NCBI GenBank assembly: GCA_965202985.1
Contig: CBDBCF010000002.1
Coordinates: 128,001-192,000 of the forward strand
Source: Longimicrobiales bacterium
GTDB lineage: Bacteria; Gemmatimonadota; Gemmatimonadetes; Longimicrobiales; Gaopeijiaceae
Direction of reading: 5' to 3'
Length of the DNA stretch: 64,000 nucleotides
Shown here piece after piece: positions 1 through 64,000 of this stretch. Each line of letters opens with the position of its first letter. Position 1 is the first letter of the stretch. A program made the position numbers and the translations under genes. The notes beneath the pieces were generated by a model. That model ran no database searches, was not told the origin of the DNA, and was given only the letters and a program-made list of their open reading frames with translations.

Positions 1-642
1 CGCGAGGTGGGCGGCAGGACCAAGATCGCGGTGCACAGCCGGGACGAGTCGATCGACCCAGTGGGCGCCTGCGTGGGCCTCAAGGGTTCGCGCGTCCAGG
101 CCGTGGTGTCCGAATTGGGAGGAGAGCGCATCGACATCGTGCCGTGGCACCCCGAGCCGGAAGTGTTTGCCCGGCGGGCCCTTGCGCCGGCTCGCGTCGC
201 CAAGGTGGTCTCCGACCCCGCCCGCCAAGTCGTCACCGCGATCGTGGACGAGGACCAGCTGTCCCTTGCGATCGGCCGAAACGGGCAGAACGTGCGCTTG
301 GCGTCGCAGCTGATCGGGTGGCAGATCGACCTCTACGGCTCGCGCGAGTGGATGGAGCGGGGCGCCGGCATGTCCGTCTTCGCCCCCGAAGAGGCGGAGT
401 CCTACGAGACCGCCGACTTCCCGCTGGGCGAGCTGGAGGTGGACGCCGCCACGCTGGCGGCCCTCGAGGCCGGGGGCTACGACAGCTTCCTGGACATCAT
501 CGACCTCGAGCGCTCCGACTTCCTGGCGGTCGACGGGATCACGGAAGAGGCGGCCACGCAGCTCTTGGCGCTCGTGGAGGAACTGACCGTGGTGGACTCC
601 GAGCCGGGCCGCTCGGGCGGCGCGGAGGAGGAGCAGGGCTAG
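1..642 (+). CDS. nusA: Transcription termination/antitermination factor NusA, 5'-truncated by window edge
   Basis: KH-domain motifs [17 protein letters not shown] and [19 protein letters not shown]; directly upstream of infB. Confidence 0.97.
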
Positions 643-643
643 G

Positions 644-3322
644 GTGCGCGTCAAGGAGCTGGCGGACGACCTGAAGGTTCGTCCCGACATGCTGGTCCGG
701 TTCCTCCGGAAGTCCGGCGTTCGGGTGGGGAACCCCGAGGCCCCCTTGGCCGACGGGGACGTGGCGAAGGTAAGGACCCGGTTGGAGAGGGAGCGGATCG
801 CCGCCGAGACCGGAAACGGGGCCGAGTTCAGCGCGTCCGACTTCATGAGGACGGTCGTTCGGGCCAGCAAGCCGGCCAGCCGTCGCCGTCGCCGGAAGGC
901 TTCTGCGCCGAAGGCGGAAGCGCCGCCCGCCAAGGCCGCTCCCGAACCGTCCCAGGCCGCGGACGCCTCCGCCGAGCCGGTCTCGGCCGACGATCCCGAC
1001 CATGCCGGGCGCGAAGAAGCGGCCGCCGGCCCCGCGCCCGCGCCCGACCGCGTCGAAGAGCCCGTGGCGGCGCCGGCCCCCGCGCCCGAACCGCCTTCGA
1101 CCGCGGAGACGCCCGCCGCCACTGCGTCCCGGACTCCGGCCCTCGAGTCCTCGGCTTCGCCCGGGCCCCCGCCGCCCCCTGCGGCTCCGGCGTCGTCGGC
1201 CCGAGCGCTTGCGTCCGCGGATCGGCCCAAGCCTGCCCGGGACGGAGCGCCCGCAAAGGCGTCCGCCGCCCGCGACGCGCTTCAGCCCGCCGCCAGCGCC
1301 GGCCCCGGCGGCACGGTCCGCATTCAGGCCGAGGGCTACACGTCCGACGGCCGCCGCAAGCAGAAGCGGAAGAAGGGCCGTCGTCGCGCCGGCGCCAGCC
1401 GACACGCGGCCCATGAGAACGTCCAGCGGGTTCTGGCCGAGCTCAAAGGAGGCCGCCGCAAGGGCCGAAAGGGGAAGGCCGCCGTGGCCGCCGCCAAGGA
1501 GGACAAGGCGGCTGCCGAGGAACAGGCCGCCGAGGCCCGTGCGGCGGCGGCGCGGACCGTGCGCGTCAACGAGTTCCTGACGGTGTCGGAGCTGGCGGAA
1601 CTCGTGGACGTGGCGCCGAACGAGATCATCGGGTCGGCGTTCAAGAACATGGGCTTCATGGTCACCATCAACCAGCGGCTCGACTTCGATCAGATCGAGC
1701 TTCTGCTGGAGGGCTTCGGCTTCACGGCGGTCCGCGAGACCGACTACTTGCCGGCGCCGGAGGTCGAGGAAGAGGACGACGAAGCCGATCTGCGCCCCCG
1801 GCCCGCCGTGGTCACGGTCATGGGCCACGTCGACCACGGCAAGACGCTGCTGCTGGATCGGATTCGCAAGACCAACGTGGTGGCCGGCGAGGCGGGCGGG
1901 ATCACGCAGCACATCGGCGCCTACCACGTGGACCTGGACGACGGACGCACGATCACGTTCCTGGACACGCCGGGCCACGCGGCCTTCACCGCGATGCGTG
2001 CGCGCGGCGCCGACGCGACCGACTTGGTGGTGCTGGTGGTGGCCGCCGACGACGCCGTGATGCCCCAAACCGTCGAGGCCGTCAGCCACGCCCGGAACGC
2101 CGGCGTGCCTCTGGTCGTGGCGGTCAACAAGATCGACCTGCCCGCGGCGGACTCGGAGCGGGTCAAGCGGGACCTGCTCCAGCACGACGTGACCGTCGAG
2201 GACTTCGGCGGCGAGACCCTGGTAGCCGAGGTCTCGGCGAAGACCGGCCAGGGCATGGACGACCTTCTCGACAAGATCCTTCTCCAGGCCGAGCTGCTCG
2301 AGCTGAAGGCCAACCCGTCCCGTCAGGCCGCCGGCACGGTCGTGGAGGCCGAGCTCGACCCGGGCAAGGGACCCGTCGCGACGATCCTGGTCCAGAACGG
2401 TACGCTGAACGTGGGCGACAGCTTCGTGGCCGGGCTGCACGGCGGCCGCGTCCGCGCCCTCATGGACGAACGGGGCCGAAACGTGCAGTCCGCGAGCCCC
2501 GGGATCCCGGTCCAGCTTCTAGGCTGCTCGGGCGTGCCCAGGGCCGGCGACGTCTTCCAGGTCATGGACTCGATGAAGGCGGCGGACGTGGCGGGGCACC
2601 GCCAGCGCCTGGATCGCGAGAAGCAGCTCCGCATCCGGGAGCGGGGCATCAAGCTGGGCGACTTCTCCCAGCTGCTGGCCGCCGGACAGACGGGCGTGCT
2701 GCGCGTGGTGATCAAGGGCGACGTGGACGGCTCCGTTCAGGCGCTGTCCGACTCCTTGGAGCGCCTCTCCACCGACGAGGTCAGGGTCGAGATCGTGCAC
2801 CGAGGCGTCGGTGCCGTGAACGAGTCCGACGTCATGCTGGCCCTCACCGCCGGCGCCGTGATCCTGGGCTTCCGCGTCCGGCCCGACGGCGGCGCTCGGC
2901 AGGCGGCGGCCCGCGAGGACGTGGACGTGCGCAGCTACGACGTGATCTACGAGGCCGTGGACGACGTGACGGCGGCGCTGGAGGGACTGCTGGCGCCGGA
3001 GCGCCGCGAGAACGTCGTGGGCGCCGCCGAGGCCCGGGTCGTCTTCAAGATCAAGGGCGTGGGAACGATCGCGGGCAGCTACGTCACGGAAGGCGTGGTG
3101 CAGCGGGGCGCCAAGGCCCGGGTCGTCCGCGACGGGGTGGTCGTCTATCAGGCCGACATCTCCTCGCTCAAGCGCTTCAAGGACGACGCCAAGGAGGTCA
3201 AGGAAGGGTTCGAGTGCGGCATCGGCGTCGCCAACTTCAACGACGTGAAGGTCGGCGACGTGATCGAGACCTATCAGGTCGAAGAAGTAGCGCGCACGCT
3301 GGAAACGGCCGGGACGGGCTGA
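644..3322 (+). CDS. infB: Translation initiation factor IF-2
   Basis: [13 protein letters not shown] and NKID GTPase motifs; C-terminal [12 protein letters not shown]...ECGI; long Ala/Pro-rich N-terminal linker. Confidence 0.99.
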
Positions 3323-3359
3323 CGAACGCCCGGTTCCCCGCGCTCGCGCCCGGCGACCC

Positions 3360-3638
3360 GTGATCGTGACCGTTTCCACCTGGACGCTGGCGATCCCCGG
3401 CGCCCGCTCTCTCAAGGAGAAGCGCCGCGTCCTTCGCTCGCTGAAGGACCGGCTGGCCAAGAAGAACGTGTCCGTGGTCGAGTCGGGCCTGCAGGGCGTT
3501 CGGGACCGGGCCGAGGTGTCCGTGGCGTTTCTGTCGGCTCACACGGCCCAGGCGGATTCGCTGCTGTCCTCCTTGGACCGCCTGGTCGCGGACGCCCGGG
3601 GCGCGCACGTCCTTGCCCAGTCCGCGGAGCGGCGCTGA
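3360..3638 (+). CDS. DUF503 (YlxP-like) protein
   Basis: [16 protein letters not shown]...NVSVVE motif; typical position between infB and rbfA. Confidence 0.88.
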
Positions 3639-3991
3639 TGTCCCGGCGGCGCGTCCGGCTGGGCGAGCAGCTGCGGCGCGAACTCTCGCTCAAGATCGCC
3701 ACGCTCGTGAGGGACCCGGGGCTGGGGCCGCTGGCCGTGACCGAGGTGGACGTAACCGAGGACCTCTGGCTGGCCCGCGTGTACGTGATCCCCTACGGGC
3801 GCCCGGCCGACCAGGACAGGACGATGGCCGCGCTCGAGCGGTCGGCGTCGTTCCTGCGGCGGTCGCTGGCTCGCGAGCTGCGCGTCCGGCGGATGCCCGA
3901 GCTTCGATTCGTGCAGGACGGCTCCCAGGAGGCGGGCGACCGCATCGAGGCGATCCTGAAGGAGGTGCTGCCCCCGGAAGCGGAGCCGTGA
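3638..3991 (+). CDS. rbfA: 30S ribosome-binding factor A
   Basis: VRDP, VTEVDVTEDL..ARVY and RRMPELRF motifs; synteny. Confidence 0.95.
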   Translation: MSRRRVRLGEQLRRELSLKIATLVRDPGLGPLAVTEVDVTEDLWLARVYVIPYGRPADQDRTMAALERSASFLRRSLARELRVRRMPELRFVQDGSQEAGDRIEAILKEVLPPEAEP

Positions 3992-4872
3992 GACGCTCGT
4001 CCCAAGAGATGGCGGTGCTGTTGGTGGACAAGCCGGCCGGTCCCACGTCCCACGACGCGGTGGCGATCGTGCGCAAGAGCCTGGGAGGTGCGAAGGCGGG
4101 CCATGCCGGCACGCTGGACCCGTTCGCCACGGGGCTCCTGGTCGTGGCCACGGGGCGTGCGACGCGCATCCTCGAGTACTTGGCGGGGCTGGACAAGGAG
4201 TACGAGGCCGAAGCGGTGATGGGCGTCGCGACCGAGACCGCCGACCCCGAAGGCGCGACGACCGCGACCGACGACCGCTGGCGGACCCTGGACGAGGACC
4301 GGATACGTGCCGAAGCGCAGGCCATGACCGGTCGCCTGCGCCAAGTGCCTCCGGCGTACTCGGCGGTGAAGGTCGGCGGCGTGCCGGCTCATCGGCGCGC
4401 TAGGCGCGGCGAGACAGTGCGCCTTGCGCCCAGGACCGCAACGGTCCGCGAGTGGGAGGTGACGACCGTCGAGCTGCCCCGCGTGCGGTTTCGCGTCTCC
4501 TGCTCCAGCGGCACCTACGTGCGCACCTTGGCCGTCGACCTGGGCCGGCGCCTGGGCACCGCCTGCCATCTGTCGGCGCTGCGCCGGACCCGCGTCGGGA
4601 CGTTTCGGTGCGAGCGCGCCGCCTCGTTGGAGTCGATCCGCGAGGGCCGCCCGCCCCCGCGCGCCCGGCTTTCGGCCGCGGCGGCCCTTGAGCACCTGCC
4701 GCAGGTCGTCGTCGGCCCGGACGACGTTCAGCACCTGGGAATGGGGAGAACAGTTCCCTCCTCGGCGCCGGACGCCGAATGCGCCGCGTTCGTGTCGCCC
4801 GAGCGGGCGCTGGTGGCGGTGGGCGCCGTGCGGGACGGCTTGCTCAGGCCGCGCAAGGTCTTTGCGCCGTGA
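3988..4872 (+). CDS. truB: tRNA pseudouridine(55) synthase
   Basis: DKPAGPTSHD, GHAGTLDPFATG, QVPPAYSAVKVGG, CSSGTYVR; GTGA overlap with rbfA stop (ATG at 4009 is an alternative start). Confidence 0.95.
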   Translation: MRRSSQEMAVLLVDKPAGPTSHDAVAIVRKSLGGAKAGHAGTLDPFATGLLVVATGRATRILEYLAGLDKEYEAEAVMGVATETADPEGATTATDDRWRTLDEDRIRAEAQAMTGRLRQVPPAYSAVKVGGVPAHRRARRGETVRLAPRTATVREWEVTTVELPRVRFRVSCSSGTYVRTLAVDLGRRLGTACHLSALRRTRVGTFRCERAASLESIREGRPPPRARLSAAAALEHLPQVVVGPDDVQHLGMGRTVPSSAPDAECAAFVSPERALVAVGAVRDGLLRPRKVFAP

Positions 4873-5813
4873 CTCGGTTTGCCGGCGCCGTCCAAGAGCT
4901 GCCGCGCGACGGTCGGCCCGTCGTCGCGACGGTCGGCACGTTCGACGGCGTGCACCTGGGCCACCAGCAGGTGATCCGCCAAGTCGCCCGGCAGGCGGCC
5001 GATCTGGGCGGCCGAAGCGTCCTGGTCACCTTCGACCCGCACCCGCTTCAAGTCGTACGTCCGAGCCAAGCTCCCAAGCTGCTCACCACCCCCGACGAGA
5101 AGAAGCCGCTGCTGGCCGCGCTCGGACTGGACCACGCCGTGTTCCTGCCGTTCACCCCCGAGCTGCAAAGCTGCTCTCCTCGCCGCTTCGTGCAAGAGTT
5201 CCTTCTCGACGGCGTCGAGATGAGCCGCCTGGTCGTCGGCCACGACCACGGCTTCGGCAGGGGCCGCGCCGGGAACGCGGAGTTGCTGGGCCGGATCGCG
5301 GGCGAAGAGGGCTTCGAACTGGACGTGGTGGAGCCCGTGCGGTCGGAGGGGACCCCGGTCTCGTCTTCCGCGATCCGCCGGGCGCTCGCCGAAGGCCGCT
5401 TGAGCGACGCGAACCGAGCGCTGGGCCGCCCCTATTCCATGACGGGCAAGGTCGTCCGGGGCGACGGTCGGGGGAGCGAACTGGGCTACCCCACCGCCAA
5501 CCTGCGGTTCCCGGACGACAAGCTTGTGCCCGCGGCGGGCATCTACGCCTGCTGGGCCGTCACGCCCGCCGGTCGCTTCCCGGGCGCGCTCCACGTCGGC
5601 CCCAGGCCGGCGTTTCCGGGGGCGGAAGACACCGTCGAGGTCCACGTCCTGGACTTCGCCGGCGACCTCTACGGGCAACAGCTCACGCTGGAGCTCGACA
5701 GCTACGTTCGCCCCGTCGCCGCCTTCTCCGACCCGCGGAGCTTGGCGGAGCAGATCGGTCGCGACGTGAAACAAGTGCGGGATTGTTTTTCGAAGACTTC
5801 GGGGCTAGCATGA
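4869..5813 (+). CDS. ribF: Bifunctional riboflavin kinase/FAD synthetase
   Basis: GTFDGVHLGHQ, VSSSAIR, GYPTANL, EVHVLDF.GDLYG; GTGA overlap with truB. Confidence 0.96.
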   Translation: MTRFAGAVQELPRDGRPVVATVGTFDGVHLGHQQVIRQVARQAADLGGRSVLVTFDPHPLQVVRPSQAPKLLTTPDEKKPLLAALGLDHAVFLPFTPELQSCSPRRFVQEFLLDGVEMSRLVVGHDHGFGRGRAGNAELLGRIAGEEGFELDVVEPVRSEGTPVSSSAIRRALAEGRLSDANRALGRPYSMTGKVVRGDGRGSELGYPTANLRFPDDKLVPAAGIYACWAVTPAGRFPGALHVGPRPAFPGAEDTVEVHVLDFAGDLYGQQLTLELDSYVRPVAAFSDPRSLAEQIGRDVKQVRDCFSKTSGLA

Positions 5814-5843
5814 AAGGCTGTTCGACCAACAACAGGAAGCCAA

Positions 5844-6104
5844 ATGGGAATCGACAAGCAAGCGATCATCGAGAAGTACCAGCCTAGGGAGAACGGCGCG
5901 GGAAGCGTGCCGGTCCAGGTCGCCCTCCTCACCGCCCGCATCGATCACCTGCGCGACCACTTCGCCGCGCACAAGCACGACCATCACAGCCGTCGCGGCC
6001 TTCTCAAGATGGTGGGGCGCAGGCGCCGTCTTCTCGAGTACCTGAAGCGCACCGACTTGGACGGCTACCGCGAACTCATCAAGAACCTCGGGCTTCGCCA
6101 CTAG
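5844..6104 (+). CDS. rpsO: 30S ribosomal protein S15
   Basis: [36 protein letters not shown]. Confidence 0.98.
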
Positions 6105-6123
6105 ACGTCCGAAGAAAGACCTC

Positions 6124-8265
6124 ATGACACATAGAATCGAACGCCAGTTCGCGGGACGCCCCCTTGTTCTGGAGACCGGCCGCATGGCCCGCTTGGCCCA
6201 CGGCGCGTGCCTCGTCCAGTTCGGAGAGACCGTCGTGCTGGTGACGGCGACCGTCCAGGACAGGCCCACCTCGCTCCCGTTCTTCCCGCTGACCGTGGAG
6301 TACCGCGAGAAGACCTACGCCGCCGGCAAGATCCCCGGCGGCTTCTTCAAGCGCGAGGGGGCGCCCAACGAGAAGGAAGTGCTGTCGGCGCGCATGACCG
6401 ACCGGACCCTGCGCCCTCTCTTTCCCGACGGCTTCTTCCACGAAACGCAAGTTCACGCCTCGATCCTGAGCGCCGACCAGGAGAACGACGCGGACGTCCT
6501 GGCGCTGATCGGAGCCTCGGTGGCCCTCAACACCTCCGTCGTTCCCTTCCGCACGCTGGTGGCTTCGGTGCGCATCGGCCGGATCCAGGGCAACTGGGTG
6601 GTCAACCCCACGTTCCGCCAGCTGGAGTACGCCGACGTGGACATCGTGGTGGCCGGCTCCGCGAAGGCGATCGTCATGGTGGAGGGCGGCGCCCTGGAGG
6701 TGCCGGAGGACGAGGTCCTCGAAGGCCTGCAGGTGGCTCACGAGGCGATCCGCGAGCTCGTGGCGATCCAGGAAGAGCTGATCGGATCGCGCCGGCCCGA
6801 AGAGATGGCGTGGACGGCCAAGGAGGTGGACGCGGGCGTCCGCGAGCAGGTGGAGCGCGTGGTCGGCGACCGCATGGAAGACGCCGCTCGGATCACCGAC
6901 AAGCAGGAACGGGCGCTGGCCGTGTCAGGGATCGCAAGCGACGCGGTGGAGCAGCTGGCGGCGGAAGCGCCGCAGGGCGACGGGGCCACGGCGAGCGAAG
7001 GCGACGTCCAGTCGGTGGTGCGGTCGATGGAGAAGCGCAGCGTTCGGCGTCGCATCCTGGAAGACGGGCGACGCGCGGACGGCCGGGGCTTGGACGACGT
7101 CCGCAAGATCGACTGCGAGACCGGGGTGCTTCCCAGAACCCACGGCTCGGCGCTCTTCACCCGCGGCCAGACGCAGTCGCTGGGCGTCGTCACGCTGGGC
7201 ACGTCCAGGGACGAGCAGCGCATCGACTCGATCGACAGCCCGGAGCAGGTCACCAAGTCGTTCATGCTCCACTACAACTTCCCCCCCTTCTCGGTGGGCG
7301 AAGCTAGGCCGATCCGGTCCACGTCCCGACGCGAAAAGGGACACGGCGCCCTTGCCGAACGCGCCATCCAGCCCCTTCTGCCCAGCCTGGAAGACTTCCC
7401 CTACACGATCCGCATCGTCTCGGACATCCTGGAGTCCAACGGCTCGTCGTCGATGGCCTCCGTGTGCTCGGCCTCGCTGTCGCTGATGGACGCGGGCGTT
7501 CCGATCCGCGCGGCCTGCGCCGGCGTGGCCATGGGGCTGGTCGCCGAGGAGGGGCGCGTTGCCGTCCTGACCGACATCCTGGGTCTCGAGGACGCCCTGG
7601 GCGACATGGACTTCAAGGTGGCGGGCACGCGCAAGGGGGTCACGTCGATTCAGATGGACATCAAGATCGACGGCCTGACCAAGGACGTGCTGCAAGAGGC
7701 TCTGGGACGCGCGCGCCAAGCCCGGATGCACATCCTGGACGAGATGGACAAGGCGTTGGCCGCGCCGCGCGACGACCTGTCGCCCCACGCGCCCAGGATC
7801 GTGTCGATCCGCGTGAACCCCGAGAAGATCGGCGAGATCATCGGCCCCAAGGGCAAGACGATCCGGGCGATTCAAGACGAGTCGGGGGCAACGATCGAGG
7901 TGGACGACGACGGCGTGGTCAAGATCGCCGCCGTCTCCGGCGAGGCCGGTGCGCGGGCTCGGGAGATGATCGAGGCGATCGTCCAGGACCCGGAAGTGGG
8001 GCGCATCTACGAAGGTCCCGTGAAGAACACGACCACCTTCGGCGCCTTCGTGGAGATCATGCCGGGCGTGGAGGGGCTCTGCCACATCTCCGAGCTGGCG
8101 GCGCACCGCGTGGCGGCCACCGAAGACGTGGTCAAGCGAGGCGATGTGGTGCGGGTCAAGCTGCTGTCGATCGACGGCAAGGGGCGTCTGCGGCTATCCA
8201 AGAAGGCCGCCGCCGAGGAAGAGGCGGGCGCCGCCGCGACGAGAACGGTTGGCGGGCGGCCCTAA
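6124..8265 (+). CDS. pnp: Polyribonucleotide nucleotidyltransferase (PNPase)
   Basis: FFPLTVEYREK..AAGKIPGGFFKREG, HGSALFTRGQTQ, ESNGSSSMASVC, GDMDFKVAGT; KH and S1 domains. Confidence 0.99.
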   Translation: MTHRIERQFAGRPLVLETGRMARLAHGACLVQFGETVVLVTATVQDRPTSLPFFPLTVEYREKTYAAGKIPGGFFKREGAPNEKEVLSARMTDRTLRPLFPDGFFHETQVHASILSADQENDADVLALIGASVALNTSVVPFRTLVASVRIGRIQGNWVVNPTFRQLEYADVDIVVAGSAKAIVMVEGGALEVPEDEVLEGLQVAHEAIRELVAIQEELIGSRRPEEMAWTAKEVDAGVREQVERVVGDRMEDAARITDKQERALAVSGIASDAVEQLAAEAPQGDGATASEGDVQSVVRSMEKRSVRRRILEDGRRADGRGLDDVRKIDCETGVLPRTHGSALFTRGQTQSLGVVTLGTSRDEQRIDSIDSPEQVTKSFMLHYNFPPFSVGEARPIRSTSRREKGHGALAERAIQPLLPSLEDFPYTIRIVSDILESNGSSSMASVCSASLSLMDAGVPIRAACAGVAMGLVAEEGRVAVLTDILGLEDALGDMDFKVAGTRKGVTSIQMDIKIDGLTKDVLQEALGRARQARMHILDEMDKALAAPRDDLSPHAPRIVSIRVNPEKIGEIIGPKGKTIRAIQDESGATIEVDDDGVVKIAAVSGEAGARAREMIEAIVQDPEVGRIYEGPVKNTTTFGAFVEIMPGVEGLCHISELAAHRVAATEDVVKRGDVVRVKLLSIDGKGRLRLSKKAAAEEEAGAAATRTVGGRP

Positions 8266-8284
8266 GCGCGCTTTGTCGGCGCCC

Positions 8285-9559
8285 ATGGATCGTTCGACGC
8301 CCGCGGGCCGCCCGTCCGGCGCGGTGCGTTCGGCGCGGCTGGCCAACGGCGTTTGGGTCCTGGCCGAGGAGATGGACGGGGCCGCTTCGGTTGCCGTCGG
8401 CGTGTGGGTGGGGCAGGGCGGCGCGCACGAATCGGCGGACCGGTTGGGCGCCAGCCACCTGCTGGAGCACATGGTGTTCAAGGGCACCGAGACGCGGAGC
8501 GCCCGCGAAATCGCGTTGTCGTTGGAGCGCCTGGGAGGATCGCTGGACGCATACACGGCCCGCGAGCACACCAGCTATCAGGCGCGAGTGCTGGCGCGCC
8601 ACCTCCCGGACGCAATCGAGGTGCTGGCCGACTTGGTCTGCAACCCGCTGCTCGGCCAGGACGACCTGGACCGCGAGAAGTCCGTAGTCGCCGAAGAGAT
8701 CGCCATGGTGGAGGACACGCCCGAGGACCTGGTGTTCGAGATCCACGGCGAACGCCTGTGGCGGGGTCATCCTTATGGCCAGTCGATCCTGGGAACGCGC
8801 GAATCGGTGGCGGGGCTTTCCCGCGACGCCTTGGCCGACTTGCACCGGGAGCGCTATGTGGCCGCGAACTTGGTGGTTGCCGCGGCCGGCGCCGTGGACC
8901 ACGACCGGTTGGTGGAGCTGGCGGACCGCTGGTTCGGCGACATGCCGGCCGGCGCGGAGGCCACCGGCCCGACCCGCCCGCCCGAGCCCGAAGCCAGGAT
9001 CGACCGAATGGAGCGCGACTCGGCCCAGGTCCACGTGGTCACGGGTTGGACCACGCCCGGCCACGCCCACCCCGACCGCTACGCCCGCCTTCTCCTGTCG
9101 ACCGCGCTGGGCGGTGGGATGAGCTCCCGCCTCTTCCAGCACGTCCGCGAAGAGCTGGCGCTGGCGTACGCCGTCTACTCCTTCCAGTCGTTCTACTCCG
9201 GCGGCGGCCTTTTCGGCGTCTACGCGGGCACCCGCCCCGGCAAGACCCGCGACCTTTTGGACGCCGTCCACCGCGTCTACGACCACATCCTGTCGCGCGG
9301 GCTTCCCGAAGACGAGCTGACAGGGGTCAAGGAGCTGGTGAAGGGGCGGACGCTGCTGGCGCTGGAGACGCCCGGCGCCCGCGTCCAGCGGTTGGCGGCC
9401 CTGGCGCTCTTGGACGAGCCCTTCGTGCCCCTGGAAGAGATGGCGCGTCGCGTGGACGCCGTGTCGTCGGAAGATGTGCGCCGGGTCGCCGCGACCGTGC
9501 TCGATCCGTCGCGCCAGTGCGCCGTGTGTCTGGGCCCGCAAGGCCCTGGTCCCTCGTAG
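8285..9559 (+). CDS. M16 family (insulinase-like) zinc peptidase
   Basis: Inverted zinc motif HLLEHMVFKGT; LGGGMSSRLFQ.VRE; commonly follows pnp. Confidence 0.93.
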   Translation: MDRSTPAGRPSGAVRSARLANGVWVLAEEMDGAASVAVGVWVGQGGAHESADRLGASHLLEHMVFKGTETRSAREIALSLERLGGSLDAYTAREHTSYQARVLARHLPDAIEVLADLVCNPLLGQDDLDREKSVVAEEIAMVEDTPEDLVFEIHGERLWRGHPYGQSILGTRESVAGLSRDALADLHRERYVAANLVVAAAGAVDHDRLVELADRWFGDMPAGAEATGPTRPPEPEARIDRMERDSAQVHVVTGWTTPGHAHPDRYARLLLSTALGGGMSSRLFQHVREELALAYAVYSFQSFYSGGGLFGVYAGTRPGKTRDLLDAVHRVYDHILSRGLPEDELTGVKELVKGRTLLALETPGARVQRLAALALLDEPFVPLEEMARRVDAVSSEDVRRVAATVLDPSRQCAVCLGPQGPGPS

Positions 9560-9575
9560 ACAAGGGTTCGGTCTC

Positions 9576-11165
9576 GTGCTCGTCGGCGTTCCCACCGAGG
9601 TCAAGAACAACGAGTACCGCGTGGCCGCCACCCCGGCGGGCGTGGAGGCCTTGGTCGCCGCCGGCCGGCAGGTGCTCGTGCAGGCGGGGGCCGGGGTCGA
9701 GAGCGGATTCACGGACGACTTCTACCTCAGGTCCGGGGCCGAGATCGCCGCGACGGCCGAAGAGGTATGGGCCCGAGCGGAGATGATCCTGAAGGTCAAG
9801 GAGCCCGTGGCGTCCGAGTGGCCGCTCCTGCGGGACGGCCAAGTCGTCTTCACGTACTTTCACTTCGCGGCGTCCAGGGCGCTGACCGAGGCCGTGGTCG
9901 AAAGCGGCTGCGTGGCCGTGGCCTACGAGACGGTCGAGTCGGCGGACGGCGACCTTCCCCTGCTCACGCCCATGAGCGAGGTGGCCGGCCGGATGGCGGT
10001 GCAGGCCGGTGCCAAGTACCTGGAGCGTCCTTCAGGCGGTTCGGGGATCCTGCTGGGCGGCGTACCCGGCGTGCTGCCGGCCAAGGTGCTGGTCCTGGGT
10101 GGCGGCGTGGTCGGCGCCAACGCGGCCCGGATGGCCGCCGGACTGGGCGCAAGGGTGGCGGTCATGGACGTTTCTCTTCCCCGGTTGCGCCAGCTGGCGG
10201 AGATCATGCCCGCCAACGTGAACCTGCTTTACTCGACGCGCTATGCGGTCCGGAAGCAGCTGGCCGGGGCCGACCTGGTGGTGGGCGCCGTGCTCGTGCC
10301 GGGCAAGAAGGCGCCCAGTTTGGTGCGGCGCGAGGACTTGGACGCCATGCGCTCCGGGTCGGTGATCGTGGACGTGGCCGTGGACCAAGGGGGCTGCGTC
10401 GAGACGATCCGTCCCACCACCCACCAGGACCCCGTCTACGAAGTGGCGGGCGTGATCCACTACGGTGTCGCCAACATGCCGGGCGCGGTTCCCAGGTCGT
10501 CCACGCTCGCGCTGACCAACGCAACGCTGCCCTACGTGCTCCGGTTGGCCTGCGAGGGCTGGCAGGACGCTTGCGCCGCCGACCCCGGCTTGGCCAAGGG
10601 CCTCAGCGTGGTCCGCGGCAAGGTGGTCCACCGCGGCGTTGCGGAAACCTTCGGATTGCCCTGCGACCCCGTGGCGAGCGCCGAACGGGAAGCGGTGCGC
10701 TTCAAGCGGCTGCCCGACAACCCGGAGCTGCCTTTGCCCGCCCGCCAGACCGAAGGCGCCGCAGGCTACGACGTCCGCTCCAACGAGGCCGCCACGCTCG
10801 AGCCCGGCGAGACGCGCCCCTTGGCGACCGGGCTGGTCATGGAGATGCCCGCCGGCCTGGAGTGCCAGATGCGGCCCCGCTCGGGGCTGGCCGCTCGTTA
10901 CGGCCTCGTCATGCCCAACAGCCCCGGCACCATCGACTCCGACTACCGGGGGGAGCTCAAGGTCCTCCTTCGAAACACGGGGCCCGAGCCGGTGGAGGTG
11001 CACCGGGGCGACCGCGTGGCGCAGCTGGTGTTCGCGGCCCACCGCGCGCCGGCCGTGGAAGAGGCGGACCGCTTGTCCGAGACTCAACGCGGAGACGGCG
11101 GATTCGGAAGCACCGGGACGGGCACGTCCCCGAGTTCGCCGGCGGGCCCCGAGAGCTTGCCATGA
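9576..11165 (+). CDS. ald-dut: Alanine dehydrogenase fused in frame to dUTPase
   Basis: N-terminal part: [52 protein letters not shown]. From about 10695, all five dUTPase motifs ([36 protein letters not shown]). No stop codon between them. Confidence 0.9.
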
Positions 11166-11184
11166 CGCAGGGGCGCCGTATACT
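11157..11184 (+). promoter_or_regulatory. Putative sigma70-type promoter of mreBCD-mrdA-rodA
   Basis: TTGCCA(11157-62)-N16-TATACT(11179-84). Confidence 0.5.
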
Positions 11185-11250
11185 GTTCGTTCAGCGTTCG
11201 CAGACACAGATGTTTCCCCCACCCCAGCTCCGGTAGGCCGCGCCAAGCTC

Positions 11251-12294
11251 TTGTCTCCTTTCTCCAGGTGGTTCAGATCGAGACGGATGGTCCTGACGAG
11301 CGACATCGGCGTCGATCTGGGGACCGCCAACACGCTGGTGTACGTCAAGGGCGACGGCGTCGTGCTCAGCGAGCCGTCGGTCGTGGCGGTGGACCGCGAG
11401 ACCAAGGAGATTCTGGGCGTGGGCCTGGAGGCCAAGCGGATGCTGGGCCGCACGCCGGGGACGATACATGCCGTGCGCCCGCTTCAGAGCGGCGTGATTG
11501 CGGACGTGGACATCACCGAGCGGATGCTTCGCCACTTCCTCAAGCAGGTGATGGCGAAGAAGATGTTTCAGATCAAGCCGCGCGTCGTGGTGGGCGTGCC
11601 GTCGGGGATCACCGAGCTCGAACGTCGGGCGGTGCGCTCGTCGGCGCAGGCCGCCGGAGCCAAGGAGGTCTACATGGTTGCGGAACCGATGGCGGCGGCG
11701 GTCGGCGTGGGCCTTCCCATCGAGACCCCCCGCGGCAACATGGTCATCGACATCGGCGGCGGGACCACCGAAATCGCCGTCATCGCGCTGTCCGGGATCG
11801 TGTCGGACACGTCGATCCGGGTGGGCGGGAACGAGCTGGACCAGTGCATCGTGTCGTTCCTTCGCAAGAGCTACAACCTCCTCATCGGCGAGCCCACGGC
11901 CGAGGCCATCAAGCTTCAGATCGGGTCGGCCATGCAGACCGACGACGAGCGCGAAATGGAGGTCAAGGGAAGGGACTTGGTGTCCGGCATTCCCAAGATG
12001 GTGCCGATCCACTCCCAAGAGATCCGAGAGTGCATGCAGGAACCGATACGCTCCATCGTGGAGGCGGTTCGTTCCGCCCTGGAGATCACGCCGCCGGAGC
12101 TGGCGTCGGACATCGTCGACCATGGAATCGTCATGACGGGGGGCGGGGCTCTCATCCGCGGCCTGGGCGAGCTGATCGCCCTCGAGACGAGCCTGCCGAT
12201 CCACCTGGACGAAGAGCCCCTGACCTGCGTGGTGCGGGGAACGGGCCGCATACTGGACGACTTCATCAAGTACCGCGCCGTCTTGGCCAGGTAG
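11251..12294 (+). CDS. mreB: Rod shape-determining protein MreB
   Basis: DIGVDLGTANTL, EPSVVA, VIDIGGGTTEIA, GIVMTGGGAL; start is TTG 11251 or ATG 11287. Confidence 0.97.
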   Translation: MSPFSRWFRSRRMVLTSDIGVDLGTANTLVYVKGDGVVLSEPSVVAVDRETKEILGVGLEAKRMLGRTPGTIHAVRPLQSGVIADVDITERMLRHFLKQVMAKKMFQIKPRVVVGVPSGITELERRAVRSSAQAAGAKEVYMVAEPMAAAVGVGLPIETPRGNMVIDIGGGTTEIAVIALSGIVSDTSIRVGGNELDQCIVSFLRKSYNLLIGEPTAEAIKLQIGSAMQTDDEREMEVKGRDLVSGIPKMVPIHSQEIRECMQEPIRSIVEAVRSALEITPPELASDIVDHGIVMTGGGALIRGLGELIALETSLPIHLDEEPLTCVVRGTGRILDDFIKYRAVLAR

Positions 12295-12304
12295 GTCCTC
12301 CGCG

Positions 12305-13171
12305 ATGACTCCGGGTCGCCCGAGCGATGGCCGGGGAACCGGCAAGCTGGACCTGTTGGCCACCCTTGTGCTCGTGCTGCTCTCGGCGATCCTCATGAAC
12401 CTTCCGGCGACCTCCCAGCACGGCATCGGCTACGCGATCAGGAGTTCGGCGCTGCGTCCCTTCGTGGCGCTGAACGGGGCGGTCGCTCGGGCGAAGGCGC
12501 GCGCACTGGACTTCGAGGTGCTTCGCGTGCAGACGGACTCGCTTCTGACCTGGGTCGCTTCGCAGCGAACGCTGGCGGAAGAGAACCGCCAGCTGCGCGC
12601 GCTCCTGGGGCTCTCGGGTCAGCCCCGAGAACACTTGGTGGCGGCTACCGTGATCCGACCGGGCGGCTCCGACACCGGCAGCGTCTTCTACTTGGACGCA
12701 GGGCGCAGGGACGGCGTTCGGCGCTTCGACGCCGTGGTCACCGAGGCCGGTCTTCTGGGGCAGGTGCAGGACGTTCGGGCACGCCGCGCGACCGCGTTCG
12801 ACTGGTCCCACCCGGACTTTCGGGTCTCCGCGATGACGGTGGACGGCCAGGTTCACGGGCTGGTGGAGCCGGCTCGGGGCCAGTACCGCGAACAGGACCT
12901 CCTCGTGCTGCGGGGCACGGCCTACCTGTCGGACTTGGAGCGGGGCGACGAGCTGGTGACTTCGGGGCGGGGCGGCGCGTTCCCGCGGGGCATTCGGATC
13001 GGCTGGGTCACGGCGGAGGCGGACGTGTCCGCCGGATGGAGCCGAAGCTACTACGTGGAGCCCACCGTGTACCCCGGGTCGGTGACGTACGCCCTGGTGG
13101 ACGTGCGCGACCCAGAGGCGCCCGTCGCCGCCCCGGCCGCCGACTCGATTGCGGAGGACGCTCCCGGATGA
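12305..13171 (+). CDS. mreC: Rod shape-determining protein MreC
   Basis: N-terminal TM helix, ENRQLRALL coiled coil, LVTSGRGGAFPRGIRIG; synteny. Confidence 0.93.
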   Translation: MTPGRPSDGRGTGKLDLLATLVLVLLSAILMNLPATSQHGIGYAIRSSALRPFVALNGAVARAKARALDFEVLRVQTDSLLTWVASQRTLAEENRQLRALLGLSGQPREHLVAATVIRPGGSDTGSVFYLDAGRRDGVRRFDAVVTEAGLLGQVQDVRARRATAFDWSHPDFRVSAMTVDGQVHGLVEPARGQYREQDLLVLRGTAYLSDLERGDELVTSGRGGAFPRGIRIGWVTAEADVSAGWSRSYYVEPTVYPGSVTYALVDVRDPEAPVAAPAADSIAEDAPG

Positions 13172-13656
13172 GCCGGGCCAACGCGCTGGTCGTCCTGGCA
13201 CTGTTTGCAGCGCACATGCTGCTCCACGTCGGTCTGGGACTTGGACGCGAAGCGCCGGACTTGGCCGTGGTCGCCGTGTTGGCCGGCAGCCGGGTCCTCG
13301 CCGTTCGCTGGGGGGCGGCGCTGGGGTTCGCGGCCGGGCTGGCCGAGGACTCCCTCTCCGTGACTTCGTTCGGCGCCAATACCTTTGCCCTGACTCTGGC
13401 CGGCGCCGGCGGGTCGTGGTCCCGCGACGTGTTCCTGGGCGATTCGCTGCCGTTCACGGTCGGGTTTCTCTTTCTGGGGAAGTGGTTGCGCGACCTGCTG
13501 GCCTGGCTGGTCGCCGAGGCGGGCCGGCAGCCCTTTACGTCGCAGCTGCTGATCGACTCGTCGATCGACGCCCTGTACGCTGCGGGAGCGGGGATGGTGG
13601 TCCTCGCGATCGTTCCCTTCGGCAGGACGGCGGCCCTCGGGGCGGCGCGCTCGTGA
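13168..13656 (+). CDS. mreD: Rod shape-determining protein MreD
   Basis: Hydrophobic; PDL and GFAAGLAEDSL motifs; between mreC and mrdA with ATGA/GTGA overlaps. Confidence 0.88.
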   Translation: MSRANALVVLALFAAHMLLHVGLGLGREAPDLAVVAVLAGSRVLAVRWGAALGFAAGLAEDSLSVTSFGANTFALTLAGAGGSWSRDVFLGDSLPFTVGFLFLGKWLRDLLAWLVAEAGRQPFTSQLLIDSSIDALYAAGAGMVVLAIVPFGRTAALGAARS

Positions 13657-15491
13657 GCGGCTACCGACCCGCCGAGCAGAGGCGGCAGGCCCGAGTGGCC
13701 CAGATCGTGGTGCTGGCGCTGCTGAGCCTGTTGGTCGCGACCCTGTTCCGAGCCCAGGTCATGGGTTCGTCCCAGTGGCTGCTCCAGTCGGAGTCCAACC
13801 GCCTGCGGTCCTTGACGGTCGCGGCGCCCCGGGGAATCGTCCGGGACCGGGAGGGAAGAGTGCTGGCCGACAACGTCCCCGGCTATTCGATCTCGATCCT
13901 GCCTTCCGACTCCATGGGCGAGACGTTGCAGCGAGTCAACGAGCACTTGGACCTTGACATGGCGCACTATCAGGAGCTAATGGAGGGAGCACGGACGAGC
14001 CGAGTGGCGCCGCTGTTGGTCTCGGTCGATGCGCCCTTCGACGCCGTGGCCGCCATCGAAGAGCGGCGGTTCGCGTTCCCGAGGCTCCTCATCGAAGCCC
14101 GCCCCAAGCGGCGCTATCCGGCCGGCGCGGTGGGCGCCCACGTGGTGGGGTACCTGGGCGAGGTCAGCGAGGCCGAGCTGGCCACCGAGTCGTTCGAGGA
14201 CATGGAGCCGGGCACACTCGTCGGCCGGGTCGGCCTGGAGGCGGCGTACGAGTCCGTCCTGCGCGGCACGCCGGGGACGCGCTACGTGGAGGTGGACGCC
14301 ATCGGCAGAACGAGTTCCTTCCGCGGCATGCCCGGAGTTCCCGAGGAACCGGGGTCCGACCTGGACCTGCACCTGGACCTGGACCTGATGGAGTGGATCC
14401 ACCGCTCCTTCCCCGCGGACAAGAACGGCGCCGTGGTGGCCCTGGACGTGGCGACCGGCGGCGTCCTGGCCATGTATTCGGCGCCCGCCTTCGACCCCAA
14501 CCTCTTTGCCGGCGTGGTGGGACGGCGCATGTGGGAGGCCTTGAGCCGGGACTCGCTCAGTCCGTTGCTCAACCGCGCCGTGATGGGCAAGTACCCGCCC
14601 GGCTCCACCTGGAAGCTGGCCAGCGCCGCCATCGCCTTGGAGGCCGGCGTCGTCGCCCCGTCCGAGGAGATGCCCGTGCCTTGCCGCGGCCGGTTTCGCT
14701 ACGGCAACCGCACGTACCGCTGCTGGAAGCCCGAGGGTCACGGCGCGCTGGACTTGGCAGGGGCCATCCAGCATTCGTGCAACGTATACTTCTACCAACT
14801 GGGCTTGCGCGTAGGGCTGGACCCGCTATTGGAGGCGGCCAACCGCATGGGCTTCGGCGGCCGCTGCGGCATCGATCTTCCGCAGGAGACCGCCGGGACC
14901 TTTCCCGACGGCAGAGGCTTCTGGCAGGGGCGCTTCGGATACGAAGCCAGCGAAGGGGAAGTCCTCAACTTGGCCCTGGGACAAGGTCCCAACTCTCAGA
15001 CGCCCCTCAAGATGGCGCAGTTCTTTCTCGCGATCGCCCGGGACGGCTCGGCGCCGGCGCCCGCGATCGGCCGCAACGGACCGCCCGCCGAAGGATGGCG
15101 GCTGAACATCTCGCGGGAAAGCTTGGACGAACTTCGGGAAGGGATGCGCCGGGTCACCGCGCCGGGCGGCACTGCCCACATGTCCTCGCTGGAGCACTTC
15201 GACCTGATCGGCAAGACGGGGACGGCCCAGTCCGGCGGAGACCTCCCCGACCACGCCTGGTTCGCCTCGATCGCCGGACCTTGGGGGGGCGAACCCGAGA
15301 TCGTCGTCGTGGTCGTCGTGGAGTTCGGCGGCGGCGGCTCGGCCGTGGCCGCCCCGATCGCGGCCAAGGCTGCGGACTTCTACCTGCGGGGCCGGCACGG
15401 CGTTCCCCGCGACACCGTCCAGACCCTGCTGGAGCACATTCGGGCAGGCCGGAGCACCGCTTGGGCCCGGCGTCCGTCCGGGGCGCCGTGA
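13653..15491 (+). CDS. mrdA: Penicillin-binding protein 2
   Basis: APRGIVRDREG; SxxK (PGSTWK), SxN (SCN) and KTG (GKTGTAQ) motifs. Confidence 0.95.
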   Translation: MSGYRPAEQRRQARVAQIVVLALLSLLVATLFRAQVMGSSQWLLQSESNRLRSLTVAAPRGIVRDREGRVLADNVPGYSISILPSDSMGETLQRVNEHLDLDMAHYQELMEGARTSRVAPLLVSVDAPFDAVAAIEERRFAFPRLLIEARPKRRYPAGAVGAHVVGYLGEVSEAELATESFEDMEPGTLVGRVGLEAAYESVLRGTPGTRYVEVDAIGRTSSFRGMPGVPEEPGSDLDLHLDLDLMEWIHRSFPADKNGAVVALDVATGGVLAMYSAPAFDPNLFAGVVGRRMWEALSRDSLSPLLNRAVMGKYPPGSTWKLASAAIALEAGVVAPSEEMPVPCRGRFRYGNRTYRCWKPEGHGALDLAGAIQHSCNVYFYQLGLRVGLDPLLEAANRMGFGGRCGIDLPQETAGTFPDGRGFWQGRFGYEASEGEVLNLALGQGPNSQTPLKMAQFFLAIARDGSAPAPAIGRNGPPAEGWRLNISRESLDELREGMRRVTAPGGTAHMSSLEHFDLIGKTGTAQSGGDLPDHAWFASIAGPWGGEPEIVVVVVVEFGGGGSAVAAPIAAKAADFYLRGRHGVPRDTVQTLLEHIRAGRSTAWARRPSGAP

Positions 15492-16723
15492 CGCGCGTTC
15501 GGCCGTGGGCGGCGCAGAGCCGTTTCGTGGCGCCGCTCCTGGTCCTGTCGGCAACCGGCGTGGCGATGGTCTACTCCGCCGGACAGATCAACGTTCCCAG
15601 CGCCTTGACCGGCGGCCTCTGGATTCGCCACGCGATCTTTCTGGCGGTCGGGGTTGCGGCGTTCCTGGCCGTCGGCAGGGTTGCGGCGCGGTGGTTCGAG
15701 TGGGTGGCCATGCCGGCCTACGTGTTCTGGGTCGCCGTGCTGGCGGTCACCCTGCTGGTGGGCACCGGCGTGGGAACCGCCGCCGGAACGAAGAGCTTCC
15801 TGTCGCTGGCCGGCTTCCGCTTCCAACCGGCCGAAGCCGCCAAGGTTGCCACCATCTTGGCCCTGGCGAAGCTGCTCGCGTCTCGCGACGCGCCTCCGCA
15901 GTTCCTTCGGGAGCTGCTGGGCCCGGCCGCCCTCGTGCTCCTGCCCTTGGGGCTGGTCGTTCTCCAGCCGGACCTAGGGACGGCCCTCTCCTTCGCGGGC
16001 ATCTTCTTCGCCGGCCTCTTCTGGGCGGGCACGCCGGGGCTGCTCCTCGTCTTTGCGGCTTCGCCGGCGTTGGGCCTTGTGCTGTCGTTCGACACGTTGA
16101 CTTGGTCCGTCTACATCTCGGCGCTCGTCGTCGGTCTGTACCTGTACCGCCGACGGCTCTTCCTGGTGGAGTCGGTGGCCGTGGTCTTTTCCAACCTGGC
16201 CGCCGGCGCAGTGGCGCAGCCCCTTTGGAACTCGCTGGCGGACTACCAGCGGAACCGCCTCCTGGTGTTTCTCGACCCCATGCTGGACCCGCAGGGCGCG
16301 GGCTGGCAGCTCGTCCAGTCCAAGGTGGCCGTCGGGAGCGGCGGGCTGTTCGGCAAGGGCTTCACCGCCGGAACGCAAAAGCGGCTCAACTTCCTGCCGG
16401 AGCAGCACACCGACTTCGTGTTCAGCGTGGTGGGCGAAGAGTTCGGGTTCGTAGGCACGTTCTTGGTGCTAGCGCTGTTCGGCTACCTGTTCCTCCAGAT
16501 GATCCGGATGGCCGAAGTCTCCAAGAGTCCCTTTGCGGGCTTGGTCGTCGTCGGTACTTTCGGAGCTTGGCTAACCCATGTGTTCGTCAACGTGGGAATG
16601 ACGATCGGGCTGGTCCCCATCACTGGGATCCCGCTTCCGTTCGTCAGCTACGGCGGCTCCTTCCTCGTCATGTCTTGGACGGTCGCGGGGATCGCCACCC
16701 GGCTGGCGTCCGAGGACCCCTGA
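15488..16723 (+). CDS. rodA: Peptidoglycan glycosyltransferase RodA (SEDS family)
   Basis: FQPAEAAK, LQPDLGT, LPEQHTDFVF, GIPLPFVSYGGS. Confidence 0.95.
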   Translation: MTRVRPWAAQSRFVAPLLVLSATGVAMVYSAGQINVPSALTGGLWIRHAIFLAVGVAAFLAVGRVAARWFEWVAMPAYVFWVAVLAVTLLVGTGVGTAAGTKSFLSLAGFRFQPAEAAKVATILALAKLLASRDAPPQFLRELLGPAALVLLPLGLVVLQPDLGTALSFAGIFFAGLFWAGTPGLLLVFAASPALGLVLSFDTLTWSVYISALVVGLYLYRRRLFLVESVAVVFSNLAAGAVAQPLWNSLADYQRNRLLVFLDPMLDPQGAGWQLVQSKVAVGSGGLFGKGFTAGTQKRLNFLPEQHTDFVFSVVGEEFGFVGTFLVLALFGYLFLQMIRMAEVSKSPFAGLVVVGTFGAWLTHVFVNVGMTIGLVPITGIPLPFVSYGGSFLVMSWTVAGIATRLASEDP

Positions 16724-16762
16724 CCGGATCCCGACACGTACGGAAAGGAAGGCGCTGGCGGC

Positions 16763-17599
16763 TTGGCTTGGTTTAGAACCCAGAAGAAGCCCATCGGTTC
16801 GGACGGCCGGCGGGACCTGCCTTCGGACGTCTTCAAGAAGTGCGACGGCTGCGGCGAGATCCTCTACCGCGAACGGCTGGTGCGCAACCTGAACGTGTGT
16901 CCCGATTGCGGAAACCACTTCCGGGTGCCGGCCGCCAGCTACGTGGAGATCCTGTCGGACCCGGGCTCGTTCGAAGAGGCCGACGCCGACTTGACCAGCG
17001 GCGACCCCCTGGGCTTCGCCGACCTCAAGCCCTACCCGACGCGGCTGGACGCGGCGCGGAAGAAGACCGGCCGCAACGAGGCGGTGATCACGGGGCGCGT
17101 GCGGATCGAGGGGATCGCCGTGTCGCTGGCGGTGATGGACTTCGCCTTCATCGGCGGCTCGATGGGGTCGGTGGTGGGCGAAAAGATTGCGCGCGCGGGT
17201 CGGGACGCGCTCGATAGGAAGACGGCGCTGGTCGTGGTGAGCGCGTCGGGGGGCGCTCGGATGATGGAGGGGATCTTCTCGCTCATGCAGATGGCCAAGA
17301 CCTCGGCCGTGCTGGCGCGGCTTCACGAGCAGGGGCTGCCGTACATCTCCGTGCTGACGCACCCGACCACCGGCGGCGTCACTGCGTCCTACGCCATGCT
17401 GGGCGACGTGAACTTGGCCGAGCCCGGCGCCCTGATCGGCTTCGCGGGACCGCGCGTCATTGAAGAGACGATCAAGCAGGAGCTGCCCAAGGGCTTCCAG
17501 AGCGCCGAGTTCCTGGAGGAGCACGGCATGGTGGACCGGGTCGTGGACCGGCGCGAGCTGAAGAGCGCCGTGGCCCGCCTGCTGCGCCACATGGCGTGA
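16763..17599 (+). CDS. accD: Acetyl-CoA carboxylase carboxyltransferase beta subunit
   Basis: C4 zinc ribbon, GGSMGSVVGEK, SGGARMMEG, PTTGGVTAS, GFAGPRVI. Confidence 0.97.
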   Translation: MAWFRTQKKPIGSDGRRDLPSDVFKKCDGCGEILYRERLVRNLNVCPDCGNHFRVPAASYVEILSDPGSFEEADADLTSGDPLGFADLKPYPTRLDAARKKTGRNEAVITGRVRIEGIAVSLAVMDFAFIGGSMGSVVGEKIARAGRDALDRKTALVVVSASGGARMMEGIFSLMQMAKTSAVLARLHEQGLPYISVLTHPTTGGVTASYAMLGDVNLAEPGALIGFAGPRVIEETIKQELPKGFQSAEFLEEHGMVDRVVDRRELKSAVARLLRHMA

Positions 17600-18921
17600 C
17601 GCAGGAACACCCGGCCGCGGGGCCCGACCCCCTGGCCGCGTCGCTCTTCCCCGGCGCCGAGATGAAGGTGGACTGGGGGCTGGAGCGGATGGAGAGCGCC
17701 TTGGCGGCGCTGGACAACCCGCACCGGCGCTATCCGGTGCTGCATGTGGGAGGGACCAACGGCAAGGGGTCGGTGGCGTCCACGTGGGCCTCGGTGCTTC
17801 GTTGCGCGGGGGCGCGCGTCGGCCTGTACACTTCGCCCCACCTGTGCTCGTTCCAGGAGCGCGTCCTCTTGGACGGGCGGCCCGTCGCGGCGGTCCGCTT
17901 GACCGATGCGGCGGCTCGTCTGCGGCCCCTGGCCCGCGACCTGGGGATGTCGTTCTTCGAGGCCACCACGCTGCTGGCCTTCCAGGTCTTCGCGGAAGAG
18001 CAGGTGGACGCGGCGTGCGTCGAGGTTGGACTGGGCGGACGGCTGGACGCCACCAACGTGGTGCGGCCCCAGGTGACGGCGGTCACCAACGTGGCCTTCG
18101 ACCACCAGGAGTACCTGGGCGACACCTTGCAGGAGATTGCGCGCGAGAAGGCCGGCATCTTCAAGCCCGGCGTGCCGGTGGCGACGGCGGAGCGCCGTCC
18201 TGCGGTGCTGGAGGTGCTGCGACGGCGAGCCGAGGAGGCCGGAGCGCCCTTCCACGTCGTGGACCCGTGGCGCCACGTGTCCGGGCTGCGCCTGGGGCCG
18301 GCGGGCACGCGGTTCACGGTCAGGACGAACCGGTGGGGCGACATGGAGCTGGACACGCCGCTTCTGGGGGCTCACCAAGCCGTGAACGCGGCGCTGGCCG
18401 TGCGGGCCTTGGAGCTGCTGCCGGCGCCACCGTCCGGATCGGCGGTGCAGCGGGGAACGGCGTCGGTGGAGTGGCCGGGCCGGGGCCAGCTCTGGGAGGA
18501 TGGGGGGCGCAGGTTCGTCTTCGACGTGGCCCACAACACGGCGGGGGTGCAGGCGCTGGTTCGCGTGTTGGCGTGGATGGCGCCGCCCAGGCCCTTGGTG
18601 GTGCTGGCCGGGATCCTGGGAGACAAGGACTGGTCGCGCATGTTGCCGCCGCTGGTGGACATGGCCGACCAGGTCGTGTTCACGACTCCGGCCTCGGCGC
18701 CGACCGGGCGCGCCTGGGACCCTCGCGCGGCGGCGGCCCAGGTGGGCGGTGCGGTGCCGGTGGAGGTGGAGGAACCGGTAGAGGCCGGGCTGGCGCGGGC
18801 AGAGGCCTTGGCGGCCGGGGGAACCGTCGTCGTCACGGGGTCGTGCTTCACCGTCGGCGACGCCATGTCCGTGCTGGGCGCGAGTCCGTTCGATGCGGCT
18901 CCCGATCGGGGCGGGCACTAG
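17596..18921 (+). CDS. folC: Folylpolyglutamate synthase/dihydrofolate synthase
   Basis: HVGGTNGKGS, YTSPHL, EVGLGGRLDATN, DVAHN; accD-folC synteny. Confidence 0.96.
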   Translation: MTQEHPAAGPDPLAASLFPGAEMKVDWGLERMESALAALDNPHRRYPVLHVGGTNGKGSVASTWASVLRCAGARVGLYTSPHLCSFQERVLLDGRPVAAVRLTDAAARLRPLARDLGMSFFEATTLLAFQVFAEEQVDAACVEVGLGGRLDATNVVRPQVTAVTNVAFDHQEYLGDTLQEIAREKAGIFKPGVPVATAERRPAVLEVLRRRAEEAGAPFHVVDPWRHVSGLRLGPAGTRFTVRTNRWGDMELDTPLLGAHQAVNAALAVRALELLPAPPSGSAVQRGTASVEWPGRGQLWEDGGRRFVFDVAHNTAGVQALVRVLAWMAPPRPLVVLAGILGDKDWSRMLPPLVDMADQVVFTTPASAPTGRAWDPRAAAAQVGGAVPVEVEEPVEAGLARAEALAAGGTVVVTGSCFTVGDAMSVLGASPFDAAPDRGGH

Positions 18922-19097
18922 CGCCCCGAGGTGGGCGGCGCCGAGGTCCGCCGAGCCGGCGTCCCGGCCGCGGCCGCGCGACTTCTTGCGGGAGGGCAGG
19001 GAACATTTTCGGCGCATGCGAAGTATACGGTACCAAACGGCCCCGCAAAGCCCGAGGCAAGCCGCCGAGGGAGGGGCCACAGCCGAGAAGGGGTCCC

Positions 19098-20099
19098 ATG
19101 CCGATGATCTCAAAACGCACCTTCGGAATCGGTCTTGCCCTTGTCGTCGCCGCGCCCGTCCATGCAACGAGCCAGCCGCAGCGGACCTGGGCCGACGGGC
19201 CGCTCTTGGAACGCACCGTCTTGGACGGAAGCGTCGACTCTCCGCTCCTTCGCCCCGGGCCCTTCAATGTTGGCGAGAGCTTGGTCGCGGTGATCGACTA
19301 CGGCGACTTCGCGGTGAAGGCGTTCAGCCTCGATACCGGCGAGTTGGCTTGGCAGGTGGGCCGTCGAGGCCAAGGACCTTGGGAGCTGGCCAACCCGACG
19401 GACCTCGTGGTCGGACGAGCGGACTCGGTTTGGGTCGTCGATCCTCCGAACCAGCGCGTGCACGTGTTCGGTCCCGACGGCTCCCAGGGAAGGACGTTGC
19501 GCATCGACCAAGTCGCATTTCACCGGTTCGCGCCGCTGAACGAAGGGTTCTTCGTGGCCAGGGCCGATGTCGAAAGCGGGCTGGTGGCCAAGTTGTCCGA
19601 ACGGCTGACGTTGCTGGAAGAGGTCGCCGCCCCGAACTGGGTGTCGGAGCTGTCGTACTTCTCCAGCGAGCTGCGGATGGACGCGGACCTGAGCGGACGC
19701 CTGGCCGTCGCCTTCAAGTACACGGGGCGCGTGCTCGTCGACGCCGGCGACGGGGCGAGCCTGCGCGAGCTGCCTGCCGTGGCGACCGGCGAGGAGCCCG
19801 AAGAGATCACGCTGACGCCGCCCGGCGGGGGCGTGGCTCGTCGGCTGGCGCCGGGCACGCGGTCGCTCGTTCAAGAGGTGGCGGTCGAAGGCGACGAGAT
19901 CTGGGTGCTGTCGTACGCCGAGCGCGGGGACGGCGCCGAGTGGGACAGCGACGTGGTCGACATCTACGACGCCGAGACGGGCTACAGGCACAGCCTGCGG
20001 CTGAACCGGCCGGCGAGCGGCATCGCCGTGGCGAACGGGCGGATCGTGGTCGTCGAGACGAACATGCTGCCGCGCATCACGGAGATCCGGGTCAAGTAG
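19098..20099 (+). CDS. Secreted 6-bladed beta-propeller (NHL-like) protein
   Basis: Signal-peptide-like N-terminus; VGRRGQGPWEL..P and VWVVD..NQRVHVF blade motifs; VVDIYD..TG.Y. Confidence 0.7.
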   Translation: MPMISKRTFGIGLALVVAAPVHATSQPQRTWADGPLLERTVLDGSVDSPLLRPGPFNVGESLVAVIDYGDFAVKAFSLDTGELAWQVGRRGQGPWELANPTDLVVGRADSVWVVDPPNQRVHVFGPDGSQGRTLRIDQVAFHRFAPLNEGFFVARADVESGLVAKLSERLTLLEEVAAPNWVSELSYFSSELRMDADLSGRLAVAFKYTGRVLVDAGDGASLRELPAVATGEEPEEITLTPPGGGVARRLAPGTRSLVQEVAVEGDEIWVLSYAERGDGAEWDSDVVDIYDAETGYRHSLRLNRPASGIAVANGRIVVVETNMLPRITEIRVK

Positions 20100-20172
20100 G
20101 GCGGGCCTGGGGGGGCAGCGGCCGGCCGGGTCCATCGCCAAGGTCGACCGTCGGTCGCCGACGACTTCCGGC

Positions 20173-20201
20173 TTGACCTGCCGTTCGGCGAGGGCCATGT
20201 T
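20173..20201 (+). promoter_or_regulatory. Possible sigma70-type promoter of hisS
   Basis: TTGACC-N17-CATGTT. Confidence 0.3.
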
Positions 20202-20263
20202 CAGCGCGAACGCCAGTCACGCCCGAACGCGCTAGTCGGAGGAGAACCGTCTCGTTTACGCGG

Positions 20264-21634
20264 TTGCCGGGCTTTCGCGACTTCGCCCCCCAAGACCTCG
20301 CGCTCCGCAACGGCATCTTCGATGCTTGGCGAAGCGCGGCCCGACGCTACGGGTTCCGCGAGTACGACGGGCCTCCGCTGGAGCCGTTGGAGCTGTACGT
20401 GGAGAAGAGCGGGCCGGAGATCGCGGCCCAGCTCTACGAGTTCCAGGACAAGGGGGGTCGGCAGGTCGCGCTGCGTCCCGAGATGACGCCCACCCTGGCC
20501 CGGATGCTGGCCGAGCGAAGCCGAGGGATGGCGAAGCCCGTGCGGTGGTTCTCCGTGCCCCAGCTCTTTCGCTACGAACGAAGCCAGCGCGGCCGGCTGC
20601 GCGAGCACTTCCAGCTCAACGCGGACATCGTGGGCGAGGCGGACGTGTCCGCCGACGTCGAGGTGCTGGCGTTGGCCGTCGATGCGGTTAGGGCGCTGGG
20701 GCTCGGCCAGGCCGACTTCACGGCCCGGGTCAACGACCGTCGGCTGGTGACTGCGGTCTTGGACGCCGTGGGCGTGCCGCCGGAGGGACGCCGTGGGTGC
20801 TTGGCCGTCTTGGACAAGGCGGGCCGCGCGCCTGCGGAGCACAGTCGAAAGCGCCTGCACGAGCTTGGCGTGGACGGTCGCGCGGCGGACGCGATCATGG
20901 AGTTGGCGGCATCGGACGCCGGCGAAGACGCGTGGGGACCGCTCGAACGGCGCTTCGGGCGCGACGCCGGCGTTCGGGAGGCGATGGCCCCCCTGGAGAG
21001 GCACCGCGAACTGGTGGACGCCATGGGGCTGGGCTCGTTCGTCCGCTTCGACTTCGGCATCGTGCGGGGATTGGACTACTACACGGGGATCGTCTTCGAG
21101 CTCTTCGACCGGGCGGGCAAGTTCCGAGCGATCTGCGGCGGCGGGCGGTACGACCGGCTCTTGGAGCTGGTGGGCGGCGACCCGCTGCCGGCGGTCGGAT
21201 TCGGCATGGGCGACGTGGTGCTGGGCGAGCTGCTGCGGGACCGGGGGCTGGCGCCCCTGGGCGGCGCGGAGTGCGACTACTTCGTGGTCTGGGTGGAGTC
21301 GGCGCAGCAAGCCGCCGCGCTGAAGGTGGCTCGCGAGCTGCGGGAAGCGGGATACTCGGTGCTGTATGGGTTGCGTTCGCTGGGGGTGGGCAAGCAGCTC
21401 AAGGCGGCCGCCCGGGCCGGCGCCGCCCACGCCGTGGTGATCGGCCCGGAGGAGCTGGCGAGCGGCTTGGCCACCGTTCGGGACATGAGGACCGGCGAGC
21501 AGGAATCGCGACCGATGAACGCCGTGGCGCCCGATTCGGCCTTGTCTGCATCCGACTCGGCTGTGGTCTTGCCCGACTCGGCAGCCTCCGCATCCGACCC
21601 GGCCTTGCCCGGAACGTCCGGGGCGTCTCGATGA
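20264..21634 (+). CDS. hisS: Histidine--tRNA ligase
   Basis: PGFRDF, LRPEMTP, FRYER.QRGRLREHFQ, RGLDYYTG, GGGRYD, AVGFGMG; start uncertain (see findings). Confidence 0.96.
   Translation: MPGFRDFAPQDLALRNGIFDAWRSAARRYGFREYDGPPLEPLELYVEKSGPEIAAQLYEFQDKGGRQVALRPEMTPTLARMLAERSRGMAKPVRWFSVPQLFRYERSQRGRLREHFQLNADIVGEADVSADVEVLALAVDAVRALGLGQADFTARVNDRRLVTAVLDAVGVPPEGRRGCLAVLDKAGRAPAEHSRKRLHELGVDGRAADAIMELAASDAGEDAWGPLERRFGRDAGVREAMAPLERHRELVDAMGLGSFVRFDFGIVRGLDYYTGIVFELFDRAGKFRAICGGGRYDRLLELVGGDPLPAVGFGMGDVVLGELLRDRGLAPLGGAECDYFVVWVESAQQAAALKVARELREAGYSVLYGLRSLGVGKQLKAAARAGAAHAVVIGPEELASGLATVRDMRTGEQESRPMNAVAPDSALSASDSAVVLPDSAASASDPALPGTSGASR
21530..21612 (+). repeat. Degenerate 21-nt tandem repeat in the hisS 3' end
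   Basis: Encodes PDSALSA-SDSAVVL-PDSAASA-SDPALPG; ccga(t/c)tcggc recurs at 21-nt spacing. Confidence 0.6.
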
Positions 21635-21957
21635 AGGGCTCGGCGAGCGACCACCGGGCCGTTCGGGCCGTCATGAAGCGCGCCGTGCGTCGGCTGGGCG
21701 TTCTGGAGGCGCTTGTGCTGGCCGCGGCGGCTGCGGCGTCCCTTGTCGGCGGCGCCCTTGCGGCGTTCCTGGCCCAGAGCGCGTTCGGTCTTCCGTTCAG
21801 ACCCGCTTGGGCGGCGGCTTCCTTATTGTTGTTCGTGGTGCCGGGGCTGGCGGCCCTGGCGCGAAATGCTCGCTCGGCGGCGGGGAAGGCTTCTTCCGGC
21901 GGCGGCGCGACGGCACCGGAAACGGAAGGCGGACGATGGCGAAGCGGAAAGGGCTGA
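21631..21957 (+). CDS. Small hypothetical membrane protein (two TM helices)
   Basis: ATGA overlap with hisS stop; two hydrophobic stretches; fills the gap to proS. Confidence 0.65.
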   Translation: MKGSASDHRAVRAVMKRAVRRLGVLEALVLAAAAAASLVGGALAAFLAQSAFGLPFRPAWAAASLLLFVVPGLAALARNARSAAGKASSGGGATAPETEGGRWRSGKG

Positions 21958-23402
21958 CCCCCCGTTCCCAGGACTTCAGCGCTTGGTACAACGAGGTCGT
22001 GCAGCAGGCCGAGCTGGCCGACTACTCGCCCGTGCGCGGCAGCATGGTCATCCGGCCGTGGGGCTTCGCGATCTGGGAGCACATGCAGCGGGCGCTGGAC
22101 GACATGTTCAAGGCCACGGGCCACAGCAACGCCTACTTCCCGCTCCTGATCCCGATGAGCTTCATCGAGCGCGAGAAGGAGCACGTGGAGGGCTTCAAGC
22201 CCGAGCTGGCCGTGGTGACCCACGCGGGCGGCAAGGAGCTGGACGAGCCCTACGTGATCCGTCCCACGTCCGAGACGATCATCTACGCCATGTACGCCAA
22301 GTGGGTGCAGAGCTACCGCGACCTGCCGATCCTGCTGAACCAGTGGGGCAACGTCATGCGCTGGGAGCTGCGCACGCGCCTCTTCCTGCGCACGGCCGAG
22401 TTCCTGTGGCAGGAGGGCCACACCGCCCACGCCACCGAGGACGAGGCCGAAACCGAAGCCCAGTCGATCCTGCAGGTGTACCGGACGTTCATGGAGGACT
22501 GGATGGCGATGCCGCCGGTGACCGGCGTCAAGAGCGACGCCGAGAAGTTCGCAGGCGCGGTGCGCAGCTACGCCTGCGAGGCGCTCATGCAGGACAACAA
22601 GGCCCTGCAGGCCGCCACGTCGCACATGCTGGGGCAGAACTTCGCGCGCCAGTTCGGCCTGACCTTCCAGAGCGAGGAGGGCAGAGAGGAGTACGCCTGG
22701 AACACCTCGTGGGGCGCCTCCACGCGCCTGGTGGGCGGACTGGTCATGACCCACGGCGACGACGCGGGCGTGGTCGTGCCTCCCAAGCTGGCTGCCACGC
22801 AGGTCGTGGTCGTGCCGATCTCCCGCAACGACGAGCAGGCGGCAAGCGCGGCGGAGGCCGCGGCGCGGGTCGTGAAGGCGCTGACCGACGCGGGCGTTCG
22901 GGCTGCCGCCGACGACCGGCGCCACCTGTCGCCCGGGGCCAAGTTCTTCGAGTGGGAGCGCAAGGGCGTGCCCGTGCGGGTCGAGATCGGGCCGCGCGAC
23001 CTGGAGCGGGGCGAGGTCGTGGTGGCGCCCCGGATGTCGGCGGACGAGGGTCGCCCCGCCAAGGAGACGCTGCCCGAGGCCGCCGCGGTCCAGCAGATGC
23101 CGGGTCGCCTGGACGCACTGCAGGCCGGGTTGCTGGAGGCCGCCCGCGCCCGGCGTGACTCGGCCACCGTGCGACGGGACGTGTCGTCCGTGGAGGAGCT
23201 GAACGACCTGCTGGACCAAGGGGCGGGGTTCGTCTTCACGGGGTGGAGCGGCGATCCGGCGGTCGAAGAGCGCGCCAAGGAGGTCGCCAAGGCCACGATC
23301 CGGGTCGTCCCCGACCCCGAGTTCCGTTCACCAGAGGCGCCTGTCCGCTGTCCGGGCGGGGGCAAGTCCCGCATGGAGGTGGCGTGGGCGAGGGCGTACT
23401 GA
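21936..23402 (+). CDS. proS: Proline--tRNA ligase (archaeal/eukaryotic-like type, no INS domain)
   Basis: DFSAWY, IRPTSET, FLRTAEFLWQEGHT, SHMLGQNF, SWGASTR; C-terminal ARAY. Confidence 0.97.
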   Translation: MAKRKGLTPRSQDFSAWYNEVVQQAELADYSPVRGSMVIRPWGFAIWEHMQRALDDMFKATGHSNAYFPLLIPMSFIEREKEHVEGFKPELAVVTHAGGKELDEPYVIRPTSETIIYAMYAKWVQSYRDLPILLNQWGNVMRWELRTRLFLRTAEFLWQEGHTAHATEDEAETEAQSILQVYRTFMEDWMAMPPVTGVKSDAEKFAGAVRSYACEALMQDNKALQAATSHMLGQNFARQFGLTFQSEEGREEYAWNTSWGASTRLVGGLVMTHGDDAGVVVPPKLAATQVVVVPISRNDEQAASAAEAAARVVKALTDAGVRAAADDRRHLSPGAKFFEWERKGVPVRVEIGPRDLERGEVVVAPRMSADEGRPAKETLPEAAAVQQMPGRLDALQAGLLEAARARRDSATVRRDVSSVEELNDLLDQGAGFVFTGWSGDPAVEERAKEVAKATIRVVPDPEFRSPEAPVRCPGGGKSRMEVAWARAY

Positions 23403-24802
23403 CGGAGCGCTTGCCGAGCACGGACCGGCCCGTCGCCGACGAAGCCCCGCCCGGTGGCTTCGTTCGCCCGAACCGCGCGCTTCGCGGCGGGGCCGTGCCG
23501 CTGGAGGAGTTGGCCCGTCGCCACGGGACGCCCCTGTTCGTTTACGACGGCGACCGGGTCTTGGCGCGACTGGCGGCCTTGCGCGAAGCCTTCGCCCCGA
23601 TGCGCCCGCTGGTGGCCTACTCGGTCAAGGCCAACCCGAATTTGGCGGTGCTGGAGTTGCTGGCCGGCGCCGGCGCCGGCGCGGACATCGTGAGCGGCGG
23701 CGAACTGTACCGTTGCCTGCGGGCGGGGGTTCCGGCCGACAAGATCGTCTATGCGGGGGTGGGCAAGACCCGCAGCGAGATGAGGGACGCCCTGGAGGCC
23801 GGCATCAAGTCCTTCCACGTGGAGAGCGCGCCGGAGATGGAGGCGCTGGGCAGCTTGGCCGTCGAGATGGGCCGGCCGGCGCCGATCGGCGTTCGGGTCA
23901 ACCCCGACGTGGCCAGTCCCACCCACGAGTACACGCGGACCGGCCACGCCGCCGCCAAGTTCGGCGTAGCGCCCGAGCAGGCCGTCGCTCTGTACCGCCG
24001 CGCCGCCGCCCACGACGCCCTTCGCCCCGTGGGGATCGATGTCCATGTCGGGTCGCAGATCCGCGAACCGGAGCCGTTCCTGCGGGCCTTGGACGTAGTC
24101 CTGGAGGTGGCGAACCTGGCCGAGCGCGAGGCCGGCGTTGCGCTCGAGTACGTGGACATGGGCGGCGGCTTCGGGATCGCGGACGGCAAGGGCGGCGAAC
24201 TCGATCTGGCGGCTTTGGGAGAGCAGGTCGCGGCCCGGCTGGCGGGGTCGGACAGGGCACTGGTCGTCGAGCCGGGGCGCTTCCTGGTGGGCGACGCCGG
24301 CGTGCTTCTGACCCGAGTCCTCTACGTGAAGCGGAGCGCCGGCAAGACCTTCGTGGTCACGGACGCCGGGATGACCGAGCTGATCCGGCCCAGCCACTAC
24401 GGGGGCGTTCACGGCATCTCGCCGGCGAGCCGACCTCCGCTCGAGTTCGGGGCCGAAGACGAACCCGGTCCGCGGTGCCGACCCTCCAAGCCCGGCGGTG
24501 GCCCGGAGCCCGAGCCCGACCCGGGGCCCGGCGGCGGCCCGGGCCGGCGCATGGAGACGGTGGACGTGGTGGGGCCGGTGTGCGAGCAAGGGGACTTTCT
24601 GGCGCGCGACCGGGTGATGACCGTTCCCGAACCGGGGGCGATCCTGTGCGTCCACCAAGCCGGCGCCTATGCGTTCGCCATGGCCTCGAACTACAACTCC
24701 CGCCCGCGGCCAGCGGAGGTCCTGGTGCGCGCGGGCGAAGCCGCCTTGGTGCGCCGTCGCGAGCGCTTCAGCGACCTGGTGCGGGGAGAGGTTCATGCCT
24801 GA
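23384..24802 (+). CDS. lysA: Diaminopimelate decarboxylase
   Basis: YSVKAN (PLP lysine), [40 protein letters not shown] start with GGAGG upstream. Confidence 0.95.
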
Positions 24803-26384
24803 CGTTCCCGCCCGCCACGACCGCATTCTGGTGCTGGACTACGGCTCGCAGTTCACGCAGCTCATCGCGCGCCGCATCCGCGAAGCCAAGGTCTACTGCG
24901 AAATCCACCCGCCCACGCGCACGCTGGAGTGGATGCGCGAGTGGGACCCCCAGGGAATCGTCCTGTCCGGCGGACCATCGTCCGTGTACGACCACGCCGG
25001 TCCGGGACTGGCGCCCGGCCTGACGACGATGGGCGTGCCCGTGCTGGGCATCTGCTACGGGATGCAGCTCCTGGCCCGCAGCGAGGGCGGCACGGTCGTT
25101 CCCGGCAAGCGCGAGTACGGCCGCGCCACGCTGCGCGTCCACTGCGGGGACGACCCGACCGGCGGGGACGGAGAGCTCTTTCACGGCTTCAGGAACGACG
25201 CCGCACCCGACGAAGTCGTCGTCTGGTGTTCGCACGGCGACCACGTGGACGAACCCCCGCCCGGCTTCGATGTGCTCGCGTCCACGGCGGACTTGCCCGT
25301 GGCCGCGTTCCGGGCGCGAGATCGCCCCCTCTACGGCGTGCAGTTCCATCCCGAGGTGGCCCACACGCCACGGGGCGACGAGATCCTGGCCAACTTCCTG
25401 TTCCGCGTCTGCGGCTGCGCGGCGGACTGGACGCCTGGCGCCTTCGTGGCAGAGTCGGTGGCGCGCATCCGCGACGCCGTGGGCGGCGAGCAGGTCGTCT
25501 GCGGCCTGTCGGGCGGCGTGGACTCGTCGGTGGCGGCGGCCCTGGTGCACCGGGCCGTGGGCGACCAGCTGACCAGCGTGTTCGTGGACACGGGTCTGTT
25601 GCGCGAGAACGAACGCGCCGACCTGGAGGCTCTCTTCCGGGGCCGCGTCGGCATGCGGCTGCTGGTCGTGGACGCCGCCGCCGAGTTCCTGGCGGCCTTG
25701 GAGGGCGTGGCCGACCCGGAGGCCAAGCGGAAGGCCGTGGGCGAGGTCTTCATCCGCATCTTCGAGCGGGTCGCCCGAGAGCAGTGCGCCGGCGCTCGGT
25801 TCCTGGTGCAGGGCACGATCTACCCGGACGTGATCGAGTCCGCCCCGGTCCACGGTCCCTCGGCGGTCATCAAGAGCCACCACAACGTGGGCGGGCTGCC
25901 CGACGACTTGGCCTTCGAGCTGGTGGAGCCCGTGCGCGAACTCTTCAAGGACGAAGTGCGCGAAGTGGGCCGCGCCCTGGGGCTCCACGAGGAGTTCGTG
26001 CGCCGCCATCCGTTTCCCGGACCGGGGCTGGCGATCCGGGTGCTCGGCCCCGTGTCGGAAGACCGGCTTGCCGTCCTCCGGCGGGCCGACGCCATCTACA
26101 TGGAGGAGATTCGGGCCGCCGGCGTGTACGACGACATCTGGCAGGCGTTCGCCGTCTTGCTGCCGGTGCGCACCGTGGGCGTCATGGGAGACGCCCGCAG
26201 CTACGAGAACGCGGTGGCGCTGCGGGCCGTCGGTTCCCGAGACGGCATGACCGCGGACTGGTACCCCTTCGAGCCCGAGTTCCTGGCCCGCGTCTCGACC
26301 CGCATCATCAACGAGGTGAAGGGCGTGAACCGCGTGGCCTACGACATCAGCTCGAAGCCGCCGGCCACGATCGAGTGGGAGTAG
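24795..26384 (+). CDS. guaA: GMP synthase (glutamine-hydrolysing)
   Basis: [50 protein letters not shown]. Confidence 0.98.
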
Positions 26385-26422
26385 CTTCCCGATGGGGCGC
26401 GGCCCGGCGACGGGACACGGCG

Positions 26423-27277
26423 TTGGAGTCCCGCGGGTCGGCTCCGGTTCGGATCACGGTCGTGCTCTCCACCTACCAGCAGCCGGAGTGGCTCGAGAAG
26501 TCCCTGTGGGGCTACGCGCGCCAGCGGCTTCGCGACTTCGAGCTGATCGTGGCCGACGACGGCTCGTCCGAGGAGACGGCGCGGGTCGTCAAGCGCTGCC
26601 GGAATGCGCTGGCCGCGGAGGTGCGGCATCTGTGGCAGGAGGACCGCGGCTTTCGCAAGTGCCGCATTCTCAACAAGGCGATCCGGGCAGCACGCGGCAA
26701 CTATCTCGTCTTCTCCGACGGCGACTGCATTCCCCGACAGGACTTCCTGGCCGCTCACGCCGCCGCGGCGCGCCCCGGCCGCTTTCTGTCCGGCGGCTAC
26801 GTGAAGCTGTCCGTTGAAGCCAGCCGCAAGATCGACCGCGCCAGCATCGAGTCCCAGCGCGCCTTTTCCGCCCGCTGGTTGGGACGCGGCGGCCATCCGC
26901 ACAGCCTTCGCAAGCTCCGCGTGCCCGATTGGACCCGACGACCGACCGACCTATTGGCCGCCGGCCGGCCGACGTGGAACGGCCACAACGTGTCCGCATG
27001 GCGAAGCGACGTCCTGGCCGTGAACGGCTTCGACGAGCGCATGGGCTACGGCGGCGAAGACCGCGAGCTGGGCGAACGGTTGGAGAACTTCGGCGTGCGG
27101 GGCCTGCGCGTGCGCTACCGAGCCTTGTGCGTCCATCTGGAGCACCCTCGCGAATACGTGGACGCCGACGGGCTCGCCGAAAACCTGGCCATCCGGCGCG
27201 AGACGCAGGCTGAACGACGGACGTGGTCGGACTACGGCATCGACAAGTCGGCGCCCCCACACCCAGTTGAAGGCTGA
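26423..27277 (+). CDS. Glycosyltransferase family 2
   Basis: VVLSTY, IVADDGS, WQEDRGFRK, FSDGDC, VNGFDE...YGGEDRE; start uncertain. Confidence 0.88.
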   Translation: MESRGSAPVRITVVLSTYQQPEWLEKSLWGYARQRLRDFELIVADDGSSEETARVVKRCRNALAAEVRHLWQEDRGFRKCRILNKAIRAARGNYLVFSDGDCIPRQDFLAAHAAAARPGRFLSGGYVKLSVEASRKIDRASIESQRAFSARWLGRGGHPHSLRKLRVPDWTRRPTDLLAAGRPTWNGHNVSAWRSDVLAVNGFDERMGYGGEDRELGERLENFGVRGLRVRYRALCVHLEHPREYVDADGLAENLAIRRETQAERRTWSDYGIDKSAPPHPVEG

Positions 27278-27302
27278 CACGCGAACGGCCCAACGAGCAG
27301 GG

Positions 27303-27330
27303 TTGACCCCAGGGCCGCGTGTGGTAGCTT
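27303..27330 (+). promoter_or_regulatory. Putative sigma70 promoter of rplU-rpmA
   Basis: TTGACC-N16-TAGCTT with an extended -10 TGn. Confidence 0.5.
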
Positions 27331-27362
27331 CAGGTCTCTCCAATCCTCGACAAGGAACGGTC

Positions 27363-27674
27363 ATGTTTGCGGTATTCAGAACCGGCGGCAAGCAGTTTCG
27401 GGCGGAACCGGGAGCGACGCTGCTGGTGCCCAGCCTGGAAGCCGAGCCGGGAAGCACGGTGACCTTCGACGATGTCCTTCTCGCGTCCGAGGGCGACCGC
27501 ATCTCCGTGGGCGCACCGACGGTGGAGGGCGCCAAGGTCACGGCAAAGGTGCTGGCCCACGACCGGACCAAGAAGATCATCGTGTTCAAGCGCAAGCGTC
27601 GGAAGAAGTACCGGCGGAAGCAGGGTCATCGCCAAGGCTTCACCGTCGTGCGCGTGGCCGAGATCGTCACCTAG
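27363..27674 (+). CDS. rplU: 50S ribosomal protein L21
   Basis: [12 protein letters not shown]...[21 protein letters not shown]. Confidence 0.98.
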
Positions 27675-27694
27675 CCGCAAGGACGGGCGAAGAA

Positions 27695-27958
27695 ATGGCT
27701 CACAAGAAAGGCGTCGGGTCTTCTAGGAACGGCCGCGACAGCAACCCGAACCGGCTGGGCGTCAAGCGCTACGCCGGCGAGCGGGTTCGCGCGGGCAACA
27801 TCTTGGTCCGCCAGCGGGGCACGCGGTTCCACCCCGGCGCCAACGTGGGTCGGGGCAAGGACGACACGCTCTTCGCCAAGGCCGACGGGGTCGTGAAGTT
27901 CGAGAACCTGCGCCGTCGGCGCGTCGTGTCGGTGTACGGCGAAAGCGTCGCCGTCTAG
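27695..27958 (+). CDS. rpmA: 50S ribosomal protein L27
   Basis: [16 protein letters not shown]...[10 protein letters not shown]. Confidence 0.99.
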
Positions 27959-28296
27959 CTCCGGCGTCGGTCGTCCGGCGGGACCTTTCTCGTCGCTGGG
28001 ACCTCCTCGGGTTCCTCCCGCGCCTGTTGCGCCTGCTGCTCGGCGCGGGCCGCGGCCATCAGCTTCCACACCAGTTCGCGCACGAGTTCCTCTTCCAGGC
28101 CCGCTTCCCGGGCCATCTCGGCGGCCCGCCGCGCCACCGTGGCCTCCCTGGCGGGATCGGTCACCGGCAACCCCAGCCGGCGCTTCGCCGCCCCGATCCT
28201 GTGCACGAGCGCGCGACGACGGGCCATGACGGCCACCAAGTCGCGGTCGCACTGAAGGACCTCTTCGCGCAGGCGCGCCAGCTCCGAGTCAGACAC
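27955..28296 (-). CDS. Chorismate mutase (AroQ/type II)
   Basis: [17 protein letters not shown].....[18 protein letters not shown]; start overlaps the symporter stop. Confidence 0.8.
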
Positions 28297-29749
28297 GGAC
28301 GAAGCTCTCCACGTGGTCTTCGTCCTGCGGCTTGCCGGCAAGGCTGACCGCCAGCAGGACGGGAACGTGCACGAGCAGGCCCAGCACGCCTTCGTGAAGG
28401 CCCAGCGGCTTGAGCCCCGGGTTGAGGAAGAAGAATATGGCGGTGACCGCGCCGGCGATCAGGCCCGTCGCCACGCCCGCCGTCGTGGCGCGCTTCCAGT
28501 ACATGGCCGCCAGCATCGACGGCATGAACTGGCAGACGATCCCGTACGAGGCCAGCAGCAGCTCCACCAGCGAACTCTCGTTCAGGGCGAAGCCGTACGC
28601 GGTTGCGCCCACGGCGACCACCAAGACGCGCATCAGAACGCGGCGAGCCTTGTCCGAGAGCGGTCGGAAGGGCTGCACGCCGTCTTCCACGACCACCGAC
28701 GCCCCGGCATGAAGGAGCGCGTCGCCCGTGGACATCGAGGCCGAGAGCGCGCCGGCGCAGAAGAGGCCGACCACCAGCGCAGGCAGGTCGGTGCGCAGGA
28801 TCAAGAACGGCAGGATGAAGTCGGACCGGTCCGGCGATTCGGGGAACATCACGCCGGCGAAGCCGATGAGGAAGACCGGGATCAAGAAGAGCTGGAAAGT
28901 GGGGAAGAGGACGACGGTGCGCCGGATCGTGCGGTCGTCCCTGGCGGTGAACGCCTTCATGAACAGGTGGGGCAGCATCGTGAAGCCGACGGCGCTCACC
29001 AAGATGGAGGTCGAGTAGGCGCCCCAGCTCCAGGGGTTGCCGGCGGCGTCCAGTCCGGGAAGGGCGAGCAGCTCGGGCCGGGCCTCGAGTATCTGGCTGA
29101 ACATGGCGCCCGTTCCGCCGTAGAGCTTCTGCGGAAGATAGAGCCCCAGCGTCCACGCGATCGCCAGCATGAACACGCCCTGGAAGGTGTTCGTCCACCC
29201 CACCGCCGACACGCCGCTGGCCAGCACGTAGACCATGACCACGCCGTACGCCAGCGCGGCGCCGGCCCACAGCGGAATGCGTCCGTCGGTCACGGCCTCG
29301 ATGACGATCCCCGCCCCCCTGATCTGGATCGTGACGTAGGGCACGAACGCCGCCAGCGTCAGGACGGCCATCAGCGCGGACAACCCCTTGGACGGGAAGC
29401 GTCCCGTCAGCAGCTGCGCTTGAGTGACGAACCCGAAGCGGCGTCCCAGCGCGGCGGCCTTGGGTCCCAGCGCGTACCACGGCGCCATGCCAAGGGCCCC
29501 GTACGACAAGATGTAGAAGGCGGCGGCGCCCCTGGAGTAGGCCCAGCCCGGACCGCCCAGGAACGCGAACGCGGAGAACACCGACGCCCCGGTGATGAAG
29601 TACATGACCAGCAACCCGAAGTCCCGATCGCCTGCCACGTACCCCTGCACGCTCTTCGATGCGCGCCGGCCCGCCGCCAACCCGACGGCCAGCGTCGCAG
29701 CCAAGTACGCGAAGACGACGACCGCGATCAGTCCGAAGTTATCCGACAT
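28289..29749 (-). CDS. Sodium:solute symporter family protein
   Basis: Many TM helices; YVAGDR, ASVFSAFAFLGGPG, WTNTFQG, GALSASMST. Confidence 0.93.
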   Translation of the reverse strand: MSDNFGLIAVVVFAYLAATLAVGLAAGRRASKSVQGYVAGDRDFGLLVMYFITGASVFSAFAFLGGPGWAYSRGAAAFYILSYGALGMAPWYALGPKAAALGRRFGFVTQAQLLTGRFPSKGLSALMAVLTLAAFVPYVTIQIRGAGIVIEAVTDGRIPLWAGAALAYGVVMVYVLASGVSAVGWTNTFQGVFMLAIAWTLGLYLPQKLYGGTGAMFSQILEARPELLALPGLDAAGNPWSWGAYSTSILVSAVGFTMLPHLFMKAFTARDDRTIRRTVVLFPTFQLFLIPVFLIGFAGVMFPESPDRSDFILPFLILRTDLPALVVGLFCAGALSASMSTGDALLHAGASVVVEDGVQPFRPLSDKARRVLMRVLVVAVGATAYGFALNESSLVELLLASYGIVCQFMPSMLAAMYWKRATTAGVATGLIAGAVTAIFFFLNPGLKPLGLHEGVLGLLVHVPVLLAVSLAGKPQDEDHVESFVRV

Positions 29750-29987
29750 CGGCTTCGGTGCGGGTGGGCGCGCGTTCGCGGCGGGCGTCCCGGCTGCGAG
29801 CGGCGTCCAGGCGCCACATGACCAGGAGGCTGGCCACGATCCACGCCGCGACCCACGCCATCTGCCGGGGCAGCCCCAGCACAAAGGGGGCGGGCGCGTT
29901 CACCAGAGCCTGGCCCGGCCACGTCACGGCGACGGCGAACAGGATGTGGCAGCACCAGGCGACTCGGCGCCAAGCGGGGTAGGGCAT
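29739..29987 (-). CDS. Small two-TM symporter accessory protein (DUF3311-like)
   Basis: WP....N...PFVLGLP...AW motif; overlaps the SSS start. Confidence 0.7.
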   Translation of the reverse strand: MPYPAWRRVAWCCHILFAVAVTWPGQALVNAPAPFVLGLPRQMAWVAAWIVASLLVMWRLDAARSRDARRERAPTRTEADVG

Positions 29988-30040
29988 TGGATCGGGGGCG
30001 GTCGAGGGCGCGGGGGTTCAGCCGAATATACCTTAGAACC

Positions 30041-30880
30041 ATGCAACTCGTGGGAATCTTGCGGCTCGTAAAGGTCGTCGTCGCGGCAGCGCTGGTCGTC
30101 GCCCCGCTCGAGGGCGCGCAATCCCGTCCCGCGCCCGTGCGCGTGGCGTTCCTGGACGTGGGGCAGGCCGACGCCGTGCTGGTGCAGGCGCCCGAGGGCC
30201 AGACCGCGCTTGTGGACGCCGGCAGGCGCTCGCCCGTGGAGCTCCTTCGTAGGTTGGGCGTGTCGACGGTCGACCTGCTGGTGGCCTCGCACGGCCACGC
30301 GGATCACATCGGGGGCATGACCGCCGTGTTGCGGGAGTTCCCGGTCCGCTACTTCATGGACAACGGCATGCCCCACACGACGCGGACGTACCAGCGGCTC
30401 ATGGAGGAGATGGAGCGTCGCCCCGAGATCGCGTACCTGAACGCGGAGCCGCGAACGATCGCGTTGGGTTCGGTCTCCATCGAGGTTCTGCCCATGCCGC
30501 CGGCTCGCGGCCGCGACCAGAACAACCGCTCGGTGACACTGGTCGTGCGGCACGGCCGGTTTACGGCCTTCTTGAGCGGCGACTCGGAGGTTCGCCAGCT
30601 GAACTTCCTGACCGGGCGAGGCGTCGTGCCTCGCGCGACCCTGCTCAAGGCGCCCCATCACGGCAGTCACAACGGCTTCACGCCGGCGTTTCTGCAGGCG
30701 GTCCAGCCCGAACTGGTCGTCATCTCGGTGGGGCGAAACAGCTATGGACATCCACGACCCGAGGCGCTCGCGGCGTTCTCGGCGGCCGCTGGCCACGTAT
30801 ACCGCACGGACCGGGACGGCACGGTCACAGTGCTGGGCTTCCCGGACGGCCGTCACACAGCGAGCAAGGAACGCCCATGA
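30041..30880 (+). CDS. ComEC/Rec2-like metallo-beta-lactamase-fold hydrolase (secreted)
   Basis: FLDVGQAD, SHGHADHIGG, NNRS, LKAPHHGS, VISVGRNSYGHP, YRTDRDG. Confidence 0.9.
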   Translation: MQLVGILRLVKVVVAAALVVAPLEGAQSRPAPVRVAFLDVGQADAVLVQAPEGQTALVDAGRRSPVELLRRLGVSTVDLLVASHGHADHIGGMTAVLREFPVRYFMDNGMPHTTRTYQRLMEEMERRPEIAYLNAEPRTIALGSVSIEVLPMPPARGRDQNNRSVTLVVRHGRFTAFLSGDSEVRQLNFLTGRGVVPRATLLKAPHHGSHNGFTPAFLQAVQPELVVISVGRNSYGHPRPEALAAFSAAAGHVYRTDRDGTVTVLGFPDGRHTASKERP

Positions 30881-31230
30881 GCGAGATGCACCAGCCGGCC
30901 CCGAAGCCGACTTCGCCCCCGCCGGCCTCGTTCCGGTCGACCGCCCCGTCCGCGCCGGAGCGCACCTACGTCGTGGATCGAATCGAGAGCGGAGTGGCCG
31001 CGATGATCCCGGACGACGAGGCCTTCGCCCCCGAAGACGTGCTCGTCCGGCGACTCGGCTACCGGGTCGCAGAGGGCGACGTGGTGCGCGTGCCCGTCGG
31101 TGCCGACGGCTCCTTGGTCTGGAGCGACGCGACGGCGGACCCCCAGCAGCGCGCCGAGCGGATCAAGGAAGCCGAAGCACGTCTGGAGCGGTTGAGGAAG
31201 CGGGACCCGGGCGGCGACGTGATCTTGTAG
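30877..31230 (+). CDS. DUF3006-like protein
   Basis: YVVDRIE..VA, EGDVV; common partner of stand-alone ComEC-MBL; ATGA overlap. Confidence 0.7.
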   Translation: MSEMHQPAPKPTSPPPASFRSTAPSAPERTYVVDRIESGVAAMIPDDEAFAPEDVLVRRLGYRVAEGDVVRVPVGADGSLVWSDATADPQQRAERIKEAEARLERLRKRDPGGDVIL

Positions 31231-34200
31231 TTACCCCAGGACTTCCACCAGCTCGGCCACCACGTTCACGGCTTCCTCGTCGTCGGTGGCGATCTCGATC
31301 GGCGCGAAGTCGGCGTTGTCGGGCTCCAAGGTCACCTTGACGTGGCGCCAGCCGCCTTCGTCCTGGCGCTTCTCGCTGCGGTAGCGCTTGACGGTGAAGC
31401 GGTAGCCCGTCTCCGGATCGGCCTGGTCCAAGAGCTGGACGAGAAGCACTCGACCTTGGCGCGAGCCGGCCACGTCGCGCCGGAAAAGACAGTACGCCCC
31501 GTCGGGGATGCCCGGCGCCATGGAGCGGCCCACGACCTGCGCCGCGAAGATGCCGGGCCGAAGCGACCGTCCCGTTTCCACCTCCAGCCACTCCCATTCG
31601 TCGTCGTCAAGGAGCGTCTGCGGGTCGCCGAAAGCTCCGGCCGCAGCCTTCAACGGGACGAACGGCACGCAGTTCACGTAGCGCCCGGCCGGTTCGGGCT
31701 TGATCAGACGCAGGCGTGGTCGCGCCCGGGCGTCGGAGGACCCGGGCGTCGGGAACCATGATCGGTCGATGCCCAGCTCCCTCGCCCTCTCGCCCATGCC
31801 CAAGTAGCGGGCCAAGCGGCGAAAGTGGCGTGCCATGGCGTCCTCGTCGTCCAAGTCGTGAACAGCGATCTCGACCACTTCGTAGCCTTGGTTCCGCAGC
31901 CAGCCCCGAATCTGCGCGTCGCGTTCGGCGGTATCGGGGTTGCCGTGGAGGTGTCGGCTGAGGCCGTCCAGGTAGATGCACACGCCTTCGTCGGCGTCGT
32001 GGCCGGGACCTCGGTAGATCACGTCGGGCGTCGTGGTACCCAGGACGCGGTCCAGCCGAATCTGCTCGTCGCGCCCGCCTTCCGCGAAACCGGCCCGCAA
32101 CAGCAATCGACGGAGCTTGGCCTCGGCGGCGTTGACGGGGATGGTGCTGCTGCGTGGAAGAGTCGCGTCCGGCTGACGGGGCGGAATGTTGTGCTCCCAC
32201 GCCAGGTTGCTCCCCCACTTGTCGAAGCGCTTGACTGCGTTTCCGCGGTCGAGGAAGCGGTGGTAGTAGGCGTTGCGGAAGGTCTGGAGGCAGTCGGTGC
32301 ACGCCGATTCGCACAGGGCGGGGCACTCGCCGACGACTTGCCGGGCCGCCGCGACCACTTCTCCAAAGCGGTCGCATATCCGCTCCAAGAGGCCGGAGCC
32401 GCCGGGCATCGGGTCCCACAGCAGCGCGTCCACGGCCTCCTCGTGCATCTTGCCGACGACCAGGACCTGCAGGTCGTCGATGTGCATGTCGAGCACGCGG
32501 GCGGCGCCGAAGCGCAGGGCCTCCAAGACGCTGTGCGCCGTAGTCTGGCCGTCGCACGCCGGCAGGGAAAGGGCGTCCGCGATCACGTCCGCATGGAAGC
32601 CCACGAGTCCCGGCTTGCGGTTGCACCGCTCCTCGTGGCCCTTGTCGAACTCCTCCCGCTGGCGGTCCGACGCGAACGGCGAGACGCTGTGGCCGCAAAC
32701 CGAGCACACGGGATAACCCAGCGCGCCCCCGCCTTCCATGGAGGTCGCGGGACCTACGTTGACCAGACGCATCCGCACGCCCCGGCGAAGCAGCAACGAT
32801 TGCGCGCCCCACCGATAGGCATCGCCGCCGCTGTGCTGGTTGCGCTCGACGCCCGCGACGGCGACTCCCAGCTGAAAGCGAAGGTCCTCTTCGTCGGAGA
32901 TGTGGGACGTGTGCACGAGGTCGACGTCGCAGACGGCCATGGTGGGCAGCGTTGCGTCCCCGTCGGTGCCGCCGCCGTGCGGGGCCTCGGCAACGGCCCG
33001 CCGCCTCCGCGACACCGCGTAGGTCGCCATGTCGGTCCGGCGCTCGTTGGCGTCCCTGTGAAAGCGGCGGGCGGCGAAGCGATGGCCGTTGGCGTAGATC
33101 AGGTTGCCGGGCACGTACTCGCGCAGCGCGGTAGCCGGCGGACGCGGAAGCCGGAACTCCGCGGGCCCCGCCTTCCAGAAGGGCACTTCGGCCCAGCCCG
33201 TCACCGCGCCGGTCTCCAGGCCGTATCCGGGCAGGAATCCCTCCGCGGCGAGCACGCCGAAGGTGTTGGCGTCGTCGTGTCCCTCCGCATGTCTCCAGTT
33301 TCTCGGCGATGTGCCCTTCAGCTGCTTGACCAGCCGGTCGCAACGTCGGCGCAGCGCCTCCTCGGGCGGCTCCAGGCTTCCCTTCAGTTCCTGTTCGCGG
33401 TTCAAGCGCCCGATCTGCCGCATCGCCCACTGCAAGCGGTGCCGCAGGCGCGTCACGACCTCTTCGAGCTCGTCGGTGAATCGCTGCACGTGGCCTTGCA
33501 GCGCCGCGTCGGCTACGACTGCCGCGTCCGCCTCGGGCCAGCCCTGACGGAACACGCGCTTCGCGTCGTGCGTCAAGCTGTGCGAAAGGTCCTCCACGAG
33601 GCTCCGCAGGGGGCCGAAGTCGAAGGGCGCATCCCGCACCGCTCCGTCGGCGAACAGGTAGGGCGCCACTCGCCGGGGCAGGGCCGCGTTCAGCATGTTG
33701 CGAATGCGGTTTCGCTCGGCCTCGGGTCGTTCCGGGTCCTGGCTGTACCGGTACAGGGCGCCGATCGCGACGGCGTGAACGTGCTTGGCGACCATCACCT
33801 CGTTGCGAAGGTTGAACGCCGGCGGGTCGATCTTGCCGCCCAGAAGCTTCGGCGGGTCGGCGAAGTAGGCGCGGTCGTGGGAAACGGGCCGGCAGTAGGT
33901 CACGTTCACGGCCATGCGGTGACGCCGGCCCGCTCGCCCGGCGCGTTGCCAGTAGTTGGCGGGCAGAGGCGGCACATTGCGCATGAGCACCGAGTCCAGC
34001 CGACCGATGTCGATCCCGAGCTCCAGCGTCGGCGTGCACACGAGGCAGTTCACGGCATCGGACTCGCCCTTGAATCGGTTCTCCAGCCGGTCGCGCTCGT
34101 CGGGCGGCACCATGGCGGTGTGCTCATCGGAGCGAAGCATCGAGTAGTCGCCGTCCAGCAGCCGCAAGTTGTAGTCGTCGGGGTCCTCCTTGATCCACTC

Positions 34201-37185
34201 CAGCGCGCCGTCGCACCGCCAGGCCGGGCACAAGCCGTGGGGCACGTCGCGGGTGGCCTTGCGCCTGCACTTCCTGCAACGCCACACGCCCCTGTTCGGC
34301 TTCAACAGCAGCTTGTCGGCGGCCACCTGAAACACCCCGCTCACTCCCGGCAGCGGTCTCTTCCTGGACCCCTTGAGGACGACCCGGACAAGCAGCCCCG
34401 CCTCGACCAAGTATTCGAACAGGCCCTCCAGAAACGCCTCGACCGCGTCTCCCGCCACGCCCCACTTCCTGGCGATCTGGCGCATCGTGGTGTCGCCGCC
34501 GCCGGTGCTCAGCCACTGGGTGACCTGCGCGGGCTTCTCTGTCGGCTCTCGGCGTAGCTTCGTGGCGTTGGGCTTGAGGAAGCCGGGAAGGTAGCCCTGC
34601 TGAACTTCCCGATCGCCGTCCATCCAATGCTTGGTGAAGACCTCGTGCACGGGGTCGAAGAGCGCGCGCTTGCGGCGCAGATAGTCCAGGACGCTGGCGA
34701 CGCCTTCGCGCAACTTGTCGGGCGGGATGCCCAGCTGGTGGGCGTGAAGCTGAATCCACGGGTCCGTCGAACTCAGGCCGTCGTACTCCACCTTCATCCG
34801 GCCCCACGGCTCCAGGCCGTATGCTTGGCGCGGGGAAAGGGCCACCTCGCGCAGCACTTGAATGCGCAGGTACTTCCGGCGCTCCTGCCTGTGACGGACT
34901 CCGGTGCCGTCGCTCGGGGCGGCCTGCCAGACTTCGGGGATCAGCGCCCGAGAGAGGGCTTCGTCCTCGTCCAGTCGGTCGTCCAGGGATGCTGTAAGGT
35001 CGCCGACGGAGATCGTGCCGGCCTCGAGCACTTGGCTCATGAGCGCGCGCAGGCGGAAGCGGCGGGCGTGATCTTTCATCCAGCCCGCCTGGAACGCGGC
35101 GTCCTGCCGGTTGTCGCAGAAGACGAGAAGGCGCCGCCGCTCGGCGTGTTGCACCATGTCCTGCGAAAGGACGTGCACGTCGGCAACGTTGACGGCGCGC
35201 ACCTCGCGGGCAGGCTCCCGGTACCGACCGCCGCTGGGACGGCGACCCACCGATCCGCACGACAGGCAGCTCGTGAGAAGGCCCGGATTGTCCTTCTTCT
35301 GCCGGACCGCCAGCAGCTCCAAGAGCGGCCCCGGGCGGCCGCATGCCGAGCAGCTCGCCTGTGCCCGGGCGTGAGCGGCGCCGCAGCGACGGCAGAAGGC
35401 GAGCGACGCCGTGCGCTTGTGGGCGGGTGCGTCGTCGTCGTCCGCTTCGTCCGCGCCGATGAGCCGGTCGGTGACCAGGACGCGCTTTCCGCCCGCCTTC
35501 TGGTCCAGTCGCTCCCACCAGGGACCGCTGGGGCTCGCGTTGCCCCCGCCCGGCTTGGTTCCCGTGAAGGCGAAGTCCTTGAGGAATGCGACGAAGTAGT
35601 GCTGTCCGCACGTCGTGCAGGTGGTCACGGGGAAGCGGGCGCGGGCGCCGTCGGGTCCGTTGCTGGCGGCTTCGTCTTCGGCGGCCAGCCAGAGCCTGGG
35701 ACCGGAGGCCCCGTCGGGGAACGACGCGACCGCGCCGCCGACGCCGCGCACGAACGCATGCACGACGGGGCGAAGCAATGGGCGCCCTTGCAGGCGTGCC
35801 GCCGCCCCCAGCGTGAGCCAGGACAGGATCTCGGCTTGGGACGCGGACCTTCCAATCCGTTGCTCTAGGGCGGCGGGCAACGCCTCCAGGGCACGGGGCT
35901 CGGCAAGCTCCTCGTTCAGCGCGTAGACGACCTCGTTCTGCGACAGAGCCGCGTGCAGCGCCACCGGCCAGCCTTTGCCGCTGCCATCTCCATCGCCATC
36001 CGCGCCCGGAAGCGTTCGGCCCGACAGGGACCAGTAGGCCGCGCGAACCCTGCCTCCTACCGGGTCTTCGTCTTCGACGGCTCGCACGCACTGGTCGAGG
36101 ATGCCGGTGGCGTCTCCGTCGGGCGTGGGCGGCAGGAATCGCTGGCTAGCCCAGACCTCGGCCTCGTAGTCCTCTCCGACGGTTGCCACGTCCTCCGGCG
36201 CGACGCCGAAGAACCGAGCGGCGAAGTTGCGCGCCGCTTCCGGGTCCTCCCGGTCCACGATGGTGGCGGAAGTGGCGATGCACGTCGTGTGCTCCGGCCC
36301 CGCGTCGCAGAAGGCGCGAAGGCGGCGGAGCAGACAAGCGGACTCGGCCCCCATGACGCCAGTGAAGGTGTGGGCCTCGTCGAACACCAGGTAGTCCAGG
36401 CGCGCGCCGGCGAATAGTTCGATGTCGCGGCGGCGGGTCAGCAGAAGCTCCAGCTGCTTCACGTTGGTGAGCAGGATGCGCGGCTGGCGGCCCGGCGTCC
36501 GCATCGCTTCGCGCGAGCACACTTCCTCTGCAGGGTAGACGGCCTCTCCTTGACCGTCCTTTCGCGCCTGCTCCAACCGCGCCCGGTAGTCTGCCCGGGA
36601 CGAACCGGCGGGCAAGCGGAGGCCCGTCACGCCAGACTCCCCTTCCGGAGTCTTGCCGACGTAGATGCCGAACGAGACTCCAGTTCCGGCCAGCAGGTCC
36701 CGGAGCCGCAACAGCTGGTCCTCGGCGAGCGCGTTCATGGGGTAGACGATCACGGCGCTGACGCCCGGCGGCGCGTCTTCGTCCCGCAGCTCCAGGCACT
36801 TGCTGACGATGGGGTAGAGAAAGCACTCGGTCTTGCCCGAGCCGGTGCCCGTGGACACCAGTGTGGTCCGTCCCTCGGCGACGGCCCGAACCGCCTTTTC
36901 CTGGTGGCTGTACAGGTGAGTGATCGCCTCGGGAATCCGCTCCCGAAGAAGCGGGTGCAGCAGCCCCTCGCCCACCAGGTCATCCACCGCCGCGCCCTGC
37001 CTGAACGGGCGGGACAGGCTAACGTAAGGTCCCTTCAGCAGGGGCGACTGCCGGGTCTCGTCCAGAGAGAGGAGGTCGCGCATCTGGCCGCGAAGCCCCT
37101 CGTCCATGAACGGATAGGCCGTGAGCTGGTACCGCAGGAAGCTGCCGACAACCTTCTCGGTGTAGGCGACGGGGTTCAGGGCCAT
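31231..37185 (-). CDS. Large DEAH-box helicase (YprA/DrmA-like) with DUF1998, Vsr/DUF559-like nuclease and C-terminal S24 (LexA-like) domain
   Basis: TGTGSGKTE, YPMNALAEDQ, DEAH, TSAT, TPTLELGIDIG, YWQRAGRAGR; several CxxC; LWDPMPGGSG...CESACTDCL; TTPD...YLDG...H...RD; AAAG/GRSM/VKR. Confidence 0.92.
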   Translation of the reverse strand: MALNPVAYTEKVVGSFLRYQLTAYPFMDEGLRGQMRDLLSLDETRQSPLLKGPYVSLSRPFRQGAAVDDLVGEGLLHPLLRERIPEAITHLYSHQEKAVRAVAEGRTTLVSTGTGSGKTECFLYPIVSKCLELRDEDAPPGVSAVIVYPMNALAEDQLLRLRDLLAGTGVSFGIYVGKTPEGESGVTGLRLPAGSSRADYRARLEQARKDGQGEAVYPAEEVCSREAMRTPGRQPRILLTNVKQLELLLTRRRDIELFAGARLDYLVFDEAHTFTGVMGAESACLLRRLRAFCDAGPEHTTCIATSATIVDREDPEAARNFAARFFGVAPEDVATVGEDYEAEVWASQRFLPPTPDGDATGILDQCVRAVEDEDPVGGRVRAAYWSLSGRTLPGADGDGDGSGKGWPVALHAALSQNEVVYALNEELAEPRALEALPAALEQRIGRSASQAEILSWLTLGAAARLQGRPLLRPVVHAFVRGVGGAVASFPDGASGPRLWLAAEDEAASNGPDGARARFPVTTCTTCGQHYFVAFLKDFAFTGTKPGGGNASPSGPWWERLDQKAGGKRVLVTDRLIGADEADDDDAPAHKRTASLAFCRRCGAAHARAQASCSACGRPGPLLELLAVRQKKDNPGLLTSCLSCGSVGRRPSGGRYREPAREVRAVNVADVHVLSQDMVQHAERRRLLVFCDNRQDAAFQAGWMKDHARRFRLRALMSQVLEAGTISVGDLTASLDDRLDEDEALSRALIPEVWQAAPSDGTGVRHRQERRKYLRIQVLREVALSPRQAYGLEPWGRMKVEYDGLSSTDPWIQLHAHQLGIPPDKLREGVASVLDYLRRKRALFDPVHEVFTKHWMDGDREVQQGYLPGFLKPNATKLRREPTEKPAQVTQWLSTGGGDTTMRQIARKWGVAGDAVEAFLEGLFEYLVEAGLLVRVVLKGSRKRPLPGVSGVFQVAADKLLLKPNRGVWRCRKCRRKATRDVPHGLCPAWRCDGALEWIKEDPDDYNLRLLDGDYSMLRSDEHTAMVPPDERDRLENRFKGESDAVNCLVCTPTLELGIDIGRLDSVLMRNVPPLPANYWQRAGRAGRRHRMAVNVTYCRPVSHDRAYFADPPKLLGGKIDPPAFNLRNEVMVAKHVHAVAIGALYRYSQDPERPEAERNRIRNMLNAALPRRVAPYLFADGAVRDAPFDFGPLRSLVEDLSHSLTHDAKRVFRQGWPEADAAVVADAALQGHVQRFTDELEEVVTRLRHRLQWAMRQIGRLNREQELKGSLEPPEEALRRRCDRLVKQLKGTSPRNWRHAEGHDDANTFGVLAAEGFLPGYGLETGAVTGWAEVPFWKAGPAEFRLPRPPATALREYVPGNLIYANGHRFAARRFHRDANERRTDMATYAVSRRRRAVAEAPHGGGTDGDATLPTMAVCDVDLVHTSHISDEEDLRFQLGVAVAGVERNQHSGGDAYRWGAQSLLLRRGVRMRLVNVGPATSMEGGGALGYPVCSVCGHSVSPFASDRQREEFDKGHEERCNRKPGLVGFHADVIADALSLPACDGQTTAHSVLEALRFGAARVLDMHIDDLQVLVVGKMHEEAVDALLWDPMPGGSGLLERICDRFGEVVAAARQVVGECPALCESACTDCLQTFRNAYYHRFLDRGNAVKRFDKWGSNLAWEHNIPPRQPDATLPRSSTIPVNAAEAKLRRLLLRAGFAEGGRDEQIRLDRVLGTTTPDVIYRGPGHDADEGVCIYLDGLSRHLHGNPDTAERDAQIRGWLRNQGYEVVEIAVHDLDDEDAMARHFRRLARYLGMGERARELGIDRSWFPTPGSSDARARPRLRLIKPEPAGRYVNCVPFVPLKAAAGAFGDPQTLLDDDEWEWLEVETGRSLRPGIFAAQVVGRSMAPGIPDGAYCLFRRDVAGSRQGRVLLVQLLDQADPETGYRFTVKRYRSEKRQDEGGWRHVKVTLEPDNADFAPIEIATDDEEAVNVVAELVEVLG

Positions 37186-37203
37186 GGACGGGGGCTGATC
37201 TTG

Positions 37204-37254
37204 TCAATCAACATCACGGATAGGCAGGTTCTTCTCGTCGGAGTCAATTGCCAT
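37204..37254 (-). pseudogene. 16-codon stub (MAIDSDEKNLPIRDVD) overlapping the Panacea stop; possible remnant of the cognate toxin gene
   Basis: ATG preceded by GGAG, overlapping the antitoxin stop as in typical TA operons. Confidence 0.3.
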
Positions 37255-37756
37255 TTCGGCTCTCCATGATTCGCAGGTAGTACTTGCCAATCAGCTCGTT
37301 GGGAATGTGCACGTTTCTCATGCCCTTGTTCTCGTTCCACACGATGTCCCACGGCGTGCCGGGCGCGTGGGCCATGCCGGACAGTTGCAGACCGCTGAAG
37401 TCGCCGTAGACCTTCCACACTCGTCCAAGGAGCGCGACCGCATTGACGTCGTCCGTCTCGACACGAGGCGTAACCAGCTTGAAGTCGGTTCCCACGAGCT
37501 CGAAGTCGGTCGCGTAGTCGAGTATGGGCGACGCGCCGTAGTGCTTGAACTCGTGGTAAACGGACGGGAAGACCGGGCCGTACTCCCATGCCTCGACGTA
37601 TTCGTCCGAGACCAGTGGTTTCCCGCCGCTGAGTGCGAGATGCCAGCCGTGAGAGATGTACACGAGCTTCTGAATCATCAGCGGCGATATCTCTTTCGTG
37701 CGAGTTCGTCCGAAGTCCAGGAAGTGATTCGCCACTGCTTTCGCGGTGTAGCCCAT
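37244..37756 (-). CDS. Panacea/SocA-like (DUF4065) antitoxin
   Basis: AVANHF, IQKLVY..HGW.L, EAWEYGPV..SVY..FK, LS.MAH...TPW. Confidence 0.88.
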   Translation of the reverse strand: MGYTAKAVANHFLDFGRTRTKEISPLMIQKLVYISHGWHLALSGGKPLVSDEYVEAWEYGPVFPSVYHEFKHYGASPILDYATDFELVGTDFKLVTPRVETDDVNAVALLGRVWKVYGDFSGLQLSGMAHAPGTPWDIVWNENKGMRNVHIPNELIGKYYLRIMESRNGN

Positions 37757-37827
37757 CTGCGGTCTCCTCTTGCCGGGGATATGGGCGGTCCGGGCATCCA
37801 ACGAACTTGGTCACCACTCACTGTTTG

Positions 37828-37857
37828 ATCGTAACACATCAATGCGACGCTTGTCAA
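37828..37857 (-). promoter_or_regulatory. Near-consensus sigma70 promoter upstream of the Panacea and helicase genes
   Basis: Minus strand TTGACA-N18-TACGAT with an extended -10 TGn. Confidence 0.6.
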
Positions 37858-37963
37858 GGTTGCTGCGCAAGCTCACGCCCGAGCGCGTCGGCTCCCAGAT
37901 TGCCCGCCGACAGACAACATCCTCAGGAGTGTCGACTTCCGACGGCGACCCCTGGCAGCGGCG

Positions 37964-38190
37964 GGAGCTCCTCCGGAAGCCGGTCCAGGTACGGGCGAGT
38001 TCCCGCCAAGCCCAGCCGTGTCGGGGAGGCGTCGAGCTGCGGCACGCGCTCCAGGAGGGTCCCGGCCCCTGCAAGGATGCGCCGATTGGACTCAGGGACG
38101 CCGCTCCGCAGCGCGGGGCTGGCGGGATCGGGCTGTCCGAGGGCGAGTCGCACGCGCGGAGCGCGATGAGCCAGGCAGTTGACGGCCAAG
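37964..38190 (-). pseudogene. Degenerate, frameshifted copy of the 3' (TPR) end of the Schlafen-GHKL-TPR gene
   Basis: 37992-38111 aligns with 42850-42974 (cgggcgagttcccgccaagcccag identical); ESNRR.LA.A.TLLERV.QLDASP and HGWAWRELART are split over two frames. Confidence 0.8.
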
Positions 38191-38207
38191 GTTCCGGCGG
38201 GCATATT
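38179..38207 (+). promoter_or_regulatory. Possible sigma70 promoter for the two small plus-strand ORFs
   Basis: TTGACG-N17-CATATT. Confidence 0.4.
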
Positions 38208-38265
38208 GCTTTCAGCGGGACGCGGACTTCAGTTCAGACACCCGGAGAACAGGAGTAGCATGTAG

Positions 38266-38634
38266 GTGGAAGAGCTGGACGGGGAACGGATCCTGGACGC
38301 GATCGACGCCGACACCTTGAGGGCAGCCCGGGTCAAGGGAGGGACCATGCCTCAGATCGAGGTCAACAGGGGCCGAATCGCAGCGTTGCTGGGGTGGTGC
38401 GACAAATGGAAGCGGCCTGATGAAGTCTACGCCGACGAGGCGTGGGAGATCTGCATCATCTGGCGCAGCGGGTACGGCAGGGTCGAGATCGGCACCGAAG
38501 AGGATGGCAGCGTCGGGTACTGCGTCAGCCGCACGTTGAGCGAGGAGAGCAAGGAAGGAAGCTTCCTGGAGCACAGCCGAGAGGAACTCGACCGAGTCAT
38601 GTCATGGCTAGAAGAGGTGCCCGAGGAGATCTGA
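38266..38634 (+). CDS. Hypothetical acidic protein (122 aa)
   Basis: ORF with coding-like composition; AGGAG RBS precedes ATG-TAG-GTG; no family recognised. Confidence 0.5.
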   Translation: MEELDGERILDAIDADTLRAARVKGGTMPQIEVNRGRIAALLGWCDKWKRPDEVYADEAWEICIIWRSGYGRVEIGTEEDGSVGYCVSRTLSEESKEGSFLEHSREELDRVMSWLEEVPEEI

Positions 38635-38657
38635 GTCGGATACCAAGGAGGACGCCG

Positions 38658-38864
38658 GTGACGAGAACGCTGACTGCAATCATCGAACGCGAGGGCGACC
38701 TGTACGTCGCGACCTGTCCGTACTTCGACGTGATTACCCAAGGACACACCATTCAAGAAGCTCAAGACAACCTCAAAGAAGCCGTCGAGCTGTCGCCCGC
38801 CGAGAAGATGGCAAGGGATCGACCGGAGTTCTACGTTACCGACGTCGAAGTCACCGTTGGGTAG
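38658..38864 (+). CDS. HicB-like antitoxin (short form)
   Basis: AAGGAGG RBS; LTAIIEREGDLYVATCP..DVITQG.TIQEA.DNLKEAVEL. Confidence 0.82.
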   Translation: MTRTLTAIIEREGDLYVATCPYFDVITQGHTIQEAQDNLKEAVELSPAEKMARDRPEFYVTDVEVTVG

Positions 38865-39007
38865 CCGCGACACGGCTGGTACCACTGGGTCGAGACCGGG
38901 CAGTTGGACCGGGAGCTCAACGAGACGTCGGTGCGGGTGCGGGCCTGGCTGGCGCTAGTCGTCGAAGCCGGACCCTTGTGCGTGGCCTGTCCAACGCCGC
39001 GATGTCC

Positions 39008-41578
39008 TCAAGCGTCCACATCTGGTCGTACAGGCACTGCGTGAACCGCCGCGCGAACTTCGTCGTAGATGTCGATACCGAGTTCCTCGGCCACCTCCAG
39101 CGTTATGGCAAGCGCGTAGGGGACTTCTTCTTCCAAGCTCCCGGCCCCGGCGCGGCAGCTGACTTGAATTTCTAGGTCTGCGCCCTCGACAAATTCTGCT
39201 GGTCGTTGGCCTTCAAGTATCTCGTGCTGCAACGTCCCGCGTCGCACTGCCCGCCCATCTGCATGCTGGCGACGTACATTAATCGGGTCCTGCGGAGGGT
39301 CGAAGCTGAGGGCAGCTTTCCGCCAAGCTTGATGTCGTGGGTTGACCGGTGACAGCCACGCAAGGGTAATCGCGAGTCTTCGATGACCACGCTTCCCCTG
39401 CAGGGACGGCGGCAACGGGAAGCGAAGGATGTGCGACTGGTCTTGCCGAAGCATACCGCCACCGAGAGCCGTGACTCGCTGGGCAGTGCACTCTTGCACT
39501 CGATCGATGTTCACTACTCCGTATCCAAGGAACCGCGTGACGTGCTCTTTGAGCTGTCGGCTGTTGTTCTTGTTCTTCAGTACCCGAGTCAGTATCGCTC
39601 CTGCCTCTCCCCATTCTGCTCCGTGCGCGACGATTGCCTTGAGCCAAACTGCTCGGGGAACGCCATCGATGGTCTCTCCCCACGGTTCCGCACGAAGCTC
39701 GTCCAAGACGTCGTAGAGCATCCCGCAGGCTCGACTGACCAGCGCGGTCGCGTTGCTCGTGCCCCGCGAGTACTTTACTGCTCCTCGGTCGCCCGGGTTT
39801 GCCCCCGGGGAGGCTACCCGCTGTCCGGGTGGAAGCGGTCCTCCGTAGAGCTCGAAAGCGGCTCTGCCTCTCTTCGTTTGCTGCACCATGACCCGTCCAC
39901 CTGCCGCCAACACATCTGGCTTTATCCCGCGACGATGCCCCATGCCTTGAGCGTTGATTGGACTGGGAAGCCCCGTGGCAGTAAAGGGATCGTCCCATCC
40001 GGGCGGCGGTGCCTCGGTCGACGCGTCCTCGTGCGCCGAAGCCACGGTGAGCGCATTCACTGCCTCGGCAGGCGAAAGGAGGCGGCGGTGTCGCGCGTCG
40101 GCGGCAACAGATCGAATCACCTCTTCCTGATTGTTGCCAAACAACTGTCGGCTCGGTTGTTTTACTGCCGACAGGTCGATGTTTCCATGGTTGCCGGCAC
40201 TTACGACAAAGAGGACCTTGTAATGCCACGCCAGCCAATCGAGCAAGCGTGCAAGTGGACTCAAGCTGAGATCAAAGGGCCGATCCCGGATGCCAATCGA
40301 CAGATTGACAATCGCCACGTGCGGTGCCACTGGTGCTTGGTTCCCGTCTCCCTCGAACAGGCGTCGAACCGCCCTGTGAATCAAATCGACCACGAGCGTT
40401 CCTTCGGGCATGGATTCGGCGTCCGCCCAGTCATGCGGTCGCAAGATCGGACGCACGTACAATGATCTCGCGAGAGGAACTTCACCTGCGGCCAGGTCGC
40501 CGTGGAGAATGAGCGACGCCATGGCAGTGCCATGCTGGCGCTGGAGGGGCGGAGAGTCTGCTTCGAAGCCGTCTGGATCATCAACGACGAGCCGTCCCTG
40601 AAGTCGACGGTGTGCCTGTAGCGGAAGCCCATCAAACATCGCAACAACGGGAAAGCCTGCCGGCGGCTCCTCTGACATCGCTTCCCGATCTTGATCCTGG
40701 AACTCGTCCGCCAGGCGCACGGACATCTGCCCGGCGGCTCGAAAGAACTGGATCGCCTCGCACTGGACGAGATCGATATCGGACTTGCCCATCTCCCACA
40801 CAGGGCGAATGTGAACCACAGGTAGCTGAATCAGAAGGGCGTGATAACGGATCTCTGGAATGTCCGCTTCGGCTTGCACTTGGCCGTCCATGCCTTTGGC
40901 AAGGCTCACAACCCGATTCCGAGCCGTACGACGCTGTTCCGGCTTGTTCCGATACCAGAGCTCGATTTCGCATGGTACCACTTCTTGACCGTGCTTCACA
41001 CGCTGGCGCCAATCTTCGAGTATTCCCGTTTCCGAAAGGCGGTCCTGTATGCCCCAGTGCCGAAGCTCACGGATCTGTTGAAAGAGCCACTTCCATTTAC
41101 CAAGGCGGTAAGGAAGCTTATCCCCCGACTGCCAGGTTTTCCAAAGCGACATCAGATACTTCAACGCATCTTGGTCCGAAAAGACCAAGAATACGCGGCC
41201 CCGAAGGTCCTTGTCCAGGCGTGTCTCGCGATCATGGGCCGTGGCGAAGAAATCGTCATCTGGAGGGATTCCCTCGACCTCTACCTCGGCAAGCCACTCC
41301 ATGCCGGGCACTCTCTCCACGGCGCGCATGAAATCGCCCACCGCCCCCACAGTCTCCAGCACTATCACTTCCTCGGGGACGAGATCACGCGACTCCGTTT
41401 GCAGCCGGACCCGCCGCTCGTCGAATGCTTGCCGTAGTCGCTTGAACTGGGGTGAAAGCCGTTCTTTCTGCCGCTCAACGCTCGGGCGTTGGAACTTTTC
41501 GCCGCCAAACCCGCTCCCTTTTTGCCGCGCCAAGGGCGCCCCTGGGCTCGGGAGAATCAGCAGAGGACGTTCAGGCAT
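39008..41578 (-). CDS. S8 subtilisin-like serine protease (IetS-like)
   Basis: Catalytic triad VAMFDG / HGTAMASL / GTSNAT; VNLSIG, VSAGN, KPDV; 8-nt overlap with the upstream AAA gene. Confidence 0.9.
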   Translation of the reverse strand: MPERPLLILPSPGAPLARQKGSGFGGEKFQRPSVERQKERLSPQFKRLRQAFDERRVRLQTESRDLVPEEVIVLETVGAVGDFMRAVERVPGMEWLAEVEVEGIPPDDDFFATAHDRETRLDKDLRGRVFLVFSDQDALKYLMSLWKTWQSGDKLPYRLGKWKWLFQQIRELRHWGIQDRLSETGILEDWRQRVKHGQEVVPCEIELWYRNKPEQRRTARNRVVSLAKGMDGQVQAEADIPEIRYHALLIQLPVVHIRPVWEMGKSDIDLVQCEAIQFFRAAGQMSVRLADEFQDQDREAMSEEPPAGFPVVAMFDGLPLQAHRRLQGRLVVDDPDGFEADSPPLQRQHGTAMASLILHGDLAAGEVPLARSLYVRPILRPHDWADAESMPEGTLVVDLIHRAVRRLFEGDGNQAPVAPHVAIVNLSIGIRDRPFDLSLSPLARLLDWLAWHYKVLFVVSAGNHGNIDLSAVKQPSRQLFGNNQEEVIRSVAADARHRRLLSPAEAVNALTVASAHEDASTEAPPPGWDDPFTATGLPSPINAQGMGHRRGIKPDVLAAGGRVMVQQTKRGRAAFELYGGPLPPGQRVASPGANPGDRGAVKYSRGTSNATALVSRACGMLYDVLDELRAEPWGETIDGVPRAVWLKAIVAHGAEWGEAGAILTRVLKNKNNSRQLKEHVTRFLGYGVVNIDRVQECTAQRVTALGGGMLRQDQSHILRFPLPPSLQGKRGHRRLAITLAWLSPVNPRHQAWRKAALSFDPPQDPINVRRQHADGRAVRRGTLQHEILEGQRPAEFVEGADLEIQVSCRAGAGSLEEEVPYALAITLEVAEELGIDIYDEVRAAVHAVPVRPDVDA

Positions 41579-42590
41579 CGCTTGGCGCATCCGCTGGCTC
41601 GGCCAGCGGTACCGGTGCCTTGGAACGGTCCTGCCACTGCCTCAGCCGCTCTGCAACGATTGCGCGCAGATTGTGGTTGGGGAGCGTGAGGACGTACTGC
41701 CGCTGCACATCGAGGGCGAACTGCTCCAGTTCAGAGAAGCTCACACCCCTGAGACGCTTCGCCAAGGTGGCGGGCTGGTACCCGAGCTGCTCGCCGAGGC
41801 GTTTCTCGAAGCGGCGGAACCACTCCTCCGCCAGCGAGAGAGTAGGAGGGGGGAGGTTCAGCCGGAGCTGAAACCGACGCCAGACCGCCCTGTCCAGCAG
41901 TTCGGGATGGTTCGTCGCCGTGACCACCACGACATGGCTGGGCAAATCGTCGATCTTCAGCAGGAGCGAGCTGACGACTCGCTTTATCTCTCCGGTCTCG
42001 TGGACGTCTCCGCGCTCTTTTCCGACCACATCGAATTCGTCGAAGAAGAGCACGCACCGGCGCGTCCGGACCTCGTCGAAGAGCCGGGCAAGACGGACCG
42101 CCGTCTCGCCAAGGTAGCTGGCGATCACCGATTCGTACCGCACTGCGAACAACGGAACCGCTAGCTCCGTGGCGAGCGCTTCGGCCAGGGAGGTCTTCCC
42201 GTTGCCGGGCGGTCCGGTCAGCAACACCCGGTGCCGCGGTTCCAGATTGTGCGCTCGCAAGAGGTCAGCGCGCCGAAACTCTTCGACCAACTCCCTGCCC
42301 GCGTTCTCTACGGGGGCCGGAAGGACGAGGTCGCGCATCCGCCGTTCGGGATGGATCTCGTGAAATGGCCCGTCCACCGGCCCGTTGCGGTTGCGGCTCG
42401 TCAAGGGTGGCGAAGCAGTGGCGTTCGGCGGACTTGCCGCGTTGAGGTGAGAGGCTAGTCGGTCAGCCAATACGTGGTGCTGCTTGGCGCGTTCCTCGGT
42501 GACGAGGGCCTCGATGGCCTTGCGGAACAGGGGCTGATTGCCCCCAACGCCTGCGCGCACCAAGTCGAGGAGCAGATCGGCTCGGGCCAT
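41571..42590 (-). CDS. AAA+ ATPase (IetA-like)
   Basis: GPPGNGKTS, FFDEFD, ETGEIKRVVSSLL, ATNHPELLDRAVWRRF; GGAGG RBS. Confidence 0.92.
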   Translation of the reverse strand: MARADLLLDLVRAGVGGNQPLFRKAIEALVTEERAKQHHVLADRLASHLNAASPPNATASPPLTSRNRNGPVDGPFHEIHPERRMRDLVLPAPVENAGRELVEEFRRADLLRAHNLEPRHRVLLTGPPGNGKTSLAEALATELAVPLFAVRYESVIASYLGETAVRLARLFDEVRTRRCVLFFDEFDVVGKERGDVHETGEIKRVVSSLLLKIDDLPSHVVVVTATNHPELLDRAVWRRFQLRLNLPPPTLSLAEEWFRRFEKRLGEQLGYQPATLAKRLRGVSFSELEQFALDVQRQYVLTLPNHNLRAIVAERLRQWQDRSKAPVPLAEPADAPSDA

Positions 42591-42722
42591 GTCAGACACC
42601 TCCCTCAGGGGAGCACGGACGCGGACAAGGCAAACGTAAGGAATGGCACCCGTGGCCGTCTACCTCCCGGCAACGTGTGTTCGGCGAAGACAAAGAGGAA
42701 TCCCTGCTCCAGTCGTCCAAGC

Positions 42723-44693
42723 TCACCGCGTCTTCTCCCGCAACTGCTCCAGCTCCTCCCGAAACCGGTCCTCCGACGGCAGCAGCTTGATCGCCCTCTG
42801 GTAGGCCTCCTCCGCTTCGCGCCGGGGTGCGTTTAGCCAGGTCAACGTGCGGGCGAGTTCCCGCCAAGCCCAGGCGTGGCGAGCCGGGGATGCGTCGAGC
42901 TGCAGCACGCGCTCCAGGAGGGTCCGGGCCTCGGCAAGGAGGCGCCGGTTGGACTCGGGGATGCCGCTCCGCAGGGCCTCGCCAGCCAGCCACATCTTCG
43001 TCTGGGCGAATTCGAGCATCGCGCGGGGGTCGGCGTAGACGGCTTCGCCGGCGCGCTCGAAGTGCTGGTGCGCCAACTGCGAGTCGCGGGCTCGTCGCGC
43101 CACGATGGCCGCGTTGATGGCGTCCTGGCCGAACCGGGCCGCGTCGTCCTGCTGGAGAAGCTGCCGCGCCCGTTCGGGGTCGCCGGCCGCCACCAAGACT
43201 TCCGCCAGCGCGTTGGCCACGTGAACAGCCGCGACTCCCGGTCCTTGAGCCTTGAAGGCGCGGAACACATCTTCGGCGCGGGCCGTCTCCCCCTTCTTGG
43301 CGTAGGCCCGGATCAGTTCGACCGCGAGCGCTCCCGAGCCTGGGTTGCCCTGCCATGCGGCCTCGACGCGGCGAAACGCCTCTGCCTCGTCCCCCAGCAC
43401 CCGCAGGTGCGCCGCGTCTCGAAGGGCAGAGAGCGCCGCGTACTCGGGGTGGGCCGGCAGAGTCACCTGGAAGTACGTCCGCGACTCGTCGAACCTGAAC
43501 CGCGGCGGCGGCGAGCCGTTGGCCTCCATCGCGCGATACATCTTCGGAAGCCCTGTCAGCCGCAGCTCGGCGAACTTCAGCTCCTTGAAGAACTCGCCGA
43601 TCCGGCGGTTTCGGGCGGGAGCGCCCCGAAATGCGGCGCCGGGCACCAGGTGTTCCGACTGCACGCCTGGCACCGGGCCGGGGTAGCTGACGATCTCCAC
43701 CTTGTCGGGAAACAGGTAGACTTTCGTGGGATCGGGGTGCTCCACGTCGTAGCTGCGATGGTAGAGCGCGTTGACCAAGGCCTCTCGAATCGCGGGCACC
43801 GGAAAGTTGACCCATCCGCGAACTTGGCTGCGATGGTTCTGCTTCTGGACGTGATTCACCGAGAGGTTCTCGAGGTAAGTCATGCAGTCGCGGAACTGAT
43901 CCAAGAGACCGCCCTTGAAGACACGCTCTTCCTGGACGTCACCGGCGCGGTCGGCCGCGAACTGCACGACCTCGATCCACGCACCCCGAAACCACGCTGC
44001 AGGATCCGACGAGAACAACAACAGCCCAACGTTCCTGGGCACGTCGTGATCGTTCACCTTGGTGGTAAGGCGCATTCCGCGATAGACGGTCTCGGTTTCC
44101 GGCTCGTCCAAGAGCCCGCTCCCCACATCGTGCAGGAACTGCCGAACCCTCATTTCCCGCATGTCTTCAACGCGTGCGTCCATGGCCCTGCGGTCGTCCC
44201 ACGGCACACGGCCGGCCTGCTGCACCAGCGGCTGCAATAGGCCGTTAGGCTCTGCGTCCACGGTTTCGGCGCCGACACGAACCCAGTACCGTCGCCGCCC
44301 CTTCCCATCGGGTGCCCGGTGCGGCCTCACCTGACTCGCAAACGCCCACACGACCACAATCAATCGGTCGTCGACCCATTCGCGGGACAGAACCGGTTGG
44401 TAGTCTGGATCGATGCGTCTACAGTTGCCGCGAATCCACTTCTCCGCCGCCTCGGCCGTCTCGGGCACCAGGCCCACGGGCGGCAGCACGGCTCGACCGT
44501 CACGTTCCTCCACGCCAATGACCACGTACCCCCCGTTGAGGTTGTGGAGGTCGTTGGCGAAGGCGCAGATCGTTCGGAGCACCTGCGGGCCAGTCGTCTT
44601 GGGGTCCCAGGAACGCTTGAACTCGACCCGCTCCGACTCGACGGTTCGGCAGTCGAGAAGGTCATCCAGGTTGACGCGGAGGACGGTCTTCAT
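42723..44693 (-). CDS. Schlafen/AlbA_2 domain + GHKL-type (HATPase_c_4) domain + TPR-like C-terminus
   Basis: ESERVEFK, ICAFAN...GGYVVIGV; IREALVNALYHRSY, RNRRI...FKEL; helical repeats ending A..AYQRAI.L.P. Confidence 0.85.
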   Translation of the reverse strand: MKTVLRVNLDDLLDCRTVESERVEFKRSWDPKTTGPQVLRTICAFANDLHNLNGGYVVIGVEERDGRAVLPPVGLVPETAEAAEKWIRGNCRRIDPDYQPVLSREWVDDRLIVVVWAFASQVRPHRAPDGKGRRRYWVRVGAETVDAEPNGLLQPLVQQAGRVPWDDRRAMDARVEDMREMRVRQFLHDVGSGLLDEPETETVYRGMRLTTKVNDHDVPRNVGLLLFSSDPAAWFRGAWIEVVQFAADRAGDVQEERVFKGGLLDQFRDCMTYLENLSVNHVQKQNHRSQVRGWVNFPVPAIREALVNALYHRSYDVEHPDPTKVYLFPDKVEIVSYPGPVPGVQSEHLVPGAAFRGAPARNRRIGEFFKELKFAELRLTGLPKMYRAMEANGSPPPRFRFDESRTYFQVTLPAHPEYAALSALRDAAHLRVLGDEAEAFRRVEAAWQGNPGSGALAVELIRAYAKKGETARAEDVFRAFKAQGPGVAAVHVANALAEVLVAAGDPERARQLLQQDDAARFGQDAINAAIVARRARDSQLAHQHFERAGEAVYADPRAMLEFAQTKMWLAGEALRSGIPESNRRLLAEARTLLERVLQLDASPARHAWAWRELARTLTWLNAPRREAEEAYQRAIKLLPSEDRFREELEQLREKTR

Positions 44694-47600
44694 GACGGGT
44701 CGTCGGTGCCGAAGAGGTCGGAACGGTACTCTGCTCTGGGTTCGGCCGCCTTCATGAGGGGTTGGCGAGAGGGCGTGTCGGTGGCGAACTCGGCATATTC
44801 TTCGGATCCAAGGAGGTTCCTGGCGTGCAGGCGACACTCTCGCCACGCGTCCGCAGGACTTTGGGACAGCTGCCAGTCGTAGAATCGAGGGCCAAGGCGG
44901 CTGGCCACGGGTTGCGGCTGTTCCGCCCGTTCGTCGCGGCCAAGGCCGTAGTCAGCAAGGCGGAGTGTCTCGGGAATGAGCCAGCCTTCGCCGTGATTCT
45001 GATCCAGGAAGTCCCGGATTCCCATGTCTCTATCGCCGTTGCGGCTCTTGATTTTAGACTCAAGGTCAACAAATGCAACCATCGTCAGAACGGTCTGGCG
45101 GAGCTCTGGGTCCATGTTCTTGTCAACTCGCCAGAAGCCCTTAGCGTCATCATCATGTGCATGGACTTGTCCGATTTCTTGTGTCGGAATACAACAGTTG
45201 CGCAGAATATGGCCAATGTCATCCGCGTCAAGATTGAACAATGTCGACACGAGGACATCGATCACGATCTTCGCCCTGAGGCGTTCCCTGAGTGTAACTG
45301 GTGAGTGACCTGCTAGCAGTGGGTACATCGCTTCTTGCCCGAATATAAGCTCTGCCAGTCCATTCAACGACTTCACAAGAGACGCAAGAACGTGTCGAGT
45401 ACTCTCACTGACAGTGGCCAATACCGGTGTTTCTTCAATAATGAACCAGTTGGCACTGAGTCCCGACAGGCGAACACGAAGCGAGAAGTCATAAACAAAC
45501 GACGCCAGTATTGCACACAACAACGCACTATCGTCATCATCACTTCCGTCAACCCGCAGCACAGGAACGGAATTGCCACAAGGAACGTCGTGCAGGAGAG
45601 ACGAAATCATTGTCCTTGTATTCGTAGACGACGTTGTATTCATGAAGCCTACTTTACATCCACTTCGCAACTTGTGCTGCCGTTCATCGATTGCGTACTG
45701 TGGCTCAACTTGCTTTGTTTCCCATGGAATTTGCCTCCATACAGCACTCCGCCCTCTTCCACTTACCCACCCCTTCGCACTGAAGTCGAACTGCCCAATC
45801 ATGCGCCCTTCCCACAACGGAAAAGCTGTGTCGTCCACATCCCCTTCGATTATCCACTTGTTTCCATCTCGAGATAGGAACACCCCTGCAGGAATCGAAG
45901 TCCTCGGCACCGGCAGTCGGTCGTAGGGCGGCGGGGCGCACCGCACTTGCCAGAGGCTCCGAGCGATGTCCCCCGGCTTCAGCAGGTGGCCGTGGACAAA
46001 GCGGGCTTCCGCTTTCCGCCGCTCTGGCCCTGCCGTCGAATCGAACAGCCATCCTTCCAACTCCACTTCGGCTGGCGTCGGTCGAGACGGATCAACCCCG
46101 AGTTCCGCCCACAGCTCCCCGATCGGGCGCCATTTCCCAAGCAGCCACCGGCTGTACTCGTCGGGCTGGTAGCCCTTTGCCTCCCACTGGGCGCGTGGAG
46201 GAAACAGTTTCGAGTCGTTGGTCATATCGAACTCGCGCGTGTACTCTACGCCCCAGCCGTTTGGGCCGTTGTCCCCAAGGAGAACGCCGTTGGCGTACAT
46301 CTTCTCAAGGATGTCCAGGTCGCGCTTGGACTGAATTTCGAGCAGCGTCCGACTTTGGGGACTGAACTGCTCGACCTGAGAACGGGCGTACGGAATGGCG
46401 ACGGCTTCGGGGCGATCCCAGTCGTCCAGGTCGTGGCGCATGAACGCGGTGCGGATCGCTTCGGTGGAGCCGCCCTTCTGAACTACGACGGGGTTGAATT
46501 TGTAGCTCCTGTGGATCGGAAAGATCTTGTTGCCGTTCTCGATGCCGAATAACCATTCCCACTTGCATTGCTCCAGAAACAGGGTTCGGATCGGGGCCGT
46601 ACCGTAGTCGGAGTACAGCCCCGAGGGCACGATGAACCCCATTCGGCCGGCTGGACTGAGCAGGGCGTGGGCAACCTCGAGGAACAGCTTGTACAGGTTC
46701 AGGTCCGCAGAACCTTGTCGACAGAACGGGTGCATCGCGTCGGCGAACCCGGCCGACTGGCTACGGCGGACCCGCCAGCTTCTGTGTAGCACACCGTTGG
46801 TGGTGCCGCGTGCAAGTGAGAAGCGGTCCACGCTCTTGTCTTTGGTGATGGGGTCCCCGTATGGGCGCGCCGCATACTTCACATAGTTGGACTGGAACCG
46901 GAACCGGGCGTTGTAGTCGAGCCAATCGTGTTCGATAGCTTCGCCCGAGGCGGCGTCGTCGAAATAGGAAGTCTGTTTTCGGATCGCTTCCTGCTTTCGG
47001 TAGCTTCGGTACAGCGGATCGATGTTGGAGAAGAACTCGTGCGAGTTGGGCTTGGCGACGTCCCACGGCGGGTTCCCCAGGACCGCGTCGAACCCGGAAC
47101 CCGCTTCCCGGAATACGTCCGGGAACTCCAGCTCCCAGTGGAAGAACCGTGTATCGGCGGAAATACGATGGACCACATCCCGCGTTCCCTGCGACGGGTT
47201 GGCGAAGGCCCGGGGAAGTGGGGCGCACTCGATCTCGCCGGGGGGCCAGAACCAGCAGGCGCACCACAGGTCCATCGCATCCTTGAGTGCCGACCACGCG
47301 GGCGAGCCCACGAACTCGTCGCGGTAGAGCCGCGCCCGTTCCGTCGCGTCTTGCACGGGCAGGGCGTGCATCTTCTCCAGAACGGCCAGCGCACTGCGGT
47401 GGGCGTTGTCGTGGCGCTGCAGATGGTCGTCGAGGAAGAGGTCCGGGTCGCGGAGGAACGAGGCCAAGTCCGGCGTCAACCGGTCCTTCACGAACGCCTT
47501 GATCGCCTTCGTCCGGGCGCCCTTCTTGAAGTGGATGCCGTTGCCGTGGTTCTTGTCGCCGCCTTCGCGGTTCTTCCAGGCCATGACCGGGTCGTGGGCG

Positions 47601-49930
47601 AACTGGTCGAGCCACGCGCCCACGAGGGAGTTGCCGCACTTGACCTTGTGATCCAGGAAGCCGAAGGGCAGGCCCCGGTCCATGGTCTCGATCCACAGCG
47701 ACAAGCGGCAGAGCTCGACGGCCAAGGGGTCGATGTCCACGGCGTAGATGCAGCGCTCCACCACGTGACGGCGCAGCACGGCCCGCAGACGGGGCTCGAA
47801 GTCGTCATGGTCCTGCGGACAGGGGATCAGCTCGTCGCCCAAACGCTCGGTGTGCGGCTCGTATTCGGTCGGCGCGCCCAGCAACCGAATCAGCGTGCGC
47901 TCCCCGTCCGGCTCGATGCGTCCGTGGCGCTGAAGAGAAGCGAGGAGAGCGTTGGTCAGGAAGCGCAAAGCCGACAGCACGAACGCGCCCGAACCACAGG
48001 CCGGGTCGCACACCTTCAGTTCAAGGACCACCTCGGGGCGCTTGGGAGTCCACTTGGCGGCAGGAGCGTCTCGGTCGGGTTCGCCGTCCTTGCCGAGCGG
48101 CGGGTCGTAGGCCAAGGGCCGCAACGTGCGCTGCACCGTGGGCACGACCAAGCCGGGTCGCGTGTAGAAGCTGCCCGACCCCTTCCGGGTGCCGCCCCAC
48201 CGCACCAAGTACCACTCGCCGGGCAACACGACGCGGGCGACCAGCTTGCGGGCCTTTCGGGCCAAGTCGTCCTCGGCCTTCAGTCGGCGCTCCGGGGTGA
48301 GCTTGCCACGGGGTTTCTTGACCAATCCAGCCACGTGTGCGGCCCGCCGCGCCCACTTCTCGGCGCGGGTGCGGTTGGCAAATCGCGGGTCGGCGCCGTC
48401 CGGCGAAGCCTCGCTGGGGTCGCCGACGAGCGGCTCAGCGGCGTCTTCGGCTTCCGCTTCGTTCGCCTCGCCTTTGACAGCGGCTTGGCCCTCCGACTCC
48501 TCCGGTCCGTCGTCGTCCGCCGCAACATCCTTCTTCAGGTTGCTGAACAGCGCCCTGATCGCCTTGTCGTCCATCGCCTCCAGGCGCGACAACGGCAATG
48601 CCGGGTACTGGCCCGCCGCCAGGAAGATCACGGGCTCGCCGGGCGGGGCCGTCTTGAGCTCGTAGTCCAGCAGCCCCTCGTACAGTATGCCGATGTAGTC
48701 GGAGGACAGGTCCGAGAAGTCCACGGGCACTGTGACCCAGGTGCCGCCCCGGCCCTGGCGGATTCGGACCCGCGTGAGCGTCATCCGATCCAACATGCGC
48801 CGAACATCGTCGTCCGGGAGCACGTCGTGCTTCAAGCAGGCGGTCTCGAACACCGCCAAGGCTCGGGAGAGGCCGTCGGCCGACTCCGCGCTGCCGGGCT
48901 TGAAGAGCTCGCCGCCGTAGTCCTTGACCGGCATCTGGGGAAGGTGGGAGCCGTCGTGCACCAAGGTGAAGAGGGCCTGCACCTGGGGCCACGCGCTGAA
49001 GCGGTGGGACAGGGCATGGCCACCAACCGCCGACTGCAGCCGCTCCATCAGGCCGTTGAGGCCATAGCTGGCGTGGTAGACAGGGTTGTCCCTAGGCAGC
49101 AGGTCCCGGGCCTCGGCGAAGAGGATCACCACGAGGCGCATCGCGACTCGGCAGGCGGCCCGGTAGATGTCGGCGGGGTCCACGTCGGAGCACTGCTCCT
49201 TGAGCGCGTCTCCGTGGCCTTGGATCAGGATCTCGACGGCTTTCCGCACGCGCTCGCCCAGCGTCTCCGAGAGCTCGGCCTGTCCCTTGCGCGTGTCCCG
49301 AATCGCTTGGAGCAGAGGCGAGGCGGCGTCCTTTGACGCGGGAGTCCAGAGCTTGGGCTGCAACAGCGTCCGAAGCGCCTCCACCTGGGGCGCGGGCCTG
49401 CCTTCCTGGAACCACAGGTCCACGTCCCACTCGCACCAAGCCTCGAAGTCCAACCCGGCGAAGAGGAGTCGCCACTGCTTGCCGTTGGTGATCAGGGCCA
49501 AGTGGTCGTTGCCGGTGCGAAGCCATCCGAGTACCCGGCTGACCGTTCGGCGGCCCTTGCCGATCCCGACGCGCGGTCCCGGTTCCATGAACACCGGCAG
49601 ACGCCCGCCCCCGAGACCCTCCCACAGCTGGCGCGGCTTGACGACCTCTCCGGTCGGGGCTCGACGACTCCACTCGGGCCCGACCTTGGTGCCTCGCGTC
49701 CACGTGCCCGAGCCCGAGTCGAATCCGCACACGTCCTCCAACACGAACTTGACGAACGCCGGGGCCTCGTCCGTGGCGCGGCGACGCAGCTGTTGCTCGG
49801 TCCAGCCGTCCATAGGGTTGGGCGCATGAGGCGCCAAATCGGCCAAGCGCTGCCCGTCCAGCAGGAGCCCGCCGTGACGCAGGTCTCGCCAGCCAGTGAC
49901 CTCTTGACCAGCGCGCGAGGCGGCCGTCAC
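44690..49930 (-). CDS. Large N6-adenine DNA methyltransferase (DrmMI/type IIG-like)
   Basis: IGILYEGLL, RKGSGSFYT, VCDPACGSGAF (motif I), FHWELEFP, GFDAVLGNPPW (motif IV), NLYKLFLE; A/T-rich C-terminal TRD region. Confidence 0.93.
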   Translation of the reverse strand: MTAASRAGQEVTGWRDLRHGGLLLDGQRLADLAPHAPNPMDGWTEQQLRRRATDEAPAFVKFVLEDVCGFDSGSGTWTRGTKVGPEWSRRAPTGEVVKPRQLWEGLGGGRLPVFMEPGPRVGIGKGRRTVSRVLGWLRTGNDHLALITNGKQWRLLFAGLDFEAWCEWDVDLWFQEGRPAPQVEALRTLLQPKLWTPASKDAASPLLQAIRDTRKGQAELSETLGERVRKAVEILIQGHGDALKEQCSDVDPADIYRAACRVAMRLVVILFAEARDLLPRDNPVYHASYGLNGLMERLQSAVGGHALSHRFSAWPQVQALFTLVHDGSHLPQMPVKDYGGELFKPGSAESADGLSRALAVFETACLKHDVLPDDDVRRMLDRMTLTRVRIRQGRGGTWVTVPVDFSDLSSDYIGILYEGLLDYELKTAPPGEPVIFLAAGQYPALPLSRLEAMDDKAIRALFSNLKKDVAADDDGPEESEGQAAVKGEANEAEAEDAAEPLVGDPSEASPDGADPRFANRTRAEKWARRAAHVAGLVKKPRGKLTPERRLKAEDDLARKARKLVARVVLPGEWYLVRWGGTRKGSGSFYTRPGLVVPTVQRTLRPLAYDPPLGKDGEPDRDAPAAKWTPKRPEVVLELKVCDPACGSGAFVLSALRFLTNALLASLQRHGRIEPDGERTLIRLLGAPTEYEPHTERLGDELIPCPQDHDDFEPRLRAVLRRHVVERCIYAVDIDPLAVELCRLSLWIETMDRGLPFGFLDHKVKCGNSLVGAWLDQFAHDPVMAWKNREGGDKNHGNGIHFKKGARTKAIKAFVKDRLTPDLASFLRDPDLFLDDHLQRHDNAHRSALAVLEKMHALPVQDATERARLYRDEFVGSPAWSALKDAMDLWCACWFWPPGEIECAPLPRAFANPSQGTRDVVHRISADTRFFHWELEFPDVFREAGSGFDAVLGNPPWDVAKPNSHEFFSNIDPLYRSYRKQEAIRKQTSYFDDAASGEAIEHDWLDYNARFRFQSNYVKYAARPYGDPITKDKSVDRFSLARGTTNGVLHRSWRVRRSQSAGFADAMHPFCRQGSADLNLYKLFLEVAHALLSPAGRMGFIVPSGLYSDYGTAPIRTLFLEQCKWEWLFGIENGNKIFPIHRSYKFNPVVVQKGGSTEAIRTAFMRHDLDDWDRPEAVAIPYARSQVEQFSPQSRTLLEIQSKRDLDILEKMYANGVLLGDNGPNGWGVEYTREFDMTNDSKLFPPRAQWEAKGYQPDEYSRWLLGKWRPIGELWAELGVDPSRPTPAEVELEGWLFDSTAGPERRKAEARFVHGHLLKPGDIARSLWQVRCAPPPYDRLPVPRTSIPAGVFLSRDGNKWIIEGDVDDTAFPLWEGRMIGQFDFSAKGWVSGRGRSAVWRQIPWETKQVEPQYAIDERQHKLRSGCKVGFMNTTSSTNTRTMISSLLHDVPCGNSVPVLRVDGSDDDDSALLCAILASFVYDFSLRVRLSGLSANWFIIEETPVLATVSESTRHVLASLVKSLNGLAELIFGQEAMYPLLAGHSPVTLRERLRAKIVIDVLVSTLFNLDADDIGHILRNCCIPTQEIGQVHAHDDDAKGFWRVDKNMDPELRQTVLTMVAFVDLESKIKSRNGDRDMGIRDFLDQNHGEGWLIPETLRLADYGLGRDERAEQPQPVASRLGPRFYDWQLSQSPADAWRECRLHARNLLGSEEYAEFATDTPSRQPLMKAAEPRAEYRSDLFGTDDPS

Positions 49931-52900
49931 GGACGGCGCCGCGTTGCCGGGAGGCGCACTTCCACGGCCACCGGAAAGAGTTGGGCGTCCCCCGCCAAGG
50001 CGAAGCGCTTGGGAAACAGCCGTTTCACTGTGCGGTCGCGCTCTCGCTGGAGCTGGTCGCGAATCTCGTCGTGATGGAAGCGACGGCGCTTCAGCTCTTC
50101 TTCCCGTTCCTCGATAGATCGCTCCAAGTCGGCCAAGCGCTCGGCTTCGTTGAAGAGCTGTCCTTGGTCGCGCTGCCCCTTGAGTCGCTCGATTTCACGG
50201 CCCAGCCTGTCCATTGTGGTGCGTGTGATGAGTTCGGAGACTTCGGCCAGGCGCTGTCGGTAGCTCTCGTTATCGCGCTCCCTGGCATCGTCGCCGTCAA
50301 GCGAAAGCTGGGTGGCCAAGCGTACGCCGAGGCGGCGCCTGTGGTCGCGCATCCACTGCTTGAGCTCCGGCGCGGCGGCTTCCAGGATCTCGGCGGCCTG
50401 TGCCCGGCGAGCCGCGTCCTCGCACTTGCTTGCGCCCAGGAGCGACCGGGCGGGCGCGTGGGGAAGGGGCGGTCCGAGCTCGCCGTCGCGCACGGGGAAC
50501 ACGACCGTCCGCACCCAGCGGTGGAACGTCTCCCGCAACTTGTTCACGCCGATCTCCTCCACGCTGAGCAGAACCGCCGCCTCGGCTCCTTCCGGCACGC
50601 CGCCGCAGCGCGCGGTCCAGCGCGAGGCCTCGCTCCCGGCGCCCGGGTATCGCCGTTTCGCCAGCACGCCCAGGGCATGGCGCATGATTGGGTGGGCCAA
50701 GTGGACGAGCAACGCATCCTTTCGTGGCCGGAAGACGCTCAAGTCGCCCATCTGCTGGATGAACGGCTTTGGACCGAAAGCCAGTGCGGGAACCGGTCCC
50801 TGCGCCCCGCCGAGTCCGGGGCGGCGGACGGACTCGTCCACTACTTGGTTCCAGCCGGGCAACCCGGGGTTCACAAGCCGGTGAAGGCCGTCGCGGCCGT
50901 TGCTGCCGCCGCTGGTCTCGTGGGCGCGCGCGGCGGGCTCGAGCTGCGGCCGCCCGGCCGTGTCCGCCATCGCCGCCTCCAGCGTATCCCGGACCGCTTC
51001 GGGGTCGAAATCGATTTCGGCGGCTAAAATGTCCAGCGAAATGTCCCGATTTTCGCCGTTTGATGTCCCATCGGATGTCCCGTTGGACGTCCGGTCGGCG
51101 GCCCCGTCGCCGCCAAGGCTGGCACGGCCTCGCGCCGCCTCCACTTCCAAGTCCAGCCCGGCATGCACGGCGGCGGCGTCCTCGCCCCGAACCAAGCGGC
51201 GATGAACGGCACGGTCGAAGACCTCGTTGACCGACCCCAGGTCCTCCCGGATGTCGTCGGCCTTGCGGACCACATGGTCCAGGAAGCGCAAGTCCGGGTC
51301 CGTGTCGCTCACGAAGTGGTGGACGGTCACGTCGCGGGCTTGGCCGTAGCGGTCCAGGCGGCCGTTGCGCTGCTCCAGCCGAGACGGGTTCCAGGGACAG
51401 TCCCAGTGGAGCAGGTAGCGGGCCGTGCGGTGCAGGTTGAGCCCCTCCGACGCGGCGTCGGTGGCCACGAGGATGCGCACGGGGGACATGGGGTCGTTGA
51501 ACGCCGCCTTGACGTGCTCGCGCCCCGACTCGTCCATCCCGCCGGGGCCGCCCGCGCCGAACAGGGTCAGGATACGTTCGTCTCCGTAGCGCTCCCGCAG
51601 GCGGCGGGCCACATAATCCAGCGTCGTCTTGTACTCCGTGAAGACGACCAGCCGCTCATTGCCGCGGAACCGATCCTCGGCGCGAAGGCAGTCCTCGACG
51701 AGCTTCAAGAGCCGGTCGAAGCGGGCGTCGGCAATGGGCGTTTGGGACACGACGGGCGCAGCGCCGGCATCCAAGTCGAACTCCAGCCGGGCAAGGGCGT
51801 CTTCGATCCCGCGGACCTCGGCCATCAAGTCGCCCGCGAAGTTCTTCAGCCACGCCCCCACGACCGTCGATGCCGTGGCCTGGCGCTGCTGCGCCTCGCG
51901 GTCGTCGCCCGTGTCTTGGCGCAGCGAGCGTTCCACCGTGGCAAGCTGTTGATCGCCGGCGGCCTGCGGGTCCTCGAACCCCTGCTTGGCGCGGCTCCAC
52001 GACTCGGCGAAGGCGGTGGGGCAGGACAGCAGCCGCTTGCCGAAGATCTCGACCGCGAACGCACCGGCGCGGCGACGGCGTTTGCCTCCTTCCGCGACTT
52101 GCTCCCGGATGGCACTGCGAAAGGCGTCGAAGGCGGCGGAGAGGCGGGCCTCGTGCGGGCCGAAGGCGAGCGCCAGGGCCTTGGGCGGGCGCCGGGTGCA
52201 GAAGCGGGGGCCGGTCCCCTCGCCGGTCGCGGTCGCGTTGATGTCGCGCTTGAGCCGGCGAATCACCACGTCGTCGATGCGTCCGCGCATGGCGGGCGTC
52301 ATCTCGCTGGTGCGCGAGAAGCGGACCGGGTCCAGCATCTCCAGCAGTCCGGTGAACGAGCGGGTGTGGCCGTTGTGGGGCGTGGCCGACAGGAAGAGCC
52401 GGTGCTCGAAGCGCGGGGCCACAAAGCGCAGCATCTTGCACAGCTCGCTGTCTTCGCCGAACGGGGACGGCATCAGGTTGTGGCACTCGTCGACGATTAG
52501 CAGGTCCCATGGCAGGTGGGGAGAGCCTTCGCGAGTCTGGTGGTCGCAGGCCGCCCGGAACTGCTCCATCACGTCCGGCTGGCGCAGGTAGTGGTACGAC
52601 GCCACGACGCGGCTGAAGGAGCGCCAGGGGTTGGCGTCCATGCCTTGGCGGCGGCGCAGCTTCTCCGTGCTCAGCCGGTCCACGATCTCGAAGGGCAGCG
52701 AAAACTTCTCCTGCATCTCTTCGCTCCACTGGCGGCGGAGCGAGGCGGGCGTCAGCACCAGCACGCGACGGATGCGGCGGCGCAGCAGCAGCTCGGACAG
52801 AACGAGGCCGGCTTCCACGGTCTTGCCCAGCCCCACGTCGTCGGCGATGAGCAGGTTGACCCGGGGCATCCGCAACGCCTTCAGGAGCGGCTCCAACTGG

Positions 52901-53265
52901 TAGTTCTCAATGCGGACGCCACCGTGGAAGGGGCTGGCCAGGGGCTCCTGGGCCGGGCGGCCGTCGCCGGACGGGTCGAGGTAGGGCGAGATGGCCGTCC
53001 ACCGAGCCGCCCGAAGCATGGCGTCGAAGTCGGGCGCGGCCATGGGCGGACGGGCCGGGTCGGGCAGGGCGTTGGGCTCCAGGAGAGACGGCCTGCCTTC
53101 GATCTCCCACAGAAGGCGTTCCTCTCGGGGCGACTGATGGTCCGCGTACTCCAAGTGGACCAGGTGGATCCGGCCACGCTCGCCGTCGTGGGGCTCCACC
53201 GCCGCCACCACGCCCCTCCGGTTGCGGACGGTGGCCAGCATTCCGGGGCGGGGGACGTCCGTCAT
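49927..53265 (-). CDS. drmD: SNF2-family helicase, DrmD-like
   Basis: LLIADDVGLGKTVEAG, DECH, LSATPHNG, TDAASEGLNL, WNPSRLEQRNGRLDRYGQ; GTGA overlap with the MTase start. Confidence 0.85.
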   Translation of the reverse strand: MTDVPRPGMLATVRNRRGVVAAVEPHDGERGRIHLVHLEYADHQSPREERLLWEIEGRPSLLEPNALPDPARPPMAAPDFDAMLRAARWTAISPYLDPSGDGRPAQEPLASPFHGGVRIENYQLEPLLKALRMPRVNLLIADDVGLGKTVEAGLVLSELLLRRRIRRVLVLTPASLRRQWSEEMQEKFSLPFEIVDRLSTEKLRRRQGMDANPWRSFSRVVASYHYLRQPDVMEQFRAACDHQTREGSPHLPWDLLIVDECHNLMPSPFGEDSELCKMLRFVAPRFEHRLFLSATPHNGHTRSFTGLLEMLDPVRFSRTSEMTPAMRGRIDDVVIRRLKRDINATATGEGTGPRFCTRRPPKALALAFGPHEARLSAAFDAFRSAIREQVAEGGKRRRRAGAFAVEIFGKRLLSCPTAFAESWSRAKQGFEDPQAAGDQQLATVERSLRQDTGDDREAQQRQATASTVVGAWLKNFAGDLMAEVRGIEDALARLEFDLDAGAAPVVSQTPIADARFDRLLKLVEDCLRAEDRFRGNERLVVFTEYKTTLDYVARRLRERYGDERILTLFGAGGPGGMDESGREHVKAAFNDPMSPVRILVATDAASEGLNLHRTARYLLHWDCPWNPSRLEQRNGRLDRYGQARDVTVHHFVSDTDPDLRFLDHVVRKADDIREDLGSVNEVFDRAVHRRLVRGEDAAAVHAGLDLEVEAARGRASLGGDGAADRTSNGTSDGTSNGENRDISLDILAAEIDFDPEAVRDTLEAAMADTAGRPQLEPAARAHETSGGSNGRDGLHRLVNPGLPGWNQVVDESVRRPGLGGAQGPVPALAFGPKPFIQQMGDLSVFRPRKDALLVHLAHPIMRHALGVLAKRRYPGAGSEASRWTARCGGVPEGAEAAVLLSVEEIGVNKLRETFHRWVRTVVFPVRDGELGPPLPHAPARSLLGASKCEDAARRAQAAEILEAAAPELKQWMRDHRRRLGVRLATQLSLDGDDARERDNESYRQRLAEVSELITRTTMDRLGREIERLKGQRDQGQLFNEAERLADLERSIEEREEELKRRRFHHDEIRDQLQRERDRTVKRLFPKRFALAGDAQLFPVAVEVRLPATRRRP
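51055..51092 (-). repeat. Three degenerate 12-nt tandem units inside the SNF2 gene
   Basis: Encodes TSNG-TSDG-TSNG. Confidence 0.55.
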
Positions 53266-54863
53266 GCTCCCCACACCGCGATCTCGGTACCGTTCTCGGC
53301 GGTGCGGACGTCGCGAAACACCTTCTCGTCCCAACTGCGTTCCTGGTTGCGGTCGAAGACGACCAAGTGCCCGGCCTCGGCCCCGCAGCGATCCATGTAC
53401 GCCGCCGTCTGCTCCACGCCCTCGGCCACGGTGCGATCCCGGCGCCGGCGCTCGTGGCGAACCTTGCATTCGACCACGTACTTGCTCGCGCGCCCGCCCT
53501 GCGGCCACACGATCAACAGGTCGGTGCGCCCGCTGCCCAGCGCGTACTCTCGCTCGATCCGCCCGCCGCTGTTGACGACCCGCTGCAGGAACGCCTGCAA
53601 GAGCAGCTGCGGTCCCGCCTCCTTGAAGCCGTAGCGCTCGACCCAATGCTCCGAGTTCTCGCGGTAGAATTGCTGGAACGCTTCGAGCAGCTTGCCCAAC
53701 AGCAGCGCGCCGGAGGCGTCCACGTACCAGGCCGGGTCGTGCGGCAGGTCGTCCTGGGCGAGCCATGTGAGTTCGCGGGGCACGACCTCGGCGTAGATGG
53801 GGTTGGCCATGCGGATCGGGGGGTCGCGGGCGATCAGGCCCAGGTCCCGGACGTACTCCACGTCCCGAGCGGTGTAGCTGGACTCGCTGGCGCCGGCGAG
53901 AAGTGGTTCGACGACCCGCCAGACGCGGTCCTCGCGCAGCTTGTCGGTCAGCTGGTCCAGGTGGGTGTCGCGACGCTGGATCAGCTGCTCGCGGGCGTCC
54001 AGCACGTCCGCCTCGGTCACTGGGCGGGACCGATCCTTCGCCAAGTCGCCGCGGAAGCAGGTCTCGTAGGCCAGGGCGTTGACGAGCCAGGGCTGGCCCT
54101 GGGTCTGGGTCCAGATCGCGCCCATTGCGTCGTCGGTGAACGACTGTCCGGTCTCCTCGGTGTGCTGGCGGAGCAGGTCGTGCACTTCGTTCTTGGAGAA
54201 GTCGCCCAGGCGCAGGGACTCGGCCTTGATGTTGAAGGCGCTGCCGCCGGCGATCATCGTCTTGGCCGAGCCGGACCAGATGCGGTAGTCGCGGACGTCG
54301 CGGACGCCGCACAGGACCACGCTCTGGGGGAACCTCCCGGGCCTCATGTCGTAGCCTGCGCGAAGCTGGCGCAGCGCCGCCAGGAGCGTGTCGCCCACCA
54401 GCGCATCGATCTCGTCGATCAGCAGCACCAGCGGCTTCTCGTCGGCCTCGGCCCAGCGCGACAGGGCCTCGCCCCAAGCGCCGTCTCCGTGTTCGGCGAA
54501 GATCTCGGACCACGCCCCGGTCAGGAAGTCGTCGCCCGCCCGCCGCGCTTGGCGGGCCATCTGGCTCAGCATCACTTGCGTTGCCGCCCTCACGTCTTCG
54601 CGCATCGCCTGGCCGGCTTCGACGTTGACGTAGACGCAGCGGTAGCGGCCCTCGGCGTTGAGCAGGTCCTGGAGCGCCAGCAGAGCCGATGTCTTGCCGG
54701 TCTGCCGGGGGGCGTGAAGCACGAAGTACTGCTGTTCGTCGATCAGCTCTCGGACCTCGGCAAGGTCGAGTCGATCGAGGGGAGCGATGCAGTAGTGGCG
54801 TCGCTCCACTACGGGACCGGACCTGTTGAAGCGGCGCATCGGCGACAAGCCCTGGGACGACAT
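53262..54863 (-). CDS. AAA-like ATPase with C-terminal PD-(D/E)XK nuclease domain, copy 3
   Basis: HAPRQTGKTS (Walker A), LLIDEID (Walker B), GQPWLVN; REY..G.GRTDL...VVECK...Q...Y; ATGA overlap with the SNF2 start. Confidence 0.88.
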   Translation of the reverse strand: MSSQGLSPMRRFNRSGPVVERRHYCIAPLDRLDLAEVRELIDEQQYFVLHAPRQTGKTSALLALQDLLNAEGRYRCVYVNVEAGQAMREDVRAATQVMLSQMARQARRAGDDFLTGAWSEIFAEHGDGAWGEALSRWAEADEKPLVLLIDEIDALVGDTLLAALRQLRAGYDMRPGRFPQSVVLCGVRDVRDYRIWSGSAKTMIAGGSAFNIKAESLRLGDFSKNEVHDLLRQHTEETGQSFTDDAMGAIWTQTQGQPWLVNALAYETCFRGDLAKDRSRPVTEADVLDAREQLIQRRDTHLDQLTDKLREDRVWRVVEPLLAGASESSYTARDVEYVRDLGLIARDPPIRMANPIYAEVVPRELTWLAQDDLPHDPAWYVDASGALLLGKLLEAFQQFYRENSEHWVERYGFKEAGPQLLLQAFLQRVVNSGGRIEREYALGSGRTDLLIVWPQGGRASKYVVECKVRHERRRRDRTVAEGVEQTAAYMDRCGAEAGHLVVFDRNQERSWDEKVFRDVRTAENGTEIAVWGA

Positions 54864-56467
54864 CACATCCCCCACACCGCGATCTCGGCCCCGCTCTCGG
54901 CGGTGCGGACGTCGCGGAAGACCTTCTCGTCCCAGCTGCGCTCGTCGCTGCGGTCAAAGACGATCAAGTGCCCGGCCTTGGCCCCGCACCGATCCATGTA
55001 GGCGGCCGTCTGCTCCACGCCCTCGGCCACGGTGCGATCTCGGCCGCGGCGTTCGTGGCAAACCTTGCATTCGACCACGTACTTGCTTGCGCGTTCGCCC
55101 TGCGGCCACACGACCAGCAAGTCCGTGCGACCCGTCCCCAGCGCGTACTCCCGCTCGATCCGCCCGCCGCTGTTGACGACCCGCTGCAGGAACGCCTGCA
55201 AGAGCAGCTGCGGTCCCGCCTCCTTGAAGCCGTAGCGCTCGATCCAGTGCTCCGAGTGCTCCCGGTAGAACTCCTGGAACGCTTCGAGCAGCTTGTCCAA
55301 CAGCAGTGCGCCGGAGGCGTCCACGTACCAAGTCGGGTCGTGGGGCAGGTCGTCCTGGGCCAGCCAGGTCAGCTCGCGGGGCACGACTTCGGCGTAGATG
55401 GGGTTGGCCATGCGGATCGGCGGGTCGCGGGCGATCAGGCCCAGGTCCCGGACGTACTCCACGTCCCGAGCGGTGTAGCTGGACTCGCTGGCGCCGGCCA
55501 GAAGCGGTTCGACGACCCGCCATACGCGGTCCTCGCGCAGCTTGTCGGTCAGCTGGTCCAGGTGGGTGTCGCGGCGCTGGATCAGCTGCTCGCGGGCGTC
55601 CAGCATGTCCGCTTCGGTCACTGGGCGGGACCGGTCTTTCGCCAAGTCGCCGCGGAAGCAGGTCTCGTAGGCCAGGGCGTTGACGAGCCAGGGCTGTCCT
55701 TGGGTCTGGGTCCAGATCGCTTCGAGCGCGTCGTCGGTGAACGGTTGTCCGGTCTCCTCGGTGTGCTGTCGAAGCAGGTCGTGCGCTTCGTCCTTGGAGA
55801 AGTCGCCCAGGCGCAGGGACTCGGCCTTGATGTTGAAGGCGCTGCCGCCGGCGATCATCGTCTTGGCCGAGCCGGACCAGATGCGGTAGTCGCGGACGTC
55901 GCGGACGCCGCACAGGACCACGCTCTGGGGGAACCTCCCGGGCCTCATGTCGTAGCCTGCGCGAAGCTGGCACAGCGCCGCCAGGAGCGTGTCGCCCACC
56001 AGCGCATCGATCTCGTCGATCAGCAGCACCAGCGGCTTCTCGTCGGCCTCGGCCCAGCGCGACAGAGCCGCTCCCAGAGCGCCGTCGCGAAACTCGTCGG
56101 CGATGCCGGACCAAGCGCTCGACAGGAAGTCGTCGCCAAGCGCCGCCCGAGCCCGCAAGGCCATCTGGCCCAGCATGACCCGAGTCGCGCGCTCCACGTC
56201 TTCGCGCATCGCCTGGCCGGCTTCGACGTTGACGTAGACGCAGCGGTAGCGGCCCTCGGCGTTGAGCAGGTCCTGGAGCGCTAGCAGAGCCGACGTCTTG
56301 CCGGTCTGCCGGGGAGCGTGAAGCACGAAGTACTGCTGTTCGTCGATCAGCTCTCGGACCTCGGCAAGGTCGAGTCGGTCGAGGGGAGCGATGCAGTAGT
56401 GGCGTCGCTCCACTACGGGACCGGACCTGTTGAAGCGGCGCATCGGCGACAAGCCCTGGGACGACAT
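54863..56467 (-). CDS. AAA-like ATPase with C-terminal PD-(D/E)XK nuclease domain, copy 2
   Basis: Same motifs as copy 3; TGATG coupling to both neighbours; alternative start at ATG 56443. Confidence 0.88.
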   Translation of the reverse strand: MSSQGLSPMRRFNRSGPVVERRHYCIAPLDRLDLAEVRELIDEQQYFVLHAPRQTGKTSALLALQDLLNAEGRYRCVYVNVEAGQAMREDVERATRVMLGQMALRARAALGDDFLSSAWSGIADEFRDGALGAALSRWAEADEKPLVLLIDEIDALVGDTLLAALCQLRAGYDMRPGRFPQSVVLCGVRDVRDYRIWSGSAKTMIAGGSAFNIKAESLRLGDFSKDEAHDLLRQHTEETGQPFTDDALEAIWTQTQGQPWLVNALAYETCFRGDLAKDRSRPVTEADMLDAREQLIQRRDTHLDQLTDKLREDRVWRVVEPLLAGASESSYTARDVEYVRDLGLIARDPPIRMANPIYAEVVPRELTWLAQDDLPHDPTWYVDASGALLLDKLLEAFQEFYREHSEHWIERYGFKEAGPQLLLQAFLQRVVNSGGRIEREYALGTGRTDLLVVWPQGERASKYVVECKVCHERRGRDRTVAEGVEQTAAYMDRCGAKAGHLIVFDRSDERSWDEKVFRDVRTAESGAEIAVWGM

Positions 56468-58050
56468 CACATCCCCCATACCGCGATCTTGGCCCCGCTC
56501 TCGACAGTTCGGACGTCGCGGAAGACCTTCTCGTCCCAGCTGCGCTCGTCGCTGCGGTCGAAGACGACCAAGTGCCCAGCCTCGGCCCCGCATCGGTCCA
56601 TGTAGGCCGCCGTCTGCTCCACGCCCTCGGCCACGGTGCGATCCCGGCTCCGGCGCTCGTGGCGAACCTTGCATTCGACCACGTGCTTGCCCGTGCCCTC
56701 GCCCTGCGGCCAGACAACAAGCAAGTCCGTGCGACCCGTCCCCAGCGCATACTCCCGCTCGATACGCCCGCCGCTGTTGACGACCCGCTGCAGGAACGCC
56801 TGCAAGAGCAGTTGCGGTCCGGCCTCCTTGAAGCCGTAGCGCTCGACCCAATGCTCCGAGTGCTCCCGGTAGAACTCCTGGAACGCTTCGAGCAGCTTGC
56901 CCAACAGCAGTGCGCCGGAGGCGTCCACGTACCAAGTCGGATCGTGGGGCAAGTCGTCCTGGGCCAGCCAAGTCAGCTCGCGGGGCACGACTTCGGCGTA
57001 GATCGGGTTCGCCATGCGGATCGGCGGGTCGCGGGCGATCAGGCCGAGGTCGCGGACGTACTCCACGTCCCGCTCGGTGTAGGACGACTCGCAGGCATTG
57101 GTCAGGATCGGTTCGATCACCCGCCATACGCGGTCTTCGCGCAGCTTGTCGGCGAGCTGGTCCAAGTGCGTGTCGCGACGGAGGATCAGCGCTTCTTGCG
57201 CCTTCACCATGTCCGCCTGGGTCACGGAGCGGGAACGGTCTTTGGCCAGCGCGCCCCGGAAGCAGGTCTCGTAGGCCAGCGCGTTGACGAGCCACGGCTG
57301 GCCCTGCGTCCGGGTCCAGATCGCGTCCAACGCACCGTCGGTGAACGGCTGGCCGGTCTCGGCGGCGTGCTGCCCCAGCAGGTCGCGCACGTCGTCCTTG
57401 GAGAAGTCGCCCAAGCGCAAGGACTCGGCCTTGACGTTGAAGGCACTGCCGCCGGCAACCATCGTCTTCGCCGAGCCGGAGTGGATGCGGTAGTCGCGCA
57501 CGTCCCGCACGCCGCACAAGATCACGCTCTGGGGAAACCCCGCAGGTCGCAGGTGGTGGCCTGCCCGGAGTTGCCGCAACACCGCCAAGAGCGAGTCGCC
57601 CACCAGCGCGTCGATCTCGTCGACGAGCAGGACCAGCGGTTTGTCGCCATTCCTCGCCCAGCGAGTCAGCGCCACCCGCAATGCGCTGTGTCCGCCGCTC
57701 TTGGTGAGCACGGCGGCCCACGTATCGGCAAGGAAGCTGTTTTCCAGCGTGTAGTGGGCGGCTTCGGCCAGCTCGCTGAGGACGGTGCGAACCGCTGCTT
57801 CCACGTCTTCGCGGGCCGTTGTCGCGCCTTCGACGTTGACGTAGACGCAATCGTAGCGGCCCTCGGAGTTCATTAGATCCCGGAGGGCGAGGAGCGTGGA
57901 TGTCTTCCCCGTCTGCCGGGGCGCGTGGAGCACGAAGTACTGCTGTGCGTCGATCAGCTCTCGGACTTCGGCAAGGTCGATTCGGTCAAGCGGCGGAACG
58001 CAGTAGTGGTCTCGCTCCACTACAGGACCAGACCTGTTGAACCGGCGCAT
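56467..58050 (-). CDS. AAA-like ATPase with C-terminal PD-(D/E)XK nuclease domain, copy 1
   Basis: MRRFNRSGP, HAPRQTGKTS, LLVDEID, GRTDLLV...VVECK. Confidence 0.88.
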   Translation of the reverse strand: MRRFNRSGPVVERDHYCVPPLDRIDLAEVRELIDAQQYFVLHAPRQTGKTSTLLALRDLMNSEGRYDCVYVNVEGATTAREDVEAAVRTVLSELAEAAHYTLENSFLADTWAAVLTKSGGHSALRVALTRWARNGDKPLVLLVDEIDALVGDSLLAVLRQLRAGHHLRPAGFPQSVILCGVRDVRDYRIHSGSAKTMVAGGSAFNVKAESLRLGDFSKDDVRDLLGQHAAETGQPFTDGALDAIWTRTQGQPWLVNALAYETCFRGALAKDRSRSVTQADMVKAQEALILRRDTHLDQLADKLREDRVWRVIEPILTNACESSYTERDVEYVRDLGLIARDPPIRMANPIYAEVVPRELTWLAQDDLPHDPTWYVDASGALLLGKLLEAFQEFYREHSEHWVERYGFKEAGPQLLLQAFLQRVVNSGGRIEREYALGTGRTDLLVVWPQGEGTGKHVVECKVRHERRSRDRTVAEGVEQTAAYMDRCGAEAGHLVVFDRSDERSWDEKVFRDVRTVESGAKIAVWGM

Positions 58051-58052
58051 TC

Positions 58053-58166
58053 CTAAACGTACCACAGGACTTCCGAGAGCTCGACCACCACCTTCAGGCG
58101 CTCGAGCGGGGGAATGCAGTAGTGGTCCTCCGGCACTACCGGACCGGACGTGTTGAAGTAGCGCAT
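58053..58166 (-). pseudogene. 37-aa N-terminal stub of a fourth AAA-ATPase paralogue
   Basis: MRYFNTSGPVVPEDHYCIPPLERL...ELSEVL matches MRRFNRSGPVVERDHYCVPPLDRIDLAEV of copy 1. Confidence 0.75.
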
Positions 58167-58225
58167 GGAAGGCAAGGTTTCACGCACGAACGGTTCTCGG
58201 CAATTCGCGGGCCTGCGCGACGCGC

Positions 58226-59068
58226 TCACCGCCCTTGGAACGCTGGCCGCCGCTTCTCCACGAAGGCTCGCACGCCTTCTCGGCCGTCCTCCGAGGCGAA
58301 CGCTTCCAGGAAGAGTTCCTTCTCCAGGGCAAGGCCGGCGGACAGCGGGCGTTCCCATGCGGCCCGCACCGCCTGCTTGGCCAAGCGCAACGCCACGGGA
58401 CTCCATCGCACCATGCGGGCGGCCAGCTCCCGGGCCTTCTCCAGATGCTGGCCCTCTTCCACCAGAAACTCGACGAGGCCGATCCGGTGGGCTTCGGCGG
58501 CGTCCACCAAGTCGCCGCAAAGGGCCATGCGCATGGCTTGGCCGGGACCCGTCAGGCGGGCCAGCCGCTGGGTGCCCCCGGCGCCGGGGATCAGGCCCAG
58601 GCGGATCTCGAACTGGCCGAAGCGAGCGGTGGCGTCGGCCACGCGGATGTCGCACGCCAGGGCGAGTTCGTTGCCGCCGCCTATGCAGAAGCCGTGGATC
58701 GCGCAGATCGCGGGCTTGGGGAACTCGGCCAGAGCGTCGTAGACGCGCCGCTCCTTGTACAGTTCACGCTGCTGGGCGGCCGTGCGGGCCGCGAATTCGG
58801 CCACGTCGGCGCCCGCCACGAACGCCTTGTCGCCGGCGCCGTGGAGGATCGCGACCTTCACCCGGTCGTCGTCGGCCAAGGCGTCGAACGCCTGCGACAG
58901 CTGCCGTCGCACAGTGTCGTTCAGGGCGTTGAGCTTGTCCTGCCGGTCGATCGTCACTTCAGCTACGGAGCCGCGCACGGACACGCGCACGCTCCGGCTG
59001 TCAGCGGACTCCTGGCCCGCGTTGCTGGACTCCCCGCCCGCGTTCGCCGATTTCTCGCGGTCGCTCAC
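58226..59068 (-). CDS. Enoyl-CoA hydratase/isomerase (PaaF-like)
   Basis: KLNALN, AFVAGADV, GFCIGGGNELALACD, EIRLGLIPGAGGTQRL, AFVEKRRP.F.GR. Confidence 0.92.
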   Translation of the reverse strand: MSDREKSANAGGESSNAGQESADSRSVRVSVRGSVAEVTIDRQDKLNALNDTVRRQLSQAFDALADDDRVKVAILHGAGDKAFVAGADVAEFAARTAAQQRELYKERRVYDALAEFPKPAICAIHGFCIGGGNELALACDIRVADATARFGQFEIRLGLIPGAGGTQRLARLTGPGQAMRMALCGDLVDAAEAHRIGLVEFLVEEGQHLEKARELAARMVRWSPVALRLAKQAVRAAWERPLSAGLALEKELFLEAFASEDGREGVRAFVEKRRPAFQGR

Positions 59069-60000
59069 GACGCATCGCCCCAGTCGTAGAACCCTCGGCC
59101 CGACTTCTTGCCCAGCCGGCCCTCGGCCACCATGCGTTCGAGCAGCGCCGGCGGACGAAACGCCTCCGACCCCAGCTTCTCGTGCAGGTAGCGCGCGATA
59201 TCCAGCCGCACGTCGAGTCCCACCAGGTCCGTGAGGCGCAACGGTCCCATCGGGTGGCGGTACCCCAGGGTCATGGCCTTGTCGATGTCCTCGGGCGACG
59301 CCACCCCCGCCTCCACCATGCGGATCGCCTCCATCCCCAGGACGATCCCCAGCCGCGACGACGCGAAGCCGGGCGAGTCGGCCACGACGACGGGCTCCTT
59401 GCCCAGCCCCCGGACGAAGCCGACCGCCCGCTCTGCGACCTCCGCAGACGTGCGCTCGCCCTTCACGACCTCCACAAGGGCCATGACGTGGACGGGGTTG
59501 AAGAAGTGAAGCCCCAGGAACCGCTCCGGGGCCGGGAGGTCGGCGCCGATCTCGTCGATCGACAGGGACGACGTGTTCGTGGCGAGGATCGCGTCTTGCG
59601 CCGCCAGCCCCGCGACTTGGCCGAGCAGGTCCGCCTTGAGCGACAGGATTTCGGGCACCGCTTCGACGACCAGGTCCGCGCCGTCCACGGCGGCGTCCAA
59701 CATCGGGACCGCCGCCAAGCGACCAAGCGCCCCGGCCCGCACGGAAGCGTCCACCTTCCCCAGGCGCACGCCCTTGTCCAGGTTCGCGGCGACTCGCGCC
59801 ATGGCTGCCTCCAGCGGACCGCTCGCCATGTCGTGCAGGGCCACGAGATGGCCGGCCATCGCCGCCACCTGCGCGATCCCGTGGCCCATCACCCCCGCGC
59901 CGACGACGGCGACCTTGCGGAGCCCCGCACCACCGCCCCCCGCCTCCGCGACCTTGCCGTACCGCGTGCCTTCGCGCTCCCGGCGCTCGCCGGCCGTCAT
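59065..60000 (-). CDS. 3-hydroxyacyl-CoA dehydrogenase (PaaH/Hbd-like)
   Basis: VVGAGVMGHGIA, EAVPE, TNTSSLSI, GLHFFNP, HPMGPL, LGKKSGRGFY. Confidence 0.94.
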   Translation of the reverse strand: MTAGERREREGTRYGKVAEAGGGGAGLRKVAVVGAGVMGHGIAQVAAMAGHLVALHDMASGPLEAAMARVAANLDKGVRLGKVDASVRAGALGRLAAVPMLDAAVDGADLVVEAVPEILSLKADLLGQVAGLAAQDAILATNTSSLSIDEIGADLPAPERFLGLHFFNPVHVMALVEVVKGERTSAEVAERAVGFVRGLGKEPVVVADSPGFASSRLGIVLGMEAIRMVEAGVASPEDIDKAMTLGYRHPMGPLRLTDLVGLDVRLDIARYLHEKLGSEAFRPPALLERMVAEGRLGKKSGRGFYDWGDAS

Positions 60001-61229
60001 CGCCCCTCCACCACGGCCGCAACCCCCTGTCCCACGCCGACGCACATCGCCGCAAGCCCCAGCCCGGCGCCCCGGCGCGTCATCTCGTGCACCAGCGTAA
60101 CCAGAATCCGCGCGCCCGAGCACCCCACCGGGTGCCCCAGCGCGATGGCCCCGCCGTTCACGTTCACCGTCTCGGGGTCGAGGCCGATCTCCCGCACGCA
60201 GGGAACCGCCTGCGCCGCGAACGCCTCGTTGATCTCGGCCAAGTCCAGGTCGCCGGCCTTCGCCCCCGCCCGCTCCAGGCAGGCGCGCGTCGCTGGCACC
60301 GGGCCGATGCCCATGCGTTGGGGCGCCACCCCGGCCACCGCCGTCGCGCGGACGGCGGCCAGCGGCTTCAGTCCCAGCGCCCGCGCCGCCCCGGACTCCA
60401 CCACCAACAGCGCCGCGGCCCCGTCGTTGATCCCGGACGAGTTGCCCGCGGTCACCGTGCCGCCTTCCTCGAACACGGGGCGCAGGCGGGCCAAGGACTC
60501 CGCCGTGGTGCCGGGACGGGGGTGCTCGTCCTTGTCCACCCGGTCCGATCCCGGATCGCCGCCGCTCCTCCGCGCCCGACCCGCCGGCGCTGGCGCCGAC
60601 ACCGGCACGATCTCGGCGTCGAAGCGCCCGGCCTCGACCGCCGCCGCCGCCTTCCGCTGGCTGGCCAGGGCGAAGTCGTCCTGCTCCTGCCTGGACACGC
60701 CGTGCTCGCGGGCCACGAGCTCCGCCGTTCCCCCCAGGCTCATCGTCCACTCGGGCGAGAAGCGCGGGTTCGGAAACCGCCAACCCAGCACCGTGTCGGC
60801 TGTCCGCGGCGTTCCCCGCGCGTAGGCCCGCTCGGGCTTGAGCATCACGTAGGGCGCCCGGCTCATCGACTCGACGCCGCCGGCCACGAACGCCGCCCCC
60901 TCACCCGCCCGGACGGCGTGCGCCGCCGCCGCCACGGCCTGCATCCCCGAGCCGCAAAGCCGGTTCACGGTCTGACCGGGCACCTCCACGGGCACGCCGG
61001 CGCGCAACAGCGCCATCCGGGCCACGTTTCGGTTGTCTTCGCCGGCTTGGTTGGTGCAGCCGAAGATCACGTCGTCCAGCCGGTCCGGGGGCAGGGAAGG
61101 GTTGCGCTCCAACAGCGCCCGAACGCACACCGCCGCTAGGTCGTCGGGCCGCACCGACGCCAACGCGCCCCCGTGGCGGCCGATCGGCGTCCGCACGGCG
61201 TCGACGATCCACGCTTCGCCCCGCGACAT
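59997..61229 (-). CDS. Thiolase (3-oxoadipyl-CoA thiolase PcaF/PaaJ-like)
   Basis: QAGEDNRNVARM, NRLCGSG, NEAFA, GGAIALGHPVG, MCVGVGQG. Confidence 0.94.
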   Translation of the reverse strand: MSRGEAWIVDAVRTPIGRHGGALASVRPDDLAAVCVRALLERNPSLPPDRLDDVIFGCTNQAGEDNRNVARMALLRAGVPVEVPGQTVNRLCGSGMQAVAAAAHAVRAGEGAAFVAGGVESMSRAPYVMLKPERAYARGTPRTADTVLGWRFPNPRFSPEWTMSLGGTAELVAREHGVSRQEQDDFALASQRKAAAAVEAGRFDAEIVPVSAPAPAGRARRSGGDPGSDRVDKDEHPRPGTTAESLARLRPVFEEGGTVTAGNSSGINDGAAALLVVESGAARALGLKPLAAVRATAVAGVAPQRMGIGPVPATRACLERAGAKAGDLDLAEINEAFAAQAVPCVREIGLDPETVNVNGGAIALGHPVGCSGARILVTLVHEMTRRGAGLGLAAMCVGVGQGVAAVVEGR

Positions 61230-61243
61230 CGCGCCCGTGCCCG

Positions 61244-62779
61244 CTACCCGTCCATGGCGACCCAGACGCTCTTCAGCTGCGTGTACTTCTCCAGCGCCGA
61301 ATGGAAGCCCAAGTCGCGTCCGAAGCCGCTCTCCTTGTATCCGCCGAAGGGAGAGGCCGGGGCGTACTGGTTGTATGTGTTGATCCAGACGGTGCCGGCG
61401 TCCACGGCCGCGGCGATGCGATGCGCCTTGCCCACGTCCCGCGTCCACACGCCGGCGGCCAGTCCGTAGCAGGAGTCGTTGGCCTTGGCCACGGCGTCGT
61501 CCACGTCCTCGAAGCGGATCACCGAGGCCACCGGCCCGAAGATCTCTTCGCGGGCGATCGCCATCTCCGGCGCCACCTCGCTGAACACCGTCGCGCCGAC
61601 GAAGTTGCCGCGCCCGTTCACCGTCTGCCGCTCGCCGCCGGCCACCAGCTTGGCGCCGTCGCGTCGCCCGCTCTCGACGTAGCCCATCACGCGCTCCAAC
61701 TGCGCCTCGCTCACGATGGCGCCCAGGCGCGTGGTCGGGTCCATGGGGTCGCCGACCGGGGTTCGCTCCGCCCGCGCCGCCAAGCTCTCCACGAAGCGGT
61801 CGTGGACCGACGCCTCGACCAAAATGCGGCTGCCCGCCGCGCACACTTCGCCCTTGCCGTAGAAGACGCCCGTGGACGCCCCCTTCACGGCTTGGTCCAG
61901 GTCGGCGTCGGCGAAGACGATGTTGGGCGACTTTCCGCCCAGCTCCAGCGACACCTTCTTCAGGGTTGCGGCGGCCTCGCGCATGACGATCCGCCCGGTC
62001 TCCGTGGAGCCGGTGAACGAGATCGCGTCCACGCCGGGATGGCGCACCAGCGCCGCGCCTGCAACCTCGCCGAACCCCGGCGCCACGTTCAGCACGCCCG
62101 GCGGGAAGCCCGCCTCCGCTGCCAGTTCGCCGAAGCGGAGCGCCGTCAGGGGGGTCTCTTCGGCCGGCTTGAGCACCACCGTGTTGCCGCAGGCCAGCGC
62201 GGGTGCCGCCTTCCACGCCGCCATCGACAGGGGGAAGTTCCATGGAACGATCGCCCCCACCACGCCCACCGGCTCGCGCAACGTGTAGTTGAGGAATGGA
62301 CCCGGGACGGGGATCGTGTCGCCCTGCACCTTGTCCGCCAGTCCGGCGTAGTAGCGCAAGGTGAGCGCCGCCGAGGGCACGTCGATCTTTCGCGACTCGA
62401 AGTAGGGCTTGCCGTTGTCCTGCGTCTCCAGGAGCGCAAGTTCGTCCGCGTTGGCGTCCAGCAGGTCGGCCAGCCGCCAGAGCAGGCGGGACCGCTTCTG
62501 GGGTGCCATCCGCCGCCACGCCTTGCCGCCGAACGCCGCTCGGGCGGCCTCCACGGCCAAGTCCACGTCCTCTTCGCGGGCCTCGGCCACGTGGGCCAGC
62601 ACTTCGCCGGTGGCGGGGTTCGTGGTGGCGAAGGTGTTCCCGGCGCGGGCGTCGCGCCATTCGTTCCCGATCCACAGGCGCGTCCGCAGGGCGGCGCTTC
62701 CTTCGCCGGTGGCTGCCTGGGCTCCCCGGGAAGCTGCTGGGCCCCCGCCGGAAGCCGCTTGTGCCGCGGCCGTCGCCAT
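61244..62779 (-). CDS. Aldehyde dehydrogenase
   Basis: PWNFP, FTGSTETG, LELGGKSP, GEVCAAGSR, EEIFGPV, PFGGYKESG. Confidence 0.96.
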   Translation of the reverse strand: MATAAAQAASGGGPAASRGAQAATGEGSAALRTRLWIGNEWRDARAGNTFATTNPATGEVLAHVAEAREEDVDLAVEAARAAFGGKAWRRMAPQKRSRLLWRLADLLDANADELALLETQDNGKPYFESRKIDVPSAALTLRYYAGLADKVQGDTIPVPGPFLNYTLREPVGVVGAIVPWNFPLSMAAWKAAPALACGNTVVLKPAEETPLTALRFGELAAEAGFPPGVLNVAPGFGEVAGAALVRHPGVDAISFTGSTETGRIVMREAAATLKKVSLELGGKSPNIVFADADLDQAVKGASTGVFYGKGEVCAAGSRILVEASVHDRFVESLAARAERTPVGDPMDPTTRLGAIVSEAQLERVMGYVESGRRDGAKLVAGGERQTVNGRGNFVGATVFSEVAPEMAIAREEIFGPVASVIRFEDVDDAVAKANDSCYGLAAGVWTRDVGKAHRIAAAVDAGTVWINTYNQYAPASPFGGYKESGFGRDLGFHSALEKYTQLKSVWVAMDG

Positions 62780-62784
62780 CGGCG

Positions 62785-63594
62785 TCAGCTCCCCTTGAAG
62801 GCGGGCTTCCGTTTCTCCACGTAGGCGTCCAGCCCCTCGCGCGCGTCGCCGCTGGCGAAGAGCTGCTGCTGAAGCTCGCGCTCCAACGCCAGAGCGGTCT
62901 CGAAGGGCACCTCGGCGCCGGTCTGCACGGAGCGCTTGATCGCGCCCACGGCCTTGGACGCCCTGGCCGGCGGACAGAAGCCCCCGGCGTACTCCAGGAC
63001 CCGGGCCATGAAGGCGTCGTGGCTCTCGGTTTCCCAGACTTCGTGGACGATCCCCAGCTCCTTGGCCTCGTCGAAGCCGAAGGTGCGGCCCGTCGCCATG
63101 AGTTCGATGGACTTCGCCTTGCCCACCAGGCGGGCCAGCCGCTGCGTGCCGCCGGTGCCGGGAAGCACGCCCAGGTTGACCTCGGGCAGCCCGGCCTTGG
63201 CGCGCCCCGCCCGCGCGACCCGGATGTCGGCCGCCATCGCCACCTCGAGTCCCCCGCCGACGGTGTGCCCGTTCAGGGCCGCCACCACCAGCTTGGGCGT
63301 GTGCTCCAGCCGGTTGAGCGTCTCGTTGGCGTGAAGGCAGAAGTGGTACTTGAAGCCCGTCGTGACGCGGGCCAGCATCGCGATGTCGGCCCCGGCGCAG
63401 AAGAACTTGTCCCCGGCCCCCGTCACCACGACGACGTGGACCGCGTCGTCGAAGCGCGCCTTCAAGACGGCTTCGTCGAGCTGGCGCATCATCTCGTGGG
63501 TGTAGGTGTTGGCGGGCGGATCGTCCAAGGTCAGGACGGCGACGCCGTCTTGGGTCTCGTAGCGAACCAGAGTCTTGCCGGAGCTGTCGGACAT
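62785..63594 (-). CDS. Enoyl-CoA hydratase/isomerase family protein (possible ring-cleaving lyase)
   Basis: DPPANTY, FFCAGADI, GHTVGGGLE, LPEVNLGVLPGTGGTQRL; alternative start at 63621. Confidence 0.9.
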   Translation of the reverse strand: MSDSSGKTLVRYETQDGVAVLTLDDPPANTYTHEMMRQLDEAVLKARFDDAVHVVVVTGAGDKFFCAGADIAMLARVTTGFKYHFCLHANETLNRLEHTPKLVVAALNGHTVGGGLEVAMAADIRVARAGRAKAGLPEVNLGVLPGTGGTQRLARLVGKAKSIELMATGRTFGFDEAKELGIVHEVWETESHDAFMARVLEYAGGFCPPARASKAVGAIKRSVQTGAEVPFETALALERELQQQLFASGDAREGLDAYVEKRKPAFKGS

Positions 63595-63805
63595 CGGCGG
63601 CCTCGGGGGGTGAAGGTTCATGGCTTGGAAGCGCCCGAAAGATAATGTGAGCGGAGCCGAACGACGCCCGAGTCCGGCGGCGGGTCCGACGACGGTCCGG
63701 CGACGTGGATTGCGACCGGGCGCGGGTTGGGCGGGCGGGGCGCGTCTCTTTGGCGTAGATTGATTTCGGGCGCGGATGCGTAGTTGACCAGAGGAGGTTC
63801 GTCGA

Positions 63806-64000
63806 ATGTTCAGCAAGCGAAAGGGAACGCCGGCCGCCCTGGGCGGAACGCTGGTCGCCCTGGCCTTGGCCCTGGTCGCGCCGGCCGTGGCGGTGGTCGA
63901 CGCCGTGGAGGGCCAGGACGACGCGACGCCGACGGTGGTGCGCGTGCCGGTGGACGGGACGGTGGAGATGGGGCTGGCCCCGTTCATCGAGCGAGCGCTG
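63806..64000 (+). CDS. NfeD-family membrane serine protease, N-terminus (runs off window)
   Basis: GAGGAGG RBS; signal peptide followed by VVRVPVDGTVEMGLAPFIERAL. Confidence 0.7.
   Translation, partial: MFSKRKGTPAALGGTLVALALALVAPAVAVVDAVEGQDDATPTVVRVPVDGTVEMGLAPFIERAL

What the first reader, a model, noticed from the sequence alone, without database searches (positions are those of the whole stretch)
31231..58166. DISARM class I-related (ARMADA-like) system with a non-canonical architecture
Seen: DrmD-like SNF2, a large N6-MTase, and a helicase with DUF1998 fused in one chain. Known: DISARM class I is drmD, drmMI, drmA, drmB (DUF1998) and drmC (PLD); here A and B functions are fused and no PLD gene is present. 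From memory this resembles the recently proposed ARMADA group, which needs verifying. Unusual: three AAA-nuclease genes, SNF2, MTase and Schlafen-GHKL-TPR form one ~15-kb chain of overlapping start/stop codons, and ~5.5 kb of other modules separates it from the helicase. Inference: a methylation-based self/non-self core with layered back-up effectors.
Basis: partly seen in the sequence, partly recalled or inferred. Interest (0 to 1): 0.82.

Follow-up and report, generated by a model that had tools for sequence, protein, structure and literature searches.

The report
ARMADA defence island with self-cutting helicase
This 27-kb inserted block carries a three-gene system of the recently named anti-phage class ARMADA type I, padded with swappable extra defence genes, and its large helicase-nuclease ends in an intact LexA-like domain predicted to cut itself, which would likely switch the enzyme off when the cell's own DNA is damaged.

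Summary
The anatomy is as described: a 15,328-bp coupled chain, and 5,537 bp before the helicase. The core is ARMADA type I (armA-armB-armC), not DISARM. The helicase sits in a 100%-supported clade with six relatives that the ARMADA paper lists as type I, and ArmD is absent. The other genes are cargo. The AAA-nuclease genes belong to a family with 19 more near-full copies in this genome. IetAS is missing from a same-genus copy of the island. The armB-armC gap holds 259 ORFs in 176 clusters across 50 relatives. The block is an insertion: three same-genus genomes have the empty site. ArmB's C-terminal half is swapped between near-identical islands, as expected of a sequence-specific methylase. 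Not found in print (four searches, plus the paper's text): ArmC's C-terminal LexA-fold S24 domain. Its Ala-Gly site is kept in 55 of 56 relatives, Ser in 56 of 56 and Lys in 54 of 55. The domain also rides on many restriction enzymes. I propose RecA-triggered self-cleavage that exposes a ClpX degron (untested). This scan has noted ARMADA I, its cargo slot and this tail before on other DNA. Verdict: new variant of a known kind.

The parts
31231..58166 (-). Whole inserted defence island (about 27 kb)
   Evidence: The flanking genes are neighbours in G001, G002 and G003. Matches end at window 31218-31220 and resume at 58217-58228, with 21-144 bp between. G001 carries the island at another site.
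31231..37185 (-). armC: YprA-family helicase, 1984 aa (DEAH motor, MZB/DUF1998, Vsr-like nuclease, S24 tail)
   Evidence: Pfam; PADLOC DruE models best; motifs; tree
31231..31716 (-). LexA-like S24 module of ArmC (residues 1824-1984): predicted cut site Ala1849-Gly1850, Ser1888, Lys1933
   Evidence: Pfam S24 28.1 bits, cut-off 23.3; conservation; model (LexA 1jhc Z 12.2, rmsd 2.9, 117 aligned)
31786..32133 (-). Vsr-like PD-(D/E)XK nuclease domain of ArmC (about residues 1685-1800)
   Evidence: Fold matches 3r3p Z 10.3, 3hrl Z 8.3 and Vsr 1cw0 Z 7.9; P-D and D-G-x5-H kept in 72 of the 72 sequences that cover them
37244..37756 (-). Panacea/SocA-like antitoxin gene (cargo)
   Evidence: NCBIfam SocA 117.6 bits, below cut-off 190; Pfam SocA_Panacea on the L001 copy; present in 1 of 79 loci
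37828..37857 (-). Promoter-like site (TTGACA-18-TACGAT, 10 of 12) ahead of panacea-armC; consensus match only
   Evidence: 3 sites found against 0.8 in shuffles
37978..38114 (-). Remnant copy of the 3' end of the Schlafen-TPR gene
   Evidence: 85% identical to 42835-42977; also present in G001, so older than the IetAS insertion
38266..38634 (+). 122-aa ORF of no known family (cargo)
   Evidence: No Pfam, PADLOC or NCBIfam hit; 96% identical copy in G001
38658..38864 (+). hicB-like gene whose hicA-like partner is replaced by IetAS
   Evidence: Weak Pfam UPF0150 hit. G001 has the pair with a 76-aa HicA-like ORF (the HicA label is from my reading of the sequence, recalled).
39008..42590 (-). IetA (42590-41571) and IetS (41590-39008): known two-gene defence system, nested cargo
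   Evidence: PADLOC IetA 495 bits, IetS 1020 bits; absent from G001's island; IetS in 0 of 79 related loci
42723..44693 (-). Schlafen/AlbA_2-HATPase_c_4-TPR gene (cargo, coupled to armB)
   Evidence: Pfam; full-length relative in 3 of 79 loci
44690..49930 (-). armB: N6-adenine methyltransferase, 1746 aa (motif I at D642-G648, NPPW at N953)
   Evidence: NPPW in 26 of 26 aligned
45022..46986 (-). Swapped C-terminal segment of armB, predicted to hold the target-recognition domain
   Evidence: DNA 90-91% identical to G001 on both sides, 63% or no match inside; G+C 0.57 (0.52 in the core) against 0.69 in the N-terminal half
49927..53265 (-). armA: SNF2/RapA-like ATPase, 1112 aa
   Evidence: Walker A, DECH and motif VI present
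53262..58050 (-). Three tandem AAA + PD-(D/E)XK genes, 79-92% identical in protein
   Evidence: 22 near-full copies in the genome, 19 outside the island; four copies at the same place in G001
58053..58166 (-). Truncated fourth AAA copy (37 codons) at the island edge
   Evidence: matches the start of G001's first full copy

Best explanation
The locus is an inserted defence island whose core is an ARMADA type I system in armA-armB-armC order; ArmB likely methylates adenines at a specific motif to mark self, and ArmA with the ArmC helicase-nuclease likely attacks unmarked incoming DNA. The AAA-nuclease triplet, Schlafen-TPR, IetAS, hicB-like and Panacea genes are exchangeable cargo before armA and in the armB-armC slot. 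They may add defence of their own but are not core parts. ArmC ends in an intact LexA-fold S24 domain predicted to cut itself at Ala1849-Gly1850. My preferred reading (inferred, about 0.35) is that activated RecA triggers this cut, exposing an Ala-Ala-Ala C-terminus that ClpXP recognises, so that the nuclease is destroyed while the cell repairs its own DNA. Shown: gene content, type assignment, cargo variability, insertion, intact motifs, folds. Inferred: methylation, defence, self-cleavage and its trigger and effect.
For: Type I: 6 of 12 contigs of close ArmC relatives that I looked up are in Bell et al. Table S1, all six as 'ARMADA Type I'. The window's ArmC lies in a 26-row, 100% SH-aLRT clade with them, away from E. 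coli type II. No ArmD in the window or in 79 loci (63 with at least 2.5 kb downstream); the positive control was found. Vsr fold matches include 3hrl, the paper's hit for type I. Cargo: armB lies upstream of armC in 50 of 79 loci, gap 7-9,247 bp, median 3,911, 5 under 300 bp; 259 ORFs in 176 clusters, many of them toxin-antitoxin, AAA_21, Schlafen, CBASS-like or IS genes (92 of 150 representatives had a Pfam hit, counted by hand). L002 has A-B-Schlafen-C only. Specificity: ArmB is 84-100% identical to G001's per 50-residue block up to residue 900, 68 and 56% in the next two blocks, then 26-64% to residue 1600; armB is also the variable gene in E. coli type II (PMC13463889). S24: 56 of 73 full-length ArmC carry it; Ala-Gly 55 of 56, Ser 56 of 56, Lys 54 of 55. 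In 129 fully covered matches from 151 wider relatives all three features are kept in 123. Of 114 of 150 representatives scanned, 44 have restriction or defence partner domains and 4 have HTH domains. In this genome's HsdR the module sits at residues 316-467, between nuclease and motor Walker A, so a cut there would sever the enzyme. recA, lexA and clpX are present. LexA-like proteins hide ClpXP degrons next to the cut (PMC5742171).
Against: No experiment exists for any type I ARMADA in the papers I read; only type II was tested. No methylome was available. PMC13463889 expects ArmC to read DNA structure rather than sequence. In the tree the distant references are on very long branches, and the other two type I references do not group with this clade, so the type rests on the six listed close relatives. 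Six other contigs were not in the cut table. S24-less ArmC relatives end just after the Vsr domain, much like the predicted cut product, which fits activation or a neutral tail as well as destruction. The Ala-Ala before Gly is also what the LexA cut site needs, so its conservation does not show a degron. 64 of 114 representatives show no partner domain at all, many probably fragments. Flanks of 10 kb rarely reach upstream of armA, so the AAA test rests on 9 loci.
Confidence: 0.8

Rival explanations
1. One co-evolved 'layered' system: the coupled AAA-nucleases and Schlafen-TPR are dedicated back-up effectors wired to the methylase core.
For: Five start/stop overlaps over 15.3 kb. The AAA array and the Schlafen gene are also in G001's island. 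A Schlafen-family gene follows armB in about 10 of 50 loci.
Against: The AAA family has 19 near-full copies outside the island. It matches only 2 of 79 loci, and none of 9 loci with armA's upstream visible. Full-length Schlafen-TPR is in 3 of 79 and IetS in 0 of 79. Five loci have no cargo at all.
Confidence: 0.08
2. The S24 tail is an on-switch: it keeps ArmC's nuclease or oligomer inactive until RecA filaments on phage or damaged single-stranded DNA trigger the cut (UmuD-like activation).
For: The predicted cut product ends near where 13 or more natural S24-less ArmC end. In 132 of 138 long matches the module is C-terminal. Gain or loss is scattered over the tree.
Against: In this genome's HsdR and five other proteins the module is internal, where a cut would split the enzyme. 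RecA activation also occurs during host repair, when unleashing a nuclease would be harmful (inference). The Vsr + S24 model has pTM 0.50 and gives no confident packing between the two domains.
Confidence: 0.25
3. The S24 tail cuts without RecA, or serves mainly as a dimerisation or turnover module or as a sensor of a phage anti-RecA protein.
For: A RecA-independent LexA-like protein is reported (PMC7101444, abstract in the listings). The module is longer than LexA's and only 22-25% identical to it. Sequence searches of the PDB found no LexA match.
Against: The cut site and both catalytic residues are kept together in 123 of 129 covered matches, which argues against a pure dimerisation role. 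The aligned region includes LexA's cleavage loop (1jhc 75-197).
Confidence: 0.25
4. It is a DISARM class 1 variant with fused drmAB, or a stand-alone type IIG restriction enzyme beside an unrelated helicase.
For: ArmA passes the NCBIfam DISARM_DrmD cut-off. ArmB's best PADLOC model is type IIG (1360 bits).
Against: The helicase scores 354 bits on DruE against 45 on DrmA models and groups with listed ARMADA I proteins. There is no PLD gene. ArmB's N-terminal nuclease-like region reads P-[RSN]-x-[LI]-W, without the acidic residue, in 25 of 25 sequences (motif reading recalled). armB and armC travel together in 52 or more of 79 loci.
Confidence: 0.05

Closest known systems
ARMADA type I (Bell et al. 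2025, bioRxiv 10.1101/2025.09.15.676423 = PMC12458937; parts 1-5 of 7 of the text read, Table S2 whole, Table S1 first part plus three look-ups, supplement PDF searched)
   Same: ArmA (BrxHII/RapA-like), ArmB (PglX-like, NPPW) and ArmC (YprA helicase with fused DUF1998 and C-terminal Vsr nuclease); no ArmD; mobile defence-island setting; six close relatives listed as type I.
   Different: A-B-C order, which the paper describes for many archaea and cyanobacteria, is here the usual order across many phyla (armB upstream in 50 of 79 loci). There are 7.5 kb of cargo between armB and armC. ArmC has a C-terminal S24 domain that the paper's text does not mention. No integrase or tRNA target was found.
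ARMADA type II (E. coli armABCD; same paper, and mBio 2026 PMC13463889, passages read)
   Same: A-B-C order; variable armB; the only tested form (non-abortive, all genes needed).
   Different: No RelE-UvrD ArmD here. ArmC is distant (243 summed bits against more than 2,200 for listed type I relatives). This genome has a separate type II locus on C1.
DISARM class 1 (drmD, drmMI, drmA, drmB, drmC)
   Same: DrmD-like SNF2 and DrmMI-like methylase.
   Different: Helicase and DUF1998 are fused and closer to DruE; no PLD DrmC; a Vsr nuclease is fused instead.
LexA / lambda CI / UmuD C-terminal domain (S24)
   Same: Fold (Z 10-12), Ala-Gly site, Ser-Lys pair.
   Different: Fused to a 1,800-residue helicase-nuclease and to restriction enzymes rather than to a repressor HTH; 22-25% identity; trigger untested.
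Restriction alleviation of EcoKI by ClpXP (PMC4231737, abstract and start of introduction read)
   Same: Proteolytic removal of a helicase-nuclease to spare host DNA is the model for the proposed switch.
   Different: EcoKI HsdR has no identified degron and no self-cleaving domain is described; here the degron would be built in and exposed by self-cleavage.
IetAS (PADLOC IetA/IetS models)
   Same: AAA ATPase plus S8 protease, full-length strong matches.
   Different: Nested inside the ARMADA cargo slot; below the NCBIfam equivalog cut-offs.

Membership tests
ARMADA type I | YprA helicase falls in the type I clade | tested here: met
   100% clade with six Table S1 type I proteins at 63-68% identity. 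The deep branches are long, and two distant type I references did not group with it.
ARMADA type I | BrxHII/RapA-like ArmA and PglX-like ArmB in the locus | tested here: met
   Walker and NPPW motifs intact
ARMADA type I | Helicase fused to DUF1998 and to a C-terminal Vsr-type nuclease | tested here: met
   MZB four Cys in 73 of 73; Vsr fold
ARMADA type I | Gene order C-A-B or the reversed A-B-C | tested here: met
   A-B-(cargo)-C; reversed order described in the paper
ARMADA type I | BrxA-like, zinc beta-barrel, MarR-like and coiled-coil inserts in ArmC | not tested
   CxxC motifs are visible at residues 523-526, 600-603, 612-615, 640-643 and 970-973; the 1984-aa core was not folded
ARMADA type I | Anti-phage activity | not testable with these tools
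   Needs phage challenge; only type II was tested in print
ARMADA type II | RelE-UvrD ArmD after ArmC | tested here: not met
   0 hits in the window and in 79 loci; control L093 found at 46% identity
DISARM class 1 | Separate drmA and drmB | tested here: not met
   One 1984-aa ORF
DISARM class 1 | PLD nuclease drmC | tested here: not met
   No PLD or DrmC hit in 30 ORFs
Type IIG restriction-modification enzyme (ArmB alone) | Active N-terminal PD-(D/E)XK nuclease | tested here: inconclusive
   Acidic residue missing at the expected place in 25 of 25; the motif position is recalled and no structure was predicted
S24 self-cleaving domain (LexA/CI/UmuD) | Fold with cleavage loop | tested here: met
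S24 self-cleaving domain (LexA/CI/UmuD) | Ala-Gly site and Ser-Lys dyad | tested here: met
   55 of 56, 56 of 56 and 54 of 55
S24 self-cleaving domain (LexA/CI/UmuD) | RecA-stimulated autocleavage | not testable with these tools
   recA is present; no assay
IetAS | Adjacent AAA ATPase and S8 protease with intact motifs | tested here: met
   PADLOC; motifs

The most novel reading that the evidence does not exclude
A mobile LexA-type self-cleaving module, grafted onto ArmC and onto type I, ISP, IIG, III and McrBC-like restriction enzymes, is a built-in SOS-linked off-switch: RecA filaments trigger the cut, which severs the enzyme or bares an Ala-Ala-Ala ClpX degron. This would be a protein-encoded, portable form of restriction alleviation that lets nuclease defences move between hosts without killing them.
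Probability: 0.35. Interest if true: 0.75.

Novelty: new variant of a known kind. Interest (0 to 1): 0.42.

Why it matters
The locus as flagged is a known system plus cargo, which is of modest interest. Two things add value. First, type I ARMADA has not been tested in the papers I could read, and this island and its same-genus twin form a natural pair with swapped ArmB specificity regions, which makes the open question 'does ARMADA use a methylated motif for self/non-self?' directly testable. Second, the S24 tail points to a possible direct link between the SOS signal and DNA-cutting defences. How restriction enzymes are silenced during host repair is understood only for a few enzymes, and the EcoKI degron was not found (PMC4231737).

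Tried and rejected
Sequence searches of the PDB with the S24 domain alone and with a profile found no LexA match; only the fold comparison did. No tRNA or tmRNA gene is in the window, no integrase was among the called genes, and I saw no target-site duplication at the junctions, so the route of insertion is unexplained. The idea that the Schlafen remnant marks a duplication made by the IetAS insertion was rejected: G001 has the remnant without IetAS. The idea that the three AAA genes are an assembly artefact was rejected: they are 79-92% identical and G001 has four; contigs are too short to span the array. No RNA holder was listed. Literature searches for an S24 fusion to defence or restriction enzymes returned 5, 1, 3 and 0 papers; I saw only titles and abstract starts, none on this fusion. 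The library lacks most subscription papers. Table S1 is held cut (34,868 rows), so the six contigs not found may be in the missing part. No complex prediction was run, because the relevant partner is a RecA filament. The gene calls in related loci are my own codon-based calls and can be off at the ends; 7 of 79 ArmC were left out of the alignment as split or short; 36 of 150 representatives (35 under 190 aa, one repeat protein) were not scanned.
Full report
1. Observation. All genes lie on the minus strand. From right to left: a 37-codon AAA stub (58166-58053); three AAA + PD-(D/E)XK genes (58050-53262); an SNF2 ATPase (53265-49927); a 1746-aa N6-adenine methylase (49930-44690); Schlafen-HATPase_c_4-TPR (44693-42723); IetA and IetS (42590-39008); on the plus strand a hicB-like gene and a 122-aa ORF; a 137-bp remnant of the Schlafen gene's end; a Panacea antitoxin (37756-37244); and a 1984-aa YprA helicase (37185-31231). 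In run X1, contigs with no differences cover 38823-40800, 41551-42822 and 44636-46269, and X2 spans the right edge 57910-59300 without differences. These runs may be the source sample, so this supports the assembly only.

2. The core is ARMADA type I. Bell et al. (bioRxiv 10.1101/2025.09.15.676423; parts 1-5 of 7 read) define ARMADA by a BrxHII-like ArmA, a PglX-like ArmB and a YprA helicase ArmC with fused DUF1998 and a Vsr nuclease. Type II adds a RelE-UvrD ArmD; type I is usually C-A-B but A-B-C in many archaea and cyanobacteria. I fetched 79 loci with ArmC relatives at 60-94% identity and looked up 12 of their contigs in Table S1. Six were listed, all as type I; six were not in the cut file. 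In a tree the window's ArmC lies in a 26-row clade with 100% support that holds those six. E. coli type II groups instead with another helicase of this genome. The outgroups have very long branches and two distant type I references do not join the clade, so the assignment rests on the six close relatives. ArmD is absent from the window and from all 79 loci, 63 of which show at least 2.5 kb downstream, while the genome's own type II ArmD was found at 46% identity. Walker A Lys, DEAH, SAT, motif VI and the four MZB cysteines are kept in 73 of 73 aligned ArmC, and the Vsr P-D and D-G-x5-H in 72 of 72. A model of residues 1685-1984 matches Vsr-like nucleases, including 3hrl, the paper's own hit for type I. 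It is not DISARM: DrmA/B are fused, there is no PLD, and DruE models score 354 bits against 45 for DrmA.

3. The rest is cargo. armB lies upstream of armC in 50 of 79 loci. The gap runs from 7 to 9,247 bp (median 3,911; five under 300) and holds 259 ORFs in 176 clusters. Of 150 representatives, 92 had a Pfam hit (counted by hand): toxin-antitoxin pairs, AAA_21 ATPases, Schlafen, CBASS-like and ubiquitin-like genes, DarT, transposases. L002 has only A-B-Schlafen-C. Full-length Schlafen-TPR occurs in 3 of 79 loci, Panacea in 1 and IetS in 0. Same-genus G001 carries the island at 90-95% DNA identity, with four AAA copies and an intact hicB/hicA-like pair where this genome has IetAS. A contig of run X1 joins 38864 to 42721, in line with an IetAS-free form; it was laid at 88% likeness and may come from a relative. 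The AAA-nuclease family has 22 near-full copies in the genome, 19 of them outside the island. It matches 2 of 79 loci and none of the 9 where armA's upstream is visible. Translational coupling here therefore does not mark system membership.

4. The block is an insertion. In G001, G002 and G003 the left flank (metallo-beta-lactamase-fold gene and DUF3006) and the right flank (enoyl-CoA hydratase) are neighbours, 21-144 bp apart. No tRNA, integrase or target duplication was found. The closest ArmC relatives come from records titled Longimicrobiales; since the island moves, this is weak evidence for the host.

5. ArmB looks sequence-specific. Against G001 it is 84-100% identical per 50-residue block up to residue 900, 68 and 56% in the next two blocks, then 26-64% to residue 1600. 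The DNA between 45022 and 46986 is replaced, with G+C 0.57 against 0.69. Across 25 relatives residues 1400-1600 are the least conserved stretch (mean 25-38%). Motif I and NPPW are intact in 26 of 26, and the N-terminal nuclease-like region lacks the acidic residue in 25 of 25 (motif reading recalled). Swapping a C-terminal region between otherwise identical genes is what target-recognition domains do (established knowledge, recalled). The mBio paper also finds armB the variable gene, yet expects structure-based recognition by ArmC (PMC13463889, passages). Methylation was not measured.

6. The S24 tail. ArmC residues 1824-1984 fold like the LexA C-terminal domain with its cleavage loop (1jhc Z 12.2, rmsd 2.9, 117 aligned; Foldseek E 2e-6). 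Fifty-six of 73 full-length relatives carry it, with Ala-Gly in 55 of 56, Ser in 56 of 56 and Lys in 54 of 55; most of the others end just after the Vsr domain, and a few run off their contig. Presence is scattered over the tree. A library-wide search gave 1,749 clusters at E 0.001. Of the best 150 I scanned 114: 44 have restriction or defence partners (type ISP, HsdR, HsdS, IIG, Res, McrC-like, PLD, HNH, Schlafen, ArmC), 4 have HTH domains, 2 have other domains and 64 show S24 only. All three features are kept in 123 of 129 fully covered matches, and the residues before Gly are AAA in 91. In this genome the module also sits inside HsdR at residues 316-467, between the nuclease and the motor's Walker A. 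The ARMADA paper's main text and supplement PDF do not hold 'S24', 'LexA' or 'peptidase', and four library searches showed no paper on such fusions by title or abstract start.

7. Mechanism. Inferred from type II experiments and family knowledge: ArmB marks host DNA, and ArmA with ArmC engages and nicks or unwinds unmarked invading DNA without killing the cell (core and cargo reading 0.8; motif-based self-marking about 0.65). For the tail I favour an off-switch (0.35). LexA-like proteins hide ClpXP degrons beside the cut (PMC5742171, passages), ClpXP removes EcoKI HsdR when host sites are unmethylated (PMC4231737, abstract), recA, lexA and clpX are in the genome, and an internal copy would sever HsdR. 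Against it, the cut product resembles natural tail-less ArmC, which fits activation (0.25), and Ala-Ala is needed for the cut itself. A RecA-independent or structural role remains (0.25).

8. Earlier notes. I reached the type I, cargo and S24 readings before my first look-up (note; reading given). The scan's notes on other genomes say the same, and one on this genome reads the HsdR insertion as an off-switch. They are unchecked AI notes and not independent support.

9. Verdict. Observation confirmed; interpretation partly supported. It is a type I ARMADA with ordinary cargo, and a variant by its S24 tail. Interest 0.42; the switch reading has probability 0.35 and would deserve 0.75.

Noticed in passing
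G000:C1:2328140-2359087 (L092, L093): A second ARMADA in the same genome, type II: ArmA-, ArmB- and ArmC-like genes with cargo between them, then an AAA_21 ATPase and a UvrD gene 46% identical to E. coli ArmD.
   Followed up: partly
G000:C2:197148-201386 (L090:7149-11387), 5 kb past the window's end: A third YprA-family helicase (1412 aa) behind a 927-aa gene without a Pfam hit; it groups with Druantia III references in the tree, on long branches.
   Followed up: partly
L095:6554-10198 (G000:C1 about 511.5-515.2 kb): Type I HsdR with the same S24 module (57% identical to ArmC's) inserted at residues 316-467, with cut site and catalytic pair intact.
   Followed up: yes
window 53262-58166 and 19 other places in G000: Large expansion of AAA + PD-(D/E)XK genes. 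Copies differ most in a helical patch after Walker A, and the G001 copies look like mosaics with 100%-identical blocks.
   Followed up: partly
L009, L046, L040, L068: Relatives with other gene orders: C-A-B in L009 and L046, armB upstream and armA downstream of armC in L040 and L068.
   Followed up: no
window 31228-31233: The stop codons of DUF3006 (+) and armC (-) abut with no spacer; G001's ArmC reads a few residues further, so the insertion junction seems to have supplied this stop.
   Followed up: no
G000:C2 about 640320-640538 (L110): A fourth S24 match in the genome, next to one of the AAA-nuclease copies; not characterised.
   Followed up: no
L092:7783-8358 region equivalent in L094 (G000:C1 about 1912.8-1914 kb): A fragment of an armA-like gene in L094, with no armB or armC hit in the 20 kb fetched.
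   Followed up: no
window 44701-47060, run X1: A contig carries a different armB C-terminal segment between matching stretches, so another specificity allele may be present in the same run (laid at 88% likeness).
   Followed up: no
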